Notes: a model not told the origin generated them from the letters alone. 64,000 bases of DNA from an uncultured Verrucomicrobiae bacterium (GCA_963762565.1 CAVXLD010000003.1:160001-224000); one strand, 5' to 3'. Counted from the first letter of the stretch, positions 1-64,000 are shown. Numbers and translations are program-made.

Positions 1-317
1 GTTGCCCGTCCAAATCGCTGCAAAGCCTGGAGCCGTTCCCGGGAGCCGCTTGCTGCGAACGGATAGACCTAGCGACCTACAAAGCGGCTCCCCTCCACGG
101 CGCTCGGTTTTTCATTGTCAAGGGGCTGGATTACGTTGGGGGCGTGCAACCGTTTTTTCGAGGACAGCTTGTCCGCCATAGCCGGCTCTCTGTATCGCTA
201 CCCGCGCTACGTCGGCCTCGCAAGCGAGGCGCGCTCCACAATAAGGAGTCGGCGAAGGCGGAAGGACGACGACGAGCACGAGGACGATTTCGGCCTTTTA
301 CGGGCCTTAAAACCTCC

Positions 318-350
318 TGACATAGGGTTGTCATGGCTGCGTGATAGCCT
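318..350 (+). promoter_or_regulatory. Putative WYL/YafY operator (TGACA-N6-TGTCA) and linked -10 (TAGCCT)
   Basis: TGACA tagggt TGTCA at 318-333; TGTCAT-N10-TAGCCT geometry; upstream of the operon containing the WYL regulator. Confidence 0.6.
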
Positions 351-419
351 GCTTCTGTTGTTGATTGGGCCAGTCGTGCCGATCAGCCCAATTCGAAAAA
401 CTGAACCAACAGGAGCTAC

Positions 420-815
420 ATGACTACTATCACCAGATCAGGGGTATTTGAAGGTCGGAAGGCGTATCTAAAGGAACCGCGGATCGGTTCGTCGCTTTGC
501 GTTACCGATTTCTTGTCCGTACGCGATCGGCGGATCGCTCAAATCGATGAGAGCCCGAGAGCGCGCGAAAATGAGTTGGCGATGCTCAGAGCCGCGAGTC
601 AGCGAAGGAACCGGGCAGAGGTACTTGGCCCGCTAGAGCGGTTTGCTTATTCGCTGATTTCCGCTGCCGCCCTAACCGTCGTCTTGGTTGGGATTGTAAG
701 CCTGGGAGATTCCTCTCGGAGGGGTGCTGGCTTTGCCCCTTCAGCTCAGGCGGCCAATGAAGTGCTCAGTGCGTATACCCGCCAATCTGCTGCAGACCAG
801 ACTCGTCCAAACTAA
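420..815 (+). CDS. Hypothetical protein with one hydrophobic (TM-like) segment
   Basis: AGGAG RBS before ATG; 131 aa; segment FAYSLISAAALTVVLVGIVSL; 22 bp upstream of the WYL gene. Confidence 0.6.
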   Translation: MTTITRSGVFEGRKAYLKEPRIGSSLCVTDFLSVRDRRIAQIDESPRARENELAMLRAASQRRNRAEVLGPLERFAYSLISAAALTVVLVGIVSLGDSSRRGAGFAPSAQAANEVLSAYTRQSAADQTRPN

Positions 816-837
816 AAAAGAAGTTAAGTTATGACGA

Positions 838-1782
838 GTGAATCGCATCGACAGACTGGTCGCTATCCTGATCCATCTCCAAGGGCGCAGGGTGACCCGC
901 GCCGAGGATATTGCCGATGAGTTTGCCACCAGTATTCGGACGGTTTATCGGGACATTGCCGCTTTGGCGGAAGCGGGTGTCCCGATCGTCGGTGAGGCCG
1001 GCGTCGGGTACAGCATCGTAAGAGGGTATCATCTTCCACCTGTGCATTTCACTACCGAAGAAGCGACCGCACTGATCACAGCCAATCTGCTGATGGATCG
1101 CTTCGCCGACAAGTCGTTGATGTCGCCGATGGGTTCTGCTTTGGCGAAGATCCGAGCCGTTTTGCCGCCGGATCATCAGGACCATATCACTCGGCTCGAG
1201 AGCCGGATGTCGCTGCCGACCAGTCCGCGGCCTACGCGGTCAGCCAGTCTCTTCGCCATCCAAAAGGCCTTGGCCGAACGCACCGTGTTGCGAATTTCTT
1301 ATTGTGGCGCCGGCAAGGCCGAATCTTTCCCACGCCAGATCGAACCCATGGGGCTGACCTACTATGGAGATCGCTGGCATTTGATTGCTTGGTGCCGCAT
1401 GCGCAAGGATTATAGGGATTTCCGGACAGACCGAATTCAGGAGCTAGCGGTTGTGCCTGAACGCTTCGAACCGCGCACGAACTTTTCGCTCGACGAATTC
1501 CTGCAGCGATCGGACCAGACAAGGACGACGGTAACAGCCGTAATCCGAGTCGACGCAGTGACTGCCGAGCGGGTTCGTAAGGAAGCGCCATTCAAGATTG
1601 TGCGAGAAGCGCGCGCGGAAAATGACGTCACCTTCGTGATCGAGGCTGGTAACTGGGATTGGTATATGGGCTGGTTTCTCTCGTTTGGATCTCGCGTTAC
1701 GATCATCGAACCGGATGCGTTCCGCGTGCGGTTGTTTGAGGTAGCACAGGCGACTGCGAACCATCACGGCGGGGCGGTGTGA
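838..1782 (+). CDS. YafY-family HTH_11/WYL-domain transcriptional regulator
   Basis: N-terminal MNRIDRL..RTVYRDI HTH, PPVHFTTEEA, WHLIAWC..R.DYRDFRTDRI WYL motif. Confidence 0.95.
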   Translation: MNRIDRLVAILIHLQGRRVTRAEDIADEFATSIRTVYRDIAALAEAGVPIVGEAGVGYSIVRGYHLPPVHFTTEEATALITANLLMDRFADKSLMSPMGSALAKIRAVLPPDHQDHITRLESRMSLPTSPRPTRSASLFAIQKALAERTVLRISYCGAGKAESFPRQIEPMGLTYYGDRWHLIAWCRMRKDYRDFRTDRIQELAVVPERFEPRTNFSLDEFLQRSDQTRTTVTAVIRVDAVTAERVRKEAPFKIVREARAENDVTFVIEAGNWDWYMGWFLSFGSRVTIIEPDAFRVRLFEVAQATANHHGGAV

Positions 1783-1783
1783 A

Positions 1784-1906
1784 GGGAGGGCGCGCGTCCT
1801 CGCGCGCTGGAAACGGGGTGCAACATATTAGGCGTCGATTAACCCTGGGTTCGGAAGACGCTCGGCTTCGCGAACCACTGATCGCGAGGGCGCGATCCCT
1901 CCCTAC
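1784..1906. repeat. REPIN-like element, family B (GGGAGG-GCGCGCG-TCCT-CGCGCGC ... GATCGCG-AGGR-CGCGATC-CCTCCC)
   Basis: Two hairpin REPs in inverted orientation; related copies at 3823-4289, 6762-6939, 10595-10706, 22305-22433, 38136-38316, 44381-44479, 49758-49880, 61826-62010, 63165-63406. Confidence 0.85.
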
Positions 1907-2802
1907 GCGCGCCGGGCGAGGAAATAGACACCCAGGTTCACCGCGACAAAGACGAATGCATATCCGGCGGCGAGCCAGCAGAGAACTCGCTTTACTGCGG
2001 CATCAGCTGACTCGTTAACCAGCCTGGCGGGAACGCTGACAATTTGGGCTCCGACAATATCGTTAAGCTTCCAACCAAAACCGTTATCTTTTCCGTAGAT
2101 CTTGGTCATTTCGTGCGGGGCATCCTCGGCGTTACCGTGGCAAGCGAGACAGCTCTGACTATCGACGCGGATCGGCGCGCTATAATAGAGTGATGGACCC
2201 TCAGGAGTGTCCCGATAACCAACGACCTCAGTTTTAGAAGGTGTCTTGTTAAAGATATTCACTATGTCAGCCTCCCAGGCCACAGTCCTATCGCGCGGGT
2301 TGGTTGGGTTAAGCGTTGCTTCTTTATAGGAATAATCAGGATATCGTTTTCGGAAGTAATTGAAGGCTTCGGTTGCGGCGTAAAATGGAATCGATTGGGC
2401 AGCAAACTCTGGCTCCTGGACACTGCGAGGTTGTTGTTTAACGTTTTGCACGATTTGCTCTGAAAGGACCTGGAGAGTCTGTCTCTCCTTTGCGTTGGAA
2501 AGCCCGGAAATCGCTTGTTGTAAGGCCTGTGGGAACTGCGTGTTGAGGACCTCATTCAGGGTTTTTACCCCCTCAGCAACTCTGGCTTCCTCGTGGGTCA
2601 ACAGAGGTTCGATTTGCTCGGTCGTATACACGCGTGAAGCCTTGGCGGTTTCCATCATGAGCTGAGCATTTTCAAGCACCTGCTGTTCGGCGAGTTGACG
2701 GAACTCTCTCTGGACGAAATAGGCGGTTGCACCAAGACAAAGGACCAAAACCGGAATGAAACCCGCGTTAAATATTAGTACCCGTGGCAAGCTCGTGGTC
2801 AC
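1903..2802 (-). CDS. DUF3365/Tll0287-like membrane-anchored c-type heme sensor-domain protein
   Basis: Two TM segments, YKEATLNPTNPRDR motif, CLACH heme motif, GFGWKLNDIVGAQIVSVP. Confidence 0.85.
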   Translation of the reverse strand: MTTSLPRVLIFNAGFIPVLVLCLGATAYFVQREFRQLAEQQVLENAQLMMETAKASRVYTTEQIEPLLTHEEARVAEGVKTLNEVLNTQFPQALQQAISGLSNAKERQTLQVLSEQIVQNVKQQPRSVQEPEFAAQSIPFYAATEAFNYFRKRYPDYSYKEATLNPTNPRDRTVAWEADIVNIFNKTPSKTEVVGYRDTPEGPSLYYSAPIRVDSQSCLACHGNAEDAPHEMTKIYGKDNGFGWKLNDIVGAQIVSVPARLVNESADAAVKRVLCWLAAGYAFVFVAVNLGVYFLARRA

Positions 2803-2924
2803 ATCTGTTAGGTCCCTTCACGAAGCAAAAAGATCAAGATTGATCTTTTAACATTACCGCCATCGCAAATGTCGATGGGATTTTCGGGCGATCCAGAATA
2901 GGGTAACTCTGCAAGGATATAGCA

Positions 2925-3764
2925 ATGGACCAAATATCAGCTCAGAACACAGGGAAGGGGTTCTCGTTTCGCTTGGCCGCAGTTGACTTGGACGGGACTT
3001 TGCTTGGACCGGACAAACAGGTTGGGCCTGAGAACGCGGCAGCGGTTCGACGGCTACGGGACCGCGGGGTAGTCGTGATCATCGCATCTGGTCGCCGCCA
3101 TCAGAACAGTGTTCGTTTCCAGCGGGAATTGGGACTGACCGGCCCGATTATTGCATGCCAGGGCGGCCTGATTCGAGACGGGGAAAGCGGGAATGTGGTT
3201 GAAGCTCATTTCCTGCCTCAGAGCGTGACCCGTCAGATTCTCAGCGATGCGGAGAAGAACGACATTCAGACGATCTATTATCACCTGGACCACTTATACG
3301 TTGCCGAGCGTCATAATCGTTGGATTGATCTCTACGAGTCGCGGGTCGGTGAGCGAGCCGAGATTTTGCCGGCTCTGGAGCAACTGGACGGTCGTAGGGC
3401 GCTAAAGCTTGTTTGGTATGGAGACCCGCTCCTCCTAGTCAAGATTAGGCCCGAAATGTCGGCCCATTATTCGGACAAAGTGGACGTCCTTGCAACCGAG
3501 AAGGAGAACCTGGAGTTCATGCCTCGGGGAATCAGTAAGGCGACAGCCCTGGCCAAAGTGGCGGCCGAGTATGGGGTCCGCCAGGAAGAAGTTTTGGCGT
3601 TCGGTGACGGAGAAAATGATGTCGCAATGCTGACTTGGGCAGGGCTAGGTGTTGCTATGGGGCACGGTAACCAAGCCGCCATTAAAGCCGCGAAACGGGT
3701 GAGTCCACCCGGTCCACCGGCGAGCGCGTTCGCGCGCGCGGTGGATGCGTTGTTCGACTGTTAA
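2925..3764 (+). CDS. Cof-type HAD-IIB hydrolase
   Basis: DLDGTLL, ASGR, SKATAL, AFGDGENDVAML motifs. Confidence 0.93.
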   Translation: MDQISAQNTGKGFSFRLAAVDLDGTLLGPDKQVGPENAAAVRRLRDRGVVVIIASGRRHQNSVRFQRELGLTGPIIACQGGLIRDGESGNVVEAHFLPQSVTRQILSDAEKNDIQTIYYHLDHLYVAERHNRWIDLYESRVGERAEILPALEQLDGRRALKLVWYGDPLLLVKIRPEMSAHYSDKVDVLATEKENLEFMPRGISKATALAKVAAEYGVRQEEVLAFGDGENDVAMLTWAGLGVAMGHGNQAAIKAAKRVSPPGPPASAFARAVDALFDC

Positions 3765-3806
3765 TAAACAGAGCGTGTTGCTTCACCCAGTCGGAGGGGA
3801 GCCGCA

Positions 3807-4289
3807 TGGCTTTGCGAACGACGGATCGCGAGGACGCGATCCCTCCCTTGCGCGGCATCGCCCAAGACCGGGAGGGCGCGCGTCCTCGCGCGCTGGGAAG
3901 GCGGTGCAACATAAGAGGCGTCGATTAACCCTGGGTTTGGAACACGCTGGGCTTTGCGAACGGCGGATCGCGAGGACGCGGTCCCTCCGTTGCGCGGCGG
4001 CGCCGAAACCCGGGAGGGCGCGCGTCCTCGCGCGCTGGGAAGGCGGTGCAACAAATGAGGCCTCGATTAACCCTGGGTTTGGAACACGCTGGGCTTTGCG
4101 AACGGCGGATCGCGAGGACGCGATCCCTCCCTTGCGTGGCATCGCCCAAGACCGGGAGGGCGCGCGTCCTCGCGCGCTGGGAAGGCGGTGCAACATAAGA
4201 GGCGTCGATTAACCCTGGGTTTGGAACACGCTGGGGTTTGCGAACGGCGGATCGCGAGGACGCGATCCCTCCCTTGCGCGGCATCGCCC
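3807..4289. repeat. Tandem array of family-B REP pairs, 142-bp period (~3.4 units), BIME-like
   Basis: GGATCGCGAGGACGCG recurs at 3823, 3965, 4107, 4249; units nearly identical. Confidence 0.95.
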
Positions 4290-4316
4290 TCAATGGCCTT
4301 TTTCTTGACGAGTTGA

Positions 4317-4332
4317 TTCTACTATAATAGAA
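4317..4332. promoter_or_regulatory. Palindromic operator overlapping TATAAT, upstream of the XRE regulator
   Basis: TTCTA-CTATAA-TAGAA. Confidence 0.55.
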
Positions 4333-4337
4333 ATAAA

Positions 4338-4931
4338 TTGCATATCGGAAACAAGACAGTGAAAGCTAATCAGCCCGGAATTGAGCAGAGGATCGCCGCC
4401 CAGTTGAAGCAGCGTCGCCTGGCTAACGGGCTCTCTCTGGCGGATTTAGCGGAACGATCCGGTGTTAGCCGGGCCATGATCTCGAAAGTAGAACGCTCTG
4501 CTGCCAGCCCGACGGCTGCTCTGCTGGGGCGCCTTTGTAATGGGCTCGGTCTGACGCTCTCCTCTTTAATCGCCAATGCCGAAGAATCGGCTTCGCCGCT
4601 GGTTAGAGCCAAAGACCAAACCCGCTGGCAAGATCCTGCCACCGGGCTGATCAGAACGATGATTTCGCCTGATCTGGCGAATTCGCCGGTTGAGATCGTT
4701 CGTATCGATCTCCCTCCAGGCGCCAGCGTGAGTTACGATCCTCAACGTTATTTACGTTATGACCAGCACGTTGTGCCTATCAAAGGCCACCTCCATCTGG
4801 GCGTTGGGGACAAAGAATATCAGCTAGGAACCTGGGACTGTCTGTTAATGCCGACGAATTTAACCCTCCACTTCCATAATAGAGGACCGGTTAGCTGCCG
4901 CTATCTGGTCATTGTGAAAAAAGCGACATGA
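4338..4931 (+). CDS. XRE-family HTH regulator with C-terminal cupin domain (start may be GTG 4359)
   Basis: LSLADLAERSGVSRAMISKVER..SPT; cupin ending HFHNRG..CRYLVI. Confidence 0.92.
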   Translation: MHIGNKTVKANQPGIEQRIAAQLKQRRLANGLSLADLAERSGVSRAMISKVERSAASPTAALLGRLCNGLGLTLSSLIANAEESASPLVRAKDQTRWQDPATGLIRTMISPDLANSPVEIVRIDLPPGASVSYDPQRYLRYDQHVVPIKGHLHLGVGDKEYQLGTWDCLLMPTNLTLHFHNRGPVSCRYLVIVKKAT

Positions 4932-5428
4932 AAATAGAAATCCGGCCCGCGGAGACCAATGATTTGGATGCGATGCTCGCCATCTACAACGACGCGATTA
5001 TCAACACAACGGCTGTGTATGATTATCAGCCGCGAACAAGCGATGCGCAGCGGCAATGGTTCGAAACTAAGCGGGCACAAAGCTTACCGATTTTTGTCGC
5101 CCATGATGGCGCCAGGATAATCGGGTTCGGTTCTTTTGGACCGTTTCGTCCCTGGCCGGCCTATCAGTACACAGTTGAAAACTCGCTTTACGTCGATTCT
5201 GGTTACCGGCGAAAGGGCGCCGGGACGGCGTTGCTAGGATCGCTCCTAAGCGCGGCTCAGGCGGCGGGCTACCACGCCATGGTGGCTGGAATCGATGCTA
5301 CCAATGAAGCGAGTCTCGCTCTCCACCGAAAGGCCGGTTTCGATCCAATCGCTCACTTTCGTGAGATCGGTTGGAAGTTCGAACGCTGGCTGGATTTGGT
5401 GTTTATGGAGAAGATTTTGAGCCCGTAA
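4928..5428 (+). CDS. GNAT N-acetyltransferase, YncA/MnaT (methionine sulfoximine/phosphinothricin) type
   Basis: IYNDAI..TTA, YQYTVENSLYV, NEASLALH..GF, GWKFERWLD; ATGA overlap with the XRE gene. Confidence 0.92.
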   Translation: MKIEIRPAETNDLDAMLAIYNDAIINTTAVYDYQPRTSDAQRQWFETKRAQSLPIFVAHDGARIIGFGSFGPFRPWPAYQYTVENSLYVDSGYRRKGAGTALLGSLLSAAQAAGYHAMVAGIDATNEASLALHRKAGFDPIAHFREIGWKFERWLDLVFMEKILSP

Positions 5429-5692
5429 CCGCGACCACCCAATCGTTTACATGCGAGATGAATTTGAGGATGCGATGGGCGGTGGTTAGCGCTGGGTTAC
5501 TCCCGGGAGGCGCCTGCTAGATACTCAAAGAGCTGCCAGCCGGTAAAGCGCCTCCCCTCCACTGTCGCCGGGTTTCTGCCGCATTTGCTATCTGCTATTT
5601 GCTATTTGTCATTGCCCGCGTTGCGGGTCGCCTCGCCCCACCAAAGAGGCGGCGATCCGCCCTACAAATCACTTGTCACCAATCACCTCTCA

Positions 5693-6676
5693 CTAAACTT
5701 GTTTCCACGGTTCCGGGACCCATTCAAAGCCTTGATCTTTCTTGCGGATATGGCCGATGCCGGGGAAGGGGAGGTGATAACCAATTACCCTGGTGCGCGC
5801 CGCAGCTAGCTTTTCGAAGACGCTTTTGCGGGTTGCAGCTGCCTGCTCAGGATCGGAGTCAACCCCAATGGTCCAGTCCGGATTATGAAACATAATGACG
5901 TAGTTATGGGCGAGGTCGACGATATGAACCAGCTCGTCGTCACCGGATTGGATATGGAGGATGGTATGACCGGCGGTATGGCCAGGCGCCAATTCTGTCG
6001 TGACACCTTCTACTATTTCGTTTCCGGCCTGAAACTTGTGGAATCGGGATTCGAGTGTTAACAAGGTATCTTGAGCACGCTGAGCATACAGTTTTCTATC
6101 TTCCTCTTTCATTAAAGTCTTGGAGAGGTCCGGCTCTTTCTGGATCCAGAAGTCCCACTCCGTTTCGTTGATGAAATGTTGGGCCGATGGAAAGACCGGT
6201 TTGTTGTCGGTGCCGAGCAATCCCCCGTGATGATCCGGGTGAACATGCGATAATAGAACCGCTGTGATTTGATTGGGACGATAACCGGCAACGGCGAGCT
6301 GGGCTAACAAGTGACCAGCAGTGGTGGGCAACAACTTTCCGAACCCGGTGTCGCAGAGCAGTACATCTTTTCCGTTATCGATCAGAACCACATTGTAGTA
6401 GTTCAGAACATGGTCGGTCGGCAGAAAATCGGCTTCCAGAGCGGAATTGAGTTCATCAGGGGTCGCCTCCGACGCCCAGAAAGGCTGGACTGGTTGAAAA
6501 ATCTTATAGCCGTCGTTGAAAACCGTGAGCTGGAAGTCGCCGACATTGAATCGGTAATAACCTGGGTTGGACCGGTTCGGTATCATCGCCGCTTCTGCCC
6601 GGGACTGTAGGCCGATGGCGGCTGCGCCGAGGCCGAGCAAGCCGATCGCGTGTCTTCGCGAGAGATTGGGATTCAT
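5693..6676 (-). CDS. Tat-exported MBL-fold metallo-hydrolase (organophosphate hydrolase/lactonase-like)
   Basis: SRRHAI Tat motif; HVHPDH; PGHTAGH; GYHLPFPGIG. Confidence 0.9.
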   Translation of the reverse strand: MNPNLSRRHAIGLLGLGAAAIGLQSRAEAAMIPNRSNPGYYRFNVGDFQLTVFNDGYKIFQPVQPFWASEATPDELNSALEADFLPTDHVLNYYNVVLIDNGKDVLLCDTGFGKLLPTTAGHLLAQLAVAGYRPNQITAVLLSHVHPDHHGGLLGTDNKPVFPSAQHFINETEWDFWIQKEPDLSKTLMKEEDRKLYAQRAQDTLLTLESRFHKFQAGNEIVEGVTTELAPGHTAGHTILHIQSGDDELVHIVDLAHNYVIMFHNPDWTIGVDSDPEQAAATRKSVFEKLAAARTRVIGYHLPFPGIGHIRKKDQGFEWVPEPWKQV

Positions 6677-6987
6677 AGCGTATTAGGGGCTAAAACGAAT
6701 TTGGGTGACGCGTTGTGGGAGTCAACGGGAAAACGGGGGGCGCGGAGTGATGGAGTGGTGCGGGAGGGCGCGCGTCCCCGCGCGCCGCGAACAGGTCTGC
6801 ATGGTGGATACACGCAAACGCTCGCACTGGTCTGTCCTGGGCTCTCCGAACCGCGGATCGCGAGGATCCGACTTCGCCAAAGCTAGGAGAAAAGAAGCCC
6901 CAAACCGAAGGCTATGTCGGACAGGCTGCGATCCCTCCCGTCGATGGGCCCGTGTTCATCGGGCGACGAGAACGAAGGTGGTCTCTT

Positions 6988-7563
6988 TCAGGCCTCCCCA
7001 ATTCGCTCCCAAATCCCTTCGTAACGAACGGTGAGCCCAGTCTCATCGACATCGATTAGGGCGGTAAAACCACTGGCGAGGCTCCGGTAGCGATAGGTCC
7101 GGTCGGACAAACGTTCATAAGACTGGCGGGCGTAGACTATCTCTAGCGACGGGAACCGAATCCACGCGGCGGCGATTTCTTCCGATTGGCCGACAGCGAG
7201 GTTAAGGCGCTTGATGGGTAAACTATTCGTGATCGGTGACAGCTCAAGGTCAACGTCGAGGCAGCCGGTCAAGGTGTCGATAGCACCCGAGCCATGGACA
7301 CTCCAATTGCTATCGCTGTCCACGGAGAGCGACAAAGCCGACCGTTCTAGACCAAGACGTTGTTCGATTGAGACGGTTCGGGTCCGCCAATCGGCGTCGC
7401 ATTCGATCCGGTAATGAACCTCTAACGGAGCGTTCTCATGGATGGCGACAATTGTGCCGGTCAACTCGACGCCCAAAGTCAATCCCCGGGCGACAGCATA
7501 CTCGAGGCTGTTATTGTCCATGATCCGCCGCCAGCAAAGCGCGCGATCAGTTAATGCCGTCAT
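6988..7563 (-). CDS. Putative glycolipid-binding domain protein (DUF1089-like)
   Basis: YRIECDADWRTR, GCLDVDL..SPITNSLPIKRL, Q.YERL, VDETGL..YEG.W. Confidence 0.85.
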   Translation of the reverse strand: MTALTDRALCWRRIMDNNSLEYAVARGLTLGVELTGTIVAIHENAPLEVHYRIECDADWRTRTVSIEQRLGLERSALSLSVDSDSNWSVHGSGAIDTLTGCLDVDLELSPITNSLPIKRLNLAVGQSEEIAAAWIRFPSLEIVYARQSYERLSDRTYRYRSLASGFTALIDVDETGLTVRYEGIWERIGEA

Positions 7564-7743
7564 GGCTAGTTATTATCGTCGTTGTCGGTTTTCTTGCGAA
7601 AAGCAGTCCTTCAGGATAAACCGCGACGATTTATACAAGGTACAAGGAAAAGAACAAGCCTAAAACCGATTGCAAAAAATCCTTGAAAATCCCAGATCTG
7701 CCTCGCTATTGAATCCAAACAAGCAACCGGAGAACTCCATATT

Positions 7744-8535
7744 ATGACAGCGTTTCCCAGAGAGCTTTGGGCCATGTTCGTGGATTGCCCTGCGGATGAG
7801 CTGGCGCCTTGCTATTTCTACGAATATTCGCGTGAGAGCAAAAGCCTGCGCGAGATGTGCGCTAACGACCGCCCAGGTATTCCTGCGGGCGTTAGCAACG
7901 GGTTCGACTACTATCTATCAACGCCGTGGTCAACCGCTCACGAAGAGTTGATGACTGACCCGGCAAGAACCTTCATGCTTTGGCCAGAATGGCCCGATAA
8001 ACCGTATCTGCAAATTCCAGCAGAAGAACGAAGGAGACGGTTACGCTGGTCAGCTAAGGACGACCCTAAGATCGCTCACTTGAAAAAGCTGTCTTTCTTC
8101 GCGATGACGCAACTTAGTCCGGAAGGTCTACGTCCGGTGAGCCGAGCCGGAGCGACCGGTCCGTCGGGGGAAGGTTGGTCAGAAGCGCTGGCGGTTTCGC
8201 GGGAAAAATTGGGGTGGCCCGTGCATCAGGTCAACGCATCGATGTGGGAAACCGTGTTCCGGATCGATTGGAAAGCCTTTTCCGACGCTCAACTTGTCGA
8301 TATGTTCAAAGCGTGGCTGGACAAATATCGCCCCACGCCGTCCAACGTTCTAACCGAGAACCCATCGGTTACGAACCGTTTTGAAACTCACTTAAAACAG
8401 CTCGGGGCGCTCCGAATCTCGAGAAAGTTTAAAGAAGAGGAGATTCCACCGGAGCTTGTTGTTTATCAAGACAAGAGCGAAGGGGCCAGAGCAAAGCTGG
8501 TGGCTCAGGGCGTGATTGAGTGGTTCTCGGTTTAG
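7744..8535 (+). CDS. Hypothetical protein, possibly related to mobile-element transcription activators
   Basis: 263-aa ORF with AT-rich upstream region; C.FYEYSRES, IDW..SD.QL...F..WL, LKQLGALRI. Confidence 0.7.
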   Translation: MTAFPRELWAMFVDCPADELAPCYFYEYSRESKSLREMCANDRPGIPAGVSNGFDYYLSTPWSTAHEELMTDPARTFMLWPEWPDKPYLQIPAEERRRRLRWSAKDDPKIAHLKKLSFFAMTQLSPEGLRPVSRAGATGPSGEGWSEALAVSREKLGWPVHQVNASMWETVFRIDWKAFSDAQLVDMFKAWLDKYRPTPSNVLTENPSVTNRFETHLKQLGALRISRKFKEEEIPPELVVYQDKSEGARAKLVAQGVIEWFSV

Positions 8536-8555
8536 CCTGCCTGCCTCGCGAATTG

Positions 8556-10538
8556 TTATGATTCGCTAGGCAGGCAGGCTATTGCGACTCCTGCGACGGG
8601 CAGCTCGGGACCGCCGAGAACGAACTTGGTTTCTTTTGGTAGCGGCAGCGAAACCTTGGTCGAGCCGTAGTTGAAAAAGTAACGGAGGTTTCTGTTTACT
8701 CGGGTTCGGAGCCCTTCGGGTAGCGGCATCGTTGGTAAATTGGTTCGAGACACGATGTCTTCCACTATCGCATCCAACAACGATTGTTCGGGCACGCTTG
8801 CCAGATAAGTGAACGATTCGTGAGTGAAAGCGATCCCGTCTCCGTTCGCCGACGTAATCCAAGGTGTTGCTCGGGTCTCAATTCGTTCCAGCCAGAATCG
8901 GCATTGATAACTTACCCCCTTCCAGGACAGAGGAACGGTCTCGAAGTCCGGCAACGATTCCACACGTACTACCCGCATAGGAAGGATGTCTTGGAGCGGT
9001 CCTGGGGGAAGGTTCGGAGGAATTTGGAAATCTGGTGTTTTTGAGCCCGTGCGGGGGCCAAACAGTGCGGCGCCAGGGAACCTTTTGAGAGACGCAATGA
9101 GCTCGGGCCGCATGATTGGTAAGCTTGGTACTAGAACTAATTTATACCCATCGAGGTCGGCGCTTTGCGGTAGAATATCGACATTGAGGCCAAGCCGGCG
9201 CGCTGATCGGTAGAACGACAGCGCCAACGTGAAATAGTCGAAAGCTTCGCGTTGAGGTTGGATGCTCAATGTCCAATCAGCCTCGTAATCAAAGATCAAC
9301 GCGACTGGGGCAGTCTCGCTTTGCCGGTCATGCCTAAGCGCAGCGTCGGCTAATTCTTTCGCGGTCTGGCGAATCTCCTCCGCCGCAATATCCGGGCTGC
9401 CATCGGGCCGATTAATTCCCGAATGCATCTGTTCCTGGGCGAAAGGCGCTTGACGCCAACGAAAGTAGCTGACGACCTCGGCTCCGTGCGCAAATGCCTC
9501 GTGCGTCCAGAGCCGCACCATTCCCGAATGGGGAGATGGATTGTAAGAAGCCCAGTTGACTGGCCCTGGCTGTTGTTCCATCACCCACCAACGGCCCCGG
9601 CCGCAGGTCCGATAGAGATCATGGTGAAAGGCTGGAAAATCGGGGTCCCCGGATCGCAGGAATTTACGCTTATGCGCTTCCGGCACGTCGAGCAGAGTCA
9701 GAGCTCCGAGGGGATACGAATCCCAACTGGCGGCGTCCAAATCGCGAGCAAGGTCGAAATGGTCGAATGCCAGAAAATCACCCATAAAATTATGAAGGAT
9801 CGTGCGCCCCGGAGATAAAGGGCGGATGATCGCCACCTGCTCCCGGTTGAAGGTTTTCACCTGATCCGAACTGAACCGCCGAAAATCCAAAACGTGCGCC
9901 GGGTTAGGTTCGGTCACGGTCAGGTTGGGCAACTCGATCTCGTCGAAACTCTGGTACTCCATGCTCCAGAACACATTGCCCCAGGCCTGGTTGAGACTGG
10001 CAATCGTTTGATACTTATCCTGTAACCATTTTCTAAAGCCGATCCGCGCCGCGGCCGAATAACTGAGGGTCGTGTCATGACAACCATATTCATTGTCCGT
10101 TTGCCAGGCGGCGATGGCGCTATGTTCGCCGAATGTCTCGGCGAGCTTGGTTACGATCCTGGCCGCTTCGCTTCGGAAACCTCCATGCGAAAAGCAATAA
10201 TGACGACGAGAACCGAAGATTTTCGGTCTTCCCTGTTGGTCGACGGCCAACATGTCCGGCATCTGGTCGACTAACCATTTTGGTGGGGTCGCGGTGGGAG
10301 TGCCGAGCACCACGGATAAGCCCCGGGCGGCCGCCAGATCCAGCACCTCTTGCAGCCAGCCGAACTGGTATTTCCCGGGCGCCGGTTCCAGGCGGCTCCA
10401 AGCAAATTCTCCGACCCGGACATAACGAATACCCAGATCCCGCATCGCGCTAAGATCGTCCGGCCATTTGGAGCGGTCCCATTGTTCCGGATAGTAACAG
10501 ACCCCGAGGGAATAAGGCGTAATGGGAATCGTTGGCAT
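8556..10538 (-). CDS. GH42 beta-galactosidase
   Basis: GVCYYPEQW, GEFAWS, DNEYGCH, MEQQPG, FAQEQMH. Confidence 0.96.
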   Translation of the reverse strand: MPTIPITPYSLGVCYYPEQWDRSKWPDDLSAMRDLGIRYVRVGEFAWSRLEPAPGKYQFGWLQEVLDLAAARGLSVVLGTPTATPPKWLVDQMPDMLAVDQQGRPKIFGSRRHYCFSHGGFRSEAARIVTKLAETFGEHSAIAAWQTDNEYGCHDTTLSYSAAARIGFRKWLQDKYQTIASLNQAWGNVFWSMEYQSFDEIELPNLTVTEPNPAHVLDFRRFSSDQVKTFNREQVAIIRPLSPGRTILHNFMGDFLAFDHFDLARDLDAASWDSYPLGALTLLDVPEAHKRKFLRSGDPDFPAFHHDLYRTCGRGRWWVMEQQPGPVNWASYNPSPHSGMVRLWTHEAFAHGAEVVSYFRWRQAPFAQEQMHSGINRPDGSPDIAAEEIRQTAKELADAALRHDRQSETAPVALIFDYEADWTLSIQPQREAFDYFTLALSFYRSARRLGLNVDILPQSADLDGYKLVLVPSLPIMRPELIASLKRFPGAALFGPRTGSKTPDFQIPPNLPPGPLQDILPMRVVRVESLPDFETVPLSWKGVSYQCRFWLERIETRATPWITSANGDGIAFTHESFTYLASVPEQSLLDAIVEDIVSRTNLPTMPLPEGLRTRVNRNLRYFFNYGSTKVSLPLPKETKFVLGGPELPVAGVAIACLPSES

Positions 10539-10748
10539 GGGCTGTCACGGTATCGCGATCATGCCCGATGACAAATGCAGAGGGTAGCGATTTTGGGAGG
10601 CGCGTGTCCCCGCGCGCCTTAGACGTGTTGATGCGGAACCAATCCTCAGCTTTTGAATATGCCTGGCTCCGCAAACGACGGACCGCGGGACGCGATCCCT
10701 CCCTACTCTAGGAACGCGCCCTAGCGTTTCTTGACGAGGTGAAAGCAA

Positions 10749-10780
10749 AGCCGGGCGCAAGCTTGCGCTTGCGCCCGGCT
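10749..10780 (-). terminator. Intrinsic terminator-like hairpin downstream of the GH3 gene
   Basis: AGCCGGGCGCAAGC-ttgc-GCTTGCGCCCGGCT, T-rich tail on the minus strand. Confidence 0.6.
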
Positions 10781-10802
10781 GCATTTTTCACCCACCGCCA
10801 CT

Positions 10803-13424
10803 CTACGGATTCGAAGTGAATTCTTTGGTTACGCTAATCGTGCCTGTTAGAGGCAGATCACTGACCTGAGAGGAAGATCCAACCCAGACAGTGTAAGTGT
10901 CTTTGGGAGCGTCCCACATCTCGGTATTGACGTTCCAATACTCGAAGGAACGCTGATCCAGTTGTAACGTTATATTCTGCGATGCCCCCGGCGCCAAGAC
11001 TTTCGTTTTCAGGAAGCCTTTTAGCTCTCTTGGTGGACGCTTAACCGGAGGGTTCTTCTCCCCAATGTATAACTGAGCCACTTCCGCACCGGCCACCTTG
11101 CCAGTATTGGTAACGGTGAAGGTTGCGGTAACAGATCCTGTTCCGTTATAGGTAGGTGTGACGCTCAGATTCGAAAACTCGAATGTCGTATAGGACAAGC
11201 CGAACCCGAACGGGAACAGCGGCTGGATTCCTTTCTTGTCATATCCGCGATAGCCGACGAAAACACCTTCACTATAGCTAATCGAGTCGGGATGCTGATT
11301 AACCGGATTAGGGAAGGTGCCATAGGCAGGATTGTCTTGGGCTCGTTTCTCCATCGTAATCGGCAATTTGCCGGAAGGATTGACGTCCCCGAACAGGATT
11401 TCAGCCAATGCCTGACCACCAAGCTGGCCCGGATAGAATGCTTCCACCAAGCCGTCAACCTGATTAATCCACTGCTCGGAATCGAAGTTGCCACCGCCGT
11501 GAAAGACAACCACGGTGCGCGGGTTGGCGGTAGAAACGTTCGTGATGAGTTCATCCTGGAATTCCGGGAGTGTAAACGACCGATCCTCTCCTTCACCTTC
11601 ATATTCATTGCTGATGCCGGCAGCGATAATGACGGCGTTATAACCAGCGATGGTCGAGGGGGGCTCTAACGACGCGTAGCTGACCTGCATACCGGTTAGG
11701 CCGCCTTGCTCGAAGGTGTCAAAAAATCCGCCAACACGACGGTAATCGATTTCAATATAGTAGGTTCCAGCGGTTAAGGTCGCTTTAGCGGAGTAGGCAG
11801 GAGTTGGACCATAACCGACTGGAGGGGTCGTAGGACTGTTAAAGTTATCAAAGATGGCGGTCCCGTTGGTGGCGGTGGTCCCGATAATAAACCGCAATCC
11901 GCCGTCTCCGCGCAGCTTGAACACATAATCACCAGACGTAGGGACGACAATTTGACCGACCCATTTGGCCGAGAAGCTACCTTGGTTGGTCGACACCGGA
12001 ATTGGATCGATGTCCCAATCAAAGTTAACTTCGTTATCTACTCGAGTAACTGCTGGCGATCCGGAAAGATCGTTGCTCGTGTAGTAAGAAGCCTGCAGGC
12101 CCTGGGTAATTTCACCGTTGTTGCTGTACTGCCAGATCGTATTGGCTGGATCAAGCGAGCAAACCGAGATGAAATCGACTTCTGTGTTTGCGCCAACTTC
12201 AGACTTGATGCCATCCAGTTCACTGACGTACTCGATCGGGGTGACATAGGAACTGCCGAATCCGGTTGGAGGAGCATACTCAGCCAGATTTCCGATAACG
12301 GCGATCTTCTTAACCGTGTTCTTGTTAAGCGGCAGAAGATTCCCGTTGTTCTGCAGCAGAATTAACCCTTCCCGTGCGACATTCAATGTTGCCTGTTCGC
12401 TAAACGGATCATCCAATGGGATAGAGGTTTTCAACTGTTGTCGGTTCAGAAACCCGTACGAGATCGCACCCGTCAAGATGTGTTGCACCTTAAGATCGAG
12501 ATCTGCGAATGTCAGCGGGCTCGGAATCCAGGGGGATAGCGTCTGCTGATTCATGAAGCTACCGGATGGTAGGTCGATGTCGCATCCAGCCAACGCGGCG
12601 GTTAGCCCGTCGTGGATGGCATCGTAGTCTGACATCAGAATCCCGGTGAAGCCCCATTCACTCCTGAGAATTGTGGTCAACAGGAAGGGGTTTTCACAGC
12701 AAAAAGCGTCGTACCCGGCGCTATCCACGGCGTTATACGCCCCCATGACGGTTGCTACGTGACCTACTTTAACCGCGGCTTCGAACGGTGGCAGATAGAT
12801 CTCTCGGAGCGTGCGCTCGTCTACGATTATATGCACGTTGGTCCGGTTCTCTTCTTCGTCGTTGCAAACGAAGTGTTTGGCGCAAGCCCAGACTCCTTGA
12901 GCCTGGATACCTTCAATCTCCGATGGATTGAGTTGGGCTCCCAGGAACGGGTCTTCACCCGTCATGTATTCGAAATTTCTACCGCCCATTGGTACCCGAT
13001 AGAAATCCATCCCCGGGCCAAGAATGCTGAAGTATCCCCGGGCGCGAGCGTCACGTCCCATGGAAACGCCTTGATCGTGAGCGCGGTCCGGATTCCAGGT
13101 AGCGGCCAAGGTTAGTCCGGAAGGGAACCGAATGCTAGGTTCGTTCCGGCGAACACCCAGCGGTCCGTCCGTTTGATAGAGCTGCGGATTGAGGGGAGAA
13201 AAGTCGTTGACTGGGATTGGTTTGAAGTCGAAAAAGCCCGTACCGCCGATGTAGCTGAGCGCATCGTCAACGGTGAACTCTTTCAAGATCTTATTTACTC
13301 GTGAACTAACTGTGCTTGGGCTTAGTTTTGAGCTGACTGTGCTTTGGCTCTGTTGAGCATGGGCACTCAGCAGACATAAAAATAGTCCGCTGACGGTAAG
13401 ACGAGACAGAAGAGACGTCTTCAT
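10803..13424 (-). CDS. Secreted GH3 beta-glucosidase with PA14 insertion and FnIII-like domain
   Basis: Signal peptide; GRNFEY..EDP, KHF, MSDY, EGEDR, YSEGVFVGYR, FPFGFGLSYT. Confidence 0.95.
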   Translation of the reverse strand: MKTSLLSRLTVSGLFLCLLSAHAQQSQSTVSSKLSPSTVSSRVNKILKEFTVDDALSYIGGTGFFDFKPIPVNDFSPLNPQLYQTDGPLGVRRNEPSIRFPSGLTLAATWNPDRAHDQGVSMGRDARARGYFSILGPGMDFYRVPMGGRNFEYMTGEDPFLGAQLNPSEIEGIQAQGVWACAKHFVCNDEEENRTNVHIIVDERTLREIYLPPFEAAVKVGHVATVMGAYNAVDSAGYDAFCCENPFLLTTILRSEWGFTGILMSDYDAIHDGLTAALAGCDIDLPSGSFMNQQTLSPWIPSPLTFADLDLKVQHILTGAISYGFLNRQQLKTSIPLDDPFSEQATLNVAREGLILLQNNGNLLPLNKNTVKKIAVIGNLAEYAPPTGFGSSYVTPIEYVSELDGIKSEVGANTEVDFISVCSLDPANTIWQYSNNGEITQGLQASYYTSNDLSGSPAVTRVDNEVNFDWDIDPIPVSTNQGSFSAKWVGQIVVPTSGDYVFKLRGDGGLRFIIGTTATNGTAIFDNFNSPTTPPVGYGPTPAYSAKATLTAGTYYIEIDYRRVGGFFDTFEQGGLTGMQVSYASLEPPSTIAGYNAVIIAAGISNEYEGEGEDRSFTLPEFQDELITNVSTANPRTVVVFHGGGNFDSEQWINQVDGLVEAFYPGQLGGQALAEILFGDVNPSGKLPITMEKRAQDNPAYGTFPNPVNQHPDSISYSEGVFVGYRGYDKKGIQPLFPFGFGLSYTTFEFSNLSVTPTYNGTGSVTATFTVTNTGKVAGAEVAQLYIGEKNPPVKRPPRELKGFLKTKVLAPGASQNITLQLDQRSFEYWNVNTEMWDAPKDTYTVWVGSSSQVSDLPLTGTISVTKEFTSNP

Positions 13425-13819
13425 AGGAGGGTACTTCGTAGGGTCGGGAACAGGCTGCGCTGTCCTTATGTGAGAACTGCTGTTAGCGCCGGCTGAAACC
13501 GAGATCCTGATCCAAGTTTAATACTGCCGATGCACCGATTACTGATACGGCCCGCGAGGAGGAGGTGGGGCCGGAGTGATGTGAAACCCACGAAAAATCC
13601 GTTTCCGGGTGTTCCATAAGGATTAATGAGGTTAGTGATTGATCCGGTGGGTCGTCGATCAACCTGCCTGGCGCCCGGTGATCCGAAAGATTCGGTTCGC
13701 CGCTCGCCCTGCTCTAGTCCGACCGACGACGCACCATGATCGGGGGAGGTTCAATTTCTTCTCAGAAGAAATGGGGTTTGGCAAGGAATAATTCTTTCAA
13801 ATTGAAGTATTTTTGCGAG

Positions 13820-14212
13820 TTGGTAGGGCGAGGCTCCCGAGGCTGGCACGTTGGCTTGATGCGTTTGTTCCCAACGCCTGGAGGGGAGCCGCTTTGGCTC
13901 GTGTCTGGTTCACCCCGTGATGTTCGTTCCAATGTTTGTCCAACCGGAGGTTGTGAGAACAGGCGGCTCCCGGGAACGACCCAGCGGTTTGCTACTGTAG
14001 TCGGCCGGGGTCCATAACGAATCGGAACCTATTGGCCAAACATCACGCTGGGTAATTCCCGGGAGCCGCCTGTTGCCTAATTCTTTGGCCAAATCGCGCG
14101 CTGAAACAAATACCGCGAGGTCTTTAGTGATGCGCCAAAGCGGCTCCCCTCCAGGCGTTGGGAAAAAACACGCTCTGTAAACGTGCCAGCCTCAGGAGCC
14201 TCGCCCTACCAA
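13820..14212. repeat. Nested REPINs: family D (GTAGGGCGAGGCTCC) arms enclosing a family C (GGAGGGGAGCCGC) cruciform
   Basis: Outer IR 13820-13852/14180-14212; 31-bp IR 13868-13898/14134-14164; 19-bp IR 13958-13976/14056-14074. Confidence 0.9.
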
Positions 14213-15460
14213 TCTATCCCCAGAATCCCAGAGCTCCAGCAGGCTAGGATGTTGGCCTGCGGTGATCCGCTCGTAGTTAGGAGCGATCAGGTCGTCTATG
14301 GGCAGGACAGCTGCTCCCAGGGCGGCTGCTTCGTCCTGAAGCATCCCTTGGAGAATTCGGATATGACCACGGTCGACTCGTCCGTTTTTCTGACCAATCC
14401 TGGCGCAACGTTCCACCAGATAAGACAGGAGAGGGCCGGGTAAGTGACCGCCGATCACAATGGCCTCCGGGTCGAAGAGGAGCAGGAGATCACCGATGAT
14501 CAGCGTCAGATACGACGCGGCGGTCTTTAACCAATCTAAAACGACCTCGTTTCCTTGTTCGAAAAGATCGACAATTTTGGTTAGGCTACGCGTGTCGATC
14601 CCGGCCTCGTGCAAGCGTTGGGTTAGCGAAGTTAGAGAAAGGTAGGCCTCGAGGCAGCCGCGCTTACCACACCCGCACGACCTCGCGTTCCGTCTCTTAT
14701 CGACTACGAGATGTCCCAGTTCCCCGGAGCCGCCTCTAAAACCACGATAAGGACGCCCATTGACGATGATGCCGCCACCCACGCCGACTCCGACATAGAT
14801 ATAAACAAAACTATCCAAAGACTTGCCGGCCCCATACCAGCTTTCTCCGATCGCAGCGGCAGTAGCATCGTTATCTACTACCACGGGCAACTTAGTGCTC
14901 CGGCTGAAGTAATCCTGCACCTTCACCTGTTCCCATCCGGGAAAGTTTGGCGAGAAAACAACTTTGCCGTGCTGAAAATCCATTGGGCCAGGGAGGGCGA
15001 TTCCGAGCCCTAAGATTCGTTTGCGATGGTTTTTCTGGCGAAGTTCGCGAATGGAGCTCAACGCCTGTTTCAAGGCGTCTGCCGGGGTGGTAAGATGCTC
15101 GGCTCGATAGGTGCGAGATCGGATCACGCCTTTGAAGTCAACCAGTACACTGGCAATATGATCGCGTTCCAGATGCAGTCCTACCGAGAACGCTGCATCC
15201 GCGTTTATATCGAATAGTTTTGCCGGCTGGCCGCGCTCGGCAACTTTTCGGCCAAAATCTCGGATTAGCCCGGTTTGACTAAGACCGTCAACAATATTGA
15301 AGACGGTCTGGTTAGTCAGACCGGTCAAGCGCGCAACATCGACTCTAGAGACGGGCCCGTGCAGCCGCACAATCTCCAAGATCACTCGTTGATTGAGTAA
15401 ATGGGCGTGCTCTAAATTCGCTCCGTTTCTGGATCTGGTTCGCCCCGACTGGCCTTTCAT
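14192..15460 (-). CDS. ROK-family transcriptional regulator
   Basis: N-terminal HTH (GPVSRVDVARLTGLT), DNDATAAA, GELGH, CGCGKRGCLE. Confidence 0.95.
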   Translation of the reverse strand: MKGQSGRTRSRNGANLEHAHLLNQRVILEIVRLHGPVSRVDVARLTGLTNQTVFNIVDGLSQTGLIRDFGRKVAERGQPAKLFDINADAAFSVGLHLERDHIASVLVDFKGVIRSRTYRAEHLTTPADALKQALSSIRELRQKNHRKRILGLGIALPGPMDFQHGKVVFSPNFPGWEQVKVQDYFSRSTKLPVVVDNDATAAAIGESWYGAGKSLDSFVYIYVGVGVGGGIIVNGRPYRGFRGGSGELGHLVVDKRRNARSCGCGKRGCLEAYLSLTSLTQRLHEAGIDTRSLTKIVDLFEQGNEVVLDWLKTAASYLTLIIGDLLLLFDPEAIVIGGHLPGPLLSYLVERCARIGQKNGRVDRGHIRILQGMLQDEAAALGAAVLPIDDLIAPNYERITAGQHPSLLELWDSGDRLVGRGS

Positions 15461-15792
15461 TAGCTTCTTTCGATGACAATGCAGTAAACCACATTAGGGG
15501 GGAGGTGAAAGGTGAAAAGTGAGAGGTGAGAGGTGAGAGGCGCGAGCCGTGGAGCGTGCCTCGCTTGCGAGGCCGTGGTAAGCAACGCGAGATTCCGGGA
15601 CGAACCCAATGCTATCAGCGCTCTATATCCGGATATGACCTGGGGGTCTATATGTGATGCGACCGGGACGCTTAGAGTGACATTCAAGAGCGCTGAACAA
15701 TGATAGGCTAGTCACATCGTCATCCTTGCGCTCCACGACCGGCGTGAAAAACGTGTGGCGGCGATGCAGCCCGGTTGTATACCAGGATTAGG

Positions 15793-16494
15793 ATGCAAGA
15801 TTCTCCGGATTGGCAATATGACGAGTTCCACGGCTTCGCCTTGGATTTCCACGATCCTGTTCAGGTCAAACTCTACGATGGACAACAAGGGACAGATCTC
15901 GACGCAGAAAGCCAGATTGTCCGTTTCCTAGGAATTTCCGAGAAAGATACTTTGATTGAATATGGTGCGGGGACGGGCGCTTTCGTTGAAGCTGCTGCCA
16001 GAGTTTGCCGGCATGTACACGCGGTGGATGTGTCTCGAGCAATGATCGAGTATGCGAGCGAGCGGTTAGGCAAAATCGGGGTAGCCAACGTCACATTTCA
16101 TCATGCAGGATTTCTTACCTACGAGCACCGAGATGCGCCGGTGAGTTTCGTGGTTGCGAAATTTGCTCTGCATCATTTGCCGGATTTTTGGAAAATAGTT
16201 GCTCTGGGTCGAATCAACCGATTCCTCCAATTGGGAGGTGGTTTTTATTTGGAGGATGTGGTGTTTTCGTTTCAGCCGGAATCCTACAATACAGCGATCC
16301 AGCAATGGATTGACCGAGCATCCGAATCAGGAATCAGTTTTTCAAAAAAAGACTTCGAAGGGCACGTGCGCGATGAGTACAGCACTTACTCCTGGATGAT
16401 GGAGGCAATGATTCAGCGCGCAGGATTTGCCATTCGGAATTCAGAATTTCTTTCTCCGACAATCGCTACCTACTTGTGCGAGAAGGTTGAGTAG
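15793..16494 (+). CDS. Class I SAM-dependent methyltransferase
   Basis: IEYGAGTG motif I, AVDVS, GFLTYEH, ALHHLPDFWK. Confidence 0.9.
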   Translation: MQDSPDWQYDEFHGFALDFHDPVQVKLYDGQQGTDLDAESQIVRFLGISEKDTLIEYGAGTGAFVEAAARVCRHVHAVDVSRAMIEYASERLGKIGVANVTFHHAGFLTYEHRDAPVSFVVAKFALHHLPDFWKIVALGRINRFLQLGGGFYLEDVVFSFQPESYNTAIQQWIDRASESGISFSKKDFEGHVRDEYSTYSWMMEAMIQRAGFAIRNSEFLSPTIATYLCEKVE

Positions 16495-16504
16495 CTTGAG
16501 TAGC

Positions 16505-16715
16505 TGGTAGGGCGAGGCTCCCGAAAGACCTAAGGGGCTTCGCAGCGCGATTGGCAGTCCGACACCCATTCAGATGAAACGCCTATCATCGCGCCGAGCC
16601 GTGGTGCGCGCTCGACCAACGGCTCGGCAGCTTATCGGCCTAGGTCGCTAAACGGTCTCGGTGGGTCGGCTTCGTTGATATCCGTCTTAGGTCTTTCGGG
16701 AGCCTCGCCCTACCA
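16505..16715. repeat. Family D REPIN between convergent genes
   Basis: Perfect 30-bp IR 16505-16534/16686-16715; inner GCCGAGCCG/CGGCTCGGC arms; related copies at 51312-51602 and 52626-52843. Confidence 0.9.
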
Positions 16716-16719
16716 AAGA

Positions 16720-18825
16720 TCAACGGCTAGCAGGCTTTCCTTGAACGAGTTCATCGACCAAAGGTTTGGCGTCGTACATTTTGTCGAGTGCTTCGAGGAT
16801 CGCTGCTGAATCGACAGCGACAGATCGGCTTCGTTGGTCGCTGTAAGCAAAATCACCCGCCAACGACTCGATGTTGCCATCGAAGATTAAACCGACGAGT
16901 TCTCCGGCTTCATTTACTACGGGGCTACCGCTATTTCCGCCAACGACATCCGCAGTAGTGACGAAATTGAAGCGGGTCTGGAGATTCAGCTTATCATGCC
17001 GGTCGATCCAGCGTGGGGGGAGATCGAACGGCTCGTGGTTCTGATGATCGTTGGCGCGCTGAAAAAGACCGGCAAAGGTCGTGAAAGCGGGAATGGTTTG
17101 TTCATCTTCCTGGTAACCACTGACTGCGCCGAACGACAGGCGGAGGGTGCTGGTGCCGTCCGGGTAGATCTCATTTCCTTTCAGGGCGAACCTCGCGCGG
17201 GCGATCTGGGCGTAGGCCTGTTGTTCCGCCTCGCCGGTCTCGTCAAAAATACGGCGAAGACGTCGTGAGGTTGGGTCAACCAGAGACGCCAGTTCAATCA
17301 TCGGATCTTGGTAATCCTTCAAGGCGGCGGCGCCTCCTTCGTAGAGTTGGCGCCTAACGGCGACGTCCTTCAGTTTCGTCCCGCTGACTAGCTCGCGGGC
17401 GCGTTCACTGGGAGATTTACCAGCCAAGATTTCCTTTACTAGTGGGTCCTCCGGGCCGAGGCGCGTTGCAAGATCAGTCAGCGAATTCGATAGTTCTAGT
17501 TCTTCGACGTCATCATAGATCGGCGCCGGCGAGAAGAGCTGTAATTCAAGAGGTTGACGATTTGAGTCCCGGAATTCGGCTAACCGTTCTCCATTTGGTT
17601 TTGGATGCTCGACGGCAGCCCGAACCAACGTACGGGCTATCTTGAATAGTCGACTGTCGAATCCTTGTGCTCCCCGGCGCCATTCTCCTTCGAAAAGGAA
17701 GCCGCCAACCAATGCCTTAGCCATTTCAGTCTCGGCTTGTTCGATGCGGTTATATGCCTCCAAGGCGGGCTGCAGCGTGGATTGGGTCTGCAATTGGGTG
17801 CGAAAAGCTCTTTCGTCTTCAACGCGCTCCCCAAAAAATTCGGGAGAGAGTAGAGCCGCCAGCTGACCGTTACCGCGTTTCCGCGAGTTACGAATGCCGA
17901 ACAGATCGCTATCAATCCGGCGTTGATTCTCCAGGGAGTGGGCTCCGAAAGCAGCCAATAACACCTCGCGGCGATAATAAGTCTGCAGCTGTAACGGCAG
18001 CACGCGGTCCCGCAGATTCGTGAGAGCCGAAACGGTCAACTGCCGATTCGTACGTCCCGGATGGCCGGACACGAACACCAGGTCGTTTTCGGCCGGACCC
18101 TGCGGGTTAATCTTCAAATAATTCTCCACATGAGCCGGTTGCCCGTTCTCGTAAGCTCGAAAGAGACAGATATCCAGATCGAAGCGGGGATACTCAAAAT
18201 TATCGGGATCTCCTCCGTAGAACGCGATCCGTTTCTCGGGAGCAAAGACCAGGCGGACATCGGTATAACGCTTGTACCGATAGAGTTGATAACTTCCGCC
18301 TCCATACAGCTTTACCACTTCACTGTAGAGGCCCGTAGCGTTTTGTGACTCCTGTTCGATGTCGGCAATCACGCGGTTCCGGGCGAGAAAGGCCTGACCC
18401 GCGTTCATGGACGGCGTCACGGCAGCGTTAACTCGTTCGGTTACATCCTGAATTGACTGCAGAACATCCAGTTCCAGGTCCGGACACTGTTTCTCCTCGG
18501 ACAACGTGTGGGCGTAGAATCCGTCGGCCAGATAATTATGAGTCGCGTCACTTAGTTTCTGCAGACTGTCAGACCCGACGTGATGGTTGGTCAGGACCAA
18601 GCCATTCTGCGATACAAAGGATCCGCTGGCGCGGCCAACCCGGACGCTGCTCTTTTGGAGATGCTCCAGCCAATCGGCTGTCGGGGTGAAGTGATATTTT
18701 TCTTGGAGTTGCTTAACCGGCAGATTGTTGAAGAGCCAAAGGCCTTCATCCGCGGACAAGCGGCCCGGCAGGAGGACAGTGATTAAGCACAGAAGAAGCC
18801 AAAATCTTGAATCGCGGGTGCGCAT
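16720..18825 (-). CDS. S46 family dipeptidyl peptidase (DPP7-like: FDGN)
   Basis: Signal peptide then DEGLW; LTNHHV; GHPGRT; GGNSGSPV; GLIFDGN; start placed at MRTRDSRF. Confidence 0.95.
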   Translation of the reverse strand: MRTRDSRFWLLLCLITVLLPGRLSADEGLWLFNNLPVKQLQEKYHFTPTADWLEHLQKSSVRVGRASGSFVSQNGLVLTNHHVGSDSLQKLSDATHNYLADGFYAHTLSEEKQCPDLELDVLQSIQDVTERVNAAVTPSMNAGQAFLARNRVIADIEQESQNATGLYSEVVKLYGGGSYQLYRYKRYTDVRLVFAPEKRIAFYGGDPDNFEYPRFDLDICLFRAYENGQPAHVENYLKINPQGPAENDLVFVSGHPGRTNRQLTVSALTNLRDRVLPLQLQTYYRREVLLAAFGAHSLENQRRIDSDLFGIRNSRKRGNGQLAALLSPEFFGERVEDERAFRTQLQTQSTLQPALEAYNRIEQAETEMAKALVGGFLFEGEWRRGAQGFDSRLFKIARTLVRAAVEHPKPNGERLAEFRDSNRQPLELQLFSPAPIYDDVEELELSNSLTDLATRLGPEDPLVKEILAGKSPSERARELVSGTKLKDVAVRRQLYEGGAAALKDYQDPMIELASLVDPTSRRLRRIFDETGEAEQQAYAQIARARFALKGNEIYPDGTSTLRLSFGAVSGYQEDEQTIPAFTTFAGLFQRANDHQNHEPFDLPPRWIDRHDKLNLQTRFNFVTTADVVGGNSGSPVVNEAGELVGLIFDGNIESLAGDFAYSDQRSRSVAVDSAAILEALDKMYDAKPLVDELVQGKPASR

Positions 18826-19011
18826 AGAGTTTCCCAACGTGATTAGCCGCAAAAGAGCACAGCCGGGAGAAAGTGAAAAGGTGAAAGCTGATCGGTGATT
18901 ACTTGCCTGCGGACGTAGCATCAGGTAGCCTACGAGGCGTCGCATGGCAGGCGGCTCTCAGTGAAACGACGCGCCACCCCAATATTCCGAGGACGAGGAC
19001 GAGACAGGCGC

Positions 19012-19926
19012 CTACGACGCTGTACGAGTTGCTCTTTTGCTCAACAACGCAGAACCCGCTTTTGACGCATTCGGTCGACGAATCGCGCTACAGATGAAGT
19101 CACCAATCGCAGCGACTTCATCCAGGTTGATACCCGCCTCAACGCCTAGGCCTTGCAACAAATAGAGCACGTCCTCGGTTGCCACATTGCCAGTAGCGCC
19201 CGGCGCATAGGGACAGCCGCCAAGCCCGGCTACTGAACTATGGAAGATTGCTAAACCCGCATCCAGGCTAGCCAAGATATTCGCCAAAGCTTGACCAAAC
19301 GTATCATGGTAATGGCCAGCCAGTCTGGCGATTGGGAATTCTTGGCTGGCTGCGGGCACTAGTTCTCTAACCCGCCTTACCGTCCCAATGCCGATGGTAT
19401 CTGCTAAATCGATCTCGTCACATCCGAGAGCGGCTAACCGATTTACTACCCGAGTAACCGAACTAATCGGAACATCCCCTTCATAGGGGCAGCCAAAGGA
19501 ACAAGAGATACTGCCACGCAGGCGGACGCCGTTGGGCTTGGCGACGTCTGCAACGGCCGCGTAGCGTTCAAATGACTGATCAATCGTGCAATTAATATTC
19601 TTCTGACAAAAGGTCTCGCTGGCCGCGGTGAAAATTACGACCTCATCTGCCTTAGCCGCGACAGCGTTCCGTGCTCCTTGCAGATTCGGCGCAAGAACCG
19701 AGTAGATAGCCCCAGGTCGCCGCGTAATCCGTTCCATCACTTCAGCAGCGTCCGCCAATTGAGGAACCCATTTCGGGGAAACAAACGAGGTGGCCTCGAT
19801 GTTAGCAAACCCGGCAGCGCTCAGACGGTTGATCAACTCGATTTTAATCTCGGTCGAGATTTCAGATTTCTCGTTCTGCAAGCCGTCCCTTGGACCCACT
19901 TCGACGATTTTGACGGAACTAGTCAT
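19012..19926 (-). CDS. liuE: Hydroxymethylglutaryl-CoA lyase
   Basis: EVGPRDGLQNE, SFVSPKWVPQ, HYHDT, GLGGCPYA..ATGNVATED. Confidence 0.96.
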   Translation of the reverse strand: MTSSVKIVEVGPRDGLQNEKSEISTEIKIELINRLSAAGFANIEATSFVSPKWVPQLADAAEVMERITRRPGAIYSVLAPNLQGARNAVAAKADEVVIFTAASETFCQKNINCTIDQSFERYAAVADVAKPNGVRLRGSISCSFGCPYEGDVPISSVTRVVNRLAALGCDEIDLADTIGIGTVRRVRELVPAASQEFPIARLAGHYHDTFGQALANILASLDAGLAIFHSSVAGLGGCPYAPGATGNVATEDVLYLLQGLGVEAGINLDEVAAIGDFICSAIRRPNASKAGSALLSKRATRTAS

Positions 19927-19947
19927 GGAAGCCACAGATTTAAATTA

Positions 19948-20249
19948 TCCGCAGATTACGCAGATTTCGGTATTAGGAGGTGCCAAGCGGTGGAGCGTGC
20001 CTCGCTTGCGAGGCCGTGGGTGAGCAACGCACAATCGAGAACTGCCTTCCATCGCTATCTGCACTCTATAACGCGATTTTCGCCTCTGCACAGAAACAAG
20101 AGCGCAGCCCGATGAAGCGCCTTCCAAACCGTCCGCCCTGATTACCACGGCCTCGCAAGCGAGGCACGCTCCACGGGCGGTACCGCCTCAAAACGTAATC
20201 CGCCTCCGCAAAGTCTACGGCGCGACAGGTCCTGCGTAATCTGCGGATC
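19948..20249. repeat. Family A REPIN (19990-20174) nested in inverted CGCAGATTA nonamer arms
   Basis: GTGGAGCGTGCCTCGCTTGCGAGGCCGTGG and its reverse complement; TCCGCAGATTACGCAG / CTGCGTAATCTGCGGA outside. Confidence 0.88.
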
Positions 20250-20251
20250 AC

Positions 20252-22294
20252 TTAGTCAGGTTTTTTGGGCGTGAAGTGGAGGAGTTGGGCACCCTCGGGG
20301 ACTTGGTCGGCGACATTGACTAATACTTGATCGACGCGGCCGTCAACCAAAGCAACGATGGTGTGTTCCATTTTCATTGCTTCCATTACCACTAAGGGAG
20401 TCCCTTTCGTGACTGTCTGGCCTTCCTGCACTAGCACCGCCACAATACGACCCGGCATCGGAGCAGTCAGTTGAGTCTCTGGCGGACCGAGCAGTACGTC
20501 GTAGGCAAGAGGATCGATCAGAGTGAGAGTCACATGCTCGCCATCGGCCGACAGATCGAAGATATTGTTTTTTTGATAAACCCGGCCGGTTGATCGGCGG
20601 TCACCGATTAAAACGACTAAGCGGCCGTCGTGATACTCTTGAATTTCGAAGTGGTCGGACTCTCCGTTTGCTTCCAGGTGGAATCGTGCGGGCTTCGCAG
20701 TTGCGGTTGGATAGGTCAGGACTGCATCCACAGTTTGGTTGCTGGCCGACCACGATAGACGCCGAGTATAGGTAGCGTTCAGACGCCAACCTGACGTCGT
20801 AGCCCAGGGCGAATAAAGATCGCCGTTCTCAATACGACGGTCTTGTTCTTCGCCTTTTAGCAAAGCGGCTGTAGCCAGCACAACGTAAGGAAACCGGATC
20901 ACTTCATCAGAAGTTAACAAAAAGCTTTCGTTCCGCGCAATCAAACCGGTGTCGAGATTAGCGGTACTGAAATCCGGCAAACGACTTAGCCGGCGCAAGA
21001 ACGGTAGGTTTGTCTCTAATCCCAGCACAACAGAATCATCGAGCGCGTCGTGCAAACGGGTAACTGCTTCCGCTCGATCTTTGCCCCACACGACGAGCTT
21101 GGCCAAAAGCGGATCGTAATAGGGAGTGACGGTGTCGCCTTTGCGCACCCCAGCGTCAAGGCGAATTGGAGCCATCTCCGGAGACGAAGGTACTTTAAAA
21201 TGGACGGCTTCCGGAGTTTTGAATACCTCCAAGGTACCGGTTGAGGGTAGGAAGCCTGAGCTCGGTTTCTCGGCGTAGATACGGGCCTCGATGGCGTGGC
21301 CCCGAAATTGAAGTTGAGCTTGCGGCTGAGGTAGGGGAGCTCCGGCTGCCACCAGGAGTTGCCATTCGACCAGGTCTTGGGCGGTGATCATCTCCGTCAC
21401 AGGATGTTCGACCTGCAATCGGGTGTTCATTTCCAGGAAATAGAACTTAGAGTCCCGATCGAACAGGAACTCGATAGTTCCCGCACCTGTATAGTTAACT
21501 GCGCGAGCTGCAGCCACAGCGGTTTCGCCGATCAACCGGCGTTGGGATTCGGTGAGCCCAGGGGCGGGTGATTCTTCAATGATCTTTTGATGGCGCCGTT
21601 GAACGGAACAATCTCTCTCGAAGAGGTAGACACAATTACCGCGCGTATCGGCAAAGACCTGTACCTCGATGTGGCGTGGCCGGTCGAGATACTTCTCGAT
21701 CAGGATGCTATCGTCTCCAAAACTGTTCTTAGCTTCACGGCGGCAAGCAGCCAACAGATCGTCGAACTCTGCGGTTCCGTGAACCACCCGCATCCCTTTG
21801 CCACCGCCGCCTGCCCGCGCTTTCAGCATGACGGGGTATCCGATCACCTCGGCTTGAGAGCGCAGGAAAGTGGGTGCTTGATTTTCACCGTGATAACCTG
21901 GGAGAACAGGAACCCCCGCCTTGGTCATCATTGATTTAGCGGTGCTTTTGTCGCCCATGGCGTGGATGGCAGCCGCTGGTGGCCCCACAAAAACGAGCCC
22001 AGAAGCAACGCAGGCCTCGGCGAACTCCGCGTTCTCTGCCAGGAAGCCGTAACCGGGGTGGATCGCTTCGGCTCGGCTCTCGCGGGCAGCTCTTAGGATA
22101 GATGGGATCGAAAGATAACTTTCGCTGGCGGTTGTGCCGCCAATGCCAAACGCTTCGTCGCAGACGCTGACGTGTTTGGAGTTCTTGTCGACATCCGAAT
22201 AAACGGCAACCGTCCGAATACCGAGCCTGGAGGCAGTTGCCGCGATGCGGCAAGCGATCTCGCCTCGATTAGCAATCAGGATTTTGCGGAACAT
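20252..22294 (-). CDS. liuD: 3-methylcrotonyl-CoA carboxylase alpha subunit (biotin carboxylase/BCCP)
   Basis: ANRGEIA, HPGYGFLAEN, GGGGKGMR, EMNTRLQVEH, EAMKME biotin motif; operon context. Confidence 0.95.
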   Translation of the reverse strand: MFRKILIANRGEIACRIAATASRLGIRTVAVYSDVDKNSKHVSVCDEAFGIGGTTASESYLSIPSILRAARESRAEAIHPGYGFLAENAEFAEACVASGLVFVGPPAAAIHAMGDKSTAKSMMTKAGVPVLPGYHGENQAPTFLRSQAEVIGYPVMLKARAGGGGKGMRVVHGTAEFDDLLAACRREAKNSFGDDSILIEKYLDRPRHIEVQVFADTRGNCVYLFERDCSVQRRHQKIIEESPAPGLTESQRRLIGETAVAAARAVNYTGAGTIEFLFDRDSKFYFLEMNTRLQVEHPVTEMITAQDLVEWQLLVAAGAPLPQPQAQLQFRGHAIEARIYAEKPSSGFLPSTGTLEVFKTPEAVHFKVPSSPEMAPIRLDAGVRKGDTVTPYYDPLLAKLVVWGKDRAEAVTRLHDALDDSVVLGLETNLPFLRRLSRLPDFSTANLDTGLIARNESFLLTSDEVIRFPYVVLATAALLKGEEQDRRIENGDLYSPWATTSGWRLNATYTRRLSWSASNQTVDAVLTYPTATAKPARFHLEANGESDHFEIQEYHDGRLVVLIGDRRSTGRVYQKNNIFDLSADGEHVTLTLIDPLAYDVLLGPPETQLTAPMPGRIVAVLVQEGQTVTKGTPLVVMEAMKMEHTIVALVDGRVDQVLVNVADQVPEGAQLLHFTPKKPD

Positions 22295-22459
22295 TGGACG
22301 GTGAGGGAGGGCGCGCGTCCTCGCGCGCTGTGAAGCTGGTGCATGCTGCTAGAGGTCGATGGGTCCTGGGCTAGGAACAGGCAACGCTCTGGGAACGATC
22401 CGGCGGCTGCCGGACGAGGACGCGATCACTCCCCGGACGAATCTGTCATCTGTCATTTG

Positions 22460-23257
22460 TTATTTGTCATTCTGTTGAGTCTTGACCCAACTGGGGCGCC
22501 GTTTTTCTAGAAAGGCTTGGACGCCTTCGCGAGCCTCTTCGGAGCCACGCAGTCGCGCGATTCGCTCGGCGGTATCGACAGCGAGCTTTTCCGATAGCAA
22601 ATCGATGTCTTGGATCAGCCGTTTCGATTGGATCACGGCTTGTGGGCCGTTTTGCGTGATCTGAGTGACGATCGAGTTGAGTCTCGCATCCAAGACATCC
22701 GGAGTGACAACCTCATGTACCAAGCCAATCCGACACGCTTCTTGAGCAGTAAATCTTTCGCCGGTGACAAAATAACGACGGGCAGCGCGGCTACCAATTG
22801 CTTGAATCACGAAAGGGCTGATCACCGCCGGCATCAGACCAAGCTTCACCTCGGAAAACCCAAAGCTGGCCTTGCTACTAGCGATGGCGATATCCGCAAC
22901 CGCAATTAGTCCGAGTCCGCCTCCATAAGCATCTCCTTGCACCCGCGCAATAACCGGCTTCGGACAATGGTAGAGCGTGCGTAACATGGTGGCGAGGCGA
23001 TAGGCGTCCGCGAAGTTCTCTTGGTAAGGAATCTCCGCCATTCGCTTCATCCAGCTCAGATCCGCACCCGCACAGAAAGTGGTGCCGGAACCAGTTAGCA
23101 CGATCACCCGCACCTCATCGCGATCCCCAAACATGCGGAAGCTGTGCTCTAATTCTTTGATTGCTGTCTCGTTAAAGGCGTTGTGCACTCTAGGGCGATT
23201 CAGTGTGACGGTGGCGACTGCACCGGAGATAGTGACATCTAAGGTATGCCAATTCAT
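22460..23257 (-). CDS. liuC: Methylglutaconyl-CoA hydratase (crotonase family)
   Basis: FCAGADL.WM, YGGGLGL, SEVKLGL.PA.ISP; lies between the MCC subunits. Confidence 0.92.
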   Translation of the reverse strand: MNWHTLDVTISGAVATVTLNRPRVHNAFNETAIKELEHSFRMFGDRDEVRVIVLTGSGTTFCAGADLSWMKRMAEIPYQENFADAYRLATMLRTLYHCPKPVIARVQGDAYGGGLGLIAVADIAIASSKASFGFSEVKLGLMPAVISPFVIQAIGSRAARRYFVTGERFTAQEACRIGLVHEVVTPDVLDARLNSIVTQITQNGPQAVIQSKRLIQDIDLLSEKLAVDTAERIARLRGSEEAREGVQAFLEKRRPSWVKTQQNDK

Positions 23258-23426
23258 GAGAGCTCCTGAAGGGTTGGGGGTGAACCTAGCCTGCAGAAAA
23301 CATTAATTTCACCACAGAGACACAGAGACCACGGAGAGAAAGAGAAAAAAAGAGAAAAGAACTCTTATTCCGGTCTTTGTGAACTCTGTGTCTCCGTGGT
23401 GAAATAATGTTTTCCTCCGCGAAGCC

Positions 23427-25034
23427 TCACATGCGGAAAAGACTGAAGCGGGGTTCCGGAATGGTAGCATTTAGGGCGGCGGATATGCCGAGGCCTAGCA
23501 CGAGCCGGGTATCAAGGGGATCGATGATTCCGTCGTCCCAAAGCCGCGCGCTGGCGTAGTAAGGATGGCCTTGCCGTTCGTACTGCTCCCGGATCGGCGC
23601 CTTAAATTCCGTCTCTTCATCTGCGGTCCATTGACCTCCCTTAGCCTCGATAGCGTCACGTTTGACCCTCGCCAAAACGGTCGCCGCCTGTTCTCCTCCC
23701 ATCACTGAGATCCGAGCGTTCGGCCACATCCAAAGGAACCGAGGTGAATAGGCGCGTCCACACATCCCGTAGTTCCCGGCTCCGAACGAACCGCCGACAA
23801 TCACCGTAAATTTCGGTACTTGGGCGGTGGCTACCGCGGTGACCATCTTCGCGCCGTGCCGGGCAATGCCTTCGTTCTCATATTTTTTACCGACCATAAA
23901 CCCGGCAATGTTTTGGAGGAAGACAAGCGGGACACGTCGTTGGCAGCAGAGCTCGATGAAATGAGCGCCTTTTTGCGCGGATTCAGAGAAAAGAATCCCA
24001 TTGTTTGCAAGCACGCCGACTGGGTAACCCCAAACGTGAGTGAACCCGCAAACTAATGTGGCGCCGTATAAGGCTTTAAACTCATCAAACTCAGATCCAT
24101 CGACGATCCGGAGGATCAATTCACGGACATCATACGGTTTGCGCGAGTCCGCCGGAATGACGCCGTAAAGCTCTGCCGGATCGGCGCCGGGTTCTCGAGG
24201 AGGGCGGCATTCGAGTTGAGCTGTTTTTCGGTGGTTCAAGTTACCGACGATATTGCGGGCTATAGCCAGCGCGTGGGAATCATCTTGAGCGAGATGATCG
24301 GCCACGCCGGATAATCGCGCGTGAACGTCGCCGCCGCCAAGCTCCTCGGCGGTGACCTCTTCGCCAATGGCGGCTTTTACCAGCGGCGGGCCTCCTAGAA
24401 AGATGGTGCCCTGGTTCTTAACAATGATCGACTCATCACACATGGCCGGCACATAAGCGCCGCCCGCCGTACAGGAGCCCATTACCAGAGCGATTTGCGG
24501 AATTCCTTGAGCCGACAGGTTCGCTTGGTTGTAAAAGATCCTTCCGAAATGGTCTCGATCCGGAAACACTTCGTCTTGGTTCGGGAGATTGGCGCCGCCG
24601 GAGTCGACCAGATATACGCAGGGAAGACGATTCTGTTCTGCGATTTCCTGGGCGCGCAAATGTTTTTTGACGGAGATCGGATAATACGTGCCGCCTTTCA
24701 CCGTCGCATCGTTACAAACAATAACGCATTCTTTCCCCGAGATACGGCCGATCCCTGTGATCACGCCGGCGCCGGGCGCGGCATCGTGGTACATTCCGTA
24801 AGCGGCCAATTGCGAGAGTTCGAGAAACGGAGTTCCGGGGTCGAGCAATCGTTGAACGCGCTCTCTGGGGAGTAGCTTACCCCGACCCAAGTGTTTTCGG
24901 CGTGCTTCTTCGCCGCCGCCCTCAGCCAGCTTTTTTGCGATGACTCGCAGATCGTCGACGGCTGATTGCATAGCCGCCGCGTTTGCTTTGAATTCGTCAG
25001 AGGTCGGATTGAGTTTAGACTTTAGGGTGGCCAT
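23427..25034 (-). CDS. liuB: 3-methylcrotonyl-CoA carboxylase beta subunit
   Basis: [43 protein letters not shown]; start at MATLK. Confidence 0.97.
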
Positions 25035-25315
25035 CTGTCGGCGGAGGGGAGTGGTTAAGCGTTTCGGTAGATTAAGTAACCGCTTCCGGTTCAAAGTTCA
25101 CGTTGGGATTTTTTGGGGGGGCGACGCTCGCCGGGCGGTGTTGATAGACCGGGAGACTGGGTGTGCGCTGGGCGGTGCGCGCAGATAGGACCTATAGGAC
25201 CAATGGGACTTATAAGGGAAACTCATAGGTCGCATGAGTCACATAGAGCCTGCCGGGCCGCAGGACATTCGGCCTGGCGCGCGATCTCCATCTGACAAAT
25301 AATCTGCTTTTCACC

Positions 25316-26122
25316 ATGATTGATCGACGCGAAATCGACGTACTGCGATCGCTTCTAGAATCCAATGCGGAAACGACGTCAACCGACCTAATCGAACGAT
25401 TTGGTGGTGACACGGCCAGCTTGCAGAGCGTGATTGAGTCGCTCGAGCGCGACGGTTATTGCTTTGAACAGAAGGCTGGAACCATTCGACTTTTGTCCGA
25501 GCCGGACGCGGTTCGGCCGCAAAGCGTTGGAGCACGACTGACGACGCATACGATTGGACGCGAGGTCTACGTCTTTCGGGAAACGAGATCGACCAATGAT
25601 TTGGCGCGGCAGGCCGGCGTCGGCAAAGCCAGCGAAGGGGTAGTCTTCTTTGCAGAACAACAAACGGCGGGGCGGGGAACGCACGGACGCAATTGGGTGT
25701 CTCAGGGTAATCAAGGTCTTTGGTTTTCAATCTTGCTGCGATCGACATTGCCGGTTGAGCGATGGCCGGTTTTGGTCCAAATGGCGGCATTGGCCGCCGC
25801 TGAAGCTGCCGAAACCTGGATTGATGACCCGATCGCTATTAAGCCACCTAATGACTTGGTGTTAGGCGGCGGCAAACTGGCTGGGTTTCTATTGGAAACA
25901 TGCAACGCCTGGAATTTTCAAGTGCTGGGTATTGGGATGAATGTCCGTTCGGCGCCCCAAATCGAAGGGTACCCGACATCCGCTTTGGACGATTTCGCCA
26001 GAAAGCGGGTTCCCTTGTCCGAACTGGCGGCGGGAATCCTAAACCGATTTGAAGACTGGTACTTGCGGAAGACGGTCGAGTGGGTGGCGGAAGCGGTCGC
26101 AAATAGCAAATTTCCGCTGTAG
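25316..26122 (+). CDS. birA: Biotin-[acetyl-CoA-carboxylase] ligase, atypical
   Basis: STND, QTAGRGTHGRNW, KPPND, KLAGFL, GIGMN; N-terminal wHTH-like region; divergent from liuB. Confidence 0.88.
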   Translation: MIDRREIDVLRSLLESNAETTSTDLIERFGGDTASLQSVIESLERDGYCFEQKAGTIRLLSEPDAVRPQSVGARLTTHTIGREVYVFRETRSTNDLARQAGVGKASEGVVFFAEQQTAGRGTHGRNWVSQGNQGLWFSILLRSTLPVERWPVLVQMAALAAAEAAETWIDDPIAIKPPNDLVLGGGKLAGFLLETCNAWNFQVLGIGMNVRSAPQIEGYPTSALDDFARKRVPLSELAAGILNRFEDWYLRKTVEWVAEAVANSKFPL

Positions 26123-26160
26123 TCCATGCTGGCCTACGGGCTTTTTTTAGGGGCTAGGGG

Positions 26161-26478
26161 GGCGAAGCGGCGAGTGGGCGAAAGGGCGAAACGGCGAAGG
26201 GGCGAAAGACGCGGGCCGGTAGGGCGAAAATCTCGGCGCGCCGTGGGTTCGACCATTCAGGGTACGTCTATGCGCGCCGGATTTGAGCCGCGCCGTGCGG
26301 TTGCCACCTCGCTGGCTCGATCGTCCTGAGAACGGATGCGTGTTGGACGTTGCAGCGCGCACGCATGGCTCAAATCCGGCGCGTAAACATCAATAGAAAT
26401 GGCTTGTCATGGGCGCGCCGAGATTTTCGCCCTACCGGCCCTTCGCCACTCGCCCATTCGCCGTTTCGCCCTTTCGCC
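26161..26478. repeat. Family H REPIN (GTAGGGCGAAAATCTCGGCGCGCC) inside inverted GGCGAAAG octamer arms
   Basis: Perfect 30-bp IR 26213-26242/26412-26441; 17-bp inner IR 26273-26289/26367-26383. Confidence 0.9.
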
Positions 26479-26488
26479 GAGACCTTCC

Positions 26489-27385
26489 TCACCTCCGCTC
26501 GACTCGCTGGGTGAGGTCTCCCTTGGCCGAGGCCAGTTGTTCGAGCAGCTTTTTACCGTGGCCGGAGGCTCGGAAAAGCGAAAGCCGATGCCGGGCGATA
26601 TCGCGCAACTTGTTGGTGACGTATCGTAGGATTTGTTGATGGCGTGGTTCCCAGTCTGTCGGTAGCTTGGCCGCTTCTTCTAAGCCTTCCACAAAGCCAC
26701 GGATCAGAGCAGCTCCGATATTGACTTTGTAAACATTCAATTCGGTTGCGACCTTGATATCATCGGGGTGAATGCCGCTGCCGCCGTGCAAAACCAAAGG
26801 GATACGGGTGGCCTGGGCGATATTGGTCAACAGATCGAGATCGAGCCGGCTTTGTTGGCCGTGCATCGATCCCACTGAGACCGCCAGGGTATCGGCGCCG
26901 CCCTTCTGCACCATCTCAGCCGTGTCGTGGGCAGCCGCGGTGACGGCGCGTCCGCCCTGATATTCGCCGCCGAACTGGCCAATCTCGGTCTCCAGAATCG
27001 CCCCAACCGCGTGAGCTGCCTCGGCAAAACGGGCAGTGCCGGCAATGTTCTCGGCCAAAGGCAAATGGCCGCCATCATACATCACGGAGTGATATCCACG
27101 GCGTAAGGTCCGAAAAATGTTCTCGTCTTTTCCGGGATGATCCTGGTGCATCAAGACGGGTGCAGCCGCTTTCTCGGCCAGGGTACGAATAATAGCCGAT
27201 AGCTCATCAATTCCGCCGTAATCGAAGTTAATAAAATCGGTTTGAACCATTACCGGAGCACTCTCCAGCTCGGCTGCTTCGATCACCGCTCGCGCCATTT
27301 CGAGGTTGCTCACATTGAACGATGGGACCGCGAACCGGTTTTCAAACACGTAGGCGAGAAACAAGCGAGGTTTAGTAACGAACAT
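26489..27385 (-). CDS. Class II fructose/tagatose-bisphosphate aldolase
   Basis: AVPSFN, HQDH, SVMYDG, VGSMHG, LVLHGGSG, KVNIG; start at MFVTK (upstream extension is repeat-derived). Confidence 0.9.
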   Translation of the reverse strand: MFVTKPRLFLAYVFENRFAVPSFNVSNLEMARAVIEAAELESAPVMVQTDFINFDYGGIDELSAIIRTLAEKAAAPVLMHQDHPGKDENIFRTLRRGYHSVMYDGGHLPLAENIAGTARFAEAAHAVGAILETEIGQFGGEYQGGRAVTAAAHDTAEMVQKGGADTLAVSVGSMHGQQSRLDLDLLTNIAQATRIPLVLHGGSGIHPDDIKVATELNVYKVNIGAALIRGFVEGLEEAAKLPTDWEPRHQQILRYVTNKLRDIARHRLSLFRASGHGKKLLEQLASAKGDLTQRVERR

Positions 27386-27876
27386 ATATTGCGCTGGAGA
27401 TTCTTTGTTTCTGGCCGGTTTGCAAGCGGTTTCCTCGAGAGGCGTTCGGCGTTTGGCGTTCGGCGTTCGGCGTTTGGTGGTTGGCGGTTCGCAGTTTCGT
27501 AAATTTTCACGAATTCCCGTTGCTTCAGGTGAAGAATTGTCGTTCGAGATACTGCTCGTTAAATCCACATGTGATTGCTTATCAGAAACTTGGGATCTTC
27601 ATCCGACTTGGGCATGCCTTGTGCATTACCTGGTCGGATGCGAGGACTTAATCTTATGAACACACTACTCGACAGGAAATCTCAATCCATTCGGGGTCGT
27701 GATTCGAGCTACGCGGGACGTGGCGGTGTCGGGAAAGCATTTGTTAGCGCTGATAGACGAGGGGCCCGCCATGTGAGTTATCTTTGCTCACCATCGGCCT
27801 CGCAAGCGAGGCAGCGCTCCACGAGGCCCGTTTTGCCAATCACCAATCACTAATCACCTTCATTTCTCCTCTCCCT

Positions 27877-28344
27877 ATGGAAACTAAACCACCGCTTCCT
27901 CCATTCACTCTCGAAACCGCGATACAAAAAGCTCGTTTAGCCGAGGACGCTTGGAATTCACGCGACCCGGAACGTGTTGCCCTCGCCTACACAGCCGATA
28001 GCCGCTGGCGCAACCGTGCTGAGTTCTTCAATGGGCGGCCAGCCATTATCGAGTTTCTCCGGCGCAAATGGGCCAAAGAAATGGACTACCGCTTGATAAA
28101 AGAGCTATGGGCCTTTCATGAAAACCGGATCTCGGTCCGATTCCAATATGAATGGCATGATGATTCCGGGAATTGGTTTCGAGCCCATGGGAACGAGCAA
28201 TGGGAATTCGACGACAACGGTCTCATGCGCCGCAGAGAAGCCAGCATTAATGATGTTCCGATTAAGGCCGCCGATCGTAAGTTCTTATGGCCAGCTGGTC
28301 CTCGTCCGGCGGATCACCCGGGGCTGAGTGAGCTTGGACTGTGA
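27877..28344 (+). CDS. DUF1348 / NTF2-like family protein
   Basis: [44 protein letters not shown]. Confidence 0.95.
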
Positions 28345-28625
28345 TGCCATGGCTCACGAGGCCCTTCGTTCTCGTCCTCGTCCTCGAATCCGGCCGAGCT
28401 GAGTGATGGAGTGTGGAGTGTTGGAGTAGTGTCCCTTCGCGGAATCGCACTGCGTAGCAGGTTGAAGAGTGAAAGGTGATATGGCGGCAGGCAGGCCGTT
28501 GAACCGAATGGTCCCACTAGTCGCATCGGCCTGCCTGAGCAAGATTGCGTGCGTCGAAGGCTCCCATCCGGGGTATTTCTTTAATTTTGTGAAACCTAGG
28601 ACCCCCGACCCGGGAAATAGGTGTT

Positions 28626-28909
28626 ATGAAGATCTTTGCGACAGTTCTCACAGCGATCGCGGTCGTCGCGGCTCTCGGTACCGCGGGACCGGCCGCAGCC
28701 GGTGGCCGCCGCATCTGCGCTGGGCCGCCCATCCAGTGGATGGGAATTCAGCCTGGAGCGCGAATTGGTCGATTTCACCTTGGTCCCAGCGGAATCGAAA
28801 ACTTAAAGGACCGCCCTGTATTGCGCTTATGGTTCATTTGCCCGGGCAAAGCCGGATCATGACTCTCGAACAAGTAAAGGAACTCTTGAAAAAAGGATCG
28901 GACCATTGA
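28626..28909 (+). pseudogene. Internally deleted, frameshifted paralog of the two downstream secreted proteins
   Basis: Frame 1 gives a signal peptide plus IQPGARIGRFHLGPSGIENLK; after ~28812 another frame gives PCIALMVHLPGQSRIMTLEQVKELL, matching the paralog C-termini. Confidence 0.8.
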
Positions 28910-28935
28910 ACGGATCCACCGGGAAAATGAATAAC

Positions 28936-29511
28936 ATGAACCTATTCAGAGCGATTTTGTTTTCAGCGCTTATTCCGCTGGCCGGCCAGGTGTTTGGCGC
29001 GTCCGAAGATCTATCGATTGTGCCTGGGTCAAGTATCGCCGGCACATCTCTCGGCCCCGACGGATTGCAACAACTAAAAAAGCTAGGTAGGCCCTACCGG
29101 ATTGATCGCGGGATGTCACAGACACGACAGGTCTGGAAGTGGTCCAGGCCGGATGGAAGATTAGAGACGTTCTTCATTCATACAGTGAATAATGGAGTCA
29201 TTGATGCGAAGCCGGCCGATGGAGTGAGCATCGATTTGATCCGTACGACGATAACTCGGTTTCGAACCGCAGACGGGATTCGGGTCGGGAGTACGCTCGA
29301 TCAAATCCGGAAGAGTTTTCCCAATGTTGGTCCGGTTGAAGGGACACCAACGATTTTCGATGACCTGAAGCGGGGAATCGCGTTCGAATTTAGCGATGCG
29401 CCTATCGGCCACTCGATCTGCATCGCCATCATGGTGCATCCACCGGGCCAGAGTAATATTGCGACCCAGCAGCAGGTAGCCGAAGTGCTCGAGAATGGAG
29501 CCAAGGAGTAG
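28936..29511 (+). CDS. Secreted hypothetical protein (paralog 1)
   Basis: Signal peptide; FRTADGIRVGST..QIRKSFP; GIAFEF; strongly similar to the next gene. Confidence 0.85.
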   Translation: MNLFRAILFSALIPLAGQVFGASEDLSIVPGSSIAGTSLGPDGLQQLKKLGRPYRIDRGMSQTRQVWKWSRPDGRLETFFIHTVNNGVIDAKPADGVSIDLIRTTITRFRTADGIRVGSTLDQIRKSFPNVGPVEGTPTIFDDLKRGIAFEFSDAPIGHSICIAIMVHPPGQSNIATQQQVAEVLENGAKE

Positions 29512-29736
29512 TTGGGGAGAAGGATGAAAATGACAGATGACAAATGACAAATGCAGGGAGACGAGAAGGCTGAGGCCAACTATCTGTCATCTGTCATTTT
29601 CATCCGTTGTTGTGAAACTCTCGCGGAAAAAGCCGGGAAAGCAGTATCGATGAAAAATTTTATTGCTTGTGGAAACGGTTTTGAGATTAGGAGCCAGACA
29701 TTGGCGGGTGCGGTTCACAGACCGGGAAAATTTGAA

Positions 29737-30321
29737 ATGAAGCTTTTCAAAATGGTTCAGGTCGCCGCGGTGCTATTGATCACCAGCCCCGTGCTGGCTG
29801 GCGGGACCGGGACAGAGGGGGCTTCGATTATGCCGGGCGCTAGCCTAGCCGGCGTATCTCTTGGTCCCAACGGCACGCCGGAATTGGGAAAGCTCGGCAA
29901 GCCCTATCGGATTGATCGAGGAATGTCTCAGACCCACCAGGTGTGGAAATGGTTTCGGCCTGGGGGGCGATTCGACACGTTCTTTGTTCACACGGTTAAT
30001 AACGGAGCCATTGACGCGCAGCCGGCAGACGGTGTGACCATCGATCTGATCCGGTCGACTGCTACTCGATTTCGAACGGCTAACGGCATCGCGGTCGGCA
30101 GTACGCTGAACCAGATCCGGAAGAGTTTTCCTGCGGTTGCGCCGCCGGCAGATACACCTACAATTTTCGACGATGTGAAAGCAGGGATCGCTTTCGAGTT
30201 TAGCGCTGCTCCCGGTGGTGATTCGCCCTGTATCGCGATAATGGTTCATCCACCCGGCCAAAGTAATATTGCGACCCAGGAGCAAGTGGCAGAAGTGCTG
30301 GAGAACGGGAACACGGATTAG
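29737..30321 (+). CDS. Secreted hypothetical protein (paralog 2)
   Basis: Start MKLFKMV; same motifs as paralog 1. Confidence 0.85.
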   Translation: MKLFKMVQVAAVLLITSPVLAGGTGTEGASIMPGASLAGVSLGPNGTPELGKLGKPYRIDRGMSQTHQVWKWFRPGGRFDTFFVHTVNNGAIDAQPADGVTIDLIRSTATRFRTANGIAVGSTLNQIRKSFPAVAPPADTPTIFDDVKAGIAFEFSAAPGGDSPCIAIMVHPPGQSNIATQEQVAEVLENGNTD

Positions 30322-30340
30322 TCGGGCGATAGGGCAAAGG

Positions 30341-30528
30341 TGATTAGTGATTGGTGATTCGTGATTGGTGGAAGGCAGCTCGTGGAGCGGGCCTTGCTTG
30401 TCCTTACTAAGCCTCGCTAGCCCTGAATCGAGCCGCCCCTAGCGAATCACTGCGGTCGGCCGTTTGCTTTCGCTTTTCGCCTCTGACCAATCACTAGTCA
30501 CTAATCACTAATCACTAATCACTAATCA
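30341..30528. repeat. Inverted heptamer tandem arms (TGATTRG x4 / CTAATCA x6)
   Basis: 30341-30368 and 30487-30528. Confidence 0.9.
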
Positions 30529-30586
30529 CCTCCAGACCCCTTCTCGGCTTGAATGCACCGCGCGTTTTTGATTACATGCCTAAGCC

Positions 30587-31339
30587 ATGGCTGACTGGCT
30601 GAGCTCGAGCGCCGGTGGAAACCTGCGATTCGACACCACCCAATGGAGCTTGGTCTCGGCTGCGGCAGCGGCGGGGAACGAACGCAGCCGGGCTGCCTTC
30701 GAGGATCTTTACCGCGCTTATTCTCATGCGGTTTACGCGTTTATTCGGCGACGGGGTTATGCTCGCCAGGATGCCCAAGACTTGACCCAGGACTTCTTCC
30801 TTCATCTCTTGGAAAAAAATGCATTTGTTCGGGCAGATCCGAATCGAGGAAAATTTCGCAGTTTCCTTTTAGGAGCTCTCGAATTCTTTTTGCAGCATGC
30901 TGATGAACGGGCCAGAGCGGAGAAACGTGGCGGCCGCGCGGCGATGGTCTTTCTCGACGATGAGACGGCCGAGGCAAGTTATCAGTTAGCCGATCCCAAA
31001 CAAAACGCGGAGCAAGTCTATGATGCGCGTTGGGCGGCAACACTGATTCGATCGACGGTCGATCGCCTCAAAACCGAGATGGAATGGCAGGGTAAAGCGG
31101 ACTTATTCGAACAAATCCGGGGTTTTTTAATTGAGGGTGAAGATCGATCCTACCAAGAAGTCGCGGAAAGCACCGGATTAACGCTGGGAGCAGTCAGATT
31201 AACCATTCATCGGATGAGAGTGCGTTACCGCGAACTGCTACGGGCGGAGATCGCGAGAACGGTGGTCAGTTCAGCGGATTTCGATCAAGAGATTCAGGCG
31301 CTGCGCGCGTCCTTGCGAAGCGGCTATCTGCCGGGCTGA
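30587..31339 (+). CDS. ECF sigma-70 factor (kinase-associated PVC type), copy 1
   Basis: FDTTQWSLV N-terminal motif, DAQDLTQDFF, RGKFRSFL, KRGG, sigma4 SYQEVA..GLT.GAV...IHRMR.RY. Confidence 0.92.
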   Translation: MADWLSSSAGGNLRFDTTQWSLVSAAAAAGNERSRAAFEDLYRAYSHAVYAFIRRRGYARQDAQDLTQDFFLHLLEKNAFVRADPNRGKFRSFLLGALEFFLQHADERARAEKRGGRAAMVFLDDETAEASYQLADPKQNAEQVYDARWAATLIRSTVDRLKTEMEWQGKADLFEQIRGFLIEGEDRSYQEVAESTGLTLGAVRLTIHRMRVRYRELLRAEIARTVVSSADFDQEIQALRASLRSGYLPG

Positions 31340-31396
31340 ACTCGCTTAGGCTCGTTCGATAGCCGATAGCCAATAGCCGATAGCCAATGGTGATCG

Positions 31397-31641
31397 GGTC
31401 GCCACCCGTGGAGCGCTGCCTCGCTTGCGAGGCCGTGGTGAACAAAGACAACCTCGGGTCAGACCTATCGCCTATCAGCGCTCTTGCGCGTGTTCAATTA
31501 GGCATCTTGGGTCCAAATGGGGACGAACGCACGAAGTCAAGCGACGATACAGAGCGGGGACACAATGTGGGTATGACTTACGAGCTCGCCCTGTTCACCA
31601 AGGCCTCGCAAGCGAGGCAGCGCTCCACGGGTGACGACCCC
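31397..31641. repeat. Family A REPIN
   Basis: GGGTCGCCACCCGTGGAGCGCTGCCTCGCTTGCGAGGCCGTGGTGAACA and a near-perfect inverted partner. Confidence 0.9.
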
Positions 31642-31654
31642 TGAACGTCTTGGC

Positions 31655-32053
31655 CTATTGTTTATGCTCTTTTTCGTAGTTCGCTTTCGCTTCGTCGGCG
31701 ACCTTTTGGAGAATATCTTTACCAAAGCGGCGCTGGATCTCTGGCAACGCGATCTCGTTGTAGCCGATCATATGGCTGATTCTGTCGATTAGGACCTCAT
31801 CACCAGCCACCCGGCGCATTTCGATGTTATAGCGCTCCTTCATCAGCCGGATTAACTCATCGTCCGTTGGGGCGGGGAGTCCGGCGAACTCATATGCAAG
31901 AACGCCGTGGCTGGTATCCTTTTGGGCATCGGCCAGGCCTTGTTCGTAGTCCGCCTGAGAATAACCGGCTGGCGCCTTCTGTCCTGGCGCAAGGCCCGCA
32001 AAAATCAACGACACGATGACCGTCAGGAGTAATTGCGAAAGCGATTTATTCAT
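31655..32053 (-). CDS. Secreted hypothetical protein
   Basis: Signal peptide MNKSLSQLLL..; GYNE..I.RRFGKDIL motif. Confidence 0.75.
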   Translation of the reverse strand: MNKSLSQLLLTVIVSLIFAGLAPGQKAPAGYSQADYEQGLADAQKDTSHGVLAYEFAGLPAPTDDELIRLMKERYNIEMRRVAGDEVLIDRISHMIGYNEIALPEIQRRFGKDILQKVADEAKANYEKEHKQ

Positions 32054-32217
32054 GCTGTAATATACTCCCGCATTCATTCGGCAAAGTTTCAGGAATTAGA
32101 TGAAATGCAGCGTCCCCGCAACCTCAAGGCACTCGAGTGGATCAATTCCAGGCCACTGATCCACTCCTAGATACTCAAGTTCAACTACCCAAAAGCGGTG
32201 CGTGTGATCTGCGCGGA

Positions 32218-33222
32218 TTATTCCGTGATTCGGACCACCGTGACAGAGCCGTCGGTATAGTTAGTGACATACGCCTGCTCGCCGTTCGGCGCGATGGCGA
32301 CGGCAACAGGCCCAATCCCAACCGTGAACTTAGTGGCCACAGCCTTGGTCGCGGTGTTGATAACGGCAACGCTCCCGTCTTTGGAATCAGTCTGATCCAT
32401 CGGCACGTAGAGATATTTGCCGTCCGGCGTCAGCGCGGAAAAATATCCAGTGTGAGCGCCGTAGCTGGAGAGGTCGACGGTGGCGATGATCTCTCTATCC
32501 TTGATGACCGAAACTGAAGTAAGGTTTACCACATAAACGATCGTGCCACTCGGCGAGATATTAATGCCGCACGGGTCCTCTCCAACACTGATCGGAAGTC
32601 CTTTGATCTTGTTCGTTGCGACATTAATGACAGACACCGTGGAGCTGGAAATATTCGTCACGTAAGCTGCCTCACCGTTCGGCGTGAAAGCAATATCGGC
32701 CGGATTAATTCCTACCTTAAGTGATTTAATGAGGGATCCCGAGCCGGCGGTAGAGTAAACATAAACCTTGTTATCTCCTTGAGAGGCGACATAGAGCTCG
32801 TTTCCGTTGGGACTAACTGCTAATCCGAACGGATTACTGGTTCCGGTGAGCGTGTCGGTTGTTTGTTGGAAATTGGAGGTGCTGAAACCAATAACATACC
32901 CGGTAGGTTGGTCGTCGGTAACCCACAGCGTTTCTCCATTTGGCGATAGAGCCAAATCCGTGACGTAATAGCCCGTAAGCCCGTGTTGGGTAACGGCGTA
33001 GGTCGTCGCATTGATCGCTGCAACGTAATTGCTTCCGTGTTCAGCGACGTAGGCAGTACTGCTGTCCGGAGACACGACGACTCCATACGGCTCGTCTAAT
33101 CCGGTTATGGTGGTCAATATGGTGTTAACGGGCTTAGCCACGACCGGTGCTACCGCGGCCATCCATAATAAACTGATCCAGGCTATCCGGGATGTGCCTG
33201 TCTTGGTTTTCTTCGTCTTCAT
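32218..33222 (-). CDS. YncE/YVTN beta-propeller repeat protein, secreted
   Basis: Repeated P.G.A.SP.G..AYVTN units; signal peptide. Confidence 0.93.
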   Translation of the reverse strand: MKTKKTKTGTSRIAWISLLWMAAVAPVVAKPVNTILTTITGLDEPYGVVVSPDSSTAYVAEHGSNYVAAINATTYAVTQHGLTGYYVTDLALSPNGETLWVTDDQPTGYVIGFSTSNFQQTTDTLTGTSNPFGLAVSPNGNELYVASQGDNKVYVYSTAGSGSLIKSLKVGINPADIAFTPNGEAAYVTNISSSTVSVINVATNKIKGLPISVGEDPCGINISPSGTIVYVVNLTSVSVIKDREIIATVDLSSYGAHTGYFSALTPDGKYLYVPMDQTDSKDGSVAVINTATKAVATKFTVGIGPVAVAIAPNGEQAYVTNYTDGSVTVVRITE

Positions 33223-33557
33223 TCTTCTTTTCTTTCCACAGGTGCTCGATGCACGGTTTGTTTAGTTTGATTGGGCGACTTGATCTACCTGGGAGCACCG
33301 GCTCGGAATCGGACATCGCTAGTGCGTTGGACGGTGAGGCGGGCTCGATCAAAGGCAGCCGGCGGCTGCGATTGGAGGCAGATGCTGGTCATTTATTCTG
33401 TTCTCCCGAAGATTTGCCGGGACGTTTCTGAGAGAAGTGTCGAGCCCGACTTCAGGGAAGGACTCAGGTGCTATACGGCCTAGGGTTTCAATAAATTCGG
33501 GAATAGCTATAGCTCGCCAATGCCCCCTTTTTTCTGTAGATTGGGGGTTATCGATAT

Positions 33558-36368
33558 ATGGGGAGTTCTGCTGCTATCCCAGAGACCGGTGTCTGCCGAA
33601 GCTGCGGCGCGCGCATCCGGCCTGAGGATTCTTACAGCGGTTATTGCTTCGGTTGTTTATTGACGCCGGCGCTGGATTCCTCCAGCGACCGCCTGGCTGA
33701 AGAGAACATCAGGTTCGACCATTACGAGATTCTCACCCACCCGGATGGATCTTTCGTCGAGCTCGGACGCGGAGCAATGGGTGTTACCTACAAGGCGGTC
33801 GACGTTAAGTTGCGGTTTCCGGTGGCGTTGAAGGTAATCAATCCCACAGTGGCAGGCGCGCCAGTAAATCGGGAGCGATTTCTGCGCGAAGCGCAAGCGG
33901 CAGCCAGGCTACGGCATCCGCACGTCGCTAGCGTCCTTTATTATGGTGTCCAGGGCGGCGGGCAGTGCTTCTACACTATGGAATTTGTTGATGGGGAAAC
34001 GCTGGCAACCCGCGTGGAACGCAGTGGTCCACTGCCTGTAGAAGACGCATTGGAGATGATCGCTCAGGTTGCCAACGCATTAACAGCCGCTGAGCAACAG
34101 GGGCTAGTGCATCGAGATCTAAAGCCGGCAAATCTGATGTTGGTGAAGGGCGATGGAATCAACGCAAAGGTGATCGATTTTGGCTTAGTGAAACTCGTCG
34201 GCGAAGATGGGAGTACTGATTCGCTTACGCAGGATGGTTTTGTCGGGACGCCGGCGTTTGCCAGTCCGGAACAGTTCGCCGGAGCGGAGATCGATCAGCG
34301 TTCGGACTATTTCTCGTTGGGGAGCACCCTGTTTTACGCACTAACTGGAAAGCCGCCCTTTAAGGCAGATCGACTGAAAGAGTTAGGAGAACAGATCGGT
34401 ACGGGGACAGTTCCGCTGGATCGCTTGAGAGCGGCGGCGGTCCCGCGTCCGGTCAGAGATTTGGTGGCATCGCTGTTGACTGCGGATCCAGCAAAGCGGC
34501 CGCAAACTGGACGGGCTCTGAATGAAGCCATTGCCAATTGCCAACGCAAAATCGGTGTTGCGAAGACTCCATCGCCGAAGAGAGGCGGATTGGCGGTAGG
34601 AATTATTGCGGCCCTTGGTTTGCTGCTCATCGCCGGAGCAGCAGTCTATTTCTTTACCGCTGAGCCTACGGCAGCGTCAGCAAAATCGATTGCGGTGCTG
34701 CCGTTCGACAATTTCAGTCCGAGCACGGACGAGTCTTACTTTTCAGACGGCGTTCAGGATGAAATTCTGACTAACCTGGCAAAAGTGGCCGACCTGCAGG
34801 TCATCAGTCGCGGCAGTGTCCAAACCTACCGGAGCCCGGCCAATCGACCCTCCCCGGCCGAGATCGGTTCGGCGCTCCACGTACACTACCTCGTTAGTGG
34901 CAGTGTCAGGCGCGCTGGCGATCAACTCCGAGTAACCGCTCAACTGGTAGAAGCCACGACTGGACGCGAGGTCTGGGCAGAACGTTACGAGGGGAATTTG
35001 GCTAATGTTTTTACGATTCAGACACAGATCGCTCAGGAAATATCGCAGGAAGTACGAGCGCAGCTTTCTCCGAAAGAGAAGGAATCGATAGAAGAAGCGC
35101 CGACTCATGACGTAGTCGCATACCAGCTCTATCTGCAAGCGAAGCAATTGTTCCAGAACTACGACGAATCGATCCAGCAATGGGATCCGCTGTATACTGC
35201 GGTACGATTGTTGGACGAAGCGACGACACGCGACCCGAACTTTGTATTAGCCTGGTGCCTGCTCGCCGAAGCACACGATGATCTCTATTGGTACGATGCT
35301 GATCACAGTGATAGCCGGCGAGCTGCTGCCCAGACTGCCATCGACCAAGCGATGCGACTGCACCCTGATTCGGGGCAGGTTCATTTAGCCCTGGCGATCC
35401 ATCTTATGGCCACGCGCAGTGATTATACTGCCGTCCGTCGCGAGTTAGAGATTGCGCGCCAGACGCTGCCAAACTCGAGTAAGCTCATCGGGTTGTTAGC
35501 GAAAGTTGATGCGAGCCAAGGCAAATGGCGAGACGCGGTAAAAAATACCGAAAAAGCGATTATGCTCGACCCGAAGAGCCGCGAGTTAATCACGCAGAGG
35601 AACGATATCTATCAATATCATCGTCGGTACGATGATCTGAAGCGGCTGCTAAGCGATTCGGCGACAGCCGGCATTAGCGCCAGCTCGATCGACTTCACTC
35701 GTGCTGCCATCGCGTGGCAGGAGAAAGGGGATACTTCTGCTTGTCACACCTTGCTCGACCCACCCGTCGGCCCGCTCCGCGCCATTGGGCGAGCCACTCT
35801 CCTGAAGATCCAGTGCGCTCTCGCAGACGGCAATTTTGATGCCGCGCGCAAATTCCTAACTGATGATCCCAGGCAAGAATTTGAAGCGGGTGACAAGAAG
35901 TTTTTTTCCCGGGAGTATATGCTTGCCTGGATCGAGCGATGCGCCGGAAATGAGAAGGCGTCCAGAGAGATCTATATGAAGGCGCGGCCGTTGCAACAAG
36001 CCTATGTCGAGAAGTGGCCGGATGATCCAAATCCACTAATGGTGCTCGCGATCACGGACGCAGGGATCGGGCGCAAAGACGAGGCCATTGCTGAGGCGCG
36101 TGGAGCCGTGGCCAAACGTCCGATCGATCAAAATGCGATGGAAGGTCCGTTGCTGGCTGAAGATCTCGCCCAGGTTTACCTGTGGGTAGGCGAACGCGAA
36201 CAGGCGCTAAGACAACTCGAGACGCTGGAACAAGTCCCGCGCGCGCTCACCTACGGCTACCTTGCCAAAGTGCCGACCTGGGATGCTTTGCGTTCTGAGC
36301 CGCGGTTTCAACAGGTACTATCGAGCCTTGGGCCGATTCCTATTGAGAACAGAGGCGGCGAGAAGTGA
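33558..36368 (+). CDS. Hanks-type Ser/Thr protein kinase with TM, TolB_N/FlgO-like and TPR domains, copy 1
   Basis: CxxC..CxxC N-terminus, LGRGAMG, VALKVI, HRDLKPAN, DFG, GTPAFASPEQ, TM, SIAVLPF, TPR-like helices. Confidence 0.95.
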   Translation: MGSSAAIPETGVCRSCGARIRPEDSYSGYCFGCLLTPALDSSSDRLAEENIRFDHYEILTHPDGSFVELGRGAMGVTYKAVDVKLRFPVALKVINPTVAGAPVNRERFLREAQAAARLRHPHVASVLYYGVQGGGQCFYTMEFVDGETLATRVERSGPLPVEDALEMIAQVANALTAAEQQGLVHRDLKPANLMLVKGDGINAKVIDFGLVKLVGEDGSTDSLTQDGFVGTPAFASPEQFAGAEIDQRSDYFSLGSTLFYALTGKPPFKADRLKELGEQIGTGTVPLDRLRAAAVPRPVRDLVASLLTADPAKRPQTGRALNEAIANCQRKIGVAKTPSPKRGGLAVGIIAALGLLLIAGAAVYFFTAEPTAASAKSIAVLPFDNFSPSTDESYFSDGVQDEILTNLAKVADLQVISRGSVQTYRSPANRPSPAEIGSALHVHYLVSGSVRRAGDQLRVTAQLVEATTGREVWAERYEGNLANVFTIQTQIAQEISQEVRAQLSPKEKESIEEAPTHDVVAYQLYLQAKQLFQNYDESIQQWDPLYTAVRLLDEATTRDPNFVLAWCLLAEAHDDLYWYDADHSDSRRAAAQTAIDQAMRLHPDSGQVHLALAIHLMATRSDYTAVRRELEIARQTLPNSSKLIGLLAKVDASQGKWRDAVKNTEKAIMLDPKSRELITQRNDIYQYHRRYDDLKRLLSDSATAGISASSIDFTRAAIAWQEKGDTSACHTLLDPPVGPLRAIGRATLLKIQCALADGNFDAARKFLTDDPRQEFEAGDKKFFSREYMLAWIERCAGNEKASREIYMKARPLQQAYVEKWPDDPNPLMVLAITDAGIGRKDEAIAEARGAVAKRPIDQNAMEGPLLAEDLAQVYLWVGEREQALRQLETLEQVPRALTYGYLAKVPTWDALRSEPRFQQVLSSLGPIPIENRGGEK

Positions 36369-36586
36369 ATGGTGAGAAGTGAGACGTGAAAAGTCAGTAA
36401 TAGCCGCGAAAGAACGCAAGGAACGCAAAAAGGTTTGCTTGGAGAAGGCAAGGCGATTGGTGATTGGTGATTTGTGGTTGGTAGTTCCCGGTGTTTTATA
36501 TAAGAATGAGCAGAAGCTCATCCCTAGCGGATTCCGGCCCTCCGAATTGCACTCGTGTAGCGGGTTGAAGTTGCTTTGAGCGCTGG

Positions 36587-37273
36587 CTAACCGTTCTCCC
36601 CACCCACAGCCGTTCCGCCGGAAAACGGGGTGCCGCATCTTGTGGTGACATTACCCTGATACTTATCACCCGAGCTCAGTGACAGACCGGTACCGCAGTC
36701 CGTCAAGAAATTATGGATCATGGCGTTGTCGCTCCCGGTCTCCTCAACCCCCACGTTAAACCCGCTAACTTGGCTGTCGCTAACTTGACTTTCCGCACAG
36801 TCCATTGATATGCCCGGCTGTACATTGCTGGCGTTAGAGGAAACAATAACACAGCTCGCAACGACACAATTCGTGCCTGTCAGACCTACTCCCTTCTCAG
36901 ACACGATGACCTTTAACCCGTTCAGGAAGAATTCCGAACCGGTAAAACTGATACCGTTGCCGAATCCCGATATGATGCCGTTTCTCACAGTCACATTGGT
37001 GGAGTTGCTGCATATAACGCCGGTCCCACCAGAACCGAAAAGCATGTGGCCATTGAGGTTGATCACGACGTTGTTTACATCCGAAGCGATCGTGATGCCA
37101 TTGTCGCCTGACTTAGCCGTCAGATCACTCTCGACGATATATTCGCCGGAGGCAGTGACTTTGTAAGGTAGAGAAGTGATTGTGATTACAGAAGTATTTG
37201 CTTTCGCAGAATACAGCGTCGCCGGTAGTGAGACCGCCACTCCAGCCAGCAGGACTAGATGTTTCAGTTTCAT
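36587..37273 (-). CDS. Secreted right-handed beta-helix protein
   Basis: Signal peptide; ITSLPY.VT.SG.Y, VVINLNGH, NVTVRNG.ISGF..GI. Confidence 0.85.
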   Translation of the reverse strand: MKLKHLVLLAGVAVSLPATLYSAKANTSVITITSLPYKVTASGEYIVESDLTAKSGDNGITIASDVNNVVINLNGHMLFGSGGTGVICSNSTNVTVRNGIISGFGNGISFTGSEFFLNGLKVIVSEKGVGLTGTNCVVASCVIVSSNASNVQPGISMDCAESQVSDSQVSGFNVGVEETGSDNAMIHNFLTDCGTGLSLSSGDKYQGNVTTRCGTPFSGGTAVGGENG

Positions 37274-37649
37274 AACTTGGTTGTACTATTTTTTTTGCTA
37301 TGTATTCAAGCAGCAAAGGGTAGAGCGGGATACTGGACTTATAAACCGCTAAGACCATTGCTGGGTCACCGGGTAGCCTCGTCCGACCAAACTACTGAAT
37401 TTGGATAACCGTCACAGCACCGGCCTCGTTCTGCACGCACTTCGAAGATGAGACCGCCGGCTATTGGGGATCTTATTCGTGTCACCTTGAAATCGTGGCA
37501 ACAAAGCATGAAACGTTCAGCTTTAGACTCGGGATAATTCGGATATGACGCAATTCCGTCGAAGGTTGGGGGTGCGATCCCCAGATTGTGGGTTAACCAG
37601 CTCGCACTCTTAGGTTTTGCGCTGATTAGTTCCAATAAGGAATGAGTTT

Positions 37650-38105
37650 ATGAAGAAAATCGTCTTAGCATTAATGGCATCGGTTGCGCTCAGTGGGCAA
37701 AGCGAAGCGCAGATCGGCCGTACTCTGGAGCAATGTGAGCAGCAGTATGGCAAGCCCGTGTCGGCACCAAACAGGAACATTGACCCCGGGGTGATTCAAT
37801 ATCATTTCGTATCGGGAAAGTTAGACGTTAGCGTGCGTATTTCTACGAACACGCACACGGCCACGGCGGTCTATTACTCAAAGCTGGACCACGGACCGTT
37901 CTCAGACGCTGAGATTAAGCAGTTACTGCATGAAAGCGGCCCGGAGTTAAATTGGTCGGTAGGTCAAGACGCACATCCAGCCAGATCCGATGACAAGAGC
38001 TGGGTTGGCCAGAAGGGCGGCAAGGCCGTCCTGAATGCGATGTATGCTCATTTGGAGGAAGGCGAAGGTTATGTTCTGAACATCTATCCTTCGACCGGGA
38101 GTTAG
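37650..38105 (+). CDS. Secreted hypothetical protein
   Basis: AAGGA RBS, signal peptide, IGRTLEQCEQQYGKP motif. Confidence 0.8.
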   Translation: MKKIVLALMASVALSGQSEAQIGRTLEQCEQQYGKPVSAPNRNIDPGVIQYHFVSGKLDVSVRISTNTHTATAVYYSKLDHGPFSDAEIKQLLHESGPELNWSVGQDAHPARSDDKSWVGQKGGKAVLNAMYAHLEEGEGYVLNIYPSTGS

Positions 38106-38426
38106 CAGTTAGCAGTTGGCGTTGCCCCATCGCCCGGGAGGGATCGCGTCCTCGCGATCCGTTGTTACCGAGGTCGAGGATGTGTCGTGATCGTGGACGA
38201 AAATACATGTTTGGGTTTTGGCACGTCCTCGCGGCGCGCGGGGATCCGACGTCGCCCCTGTGGGAGAAAATCATCTGGATGCACCAGGCTATGTCGGACA
38301 GGCAGCGCGCCCTCCCCGAATTGCGCGCGGACACGGTTGGATCCGGCTTAAATTCCCCGATCAGTCTCGCAACCTTTCCGAAAAAAATGATAAAACTTTC
38401 GCCAGGGAATTCGGGAAGTCTGAAAT

Positions 38427-40223
38427 ATGCAACATCAATTTCGGCGGGTTCTGAGCGCGAATCTACGCGTTCTGGCGGCGCTGCTCCTGGTTAGCTGCCT
38501 TCTCGCCAGCAGCGGAACAGCGCAAACGAGGTACCGAATTATTCACCTGCCAACGGCGGACGGTTATAACAGCGCCGCCTTTGGGTTAAATGATTCCGGC
38601 AATGTGATCGGCTATAGTTATCAAGACACCATCGCGATCGGTTTCTTGTACAATTATGCGGATGATTCGATGAACGATCTCGGATCGTTCGGAGGTCAGG
38701 CCACAGTCGCGACGGCGGTCGATAACGACAACCGGGTGATCGGCTACAGCGCGGACAATAATGGTCAACGGATCGCTTTTCTGTATACGGCAGAAGCGGG
38801 TCTGACTCCGCTGGGAACATTGCCTGGGGGGTCAAACAGCGAAGCGTTCTCGATCAATAGTTCGGCAGAGGGTGCAGGGGATAGCGAGACACAGGGCGAC
38901 AGCCATCGGCCCGTGATCTTCACGAATCAAACCGCCCAAGATCTCGGGATTGAATCGACCGCATCAAGCCTGCTGGAGACCGCTTACGGAGTCAACGACT
39001 CAGGGCAGATCGTTGGCCGGTACCAGAACGCTGATGGCGCTACTCACGCCTTCCTGTATGCCTCAGGGCAACTAACCGATCTTGGTAGTCTGGGAGGCGC
39101 AAATAGCGAAGCGCTGGCTATCAATGTGAACGGCCTCATCGTGGGTGACAGTCAGATGACTGGGGGAACAATCCATGCCTTCGTTTTCGATAGTGGTGCG
39201 ATGAAGGATCTCGGCACGCTGCCCGGTTTTACGAATGCCAGTTTTGCCCGCGGGGTGAACAACACCGGGCAAATCGTCGGTGAAAGTGATTCGGACAACC
39301 AGAAGCGTGCCTTTGTGTATAACAATGGTCAGATGAGCGACCTGACACAGGCGGCAATCAATATGCGGCAGGCCGGTTTTTCCGCCTTGGATGTGGCGAA
39401 CGGGATAAATAACCAAGGTTGGATCGCTGGGTTCGGCACTACCTTGGATGGGCGGTTAGCCGCATATTTGGCGATACCGGTTGGGGTTACCTCGGATCCG
39501 CCGGGTGGCCCTGATGCGCCGGTTTTTACCTCTGGAGATGTTAGTTCCGTCGCTTGGACCGGAGGCTGGTTTGCGCCCTTGGGTTTGTGGTCGTTGCCGT
39601 TAGCCGGCGGAGCGCTTTATTGGACTGGACAGCACTGGCATCACTGGCCGAAACCGCCTTGGCATAAGCCGCCGGAAAAGCCGCCTTGGCACCCGGGCAA
39701 GCCGCCGAAATGGCCGACGCCGCGGCCAAAGCCGACTCCTAAAGAAACGCCGAAAGGTACACCCATCCATCTATCGACTCCGCGAGGGACACCAAACCAA
39801 TTTCCAAGCGCAACTCCACGAACTACTCCGACGCCGCAAAGAACATTCCAGGATCTTTCGCGGCCGAACAATCCGTATGCTAGCGGAACGCCGGTGAAAA
39901 ATGTGACGCCCGGCGCAACACCGAAACCGAGTGAAGTGGAGAAGAATTCTAATGAGGGATCTCGTCATCAAACCGTCGAAAGCCAGGAGGCGGCAAAAGC
40001 GCATGCGACACCTACGCCGCAGCAAAGTCCGCGAGTGTTAAAGACGGAACATCGGACGACTTCCTCTGGATCTCGCACTGAAAATCGGATTGAGCGTCAT
40101 CCAAGCCCGAAGACCGGGTCCAGCAAAGGCGGACATCCTACAACCAGTAACAAACCAAAGCCGCCTGCTAACAAGCCTGCCCCACCAAAACCGAAACCGA
40201 AGCCTACGCCAAAGAAGAAATAA
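38427..40223 (+). CDS. HAF extracellular-repeat protein with W/H/P-rich segment and Pro/Thr/Lys-rich tail
   Basis: Repeats of GQIVG..HAFLY..DLG.L.G..SEA..IN; low-complexity C-terminal third. Confidence 0.9.
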   Translation: MQHQFRRVLSANLRVLAALLLVSCLLASSGTAQTRYRIIHLPTADGYNSAAFGLNDSGNVIGYSYQDTIAIGFLYNYADDSMNDLGSFGGQATVATAVDNDNRVIGYSADNNGQRIAFLYTAEAGLTPLGTLPGGSNSEAFSINSSAEGAGDSETQGDSHRPVIFTNQTAQDLGIESTASSLLETAYGVNDSGQIVGRYQNADGATHAFLYASGQLTDLGSLGGANSEALAINVNGLIVGDSQMTGGTIHAFVFDSGAMKDLGTLPGFTNASFARGVNNTGQIVGESDSDNQKRAFVYNNGQMSDLTQAAINMRQAGFSALDVANGINNQGWIAGFGTTLDGRLAAYLAIPVGVTSDPPGGPDAPVFTSGDVSSVAWTGGWFAPLGLWSLPLAGGALYWTGQHWHHWPKPPWHKPPEKPPWHPGKPPKWPTPRPKPTPKETPKGTPIHLSTPRGTPNQFPSATPRTTPTPQRTFQDLSRPNNPYASGTPVKNVTPGATPKPSEVEKNSNEGSRHQTVESQEAAKAHATPTPQQSPRVLKTEHRTTSSGSRTENRIERHPSPKTGSSKGGHPTTSNKPKPPANKPAPPKPKPKPTPKKK

Positions 40224-40346
40224 AGAAGAAAAAACGCACGCAAGGGCGCAAAGGCGCAAAGAAATCACGAAATAAGTAGGCCGGGGCTCTGGCAGTATCG
40301 GACGCTTGCGGACGAGCAAAGGAAGAAGGGAAGTTAACTGTGCGTG

Positions 40347-40375
40347 AATCGGCGGCTGTCTTACAGCCGCCGATT
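40347..40375. terminator. Hairpin terminator between convergent genes
   Basis: AATCGGCGGCTGT-ctt-ACAGCCGCCGATT followed by TTATTT. Confidence 0.7.
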
Positions 40376-40786
40376 TTATTTTAGCGCTTTCAGCGCCATG
40401 AAGACCTGGATCCCGCCAACGATAAACAGAAAAGCGCAGGCCGGCCAATTACCCAGGCTACGAGACAACCTCATATCACGCCCATCGCTTCGGTTATAGC
40501 GGATACCGATTTGCTGTCCATTTTGCATCGTTAACCAACTGAAAAAATTGATTCTTACCGTGCCCTGACAAGCCGGTTTCGCGTCCGTAGCGCCCACTTC
40601 ACACAGCAGATAGAAACCCGGCAACCTCCAATCGGGACCGATAGTATTGTCCAAATAAAAGTCTTTGCCGACAACGTTGGCTTTCGCTGTTGCTTGCCCG
40701 AGCGAAAACCTGATCTCTTTTGTCAGAAGAAAGAGAGCCAGCCCAATAAATCCTGCGCTAATAAGTCCAGGAATTAACCATTGCAT
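40376..40786 (-). CDS. Hypothetical membrane protein (DUF3592-like topology)
   Basis: N- and C-terminal TM segments flanking a beta-rich part with GQQIGIRY. Confidence 0.7.
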   Translation of the reverse strand: MQWLIPGLISAGFIGLALFLLTKEIRFSLGQATAKANVVGKDFYLDNTIGPDWRLPGFYLLCEVGATDAKPACQGTVRINFFSWLTMQNGQQIGIRYNRSDGRDMRLSRSLGNWPACAFLFIVGGIQVFMALKALK

Positions 40787-40882
40787 TCGGCCGAGTGTCC
40801 CAAATTCTCGCCCAAATGTCCCGCTAAACCTGGAACCAGAGATACAATGAAACTTTTAGTGTCGGATAAGGGAAAGGACGAT

Positions 40883-42106
40883 ATGAAACGATTCTGTCAA
40901 AGGTTGATGCGCGCTGTCCTGAAATTGTGGACTTGTCGACTCACGCTTCTAGCCCTTGCTCTGATGGGTTCCAGAATGGGTTTGTCTGCTAAGGAATCGA
41001 TCGATACCAATTTGAACTCGACCTATGAAAAACTTATCAAGGAGCACGGCAACGACGTGGCGTTCATATCAGACCTTCGAAACTGGGAACGTGCCTGGGT
41101 AAGCTATCGCGACGCACGCGCTAATTTGGAAGCCTGGATTGTAGGCAAGACAAAACCGGACGAGCCAGCGCGACGTGCCACTGTTGAAAAACTTACCGAC
41201 GCGCAGCTGCAAGCGCTGCGTCAACTCGCAGCCGACGGATCACCATTTGATCCCAATTCGCTTTCGGCGAACCCAAAATGGGAGTGGGCGTGCTGGCGGC
41301 AATATAACTATTATCGCGAGCAGGTTGTCGGCAAGTTCACGTACCTAACTGGTCCTTGGATCTTGGCTCAGAAGGCATGGCTCGGTTATTTGGGAGAGAC
41401 AGAAACTTTTTTGGAAAGCCACGGTCCGGGTACTAAAGGGCAGCTTTCGCAGCTAGTCTCGAATTACGTCGACGAGATGCGTGCGAATGACCTGGATCAG
41501 TTGGCCGGACGGCTTGGGTTGATTCACTATGAACCGAAGGCTGTCTCTAAGGATTCCATTACCGACTGGCGGGATGATCTTACAGTGATCTCAGCGAAAC
41601 AGGATCTACGGGTTGAGTTCACCGACGTCGAAGTACCGGTTGCGATCGCAAATGCTGATAATTCGCGGCAGCAGTTGGCCAACGCGAATCCTGGAGACAC
41701 GAGCAAGGGCAATACCTATGGCTCAGACCTCTTTATTTCGCCGGATTCGCGTTGGATCTTGCAAATTACTTGGAGGGTGCATACGAACCGAGAGAAGAGA
41801 CTAATAGACGCTTTTCTCTACCAAGTTATCCAGATCACGCCGTTGCATCTGCAACGGTATCCAGCCCGGGAGTCGTTTGGCGACTTGGCTATGAGCCTTT
41901 TCCATGTGCCGGACGATTCCTATGCAGACATTCATTTCGTTGAATGGAAGCCGGATGCGCTGGTCATGGCTTTTACTGTACGGCCTGACGTAGAGCCTCA
42001 CCTGGGCGATGATGGTGTGGACTGGCAGTACGAATTTGATTTGCGGAAGCATACGTTTACCAATCCGGCAAGAATGCCAGGGGCTTCTCGGTTGATTGAC
42101 GATTAG
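40883..42106 (+). CDS. Secreted protein with LprI/DUF1311-like domain(s)
   Basis: LNSTYEKL..LR..ERAWVSYRDA; second AQKAWL; start MKRFC after AAGGA. Confidence 0.75.
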   Translation: MKRFCQRLMRAVLKLWTCRLTLLALALMGSRMGLSAKESIDTNLNSTYEKLIKEHGNDVAFISDLRNWERAWVSYRDARANLEAWIVGKTKPDEPARRATVEKLTDAQLQALRQLAADGSPFDPNSLSANPKWEWACWRQYNYYREQVVGKFTYLTGPWILAQKAWLGYLGETETFLESHGPGTKGQLSQLVSNYVDEMRANDLDQLAGRLGLIHYEPKAVSKDSITDWRDDLTVISAKQDLRVEFTDVEVPVAIANADNSRQQLANANPGDTSKGNTYGSDLFISPDSRWILQITWRVHTNREKRLIDAFLYQVIQITPLHLQRYPARESFGDLAMSLFHVPDDSYADIHFVEWKPDALVMAFTVRPDVEPHLGDDGVDWQYEFDLRKHTFTNPARMPGASRLIDD

Positions 42107-42145
42107 GTTGGGGCCTTCGGCAAGACTTCGACGAGCTCATTCGGG

Positions 42146-42429
42146 TCGGCGAGGCTCAGGTGAACTTGGAGCGCTGCCTCGCTTGCGAGGCCGTGGTGAA
42201 CAAGGGGAGATGGTTAGGTAAATCCCACGATGTTCTACACTCTCACTCTATAGTCTCGACCCTACCGTTCCATACGACAGAGCGTAAGGCGACCACGATC
42301 CTGGTTGCATCAATGTCCTTTGTTCACCACGGCCTCGCAAGCGAGGCGCGCTCCACGGGTCCCGACCGCTTCAGCCTCGCCCCACCAATAGTGGCGACCC
42401 CTCGGCCTCGCAAGCGAGGCGCGCTCCAC
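42146..42429. repeat. Family A REPIN plus an extra REP, inside degenerate family D arms
   Basis: 42166-42203/42320-42356, 42403-42429; GGCGAGGCT / AGCCTCGCCCCACC outside. Confidence 0.8.
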
Positions 42430-42478
42430 AATCACTTTTCGCCTTTCACCTTTTGCCGGTTTCGTGCAGGGTTGCTAA

Positions 42479-42706
42479 ATGGGGCGCGAGCATGAGCCTG
42501 ATCATTGGGGGGAAGATGGGATCACGTTTGGTTCAGTTATCGTCGCGATGATCCCTTTCTGTGCCTTAGTGTTTGGGCCGTTCTTGGCGAATCAGCTCGA
42601 ACCACGGATCTTCGGTCTCCCGTTCTTGCTCGCCTATTGTGTTTTCTGGGTTCTAATGACGCCGGCCTTTCTCTTTATCGCGGACCGGCTAAGGAAGCGT
42701 CGATGA
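42479..42706 (+). CDS. DUF3311 small membrane protein
   Basis: N..EP.IFGLPF..Y...W motif; ATGA overlap with the symporter. Confidence 0.88.
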   Translation: MGREHEPDHWGEDGITFGSVIVAMIPFCALVFGPFLANQLEPRIFGLPFLLAYCVFWVLMTPAFLFIADRLRKRR

Positions 42707-44115
42707 ATAGTTTGACTGCGCTTCTCATCGTCCTCTTGGTGATACTGATCACCATCGGGTTCGGGATTTTTGGGGTACGCAGGGTCCGGATGAGTCCGTC
42801 CCAATTTATCCTGGGTGGTCGGTCGTTTGGCGTGATCTTTCTTTGGTTACTGAGCGCCGGGGAGATCTATACTAGCTTCACTTTTTTAGGCGCGGCGGGT
42901 TGGGCTTATGGCAAAGGCGCCCCGGCGTTTTATATCATTTGCTATCTGACCGTCTCCTGCATCACACTTTTTTTCTATTTCCCGCCGGTGTGGAGGATTG
43001 CTCAGCGCGAAGGTCTCCTGACAAACGCCGACTATATCGGTTACAAATATCAAAGCCGGGGTCTTGGGCTCTTGACCGCGCTGGTGGGGGTGGTTTTTCT
43101 TATTCCCTATATCACGTTGCAGCTGACCGGGATTCAGATCCTGTTACAGATCGCCGGTTACGGCACTGTCAACTCGGTGTGGGCGGCCGGGACGGCTTTT
43201 GCGCTGATTGTTGGCTTTGTCTCGGTCGCCGGTCTTCGCGGGGCGGCCTGGGCTAGCCTGATCAAAGACGCTCTGGTGTTGGCGGGGGTTGTGTTTGCCG
43301 GCATTGTGTTGCCCATCCAATTCTTTGGTTCTCCAAAAGGCGTCATTGACGCCGTCCTTAAAGTTGAGCCGCACTGGATGACGTTGGCGAATGGGACGGA
43401 CAATTTTGGAACCGTGTGGTTCGTTTCCACCGTGTTACTATCCGGTCTGGGCGGCTTCATGTATCCACACGCGTTCGCCGCCAATTTAGCTGCCAGCAGT
43501 CCGAACACGATCAGGCGTAACGCGATGATTTTACCATTCTACCAGTTGATGTTGTTGCTGGTGTTTTTTGCCGGATTCACCGCTCTCCTGATGAAGCCTG
43601 GACTCAAAGGAACCGAGGCGGATCAATCGTTTATGCTGGTGGTACAAGAGCATTACCCATCCTGGGTCCTCGGGATTATTGCCGGTGCCGGCTGTTTAGC
43701 CGGGTTGGTCCCTGCGTCGGCCCAGATTCTGGCGGCGGCGAGCTTGCTTTCGCGAAACGTGTTCAGGGTTTCGGAGGACCGAGTCACGTCTTGGACGAGA
43801 CTTTGGATTGTGTTGATGGCGGTGCTCGCCTTTGGTCTTTGGGTCTATAACCGGGCTAGCTTGGTCGGTCTGTTGTTGATCAGTTATAGCGGAACTACGC
43901 AGCTGTTTCCCGGAGTCATCCTTTCATTACGAACGCGTCCGCCGCATCCGGCGAGCGTGGCGGCAGGTATCGTGGTGGCTTTGGTTCTATTAGCGGTTTT
44001 TGCGTTTGAGGGAGTAGGCGTTGTTTATGGTGTGCATATCGGCGCCGCGGCATTGGTCGCAAACACGGTTTGCCTGTTTGTGGTTGAGTATGTTCTGCGA
44101 CATCGGCACGCGTGA
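42703..44115 (+). CDS. Sodium:solute symporter (MctP/YhjB-like)
   Basis: GGRSFG..FLWLL.AGEIYTSFTFLG.AGWAY; multiple TM segments. Confidence 0.93.
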   Translation: MNSLTALLIVLLVILITIGFGIFGVRRVRMSPSQFILGGRSFGVIFLWLLSAGEIYTSFTFLGAAGWAYGKGAPAFYIICYLTVSCITLFFYFPPVWRIAQREGLLTNADYIGYKYQSRGLGLLTALVGVVFLIPYITLQLTGIQILLQIAGYGTVNSVWAAGTAFALIVGFVSVAGLRGAAWASLIKDALVLAGVVFAGIVLPIQFFGSPKGVIDAVLKVEPHWMTLANGTDNFGTVWFVSTVLLSGLGGFMYPHAFAANLAASSPNTIRRNAMILPFYQLMLLLVFFAGFTALLMKPGLKGTEADQSFMLVVQEHYPSWVLGIIAGAGCLAGLVPASAQILAAASLLSRNVFRVSEDRVTSWTRLWIVLMAVLAFGLWVYNRASLVGLLLISYSGTTQLFPGVILSLRTRPPHPASVAAGIVVALVLLAVFAFEGVGVVYGVHIGAAALVANTVCLFVVEYVLRHRHA

Positions 44116-44480
44116 GGTTTCGTTCTCGTTCTCGTCGTCGTCCTTCCGACTTCGCCAACGTCCTGGTTGTGGAGCGCGCCTCGCTTGCGAGGCCGACTTC
44201 GAGCGATCGGCACTATAGAGCTTGGGCTTCGTCGGACAGGCTGTCCTCGAATCCGGCGGTGCGGATTGATGGAGTACGGGAGTGTCGGAGTAATGCGGTT
44301 GGTCCGAATCGCGGCCCGCGTAGTTGTTACCGACGCCGAGGACCTTTTCTAATCCTGGACGAAATACCCCTCTAGGTTATGGCACGTCCTCGCGGCGCGC
44401 GGAGATCCGACGTCGCCCCGTTGGGAGGAAAATCGATCGGATCCCTTAAGGCTATGTCGGACAGGCAGCGCGCCCTCCCG

Positions 44481-45365
44481 TTACTCCAAGAACTTCCCGG
44501 TTAGCGTGTTAATCCGTTGTTGGACAAACGAGTCTCTTTCGTAGCGTCCGGGCGGTTTTTTGTCTCGTTCGAGCTCCCATTGCTGCTGTTCTGCTGCCAG
44601 TTTGGCTTTGGCATCGGTATCAAGCTTTTGCCAAAGGAGCCCGTAAATTACCTTTAGCTGATGCTGGAGCGACTCCTCGTAGGCCTTTAAAGCCGCAGCT
44701 TCAAATCTTTCATACTCAGAATCCACGTTTTCGCGGACGAGGGCCGACATCGGCCAGACGAAATGTCTGCTTAGCGCGATGATTTGCCCGTTAGCCGGCT
44801 GGTACTCCAAAAACATTTTATCATCATAGAAATTGCCGTCTTTCTGTCCTCGACCGTTAGCGACGAGAACCAACGAATCGTCTTTCCAATATTGGCCGTA
44901 GACGGAATCGAAAGTAAACCCAGGACGGGCACTGTTCTCGAACGTGGATTTTATTTTGGCGTTGAGATCGGCGGTATTCAGCTCATCGAACCGGCGTTCA
45001 GCAACGTGCTTGAACAGGTAGCATCCAGCCCCATGAATTCCGACGCCCAGGTTAACGCAGAGCCAGCGTTCATCCTTCGAGTAGTAGACGCCGGCAAAGC
45101 CTTTGCCCTGGAAGTCGTCACCGATAGCCGACTTTTGCTCTGGATTTGCTGTCTCGATAACAAAGACCCGATGCACCGGCGGATCCTGGTGCGAATCGAC
45201 GGTGGCAAATAAATAGTGGCCGCTCTCGGAAACGACATAGTCGGAGAAGGTTTCGATCGGGGTTGCGTGGCTGCTGAGGGTTAATAACGCCGACATCGCC
45301 GCCAGCGCCGTCATCGCCGGCAACGCCGCCAACGTTTTTGAACAGGAGTGGAGTAGCTTTGGCAT
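44481..45365 (-). CDS. Secreted hypothetical protein with C-terminal LprI-like helices
   Basis: Signal peptide; L...Y..L..KL...AK.KL..EQ.QW...RD. Confidence 0.75.
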   Translation of the reverse strand: MPKLLHSCSKTLAALPAMTALAAMSALLTLSSHATPIETFSDYVVSESGHYLFATVDSHQDPPVHRVFVIETANPEQKSAIGDDFQGKGFAGVYYSKDERWLCVNLGVGIHGAGCYLFKHVAERRFDELNTADLNAKIKSTFENSARPGFTFDSVYGQYWKDDSLVLVANGRGQKDGNFYDDKMFLEYQPANGQIIALSRHFVWPMSALVRENVDSEYERFEAAALKAYEESLQHQLKVIYGLLWQKLDTDAKAKLAAEQQQWELERDKKPPGRYERDSFVQQRINTLTGKFLE

Positions 45366-46099
45366 TACTTCTTGGTGGCGGCCTCGAGTTTGTCTTTCCA
45401 GCCGTTCAGGTAAGCGGTGTATTTGGTTTTCTCGTCTTCCTTTAGAAGGGCGGCGATCTTGGGGATCGTGTCCAACATGGTTGCGGATCGATCAGCCATG
45501 GCTTGGATCTTGGAGTCGTCGCCGCTATTCATGGCTTTGATTGCATCGAGATAATCTTTGGCGAACTGCTCGTAGGTTTTGATGAACGCGTTCACGTCCG
45601 GGTTGCTGAAGGTCGGCAAAGCGTCGCTCCCATCAGCGACCTGACTTGCCGGAGCGGCGTTTGCTGCGGCATTAGGAGGTTGAGCGGCCACTGACTGGGG
45701 AACGAACGGTTCGGAGTTGGCTGCCTGGAAATAACCTTGGTTGGTATTGGCACAATAAAATGTCGCGTAGTGATCCGGATTTCGCAGATAGCTAGTGGCC
45801 GATTGAGCCTCGTCTTCAGATAGCTTCTGTTTCAAGACGTGGGGTTCGTTCCGGTTCAGGGCACGATCTAACCAGGAACCTTCACCGGGTTGCAGTCCGG
45901 AATCTGCCTTCGCGGTAGCAGGCCGAAACTCGACGGACAGGATACCATCGGCGTAGTTGAGGTTAAGGTTGGCGTTACCCCGAATACGCAGGGGAAAGTT
46001 GGTCTGAGCGGCGCCAATCAGCGGCGCGATAAATGCCATAGCCAGAAGAATCGAGGTTACCCGGGAGAAGTCTCGTTCCAGTTTTTTGTGTTTGCGCAT
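45365..46099 (-). CDS. Secreted hypothetical two-domain protein
   Basis: Signal peptide; LQPGEGSWLDR..EP; Ala/Pro linker; helical C-domain; TAATG overlap with the next gene. Confidence 0.8.
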   Translation of the reverse strand: MRKHKKLERDFSRVTSILLAMAFIAPLIGAAQTNFPLRIRGNANLNLNYADGILSVEFRPATAKADSGLQPGEGSWLDRALNRNEPHVLKQKLSEDEAQSATSYLRNPDHYATFYCANTNQGYFQAANSEPFVPQSVAAQPPNAAANAAPASQVADGSDALPTFSNPDVNAFIKTYEQFAKDYLDAIKAMNSGDDSKIQAMADRSATMLDTIPKIAALLKEDEKTKYTAYLNGWKDKLEAATKK

Positions 46100-46309
46100 A
46101 TTTCACTTTCCCGAACTGCTCCGGCGGAGTTTCACGAAAACTGTGTCGTGAGGCTAGTCGATAGTGGCAGCTGTAGAAACAACAGAACTGCTTAGCGCTG
46201 GGCCGTACTCGGGAGCCGCCTGCTGCCAACATGCAGAACTTCGAAATTACAAAGCGGCTCCCCTCCAGGCTTGAACGCTCTTCGCGCTTTTGTTTACATC
46301 CTTCGCCAA

Positions 46310-47059
46310 ATGGCTGACTGGCTGAGTTCCACTGCCGGCGGGAGTCTACGATTCGAAACCACACAATGGAGCTTGGTCTCCGCGGCGGCAGCAGAGGACC
46401 AGCAGAACCGTGCCGCCTTCGAGGATCTGTATCGCAGTTATTGTCACCCGGTCTATGCATTCATCCGGCGACGAGGTTATGCCCGTCAAGATGCTCAGGA
46501 TTTAACTCAAGACTTCTTTCTCCATCTCTCGGAGAAGAATGCGTTTATCCGGGCAGATCCCAATCGGGGGAAGTTTCGTAGCTTTCTTTTAGGATCCCTG
46601 CAGTTCTTTCTGCAACATGCTGAAGAACGGGCGAGAACCGAAAAGCGCGGGGGTCATGCCAGAATGATTTTTATCGATGATGAAACTGCCGAGGCCAAAT
46701 ATCAATTGACGGATCAGAGACAAAACGCGGAACAAGTCTTTGACGCACGCTGGGCGGCAACGCTGATCCAAGGCACGGTCAACCGTCTAAAGACGGAGAT
46801 GGAGTCGGCGGGAAAAGCGGGCTTATTCGAGCAAATCCGTGGGTTCTTGATTGATGGCGAAGATGCTTCTTACCAGGAGATCGCGGAGCGGACTGGGTTA
46901 ACCCTGGGGGCAGTCAAGTTAACGATTCATCGAATGAGAGCGCGCTACCGGGAACTACTGCGGGCGGAGGTCGCGAGAACGGTGGTCAGTTCGGCGGATT
47001 TCGAGCAAGAGATACAAGCGCTGCGGGAATCCTTACAAAGCGGTTATTTGGCGGCTTGA
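46310..47059 (+). CDS. ECF sigma-70 factor, copy 2
   Basis: Near-identical to 30587-31339 over long stretches; start MADWLSS. Confidence 0.92.
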   Translation: MADWLSSTAGGSLRFETTQWSLVSAAAAEDQQNRAAFEDLYRSYCHPVYAFIRRRGYARQDAQDLTQDFFLHLSEKNAFIRADPNRGKFRSFLLGSLQFFLQHAEERARTEKRGGHARMIFIDDETAEAKYQLTDQRQNAEQVFDARWAATLIQGTVNRLKTEMESAGKAGLFEQIRGFLIDGEDASYQEIAERTGLTLGAVKLTIHRMRARYRELLRAEVARTVVSSADFEQEIQALRESLQSGYLAA

Positions 47060-47063
47060 ACTT

Positions 47064-47164
47064 GTGTCCTGTCCCATAAATAACGTGGCTTTCGTTGCGA
47101 TCAAAATGGGCCGCCGGCAAGGCGGCTGCCGGGCGAAAGCCACGTTACTTATGGGACAGGACAC
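47064..47164. mobile_element. MITE-like element with 31-bp terminal inverted repeats
   Basis: GTGTCCTGTCCCATAAATAACGTGGCTTTCG vs CGAAAGCCACGTTACTTATGGGACAGGACAC (1 mismatch); flanks CTTG / CTAG. Confidence 0.7.
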
Positions 47165-47235
47165 TAGGCACCGGGTGGCAGGAGAGGTTAGCGATTGCCC
47201 GTAGTCTGCTTTTCCGCTAATGCGTTATCGGAATT

Positions 47236-49644
47236 ATGGGTCCTGCCGGTCCGCCGAATCTCGCTGTTTGCCGGCATTGTGGAGCCCAGATCGCTTCGGA
47301 GGATTCTTACTCGGGGTATTGTTTCAGCTGTCTCCTGGCGCCGGCTGTAGCTCCTGACGACCAAATGGCGATGGATGCAGACGCGCGGTTTGATCACTAC
47401 GAGATTTTGACGCATCCGGATGGATCGTTGGTCGAATTGGGACGCGGTTCAATGGGGATAACCTATCAAGCGGTTGACAGGACCTTACAGTTCCCGGTCG
47501 CGCTAAAGGTCATTAATTGGCGAACGCCGGGAGAAAAGATTTTGCAGGAGCGTTTTTTACGGGAGGCTCGCGCCGCAGCCCGGCTGAGACATCCCCATGT
47601 TGCCAGCGTCCTGTACTATGGGGTTAGATCGGACGGCCAATGCTTTTATACGATGGAATTCGTGGAGGGCGAGACCCTGGCTAAACGAATCCAACGCAGC
47701 GGCCCGCTACCGGTTGCGGAGGCGCTGGAAGTGGTAAGTCAGGTGGCAGACGCCCTGGGAGCTGCGGAAAAGCACGGGCTAGTGCATCGGGATCTCAAGC
47801 CGGCAAACCTGATGCTATTGAACGGGCCGGGGACTAAGGTAAAGATCATTGACTTTGGTCTGGCCAAGTCAATCGGAGATAATGCGGACACCGTTACGAT
47901 TACCCAATCCGGATTTCTGGGGACGCCAGCATTTGCGAGTCCGGAACAGTTTTCCGGCGCCCCGATAGACCATCGTTCGGATTATTTTTCTCTCGGCAGC
48001 ACGTTCTTCTATTTGCTGACTGGGACGGTTGCCTTCCGGGCAAACGAAATTGGCGGTGTCGCGGACGGGCTGAAGAACAGCGAGAAGCCGGTCGAACGAC
48101 TTAAGAAGGCCGGAATGCCTTTGCCGGTGCGGGAATTGGTCGGCGCGCTCTTGAGCGCCGATCCGGCAAACCGACCGCAAAACGGAACTGCCCTCAGCAT
48201 GGCAATTGCCAAGTGCAAACAGGAAGTGGCGGATCTGAAGCAGAGAGAAAAGGTTAACTGGAGATCGGTTAGGGGCTTAGCGCTGGCAGTGGGAATCGCG
48301 CTGATCGCGGGAATCGGAATACTAATCTACGCTCTGAATGTCAGGAACGAGACACCCGCAAAACCAATCGGAAAGGCGGCTTCGAATGACCCGATTGCTT
48401 ACGAGCTTTATTTGCACGCGACCGATCTCATGCAGCATGCCGACGAACAAAGCGGAGCGGAACCTTATTTTACGATGGTCAGATTGTTGGAAGAGGCAAC
48501 CAGGCGCGATCCTAATTTTTTTGCCGCTTGGGAAGAGTTGGCCGTGGCTGATGATGGGCTCTACACGATGAGAGCCGATTATAGCCCGGGTCGCCGGGCA
48601 CTAGCGGAAGCGGCCATTAACACCGCGCTAAAACTGCAGCCCGATAATCCTGACGTTCATTTGGAAATGGCGATTCACGTGTTTTCGACTGAGCGCGATT
48701 TTAAGCGTGCTCTGGAAGAAGCGAAAATCGCTACGCAGTCAACGGTACAGGCACATCGGGCCTATCTTCTGATCGGCGAGTTTAGTTGCTGCCTTGGGCA
48801 ATGGAAGGATGCGCTAACGAGCTATCAAAAGGCATACGAGATCAATCCGAAGATTCACACAATGCTCGAGGACCAGATAACCTTGTACCAGCGCCATCGC
48901 GATTACGCTGAAGCGCTTCGGGTTCTCGATCAGGCTGCTTCCACGGGTTCATCATTCCCAAACGTTGTCGAGCAGATGCGGGCGGAGATTCTATGGCAGG
49001 AGAAAGGCGATACGTCGGCCTACCAGGCCATCTTTGACGACCCGAGCGGATCATTACATCCGAATGGAACAGCAACGCCGCTGAAAATTATGTGCGCACT
49101 AGCCAACCGCGATTTTGCCGGAGCCCAGAAGATTCTAGACGCAGATCGGGCCGAAGAATTCAGTAATGACGCCGGACAGTTTACGTCTCGAAACGATCTG
49201 CAAGGCTGGATCGCCCGCTCAAAGAGTGACGAAGCGGGGGCTAGGAATCCGTATGAAAAGGCGCGAACCTATTATCTAACGAAGGTCCAGAAATGGGCGG
49301 ATGATCCGGTTCCGTTGATGTCGCTGGCCATAACGGACGCTGCTCTTGGTCGGAAAGACGAAGCAATTCAGGAGGCAACCCAAGCCGTTGCCATGAGGCC
49401 GATGAGCAAAGACGCGGTGGACGGTCCGCCGCTTTTGGTGAATCGAGCTCAGGTCTATCTCTGGTTAGGAGAAAAGAATTTAGCTTTGGAGCAGTTAGAA
49501 GCGCTGCAGAATGTTCCTAACGGTCTTACCTACGGTGATCTCAGCAAATCACCAACGTGGGATGCTCTTCGTTGGGAACCGCGTTTTCAGAAGCTGTTAG
49601 CCGGCCTAGGGCCGATCCCGATCGAGAACCGAGGCGAAAAGTGA
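47236..49644 (+). CDS. Ser/Thr protein kinase with TM and TPR domains, copy 2 (lacks the TolB_N-like domain)
   Basis: Kinase motifs intact; collinear with copy 1 except ~134 aa missing after the TM. Confidence 0.95.
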   Translation: MGPAGPPNLAVCRHCGAQIASEDSYSGYCFSCLLAPAVAPDDQMAMDADARFDHYEILTHPDGSLVELGRGSMGITYQAVDRTLQFPVALKVINWRTPGEKILQERFLREARAAARLRHPHVASVLYYGVRSDGQCFYTMEFVEGETLAKRIQRSGPLPVAEALEVVSQVADALGAAEKHGLVHRDLKPANLMLLNGPGTKVKIIDFGLAKSIGDNADTVTITQSGFLGTPAFASPEQFSGAPIDHRSDYFSLGSTFFYLLTGTVAFRANEIGGVADGLKNSEKPVERLKKAGMPLPVRELVGALLSADPANRPQNGTALSMAIAKCKQEVADLKQREKVNWRSVRGLALAVGIALIAGIGILIYALNVRNETPAKPIGKAASNDPIAYELYLHATDLMQHADEQSGAEPYFTMVRLLEEATRRDPNFFAAWEELAVADDGLYTMRADYSPGRRALAEAAINTALKLQPDNPDVHLEMAIHVFSTERDFKRALEEAKIATQSTVQAHRAYLLIGEFSCCLGQWKDALTSYQKAYEINPKIHTMLEDQITLYQRHRDYAEALRVLDQAASTGSSFPNVVEQMRAEILWQEKGDTSAYQAIFDDPSGSLHPNGTATPLKIMCALANRDFAGAQKILDADRAEEFSNDAGQFTSRNDLQGWIARSKSDEAGARNPYEKARTYYLTKVQKWADDPVPLMSLAITDAALGRKDEAIQEATQAVAMRPMSKDAVDGPPLLVNRAQVYLWLGEKNLALEQLEALQNVPNGLTYGDLSKSPTWDALRWEPRFQKLLAGLGPIPIENRGEK

Positions 49645-50057
49645 GCATCGCTCTATTCCTTAAATTTGGTTTTGCGCCGGATTAATCTCTGGGAAGCGAC
49701 AGGGGGCGGAACGGCGAAAGGGCCAAAGGGCGAAAGGGCGAAAGGGCGAAAGGGCGAGGGGAGGGATCGCGTCCTCGCGATCCGTTGTTCGCGGAGATGG
49801 GCGGGTTTGGGTAAAGAGGAATCCAATAAACCGGTAGGTTTGGAACGTCTTCGCGGCGCGCGGGGACGCGATCCCTCCCCTCGCCACATCGCCCGCACGG
49901 CTGATCATTTCGGGCGTCGGCGCGTTTACTCGGAAAAAAACTCCGAAACCTTGCGCGTGGAATCCGTGATTTGTGGATTATGCGGCTTAAGCGTAAGCAA
50001 GTTTGTAAATCCGGCATATCGATTCTCACGGCTTGCCGGCCTATGATCATGCGATCC

Positions 50058-50501
50058 ATGAGAAGAATCAGTCTCGTAATATTCTGTTGCCTGTTCCCGT
50101 TTGTTACCGGAATTGGTTTAGCGAATCCCTCCGAAGCGCTTAAACAGCTCGAAAAGGCCCCATTTTTTCCCTTTGGCGGGGTCGGAGTTGTGGGAAGCCG
50201 GTCGCCCAGCGACACCCTTTTTCTTGAACTCGTGAACGACCCGAATAAGGCCGCGTTGTTTCATTCTCTCTGGGAAGGGGGAAACGACCAAGCCAAGTGC
50301 TATGCTCTACTCGGGCTCTATTGGCTAAAGGATCCGGACGCCGATCGATTTGCTCAGCACCTCATTTTTTGGCATGTATCCGTCGCGACCGCTCACGGCT
50401 GCATGGTTGGGATGAAGGAAGAGGTTGCCACCTTCATTGATAGCCTTAAGTCGGGTCAACATATCAGGTATTATTTTCCTGAATTAGTGGCCGCGCATTA
50501 G
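50058..50501 (+). CDS. Secreted hypothetical protein
   Basis: Signal peptide; F.FGGVG..G; K.YALLGL; HGC. Confidence 0.75.
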   Translation: MRRISLVIFCCLFPFVTGIGLANPSEALKQLEKAPFFPFGGVGVVGSRSPSDTLFLELVNDPNKAALFHSLWEGGNDQAKCYALLGLYWLKDPDADRFAQHLIFWHVSVATAHGCMVGMKEEVATFIDSLKSGQHIRYYFPELVAAH

Positions 50502-50537
50502 GCCGGAAACAAAACAAGAAATGGACACATTCACACG

Positions 50538-51311
50538 ATGAAACTCTCACAAGTCGCCGCCCAGCTTTACACCGTCCGAGATTATCTTTCGGACTCAGCT
50601 TCGTTTGCCAAGAGTGTCGAACGCTTGAAAGCGATCGGTTATCAAGCGGTTGAGCTGATTCCTTCCAATACGATCAGCGACAAAGAGGTTGCGGCCATCT
50701 GCCGGGATGCGGGCGTCGCGGTCGCTGCCGCGCATCTGCCGGGCAAGACGCTGTTGGAAGAACCAAAGGCGATGGTGGAAAAATTGCAGACGGTAGGGGC
50801 GAAGCTTGGGGTATACGCTTTTCCCGGTGGAGTCGACCTGAGTTCGGGGGAGCGAGTTAATCGTTTAGCCGACCAGCTTGAGAAGGCCGCCGCGGTTCTC
50901 GTCGGGCACGATCTGATTCTGGCTTATCATAATCATGCTTTTGAGTTTTCCCGGCTTGATGGTGAGCTGGTGTTCGAAATTCTGCAGAAACGCGCTCCGG
51001 CTATGTCGTTCGAGTTCGATACTTATTGGGCGCAATACGGTGGCGTCAGTCTCGAACGATGGATCCAGCGACTAGGCAGTAAGCTGGTAAGCCTACACAT
51101 GAAAGATTACGGGGTGCCGGCGAAACATAATGATCCGCCTTTTATGGCCGAGGTTGGTTACGGTAACCTCGATTTTCAAATTCTGGTTACCGAAGCGGAA
51201 AAGGCCGGCTGCCAATGGTTCGTAGTGGAACAGGATTTCACCCAGCGAAACGCGTTCGATTCGCTGGAAATGAGTTTTCGGTATGTGAAAGAGAAGCTGG
51301 TGGGGGATTGA
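50538..51311 (+). CDS. Sugar phosphate isomerase/epimerase (xylose isomerase-like TIM barrel)
   Basis: QLYTVRD, YHNHAFEF, EFDTYW, LHMKD, VVEQD. Confidence 0.93.
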   Translation: MKLSQVAAQLYTVRDYLSDSASFAKSVERLKAIGYQAVELIPSNTISDKEVAAICRDAGVAVAAAHLPGKTLLEEPKAMVEKLQTVGAKLGVYAFPGGVDLSSGERVNRLADQLEKAAAVLVGHDLILAYHNHAFEFSRLDGELVFEILQKRAPAMSFEFDTYWAQYGGVSLERWIQRLGSKLVSLHMKDYGVPAKHNDPPFMAEVGYGNLDFQILVTEAEKAGCQWFVVEQDFTQRNAFDSLEMSFRYVKEKLVGD

Positions 51312-51656
51312 TTGGTAGGGCGAGGCTCCCGAAGGGCCTGAGAGGGTGCGCAACGCGAGTCGCGTTTGCTGTATGTCCGTCTGCAGTGCCGAAGAGTTGC
51401 CGAGCCGAGACCCAGCGTGTGCCACGTTGGGTTAATCGATTGAAGGGCGGCGGGTGAAGACGGAACCACGTTCGACGTCTTAGGGCCCGACCCCGTGATA
51501 GACCCGGCTCGGCGGCGCATCGGCCCAATGCGTAAAACCGTGGTTCAAGTGCAGTAGTCTCTGGAAAGCCGAAAGGATCGTGCGGGAGCCTCGCCCCACC
51601 AAATTCTAGCCGCTTGTCTATATCCTACTGGTATGGTAGGCATTGTGGCGTAACCG

Positions 51657-52619
51657 ATGAACCTGCCGAACCGCATCATCCCAAAACTCCGACACTGCGT
51701 AACTCCGATACTCCGCTGGTTCGCTGCTGCTATCCTCGTGAGTCCCATCGCTTGTAACGCGTTGACTCTCCGGATCGGATACCAAAAGGCGGCCAGCACG
51801 TTGGTCTTGCTGAAGGCTCATGGCACGCTGGAAAAGAAGCTCGCGCCGTCACACGTCGACGTGAAATGGCTCGAGTTCGCTGCCGGTCCGCAACTTTTGG
51901 AGGGATTGAACCTCGGCTCAATCGATTTCGGATATGTCGGCGAAGTGCCGCCGGTTTTTGCTTTAGCGGCCGGAGCGCCCCTGGTTTATACCGCGTACGA
52001 GTTGCCCTCTCCCGAGGCCGAAGGGATTTTGGTGCCGAAAGATTCGCCAATTCAGACGATCGCCGATCTAAAGGGGAAAAAGGTTGCTTTCAACAAAGGA
52101 TCCGATGTGCATTGGCTGGTGGTGAAGGCGCTGGAAGACGCCGGGTTGAAGTATGGTGACATTCAGGCTGCTTACTTGACTCCTGCGGATGCCCGGGCGG
52201 CTTTTCAGAATGGCGCCATCGATGCCTGGGCGATTTGGGGTCCTTTTTTCGTCGCGGCGCAGAGACAGCTTGGGGCTCGCGTACTGACCACGGCGAAGGG
52301 AATCGTCAATCGGCATCAATATTTCGTCAGCACGCGCAGTTTTGCCGAGCAGAATCCCGAAGTCCTAAAAATCGTGATACAAGAGCTGGGTGAAGTTGGG
52401 CAATGGGTCCGGAACAATTATTCGCAAGCCGCAAACGAATTGGCCCCGATTCAGGGACTCGATCCTGATATTATCGAGGCGAGTCTCCGTCACTACCAGC
52501 ACGTCTACAAACCGATCGATGACGCCGTGCTGGCCGACCAACAACGAATCGCCGATACGTTTTACGAATTGAAGCTAATCCCGCAAAAGCTTTCGGTGAA
52601 GGACGCGGTGGTGAAGTAG
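51657..52619 (+). CDS. ssuA: Aliphatic sulfonate ABC transporter substrate-binding protein
   Basis: LRIGYQK, WLEFAAGPQLLEGL, LKGKKVAFNKGS, QQRIADTF. Confidence 0.92.
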   Translation: MNLPNRIIPKLRHCVTPILRWFAAAILVSPIACNALTLRIGYQKAASTLVLLKAHGTLEKKLAPSHVDVKWLEFAAGPQLLEGLNLGSIDFGYVGEVPPVFALAAGAPLVYTAYELPSPEAEGILVPKDSPIQTIADLKGKKVAFNKGSDVHWLVVKALEDAGLKYGDIQAAYLTPADARAAFQNGAIDAWAIWGPFFVAAQRQLGARVLTTAKGIVNRHQYFVSTRSFAEQNPEVLKIVIQELGEVGQWVRNNYSQAANELAPIQGLDPDIIEASLRHYQHVYKPIDDAVLADQQRIADTFYELKLIPQKLSVKDAVVK

Positions 52620-52845
52620 GCAAACTTTGGTGGGGCGAGGCTCCTGAACCAACTACGGATCCCCCGAAGCAAACAAGCTTGCTTCGCGTTCAATCAATTT
52701 GTTAGGCCGGTATACGCGCCGAGCCGCGTCCAGTGCTGGGTCACGGCTCGGCGCGCTTGTAGGCCTAATCAAACGATCCAGCAAGACGACCTTGGCTGCT
52801 TCGGGAAATCTGGTGGAACGTTCGGGAGCCTCGCCCCATCAAAAT

Positions 52846-54135
52846 CTATCCAGCCCCTTTCGCCCAGTCTGGAGATTCGCGTAGGCGGAACAACATTTCT
52901 CCGGCTTTTGGGACTAACAGGACGCCCTCATCTTCGCGGTTGGCGTAGTCTTCCGCTCGAATTTCATCCGGGTTGCGGTAACCGAAATTGATTTTCCGGC
53001 AGAGCTCGGGTGAAAGTTGCGTCGCCAGCGTGACCCGGGCGCGCGCTTTTTCTACGCCGTTCTCGTAGGTGCCAATCCCATGGACATGAGTGGAATGGGC
53101 CAGCACGCCCCAAGGATAATGCTTAAACTTGTCCCACTGCTTCAAAAAATAGTCCCGGCAATGGTAACCGATTTCTTCTATCAGCTTACCGTGGGTCACC
53201 GAGATCTCTTTCAGGTGCGGCGCATAAATAATAAGCTCTCCGCCGTCGGCCAAGACCGGCTCCAGCTTATACATGCACTTACCTGCTACCCACATCTCGT
53301 CGTACATCGGCGGGGCGCACGATAAGATGGTGTGAAACGGTTTGTCTTTGTACGTGATATGATACCGCCGGGATAACTCGCTGGCTTCAGGCCAGGTGGC
53401 TTCAGGCGACCCCGCAAAGATACCGGCCAGTTCTCCGTGATCGACTACGAGGCAAAAACAAAGTTTGCTGATCTGAACCATTGCGGCGGATCGATCCACA
53501 ACTCGGCGCACCGGAGTCCACTTGTGCCCGATGATCATTGGGTTGGTGATAACGGCGCCGAGCCAGTGGAAAAAATTCAGAACCTCGGGACCTGAGACAC
53601 CCGGGAACAGATATTTGTTGCCGCCGGAAAAGCCGACGACCTCGTGCGGGAAGACCGGGCCCACGATGATCACTTGATCATATTCAAACAAGCGCCGGTT
53701 TATCTTCACTTCCACCGGCATCGAGAAGAGACCATTCGAAAGCGCAGCTATTTCCTGTTCTGGAATGACACCGATTGGCTGAAGTGAATCCGGATTGTCC
53801 CAATGATGATTAAATACGCCGACATTTCCGTACTGAGTGGACCGTTCGCTGCTCGAGATTTCTAAGCGCTCGCAGATGGCTTCTTCGCTCATGGGAGGAT
53901 GGGTCCCCAGCGCGATCAACACGTCAAACGCGCTCGTTACCGAACCGATCTGAGCATGCAACGTCTTGAATAGAAGCCCAATCGGAGCGGTGCGAGTTCC
54001 GTCCGGGATAATCAGTAGGACGCGTTTTCCCCGGTAATCTTTAGAGGGGCAAACCTGTTCGATCAGACTTTGGACATCTCTGGCACCGAGAGTGGTTCCT
54101 GCCTCAGCCGTTTTTGAAATAACCGCCTGGCTCAT
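52846..54135 (-). CDS. Lactate racemase (LarA) superfamily protein
   Basis: IIPDGTRT, ALGTH, FPHEVVGFSGGNKY.FPG. Confidence 0.9.
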   Translation of the reverse strand: MSQAVISKTAEAGTTLGARDVQSLIEQVCPSKDYRGKRVLLIIPDGTRTAPIGLLFKTLHAQIGSVTSAFDVLIALGTHPPMSEEAICERLEISSSERSTQYGNVGVFNHHWDNPDSLQPIGVIPEQEIAALSNGLFSMPVEVKINRRLFEYDQVIIVGPVFPHEVVGFSGGNKYLFPGVSGPEVLNFFHWLGAVITNPMIIGHKWTPVRRVVDRSAAMVQISKLCFCLVVDHGELAGIFAGSPEATWPEASELSRRYHITYKDKPFHTILSCAPPMYDEMWVAGKCMYKLEPVLADGGELIIYAPHLKEISVTHGKLIEEIGYHCRDYFLKQWDKFKHYPWGVLAHSTHVHGIGTYENGVEKARARVTLATQLSPELCRKINFGYRNPDEIRAEDYANREDEGVLLVPKAGEMLFRLRESPDWAKGAG

Positions 54136-54218
54136 AAAGCTAATATTCACCACAGAGACACAGAGAACACGGAGGAATTTTCACCACAAAGACACAAAGG
54201 ACACGAAGACGGAAAACG

Positions 54219-54493
54219 AACCGCAGATTAGAGAAAATTTAAATATCCGCAGATTACGCAGATTACGCAGATTTCGTTTTGTGGCTGCGGCCCGATCGGG
54301 GTTCATTCCTGGCTCGGTTCCCAACGTTGGCCTGTCTTTAAAAGCGCCTTTTCTTTGTAACCTTTTGCTTCCGAGAACACGGAAAGCCGTGCCGCTACAA
54401 AAGGCTTGTTTAAGTTAGTGGTATACCCGACTGCGACCGAAATCTGCGTAATCTGTGTAATCTGCGGATAATCCAATCTCTTCATCTGCGGTT
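54219..54493. repeat. Family F inverted-repeat element (CGCAGATTA nonamer arms)
   Basis: AACCGCAGAT...TATCCGCAGATTACGCAGATTACGCAGATTTCG and inverted partner; preceded by CACAGAGAC-type nonamers at 54146-54208. Confidence 0.88.
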
Positions 54494-54552
54494 AGATTTT
54501 TGGTCGTGGTCCTTCGTGTCCATTCGCGGTTAATCGTGGTAAGAGGGGTGCG

Positions 54553-55269
54553 ATGGGATCCCAAGATATAACGCATAACTCCAGCTTTTATGTGAGCCTA
54601 GGCTTGCAGGCGGCGGCTATCCTTGTGCTGCTGGGACTAGCGATCGTTGGAATTGTTATTGCCGTCCGGGCAAAGACAGGAACCGGTAAGGGGTGCGGCG
54701 TTGTGATGGCAATTGCCTTTGCATTGCAATCCTGTTTGGTCGTGCTCTGGTTTCTAATCTCCTTGGCTGCCGGTTTAGAATCCAGCTCATCTAAAGCAGG
54801 CCAGATGCAGACGGTTCAGGCTAAGGATGGTTCTTGCGAAATCTCCGTGCCTAAATCTTGGGTTGATTGCGGGGATCTAAGTAAAGAAGCCGTGCTCGGC
54901 TCCAAAGACCCGACTGGGAATGAATATGTTCTCGTCTTTGTACACTCGAAGCAAGACTACGCGGGAGGCTTGGATGATTTCGCCAAGGATTATACCGATT
55001 CGTTGCGACAGAAAATCCAGACGCCTCAAGTAGAACCGCCGACTTCGATGTCGATCAACGGAAGGTCCGCCGTCCGTCAGCTCGTGCGTGGCGAAGTCGA
55101 TCGACTGCGAATCGTCTATCGCATCACCTATTTCGAAGGCCGCGACAATTTCTATCGGATATTCTGCTGGAGCCTTGATTCGAAAGCCGCGTCGGTGGCG
55201 GCTGACTTCGACAAGATAGCGGAGTCATTGCATGAAAAGGTCGCTACCAAGGGTGAAGACCACATCTGA
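54553..55269 (+). CDS. Hypothetical membrane protein (two TM plus PsbP/DcrB-like domain)
   Basis: Two N-terminal TM segments; ISVPKSW, INGRSA, F.KI..S pattern. Confidence 0.75.
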   Translation: MGSQDITHNSSFYVSLGLQAAAILVLLGLAIVGIVIAVRAKTGTGKGCGVVMAIAFALQSCLVVLWFLISLAAGLESSSSKAGQMQTVQAKDGSCEISVPKSWVDCGDLSKEAVLGSKDPTGNEYVLVFVHSKQDYAGGLDDFAKDYTDSLRQKIQTPQVEPPTSMSINGRSAVRQLVRGEVDRLRIVYRITYFEGRDNFYRIFCWSLDSKAASVAADFDKIAESLHEKVATKGEDHI

Positions 55270-55470
55270 ACCGCAGATGAAGAGATTAGATTATCCGCGG
55301 ATTACGCAGATTACGCAGATTACGTTCTGGGTCTGCGAGGCGGTGGCACGATAAACACATCACCTCGCAGCATCCGCGCTCTGTTTTACCCGGCAGCATC
55401 CCGCGCCTAGAAGCGAAATCTGCGAAATCTGCGTAATCTGCGGATAATCCATCTCTTCATCTGCGGTTCA
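55267..55470. repeat. Family F inverted-repeat element filling the whole gap between convergent genes
   Basis: TGAACCGCAGATGAAGAGAT... / ...ATCTCTTCATCTGCGGTTCA. Confidence 0.9.
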
Positions 55471-56430
55471 GGGGGCGGCGAGTGTGGCGGCAAACAGGTC
55501 GCTATCGATGTTGCCGCCGCTGTGGATGACGGCGACCCGCCGGCCCTGCATTTGGGCGCGTTCTTGCAGGAGCGCTGCTAACGGCGCGGCAGCAGCGCCT
55601 TCCGCTGCATTGTGGGTATCAGCGAAGAGATAACGGATCGCACCGCCGATCTCGTCGTCAGTGACTGACACAATGCGAGCGACCCCGTTGAGAATGACGT
55701 CCAAAGCGTTTAGATCCGGAACTCGGCAGCTAATCCCGTCTGCCATGGTATTGACGGTCTCGGTAGTGATTTGGCGCTTAGCCTCAAAAGAGAGGGCGAA
55801 AGCCGGCGCGCCAGTAGCACAGACACCGATAACCTCGGTCTTGAGTCCCAGGGCGTTCCGAGCTGCGACCACACCGCAGACTCCCGACCCCATACCGATT
55901 GGAACATAAACCGTGTCCAAACCAGAGACATTATCGAACAACTCCAGGGCATAGCTGGCGACGCCGCGGACGAGTGCTTCGTCAAAAGAAGGGACGAAAT
56001 GCAGCCTCTCTTTTTCGGCGAGTACCGCAGCGTACTCTAGTGCTTCTTGAAAATCTTTTCCGCGGACGATCAAGTCAGCGCCGAGCGCCTGCATGGCGGC
56101 GTTCTTCTCTACGCTGTTCCCGTGCGGGACAACGATCACGGCGCGCAGCCCGGTACTTTGAGCGGCGAAAGCGATACTTTGACCATGATTGCCTCGCGTG
56201 GCCGTGATCACACCCGTTACGTCGGGCTCTCGCTGCTTGAGCTCGTTCATGTAAACTAAGCCGCCGCGTACCTTAAACGAGCCCACCGGTTGATGGTTCT
56301 CGTGCTTAACCCAAACCTCGGCGCCGGTTCGTTGGCAGAGCAACGGCCAACAGATTTGCGGCGTCGGCGGCAGAATGCTGTGAACAAATTCTGCGGTTGT
56401 CCGGAGCTGTTTAAGCGTGGACGAGAGCAT
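55468..56430 (-). CDS. PLP-dependent threonine/serine dehydratase
   Basis: KHENHQPVGSFKVRGG, TRGNHG, PIGMGSG, SGGN. Confidence 0.93.
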   Translation of the reverse strand: MLSSTLKQLRTTAEFVHSILPPTPQICWPLLCQRTGAEVWVKHENHQPVGSFKVRGGLVYMNELKQREPDVTGVITATRGNHGQSIAFAAQSTGLRAVIVVPHGNSVEKNAAMQALGADLIVRGKDFQEALEYAAVLAEKERLHFVPSFDEALVRGVASYALELFDNVSGLDTVYVPIGMGSGVCGVVAARNALGLKTEVIGVCATGAPAFALSFEAKRQITTETVNTMADGISCRVPDLNALDVILNGVARIVSVTDDEIGGAIRYLFADTHNAAEGAAAAPLAALLQERAQMQGRRVAVIHSGGNIDSDLFAATLAAP

Positions 56431-56580
56431 GAAGAAATAGCAAATAGCAGATAGCAAATTTAGCCGAGTGCCCTGGTCATCCCCATCCAGCGCTTCCCTA
56501 TTTATTGGCGTCTCTATCTGCGTAAATCTGCGTTCATTTCACCCCGGAGAATTTCGGGGCTGCGGTTAAGGTGTCTTCTA

Positions 56581-57048
56581 CTAGCCTGGGAGAACATCGA
56601 TGATCGCCTCGATCTCAACGGCGATGCCCTGGGGGAGGCTACCGACTCCGATTGATGTCCGAGCATGCCGGCCGGCGTCACCGAGCAACTCAACAAAAAG
56701 GTCGGAACAACCGTTGATGACCGCCGGTTGATCTCCAAATTCTGGGGCAGAATTTACGAATCCGTTAACCTTAAGAATTCGTTTCACGCGAATTAAGGAA
56801 CCGAGTGCGCCGTTAATCACGGCCAAGATCTGAATTCCGCACAATCGGGCAGCTTCATAGCCTTGTTCTTTGGTGAGATCCTTACCGACTTGTCCGTGAA
56901 CCCAATCGCCATCCTTTGTCTTTGGCCCTTGGCCGGAGACGTAAAGAAGATTATCGGCCCGGGTGAACGGCACGTAGTTCGCCATCGCCTGCGGCAAAGG
57001 CGGCAATGTAATTCCAAGCTTAACTAAACGATCTTCGATGGTTTCCAT
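56581..57048 (-). CDS. RidA/YjgF family enamine deaminase
   Basis: YVSGQ, NGCSDL, GRHARTSIG, AVEIEAI. Confidence 0.93.
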   Translation of the reverse strand: METIEDRLVKLGITLPPLPQAMANYVPFTRADNLLYVSGQGPKTKDGDWVHGQVGKDLTKEQGYEAARLCGIQILAVINGALGSLIRVKRILKVNGFVNSAPEFGDQPAVINGCSDLFVELLGDAGRHARTSIGVGSLPQGIAVEIEAIIDVLPG

Positions 57049-57512
57049 GGGTGGGAAGGGATGGGACGTGGATTGGTGGAGTGGCGGAGTAATGGAGTGA
57101 TGGGGTTTGCTTGAGAATGGTAGCCGTGAATCCGCATGTCGGACAGGTACAGATCGCGGGATTTTTTGAGAGTGGTTGCCAGGAGCCTTGCATTCCGCGT
57201 TGTTCGACCGCGGAGGGGAGCCACATTAGAGACCTCCGACCTCCAGACGACGATCCGGTCTGCTACTGGGCCCGACCTAAACCGTATTCGGCCGTGGCTC
57301 CCATACGCGTGGAACAACCCAAGACATTATCCACGCCCAGGTTGCCGAACGTGCTCCGTGCCCCAGGGCGTCGCGTCTATCCGAACGAGCGAGCTGTAGA
57401 CGATTCCCGCGTCGAGATACCGGCGACCCGAGAACACGGAATGCAACGCCCCTCCGACCTTGGGCTATTAGACCGATCCGCCTAGCTCCTAGATTCTAGC
57501 TCCTAGCTCCTG

Positions 57513-57974
57513 TCAAATCCGTTTCTCGAAACAGAGGGCGGTACTATCGTTCTCGAACGGCGGGAAGTTTGGTATCCGATAAAAGCCTGACTTACCATAC
57601 AGGGCGATCGATTCAGGCTGTTTAGTACCAGTCTCGAGACGGATACGATCGTAATCGAACCCCTGGGCAAGACTTTGTAACCCGTCCAGGATTTTCTTGG
57701 CGATACCATGTCCTCGTTCGTTCGGAAGAACGAACATGCGCTTAATTTCGACAACATCGTCTTCCATGGGGACCAAGGCGCCGCAGCCGACAGCCCGGCC
57801 CTCAACTCGTGCGACCAAGAAGGCGCTTTTTGGCCCTGAAACCAGGGACGGATCGAAATAACCGACATCCGCTGGAGCCGCATCATACCGGTGCCGGACC
57901 TCGTCGACAAAGGCACTCAACAGCGCTTGGGCTTCGGCAGTACTGGGATCTTCGGGGGAAACAGTAATCGTCAT
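57513..57974 (-). CDS. GNAT N-acetyltransferase
   Basis: VGCGAL, EIKRMFV, RGHGIA, LETGTKQPE.IALY..GF; start MTITV. Confidence 0.92.
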   Translation of the reverse strand: MTITVSPEDPSTAEAQALLSAFVDEVRHRYDAAPADVGYFDPSLVSGPKSAFLVARVEGRAVGCGALVPMEDDVVEIKRMFVLPNERGHGIAKKILDGLQSLAQGFDYDRIRLETGTKQPESIALYGKSGFYRIPNFPPFENDSTALCFEKRI

Positions 57975-58176
57975 ACAACGAAAGCTTAAAGATCCCCAAC
58001 GTCGCCTCGAGCCGCTACGGTTGCAAGAGGCGAACATGGCCCCACCAAGTTTCCACCACTCCAATCCTTCTTTGCTATTTGTCATTGCCGCGTAGCGGCT
58101 CGACTACTCCTTCGGTTACCTTAGCTTCGCCAGAAAGTTGCTGCGGTCTGGCTGTCGATCGGGCATAGATGGGCCC

Positions 58177-59160
58177 ATGAAGTGTTCTCTAAGCCTGCTT
58201 TTCATGCTTTCGGCTGTCCTCGCATTGGCGACGCCGGTATCCGCGGCCGGACCGAATGTTTACCCCATTCAGGAAGGTTACGTCGATGCCCACGGTGTGA
58301 TGATCTATTACGTCGAGATGGGTCATGGTTCACCTCTTCTGGTGGTGCATGGCGGCCCCGGCGCTTCACACGATTATTTTCTGCCTTGGTTACTGCCTTT
58401 GGCGCGAACGAATCGGCTCATCTTCATTGACGAGCGCGGATGCGGCCGTTCTGAACGTCTCGAAGATGTCCATCAATACACTATCGAGAACATGGTGGAG
58501 GACGTGGAAGCGGTCCGCACCGCGCTGGGACTCAGTAAGATCAGCTTACTCGGGCATAGCTATGGGGGAGAGCTAGCTCAGGCTTACGCACTCAAATATC
58601 AGGGAAACCTCACTCATCTCATCCTGGCATCGACTTTCCCTTCAGCCAAACAGATGAACGAGGTCCTGGCGCACGAGAAGGCGCAAATGCCGGCCGACAA
58701 ATTGGCTCGACTCGACGAATTGGAGAAGGCGGGCCTTTACGGTAAGGGAGCGATTTGGGAGCATGGCCGTTACTCTGAGGAATACGAAAAACTGGCTTGG
58801 GGCGACGGTTATTTCCCGTTCCTTTTTGGAGCTCATCCTGATTCGAACTACGATCCCACCACGGACAACGCAGGGATGAACTGGGAACTCTACCGCGAGA
58901 TGTGGGGCTCAAATGGCGAATTCGTGATCGACGGCAACCTGAGTTCGGCCGAGTACGTGGACCGTTTACCCACAATCAAAGTGCCGACCCTGGTTATCTG
59001 CGGCGATCATGATGAATGTGATCCGTCTCTTTCCAAGGAAATGCATGAAAAGATCGCCGGCTCGAAACTGGTCATCTTGCCAAATTCGGGTCATATCGCT
59101 TTTGAGGACCAGCCCGGTTTGTGGATCGGCAGTGTCCGAGATTTTATCAATGGGAAGTGA
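58177..59160 (+). CDS. Proline iminopeptidase-family alpha/beta hydrolase with signal peptide
   Basis: HGGPG, GCGRS, GHSYGG, GDHDE, SGH. Confidence 0.9.
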   Translation: MKCSLSLLFMLSAVLALATPVSAAGPNVYPIQEGYVDAHGVMIYYVEMGHGSPLLVVHGGPGASHDYFLPWLLPLARTNRLIFIDERGCGRSERLEDVHQYTIENMVEDVEAVRTALGLSKISLLGHSYGGELAQAYALKYQGNLTHLILASTFPSAKQMNEVLAHEKAQMPADKLARLDELEKAGLYGKGAIWEHGRYSEEYEKLAWGDGYFPFLFGAHPDSNYDPTTDNAGMNWELYREMWGSNGEFVIDGNLSSAEYVDRLPTIKVPTLVICGDHDECDPSLSKEMHEKIAGSKLVILPNSGHIAFEDQPGLWIGSVRDFINGK

Positions 59161-59164
59161 GAGG

Positions 59165-59465
59165 TGACCCCCGTGGAGCGCTGCCTCGCTTGCGAGGCCG
59201 AAAGGGGTCGCCACCCGTGGAGCGCGCCTCGCTTGCGAGGCCGAAGGGGTCGCCACCCGTGGAGCGCGCCTCGCTTGCGAGGCCGTGGTGAGCAAGGGGT
59301 AACGATTCAGCAGGCCTATCATTTGTCGGCCCTCTTTAGTGCGAATTGTGGTCCAACAGTGGGGCAGACTCTCGAACCCACGTGACATAGAGCGCAGATA
59401 GGATGTGGGTTTGTCTAACATCACGCCTTGCTCACCACGGCCTCGCAAGCGAGGCAGCGCTCCAC
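59165..59465. repeat. Three tandem family A REPs (44/42-bp period) plus an inverted partner
   Basis: GTGG feet at 59173, 59217, 59259; partner 59428-59465. Confidence 0.92.
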
Positions 59466-59504
59466 GAGGCCTTTCACTTTTTACCTTTCACGCTACGGTG
59501 CCCT

Positions 59505-60698
59505 GTGACTACAGCTCCAACGTTATCTGACGCCACAAAGCTCGGGTTCTCACCTCAACGGCTTGAACGGCTTCATCGGCAAATCGAATCGTTCGTCGGC
59601 GACGAGAAACACGCTGGTATCAGCGTCCTCTTGCTTCGCAAAGGCCGAGTAGCGGATTTTTTTGCGGTTGGACTGCGAGACCGGCAGACAGGAGCACCGA
59701 TGCAGGGCGATTCGATCGTCCGGATTTATTCTCTGACCAAAATAATCACGAGTGTGGCGGCTCTGACCCTTATCGAAGAAGGGAAACTGGGTTTGCAACA
59801 TCCCATCAAACAATATCTGCCTGAGTTCAACGAGATGCAGATCCTGGTGGGCGGCACTGCGCAGCATCCGGAACTAATTGCAGCCAATGTCCCAATCGAC
59901 GTTCATCATTTGTTCACTCATACCACCGGATTTACTTACGGGGATAAGGAAGGGCTAATCGACGAGATTTATCAGGGCGCTGGTTTGGAAAAAGCTGAGT
60001 CATTGGCGGATCTGGTCAGAATGTTAGCGACGCTACCGCTAAAGAGAGAGCCAGGGCTCATGTTCCAATATGGTTTCTCGACCGACATTTTGGCGCGCGT
60101 CGTGGAGGTCGTTAGCGGCCAATCATTCGATCTCTTTGTCAAAGAACGGATCTTGGATCCACTTGGGATGACGGATACCGGGTTCAGTGTCGGCCCGGAG
60201 AAACTCGATCGCTTGGCCAAGGTTTATGAGCACGGCAAAAACGGAGAGCTTCAGCCCGTCCAACGTTTCGAATTTGAAGAGATCGAGGGACGAAAGGATT
60301 TTCCGATGGGCGGTTCAGGTCTATTTTCGACGATCGAAGATTACAGCCGTTTCGCGCAGATGTTGTGTAACGGAGGTGAGCTCGACGGGGTAAGAATCCT
60401 GGGCCGAAAAACGTTTGAGCAGATGACAGTTGATCATCTTGCAGGCAAACCGGTGGTGGACCAGCCCTTTACCCAAGGATACGGCTTTGGACTGGGAGTC
60501 GCAGTCCGCATCAATAATGGGTTAGCCGGTACATTAGGAACGCTGGGTGCATTTGGCTGGAGCGGTAAAGCGACTACTCTGTGCGTCATGGACCGGACAG
60601 AAGAACTGGTACTGCTCGTCTTCAGCCAACACTTCCCATACGACGAACACGGTCTGTTCGAGCGGTTCACGAACCTGGTTTACCAGGCGGTGGTGTGA
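59505..60698 (+). CDS. Serine hydrolase, beta-lactamase/esterase family
   Basis: YSLTK, LFTHTTG, FQYG, LGM.DT, GGSGL, FGWSG; GTG start inferred. Confidence 0.92.
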   Translation: MTTAPTLSDATKLGFSPQRLERLHRQIESFVGDEKHAGISVLLLRKGRVADFFAVGLRDRQTGAPMQGDSIVRIYSLTKIITSVAALTLIEEGKLGLQHPIKQYLPEFNEMQILVGGTAQHPELIAANVPIDVHHLFTHTTGFTYGDKEGLIDEIYQGAGLEKAESLADLVRMLATLPLKREPGLMFQYGFSTDILARVVEVVSGQSFDLFVKERILDPLGMTDTGFSVGPEKLDRLAKVYEHGKNGELQPVQRFEFEEIEGRKDFPMGGSGLFSTIEDYSRFAQMLCNGGELDGVRILGRKTFEQMTVDHLAGKPVVDQPFTQGYGFGLGVAVRINNGLAGTLGTLGAFGWSGKATTLCVMDRTEELVLLVFSQHFPYDEHGLFERFTNLVYQAVV

Positions 60699-60764
60699 GG
60701 AGCGGGGCGGAGCCGAAACCCAAAAAGTCTAAATCTCACGCAAAGCTCCGTGTTTGCTCAACTT

Positions 60765-61042
60765 CTGGAGGGGAGCCGCTTTGGCCCGTATATCGCCACC
60801 CTCGCAAAGTTCGTCTCAACGCGCGTGCGGCCTAAGCGCGTGAAAAACAGGCGGCTCCCGAGAACGGCCCAACGGTCTGCAGTTCTATCGGTGGGGCGTG
60901 AACGAAATCGGAAGGCGCAGGCTAAATGCAGCACGCTGGGTGGTTTCCGGGAGCCGCATGTTGTGACATTTTTTGGCCGGATGAAGCACTGAAACGAACA
61001 GCGCGAGACCGTACGATAAATTCCAAAGCGGCTCCCCTCCAG
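60765..61042. repeat. Family C cruciform REPIN
   Basis: CTGGAGGGGAGCCGCTTTGG / CCAAAGCGGCTCCCCTCCAG with inner GCGGCTCCC / GGGAGCCGC; halves also at 36-98, 5500-5562, 46209-46270, 57212-57302. Confidence 0.9.
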
Positions 61043-61081
61043 GCTTGGCAAACGTCGAGGCGCCGGTGACTTTAATCAGCT

Positions 61082-61759
61082 GTGCGTCCTTTGATCAGCA
61101 TCATTGTTCCGGTTTGGGGAGACGACGACTTGGTAGCCGAGTTAGTGAATGGCTTGCCAAGTGCTAGTGAGCTTTGCGAATGGATCGTGGTGGCAGTTCG
61201 TCCTGGCGAAGTGCTCACAGATTTGGATCGGCAAGGGGCGATCCGATTGATTCCCTGCAATCAACCATCACGCGGCAGGCAACAGAATCTGGGCGCGAGC
61301 GTTGCCCGGGGAGAATTGCTTTGCTTTCATCATGCCGATTCTGAGCTAAAGCCTGAACATTTGGCTGCGCTGGCGGAAGCAGCGAAAAATGAGCAAATCG
61401 TGGGAGGCGCTTTTCATCGCCGATTTCATCCGGCGAGAATGCTATGGCGAGAGCCATTGGTGCGGGCTATCAGCCGCTTTGCTGGACCGCTGTTTGGTGA
61501 TCAATCTCTATTTGTGAGGTCCACGGTCTTTCGAGAGATGGGTGGGTTCGCCAATTTCCCTTTGATGGAAGACGTCGAATTTTCCCGGCGCCTGCGGCGC
61601 GCTGGCCGCGTTGAATTGCTGGATCCGCCACTATGGTCACCGCCCCGGCGGTCCGGTACCTGGAGAACGGCGATACGGAACGCGGCGCTGATCGGCCTTT
61701 TCTATCTTGGGATTGAGCCTCGCGCCTTGCATCGCTGGTATTATCGGCGGGAGCGGTAA
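61082..61759 (+). CDS. GT2 glycosyltransferase, TIGR04283 (arsenosugar-associated) type
   Basis: ISIIVPV, RGRQQNLGA, FHHADS, FGDQ.LFV, PLMEDVEF. Confidence 0.85.
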   Translation: MRPLISIIVPVWGDDDLVAELVNGLPSASELCEWIVVAVRPGEVLTDLDRQGAIRLIPCNQPSRGRQQNLGASVARGELLCFHHADSELKPEHLAALAEAAKNEQIVGGAFHRRFHPARMLWREPLVRAISRFAGPLFGDQSLFVRSTVFREMGGFANFPLMEDVEFSRRLRRAGRVELLDPPLWSPPRRSGTWRTAIRNAALIGLFYLGIEPRALHRWYYRRER

Positions 61760-62086
61760 TTGTGCGAAAGGGCGAAACAGCGAAGGAGCGAAGGAGCGAA
61801 AAAGCTTGGCCGGGCGAGGCAAATTGGGGGAGGGCGCGCTGCCTGTCCGACATAGCCTTATGCATCCAATCGGTTTTTCTTCGAGCGGGGCGACGTCGGA
61901 TCCCCGCGCGCCGTGAGGACGTGCCACAACCCAAACGTGTATTTTTGTCCGCGATCGGAACACGTACTCGGCTTCGGCAACCATGGATCGCGAGGACGCG
62001 ATCCCTCCCCGGACCGGAGCCTCGCCCCACCAAACTTTTTTTTGCGTTCCTTGCGCTCTTTTGCAGCTATGCTTCTTCACTGTCTT

Positions 62087-63079
62087 GTGACTACGCCCAC
62101 CAATAGTCGAGTGGATAGGCAAAGCTTTTCTGGGACCTTGACGGCTCACGGTCTAACCTTGCGCCGAAGCCGGACCGAGATTTTGCAGCTGAACCTCGGC
62201 AAACTATGCGACCTCACTTGTGTTCATTGTCATGTCAATGCCGGGCCGAAACGTAAAGAGGTTATCACCCGCGAGACCGTCGAGCGAATTCTTAGCTGGT
62301 TAGCGGTTACCAACATTCCGATCGTGGATATCACGGGAGGCGCACCAGAGATGGCGCCGGACTTTCGTTATCTTGTCGAAAAGATCCGGCAGATGCCACA
62401 GGTCGAAAAGATTATCGACAGGTGCAACCTGACAATTCTACTTGAACCCGGCTACGAATGGGTTGCTGAGTTTCTGGCTGTTCAGCGGGTGAAGATTGTC
62501 GCTTCCATGCCTTGTTATCAGCCGGCGAATGTCAATGCCCAGCGTGGAGACGGCGTTTTTGACCTCAGTATCCGCGGTCTCCAGCTCCTCAATCGTCTCG
62601 GTTACGCTCGTCGGCCAGATCTGACGCTTGATTTGGTTTACAACCCGAACGGCGACTTTCTGCCGCCAGACCAGACCGAACTTGAGGCGGATTATAAACG
62701 CGAACTGAAGCTGAACTTCGACGTCGATTTTAACCGGCTTTACACCATCACCAACATGCCTATCGGACGATTTGCCGCTCGGCTAAGACACAATGATAAA
62801 CTGGACGCCTATACGGATTTGCTGATGGAAGCCTTCAATCCTGCTTCCGTCGCCGGTCTTATGTGTCGGAACACCCTCAGTGTCGGCTGGCGAGGCGAGG
62901 TCTATGATTGCGACTTTAATCAACAATTGGGGATGCAACGGGGTAAAGGAAAACCGCTCTTCGTTTGGGACCTCGATCCGGAGCAACTGGCCGGCCAAGC
63001 AATTATGGTGGGTAACCACTGTTTCGGATGCACGGCGGGAGCAGGCAGTTCGTGTGGAGGAGCGCTGGTGGCCTCCTGA
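62087..63079 (+). CDS. arsS: Radical SAM protein ArsS (arsenosugar biosynthesis, Cys-rich C-domain)
   Basis: CDLTCVHCHVNAGP, DITGGAPE, LMCR, YDCDFNQ, HCFGCTAGAGSSCGG; GTG start inferred. Confidence 0.92.
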   Translation: MTTPTNSRVDRQSFSGTLTAHGLTLRRSRTEILQLNLGKLCDLTCVHCHVNAGPKRKEVITRETVERILSWLAVTNIPIVDITGGAPEMAPDFRYLVEKIRQMPQVEKIIDRCNLTILLEPGYEWVAEFLAVQRVKIVASMPCYQPANVNAQRGDGVFDLSIRGLQLLNRLGYARRPDLTLDLVYNPNGDFLPPDQTELEADYKRELKLNFDVDFNRLYTITNMPIGRFAARLRHNDKLDAYTDLLMEAFNPASVAGLMCRNTLSVGWRGEVYDCDFNQQLGMQRGKGKPLFVWDLDPEQLAGQAIMVGNHCFGCTAGAGSSCGGALVAS

Positions 63080-63468
63080 ATAGCAAATAGCAAATAGCAG
63101 ATAGCAAATGGCCGCTGGGCAGAGGTTGGCGCGCCCACCCCAGCGAGGTCGCATGGTGCAAATCGGGGAGGGCGCGCTGCCTGTCCGACATAGCCTGGTG
63201 CATCCGGATGATTTTCTCCCACAGGGGCGACGTCGGATCCCCGCGCGCCGCGAAAGCGTGGCAACACCTCAGGGCGTCGAGTAACCCAGGGTTGGGAACA
63301 CGATGGGCTTTGCGAAAGTCGGATCGCGAGGATCCGCCGTCGCCATTTTGTTTAAGAAAACGGTGATTAAAACCAGGGCTATGGCGGACAGGCAGCGATC
63401 CCTCCCGGGCGATGGAGCCGCAAGCCGTCAGTTGCCGAACAATCGTGGCAGGATAGGCTGACTATTGG

Positions 63469-64000
63469 ATGAAAATGGCGGAACGCACAAGAGGGGTGAC
63501 GGTGGCGTTTTTGGCAGCGGTGCTGTTTGGGGCGAGTACGCCTTTCAGCAAATGGCTGCTTGGCCAGATCAATCCGCTGTTGTTAGCTGGTCTCCTTTAT
63601 TTGGGTTCGGGCATCGGCTTGACCCTGTGGATTGGTTTTCAGCGCTTGATACTCAAGGCAAAGAGTCAGGAAGCACAATTAGGTTTCAAAGATTTGCCGT
63701 GGCTGGCAGCCGCGATTTTAGCCGGCGGCGTGGTTGCCCCGATTCTTTTGATGCAGGGATTGGCGGTTACTCCTGCGTCTTCTGCTTCGCTGCTGCTGAA
63801 CTTGGAAGGCGTGTTCACGGCGCTGCTGGCCTGGTTCGTTTTCAAGGAGAATTTCGACCAACGAATTATGCTGGGTATGGCGGCAATCCTTCTGGGTGGA
63901 GTCTTGCTATCCTGGCAATCGCGATCCGAGCTAGGCATACCCTGGGGCGCCATCGGCATCGTCGGCGCCTGTTTAGGCTGGGCTATCGATAACAATCTGA
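63469..64000 (+). CDS. EamA/DMT family transporter (truncated by window end; not in ORF track)
   Basis: Manual translation: MKMAERTRGVTVAFLAAVLFGASTPFSK..LAGLLYLGSG..SLLLNLEGVFT..WAIDNNL. Confidence 0.92.
   Translation, partial: MKMAERTRGVTVAFLAAVLFGASTPFSKWLLGQINPLLLAGLLYLGSGIGLTLWIGFQRLILKAKSQEAQLGFKDLPWLAAAILAGGVVAPILLMQGLAVTPASSASLLLNLEGVFTALLAWFVFKENFDQRIMLGMAAILLGGVLLSWQSRSELGIPWGAIGIVGACLGWAIDNNL

Follow-up and report, generated by a model that had tools for sequence, protein, structure and literature searches.

The spacers between bacterial genes are crowded with small palindromic repeats, yet the mode of spread has been settled for very few of them. The window analyzed here, a stretch of 64,000 nt from an uncultured Verrucomicrobiae bacterium (GCA_963762565.1 CAVXLD010000003.1:160001-224000), contains a short hairpin, termed X, which recurs inside other repeats, and raises the question of whether this hairpin is an element in its own right and how it came to lie within its hosts. 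The evidence below suggests that X is probably a REP-like, non-autonomous hairpin module with a minimal unit of about 30 nt, which is mobile on its own now or was so recently.

The original prediction placed eight copies of X in the window. Re-reading of the sequence gave the same element limits, and a 16-nt left-arm pattern, CYTGTCCGMCRWAGCC, with at most one mismatch, matches the window eight times (at 168, 6910, 38287, 44225, 44450, 61842, 63180 and 63377), compared to a chance expectation of 0.03 and to none of 100 shuffles with eight or more matches. Six of the copies lie in the loops of family-B REP hairpins, as had been stated, four of them of the GC type (GGGAGGGCGCGC...GCGCGCC) and two of the AT type (GGGAGGGATCGC...GCGATCC). 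The GC-type hosts carry X at 38245-38304 (60 nt, minus strand; host hairpin 38233-38316, minus), 44406-44467 (62 nt, minus; host 44394-44479), 61840-61900 (61 nt, plus; host 61827-61912) and 63178-63237 (60 nt, plus; host 63165-63249). The AT-type hosts carry it at 6867-6927 (61 nt, minus; host 6855-6939, minus) and 63333-63394 (62 nt, minus; host 63321-63406), the latter copy with the TCCGCC/GGCGGA variant of the stem. A comparison of loops reproduced the single-base difference between the copies at 38245 and 63178. The copy at 61840 belongs to a half-filled REPIN (61827-62010, plus strand), in which a spacer separates the filled GC-type REP from an inverted, empty AT-type REP at about 61986-62010, the loop of which reads GTCCTC on its own strand. 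At 63165-63406 (plus strand) both REPs of one REPIN were again seen to be filled, a state shared by 12 of the 203 doublets in the genome. The two remaining copies are of the ~95-nt class and reside in GAGGAC/GACGAC word repeats, at 166-262 (plus) and 44145-44242 (minus). In the former, AGC and the hairpin replace one G of a TTCGAGGAC-G-AGGACGAC host, which has 61 empty sites with the G and none without it. The apical loops of these two copies contain another hairpin repeat, H, at 214-230 and 44178-44194, respectively.

In its minimal form, X is an imperfect hairpin of ~30 nt. A single-stranded 5' tail, C-Y-T-G, which is found in 18 aligned minimal copies and in further listed copies, precedes an outer stem of 6 bp (TCCGMC/GKCGGA), a conserved, purine-rich 3x3 internal loop (R-W-A opposite G-A-M), an inner stem of 3 bp (GCY/RGC) and an apical loop, which holds a cargo of 2 to ~67 nt. 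The genome contains at least 231 copies with both arms, among them length classes of 29 nt (n=25), 57-60 nt (n=114) and 94-96 nt (n=57). The covariation originally noted in the stem extends to 228 copies, with compensatory changes at position 1 (T-A 203, C-G 18), position 5 (A-T 153, C-G 61) and position 12 (C-G 161, T-A 39), and a non-canonical pair covaries as well (A.C 109, G.A 102, mixed 13). In a set of 17 different minimal copies, taken from four genomes, 96% of the cells are paired, and the observed covariation was reached in none of 500 shuffles. DNA folding returns the nested stems, but with z-scores against shuffles of just 0.0 to -1.5, and the fold energy of X is ordinary. The predicted structure of X rests on covariation and not on fold stability. 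A role as terminator was rejected, since no T-run follows the window copies inspected by eye.

The manner in which X is joined to its hosts can be read from sites in both states. In this genome, 122 family-B REP hairpins carry X in place of one loop G and 397 are empty (120 and 445 in a count by a separate script), and the ratio of filled to empty REPs varies among genomes (122:397, 54:132 and 20:161). Genome-wide, empty loops of the GC type read GTCCCC (130) or GTCCTC (69) and those of the AT type GTCCTC (113) or GTCCCC (52), while the filled loop is [T/A]GC-CTGTCC...GGA-TCC[C/T]C; the C/T polymorphism of the host occurs in similar proportions in filled and empty REPs. Alternative empty forms (no G, WG or GA) number 0, compared to 185 and 161 exact G forms. 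This tabulation agrees with the proposal that X replaces a single G in both stem variants, and the reported lack of target duplication also holds at the G-class junctions; some exact insertions have an identical single base at both sides, as read off the junctions. The main junction, in which one G is lost and WGC plus X is gained, is not a clean insertion, and we know of no cut-and-paste scheme that yields such an exchange. Outside family B, 62 of 118 copies fit the same replacement of G by WGC plus X, in unrelated word-repeat hosts, and 7 are exact insertions; the empty sites given for the non-B fits number 163, 38, 12, 9, 6, 1 and 1. The rest comprise 5 copies with just one or two doubtful empty-site matches and 44 with none. 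Several exact insertions lie 5' of AGC/AG (X in X, the H loop, host E with a shift of 1 nt, and a GTAG-type palindrome), but hosts F and B do not fit. X is a sharply delimited unit: its boundaries are exact to the base, and a single genome offers hundreds of natural sites, both occupied and empty.

The element had been described as structure-targeted and as a parasite of REPINs, and both descriptions require some revision. Unpaired positions of hairpins are indeed hit, namely the apical loop of B, the loop of a GGCCTCGC-AA-GCGAGGC hairpin, the center of a GTAG-type palindrome and the internal loop of X itself, yet the 62 copies in hexamer and decamer word repeats obey the same junction rule. 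X does fill B REPINs, but the second description is too narrow in view of its non-REPIN hosts and of H, which sits within the X loop 60 times; X is also found inside H. In all, X occurs in at least eight mutually unrelated flank contexts, and residence in REPINs is one habit among several. X also nests in X, the inner copy lying between W and A of the outer internal loop in 15 cases from 8 of 31 relatives, while the reversed-control junction occurs 0 times in these 31. One triple nest is included, and further examples come from distant genera. Such self-targeting at a fixed register provides a handle on the insertion reaction.

The covariance-model scan that the original prediction had proposed detects X in 59 of 151 genomes, representing 40 of 79 genera, throughout the Verrucomicrobiota, with scores matching those of the training copies. 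Close relatives carry anywhere from 0 to about 200 copies. Counts of X and B are 35 and 0 in genome G015, 11 and 0 in G016, and 91 and 8 in G004, and occurrences of X without B are reported for these three genomes and for G005. Each of the four largest spacer classes of REPINs has filled members, as do four smaller classes listed, and pairs of X that are at least 94% identical, two of them 100%, occupy REPINs of different spacer class. The view of X as a separable element is upheld by its unrelated flanks, and the near-identical copies in unrelated REPINs, the occurrences without B in other genera, the spread across the phylum and the strand bias of filled REPs together argue that it is an independent module.

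Independence does not preclude copying together with the host. The suggestion that filled composites are copied as units stands for the GC-type REP, in which the distance between X loops correlates with that between spacers (Mantel r=0.44; 0 of 2000 permutations), but not for the AT-type REP (r=0.06). Mini-filled REPINs have closer spacers (0.68 vs 0.87), which indicates that part of the spread of X is co-copying with its host, and the base W of WGC goes with the sub-lineage of X, which also speaks for composites being inherited. A pair of filled and empty states at one locus was found in none of the orthologous gene spacers of same-genus relatives (genes about 80% identical), because these spacers hold unrelated repeats; the public contigs end at the repeats. 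Composite "families" in these genomes are stacks of smaller independent modules, such that repeat classification and studies of REPIN populations should first take them apart.

Filled and empty REPs also differ in their orientation. As judged by GC skew, which is a mere proxy for the direction of replication and also correlates with gene orientation, in 65 of 95 filled REPs the CYTG-tail strand of X coincides with the C-rich strand, compared to 155 of 335 for the equivalent strand of empty REPs (Fisher p=1.8e-4). REPINs with the AT-type REP alone filled have this strand on the C-rich side in 18 of 18 cases, against 58:44 in both-empty REPINs (p=1.3e-4); those with the GC-type REP alone filled (10:15) do not differ significantly from the same 58:44 (p=0.18). 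The bias holds for skew windows of 15-200 kb and is absent from the ~95-nt class of X (24:26). Such a bias points to single-stranded DNA at the fork. Ton-Hoang et al. in 2010 reportedly found IS200/IS605 to be tied to the replication fork and biased in its orientation. X may insert into folded single-stranded DNA during replication, whereby hairpin and internal loops would offer unpaired target bases, and filled hosts would then also be copied as composites.

In such a scheme, the tail and the mismatched internal loop would form the recognition surface of a strand-specific enzyme, and by analogy with IS200/IS605 or RAYT systems a Y1/HUH transposase may play this part, although no such gene is linked to X. 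The genome has 12 Y1 matches. Five small RAYT-like genes are bordered by GTAG-type repeats of their own, and three of the four Y1 genes of ~348 aa show GGGGTC-type words of their own at their termini, judged by eye from the flanks. A complete X on both sides occurs at 0 of the 21 Y1 loci examined in five genomes; genome G137 lacks any Y1_Tnp match despite its 31 X hits, and in one family X is present in 10 of 24 genomes while none of the 24 has the long Y1 type. None of these results supports the earlier proposal that an HUH enzyme (RAYT/TnpA Y1) moves X. The phylum-wide conservation of X implies a conserved partner protein, and both the partner and the reaction are directly testable with oligonucleotides.

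Other histories of X may be weighed against this evidence. X may have colonized each host family in a single ancient event, or in a few, and may since have been copied in composites only, X itself being no longer mobile and its transfer between REPIN lineages being due to recombination or gene conversion at the short, identical REP stems. The largely host-specific loop types of X, the covariation of W with loop sub-type and the Mantel correlation in the GC-type REP are in line with such a history, as is the identical WGC junction in two genera, which is expected of an inherited composite; the odd replacement of G is also easier to explain as a copied historical accident. It nevertheless appears unlikely, since the same junction recurs in four hosts without flank homology (B, two word repeats and a decamer repeat), exact insertions exist in other unrelated hosts, and self-nesting at one register involves at least four pairs of outer and inner sequences in eight genomes. 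Moreover, X copies of 100% identity occupy REPINs of unrelated spacer class, and the biased orientation of half-filled REPINs would not be expected from conversion. Enzyme-free template switching, in which hairpins stall replication and the nascent strand jumps to a second hairpin and back, so that the sequence of one ends up in the unpaired tip or an internal loop of the other, would suit the reciprocal and general nesting in this genome (H in X, X in H and X in X), the X-rich genomes without a Y1 gene and an orientation bias of a replication-linked process. We consider it very unlikely, as the limits of the element (C-YTG...GGA) are base-exact across unrelated hosts, the junctions read show no microhomology beyond at most one shared base, and the tail and mismatched internal loop are conserved across the phylum, which points to recognition by a protein over chance switching.

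More improbable still is the reading of X as a selected functional motif, i.e. a site bound by a host protein or a piece of structured RNA, whose contexts reflect recruitment and not mobility. A sequence of 30 nt conserved across a phylum with compensatory changes would be expected of such a motif, and X is mostly intergenic, with 31 of 228 copies in an open frame of at least 300 codons compared to 148 of 228 random positions. Its copy number among close relatives, its nesting in itself, its residence in other selfish repeats and its loss from orthologous spacers, which do not retain X, argue otherwise, and no Rfam family matched either strand of the 64-kb window at the curated gathering score. 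Finally, X might be the product of an undescribed form of DNA movement in Verrucomicrobiota, by which unpaired bases of other folded single strands would receive a 30-nt hairpin at replication without Y1/HUH; its main mode would swap one G for the element and two extra bases, and such nesting of hairpins in loops would have built much of the crowded intergenic repeat landscape in these genomes. This more far-reaching scenario seems distinctly doubtful.

As a REP-like module that is probably mobile, X shares several features with the REP/REPIN-RAYT systems. REPs are short, imperfect palindromes of 20-65 nt, dispersed in many copies and mainly extragenic, and X answers to this description, with a conserved unpaired tail of 4 nt 5' of the hairpin foot, a bulged or mismatched stem and no target duplication. 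By the definition in the sections of the two papers drawn upon here (PMC6006769, PMC3733652), the foot of a REP hairpin is preceded on its 5' side, at a distance of 0-2 nt, by the tetranucleotide GTAG or GTGG, whereas the tail of X is C-Y-T-G. In addition, inverted doublets of X arise solely through the host REPIN, its apical loop can hold a cargo of as much as ~67 nt, and, unlike in a REPtron, X flanks no Y1 gene among the 21 loci. The nesting of REPs in palindromes has already been reported by Di Nocera et al. 2013 (PMC3733652), who in the excerpt used here describe REPs regularly inserted within other palindromes, a small REP lying in the center of another small palindrome, and hundreds of unoccupied copies of the target palindrome in Thermomicrobium roseum. 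The remark is brief, concerns GTAG/CGTC-tagged REPs and does not analyze junctions, and X differs from the REPs described there in its tag, its eight or more hosts, its fixed-register self-nesting, the replacement of G and the strand bias. The CGTC-tagged REPs, according to a section of the same paper, have a terminal CGTC (or TGTC/CCTC), a stem of 8-9 bp with A-T at the first two positions, a loop of 4-5 nt and a short CCA-like tail (PMC3733652). X does contain TGTC, but its first pairs are T-A, C-G and C-G, its stem consists of 6 bp, the 3x3 loop and 3 bp, and it has no 3' tail.

Similarities to other mobile DNA are more partial. IS200/IS605 elements and their gene-less derivatives likewise have strand-specific hairpin ends, a guide tetranucleotide and insertion without duplication, but they differ in having two distinct subterminal hairpins and a fixed target word of four or five nucleotides, 3' of which they insert, whereas X is a single hairpin spanning the whole element, appears to have no single target word that fits all its hosts and loses a base at its main junction. 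The arms of X are inverted, as in a classical DDE-derived MITE, but there is no fixed-length duplication beyond an ambiguous single base. The small dispersed repeats (SDRs) of heterocyst-forming cyanobacteria (Elhai et al. 2008, as described in PMC4390886) are also gene-less modules of a few tens of bases; X comes from another phylum and has another sequence. Tobes and Pareja in 2006 (PMC1525189) reportedly found insertion sequences that target REP hairpins, and these hairpins similarly serve as landing sites for X; the guests in that account are full insertion sequences with their own transposase, whereas X is a gene-less guest of 30-100 nt.

The element X, an imperfect hairpin of about 30 nt with a CYTG tail, a 6-bp stem, a 3x3 internal loop, a 3-bp stem and a cargo-bearing apical loop, is very probably a mobile hairpin, small and REP-like, that lies nested within other palindromes by a mechanism which we infer. 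Reading of the sequence at the predicted places confirmed all eight copies in the window together with their limits, as well as the location of six of them inside the hairpin loops of family-B REPs (B REPs, of a GC or an AT type). The two copies of the longer class (166-262 and 44145-44242) are hosted by GAGGAC/GACGAC word repeats. The pattern CYTGTCCGMCRWAGCC, with at most one mismatch, is matched eight times in the window, where 0.03 matches are expected by chance and none of 100 shuffles reaches eight. Rfam gave no match within the window. The source assembly comprises 6.12 Mb in 15 contigs at 54% G+C, the window being positions 160001-224000 of its contig 3. The left-arm pattern occurs at 233 sites in this genome, and a looser scan yielded 231 copies with both arms, including 25 of 29 nt, 114 of 57-60 nt and 57 of 94-96 nt. 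The minimal unit is C-YTG-TCCGMC-RWA-GCY-TT-RGC-GAM-GKCGGA, from which the longer classes differ solely in the content of the apical loop. X and the acidic-looking word repeats are not read as coding, since element lengths of 94, 95 and 96 nt are not multiples of three.

The stem covariation originally predicted for X holds over 228 copies, in which the six outer and three inner stem pairs are canonical in 89-100% and compensatory double changes occur at three pairs (A-T in 153 copies and C-G in 61; T-A in 203 and C-G in 18; C-G in 161 and T-A in 39). Between the stems, the three positions show conservation despite never being complementary in this set. Of the opposed R and M, 109 copies have A.C, 102 have G.A and 13 are mixed, and A faces G in 218 of the 228. 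The A-T/C-G stem switch is present within both types of internal loop and thus arose more than once. In an alignment of distinct minimal copies (17, from four genomes), paired cells amount to 96.1%, compared to 88.4% in shuffles; the observed covariation is reached by none of 500 shuffles, and shifting the structure by 1-3 columns gives far lower scores. DNA folding recovers the nested stems, those of a three-level nest included. The fold energy itself is unremarkable against shuffles (z-scores of 0.0 to -1.5) and was dropped as evidence for structure. The hairpin is asymmetric, with the conserved tail on a single side and a fixed pattern of mismatches, as would be required for a folded single strand to be recognised in a strand-specific manner.

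Genome-wide, our own script found 565 B REPs. Those of the GC type comprise 240 empty hairpins, 51 filled with the ~60-nt class of X and 19 filled with the 30-nt unit, and those of the AT type 205, 48 and 2, respectively; an alternative pattern count gave 397 empty and 122 filled. Doublets of the form GC-spacer-AT number 203, of which 136 have both REPs empty, 30 the GC REP alone filled, 25 the AT REP alone filled and 12 both filled, compared to ~7.6 expected for the last kind under independent fills. Tabulated side by side, empty junctions read GTCC[C/T]C and filled ones [T/A]GC-CTGTCC...GGA-TCC[C/T]C. The C/T polymorphism of the loop has similar proportions in both states, namely 130:69 in empty and 43:17 in filled GC-type REPs, and 52:113 and 8:32 in the AT type. 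The alternative empty forms of the main hosts (no G, WG or GA) number 0-2, compared to 161-185 for the G form, and the main junction is therefore one G out, WGC plus hairpin in, which bears out the proposed replacement of a single G. The junction base W is T or A, rarely G or C, and goes with the sub-type of the X loop, so that it is inherited together with X.

The same rule extends beyond the B hosts. Each of the 118 non-B copies was tested for which reconstructed empty site exists elsewhere in the genome, and 62 of them fit a site in which the left flank, shortened by three bases, is joined through a G to the right flank, each having up to 82 such empty sites; the exact-insertion form for these 62 has no match in the genome. 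Their hosts are TTCGAGGAC-G-AGGACGAC, GACGAGGAC-G-AGAACGAAGC and the decamer repeat TCCATTCGC-G-TCCATTCGCGG. Seven further copies are exact insertions of C-YTG...GG(A), for which 163, 38, 12, 9, 6, 1 and 1 empty sites were found, five have one or two doubtful matches, and the remaining 44 have no empty-site match in the genome. Exact insertions were also seen for the 30-nt unit, in the loop of the hairpin repeat H (GGCCTCGC-AA-GCGAGGC), where that H itself lies within an X loop (two copies, contig 5), and for an X within another X, at the internal loop (contig 12). One exact insertion site, CCAAAGCGG^CTCCCCTCC with 163 empty copies, is the end word of a ~280-bp repeat with inverted ends of the GGAGGGGAGCCGCTTT type, which is seen in the window at 60765-61044 and is abundant in each of the six genomes of the genus.

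Rearranged junctions were also observed. Five B loops in the source genome (e.g. contig 1, ~444743) read TGCCTC, TGCCCC or AGCCTC in place of GTCC[C/T]C, and these may be sites from which X was deleted between short CC(T) repeats, leaving its WGC prefix behind. At a locus in a compared genome (G012 contig 2, 1157550-1157850), the two filled REPs of a REPIN, a pair of REPs with its spacer, are fused via the loops of their X copies and the intervening DNA is deleted.

X also nests in itself. Of 31 relatives, 8 have the self-nest junction, with 15 occurrences in total compared to none for the reversed control, in at least four different outer/inner combinations and with one triple nest; more self-nests were found in four distant genera. 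Copies of the H hairpin number 419 outside X and 60 within X loops, and it is this inclusion of H that gives the ~95-nt class of X. The ~30-nt loop fillings of B-hosted X occur only within X.

The element has a broad distribution. Among 30 relatives, the pattern is present in all five of the same genus and, at 11-124 copies, in three further genera, and most others have none. A covariance model of the 30-nt unit matched 59 of 151 genomes and 40 of 79 genera sampled across the phylum (E <=1e-4), with scores of up to 53 bits, as high as those of the training copies; only 48 candidates per genome were scored in this survey (48-150 over all scans with the model), so that its counts are lower bounds. 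In the contexts of matches from distant genomes, the unit is nearly identical letter for letter. The composite of X and REP is likewise present in metagenome-assembled genomes (MAGs) titled Verrucomicrobiota (records L032, L039, L069, L089 and L104). The exact 16-mer left arm and the right arm were observed, from position 201 onward, in MAGs titled Planctomycetota (L132), Neomarinimicrobiota (L126), Proteobacteria (L086) and Babeliales (L106); such hairpins could reflect either spread beyond the phylum or mis-binned contigs.

The extent to which X moves independently of its hosts may be judged from several comparisons. The filled state is found in the four largest spacer classes of B REPs and in four smaller ones listed. 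Some X pairs that are at least 94% identical reside in REPINs whose spacer classes differ; the two spacers are then 0.51-0.66 identical, and the background level between unrelated classes is 0.585. Such pairs make up 26 of 35 on the AT side, both 100% pairs included, and 2 of 16 on the GC side, one of them being the window pair 38245 and 63178. X and B sites number 35 and 0 in compared genome G015, 11 and 0 in G016, 91 and 8 in G004, and 45 and 2 in G005. In G015 and G016, where X thus occurs without B, most copies are bare 30-nt units with flanks of other kinds. The filled:empty ratio varies among genomes having both X and B (122:397, 54:132 and 20:161).

Conversely, loop types of X are mostly host-specific, which counts against full independence. 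The original suggestion that filled composites were copied as units holds for the GC-type REP, where X-loop distance tracks spacer distance (r=0.44, 0 of 2000 permutations), but not for the AT type, where the two are uncorrelated (r=0.06, 346 of 2000 permutations). We read these data as two processes that both operate, namely entry of X into hosts and subsequent copying of the filled hosts. A FastTree phylogeny of 198 spacers (73 columns) required 37 changes for 40 filled REPs, compared to 36.8 in shuffles; this tree is too weak alone, and the spacer classes and pair identities were therefore relied on instead. When window positions 60500-64000 were compared to the five same-genus genomes, genes were ~80% identical and the spacers carried different repeats in every species, such that the spacer content turns over completely at this gene identity, and no filled/empty pair at one orthologous locus was scorable. 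The spacer at window 61764-62035, for instance, holds a REPIN here; of its counterparts (loci L137, L138 and L139), those of two species hold mirrored word arrays and that of a fourth species a short decamer word. Parts of the window are contained in 20 soil or fungus metagenome runs, with no RNA run among those listed; contigs of four runs aligned to 44001-64000 stop at repeats, and none was seen to span an X site. The soil runs do indicate the existence of strains more than 98% identical to the source genome.

X is further biased in strand. Replication direction was approximated by local GC skew (±50 kb, |skew| >=0.01), with gene orientation as a possible confounder. The CYTG-tail strand lies on the C-rich strand in 65 of 95 filled B REPs, compared to 155 of 335 for the same REP strand in empty ones (Fisher p=1.8e-4). 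Half-filled REPINs offer both orientations at the same place, and in 34 of 44 the filled REP is the one with the CYTG strand on the C-rich strand, a bias that holds over skew windows of 15-200 kb. REPINs filled only at the AT REP are oriented 18:0, against 58:44 for those with both empty (p=1.3e-4); those filled only at the GC REP are oriented 10:15 (p=0.18 against the same 58:44), and the two half-filled kinds differ from each other (p=3.9e-5). The ~95-nt class has no strand bias (24:26). IS200/IS605 elements transpose as single strands with an orientation bias of this kind. Should X behave likewise, the active strand would be the one complementary to that drawn in the original prediction.

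As the enzyme that moves X, an HUH transposase (RAYT/TnpA Y1) had been proposed. The source genome has 12 Y1_Tnp matches; the hunt there comprised a crude motif scan around all 12, inverted repeats around five and the flanks of seven more, and it was carried on through thirteen loci in four relatives and through five X-rich distant genomes. Five small RAYT-like genes have their own inverted repeats on both sides, by eye of the GTAG-tagged kind for three. The ~348-aa Y1 proteins have GGGGTC-type words alongside three of four, in inverted pairs in two of these as read from the flanks, and by-eye comparison gave them NH[YF]H and Y[IV]HLNP-like motifs, those of a Y1 subclass for which Quentin et al. 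(PMC6006769) found no associated REP. X was found on both sides of none of 21 Y1 loci in five genomes, and of the five distant genomes rich in X, G137 lacks a Y1_Tnp match and G048 has a single weak one. In a hand tally of 150 genomes, both the 348-aa Y1 and X were present in 27, X only in 31, Y1 only in 26 and neither in 66, a weak association in a sample whose kin are not independent. Within one bacterial family (f23), X occurs in 10 of 24 genomes and the 348-aa Y1 in none. With no Y1 gene linked to X at the loci examined, no Y1_Tnp match in G137 and only loose co-occurrence, the HUH proposal found no backing in these genomes and is made by analogy. In another genome (G052 contig 1, 1829300-1833100), two X copies at a distance of 2.4 kb flank a gene whose translation resembles, by eye, a large serine recombinase. 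The gene was rejected as a partner, both copies being within ~650-bp inverted repeats with sequence that by eye reads like duplicated tRNA-side DNA; the locus looks like an integrative element.

Nesting of repeats has precedents. Di Nocera et al. (2013, PMC3733652) divide REPs into GTAG- and CGTC-tagged families and note that insertion within another palindrome is a regular feature of some REPs, one species having hundreds of unoccupied targets. Elhai (2015, PMC4390886) cites precise insertion of an SDR5 module into the HIP1 palindrome, and REPs are known as landing sites of insertion sequences (Tobes and Pareja 2006, PMC1525189). The literature search returned no description of X, its self-nesting, its G-replacement junction or its strand bias, and the strings TGTCCG and GTCGGA are absent from the text, figures apart, of PMC3733652. 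New in X are the tag with a mismatched internal loop, the apical loop carrying cargo, the fixed self-target, the junction that replaces a base, the orientation bias and the phylum-wide reach without a linked Y1 gene.

Outside the window, X was also seen within long stop-free frames of the source genome. Three copies at contig 3, ~39040-39320, two in a B REPIN and one in a word repeat, lie in a frame of 1978 codons. A bare 30-nt unit at contig 5, ~384914-384943, lies in one of 1012 codons, where it may have added 10 codons in frame to a large gene. The genome also has tandem arrays whose 43-nt unit is based on H (GGCCTCGC-AA-GCGAGGC plus GCTCCAC), in contig 1 (~532712-533030; L006:2512-2830) and in contig 12 (~464189-464400 and 455844-455930). 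One such array immediately follows a ~348-aa Y1 gene on the downstream side, and the final unit of the array has a diverged X-like insert in the hairpin loop.
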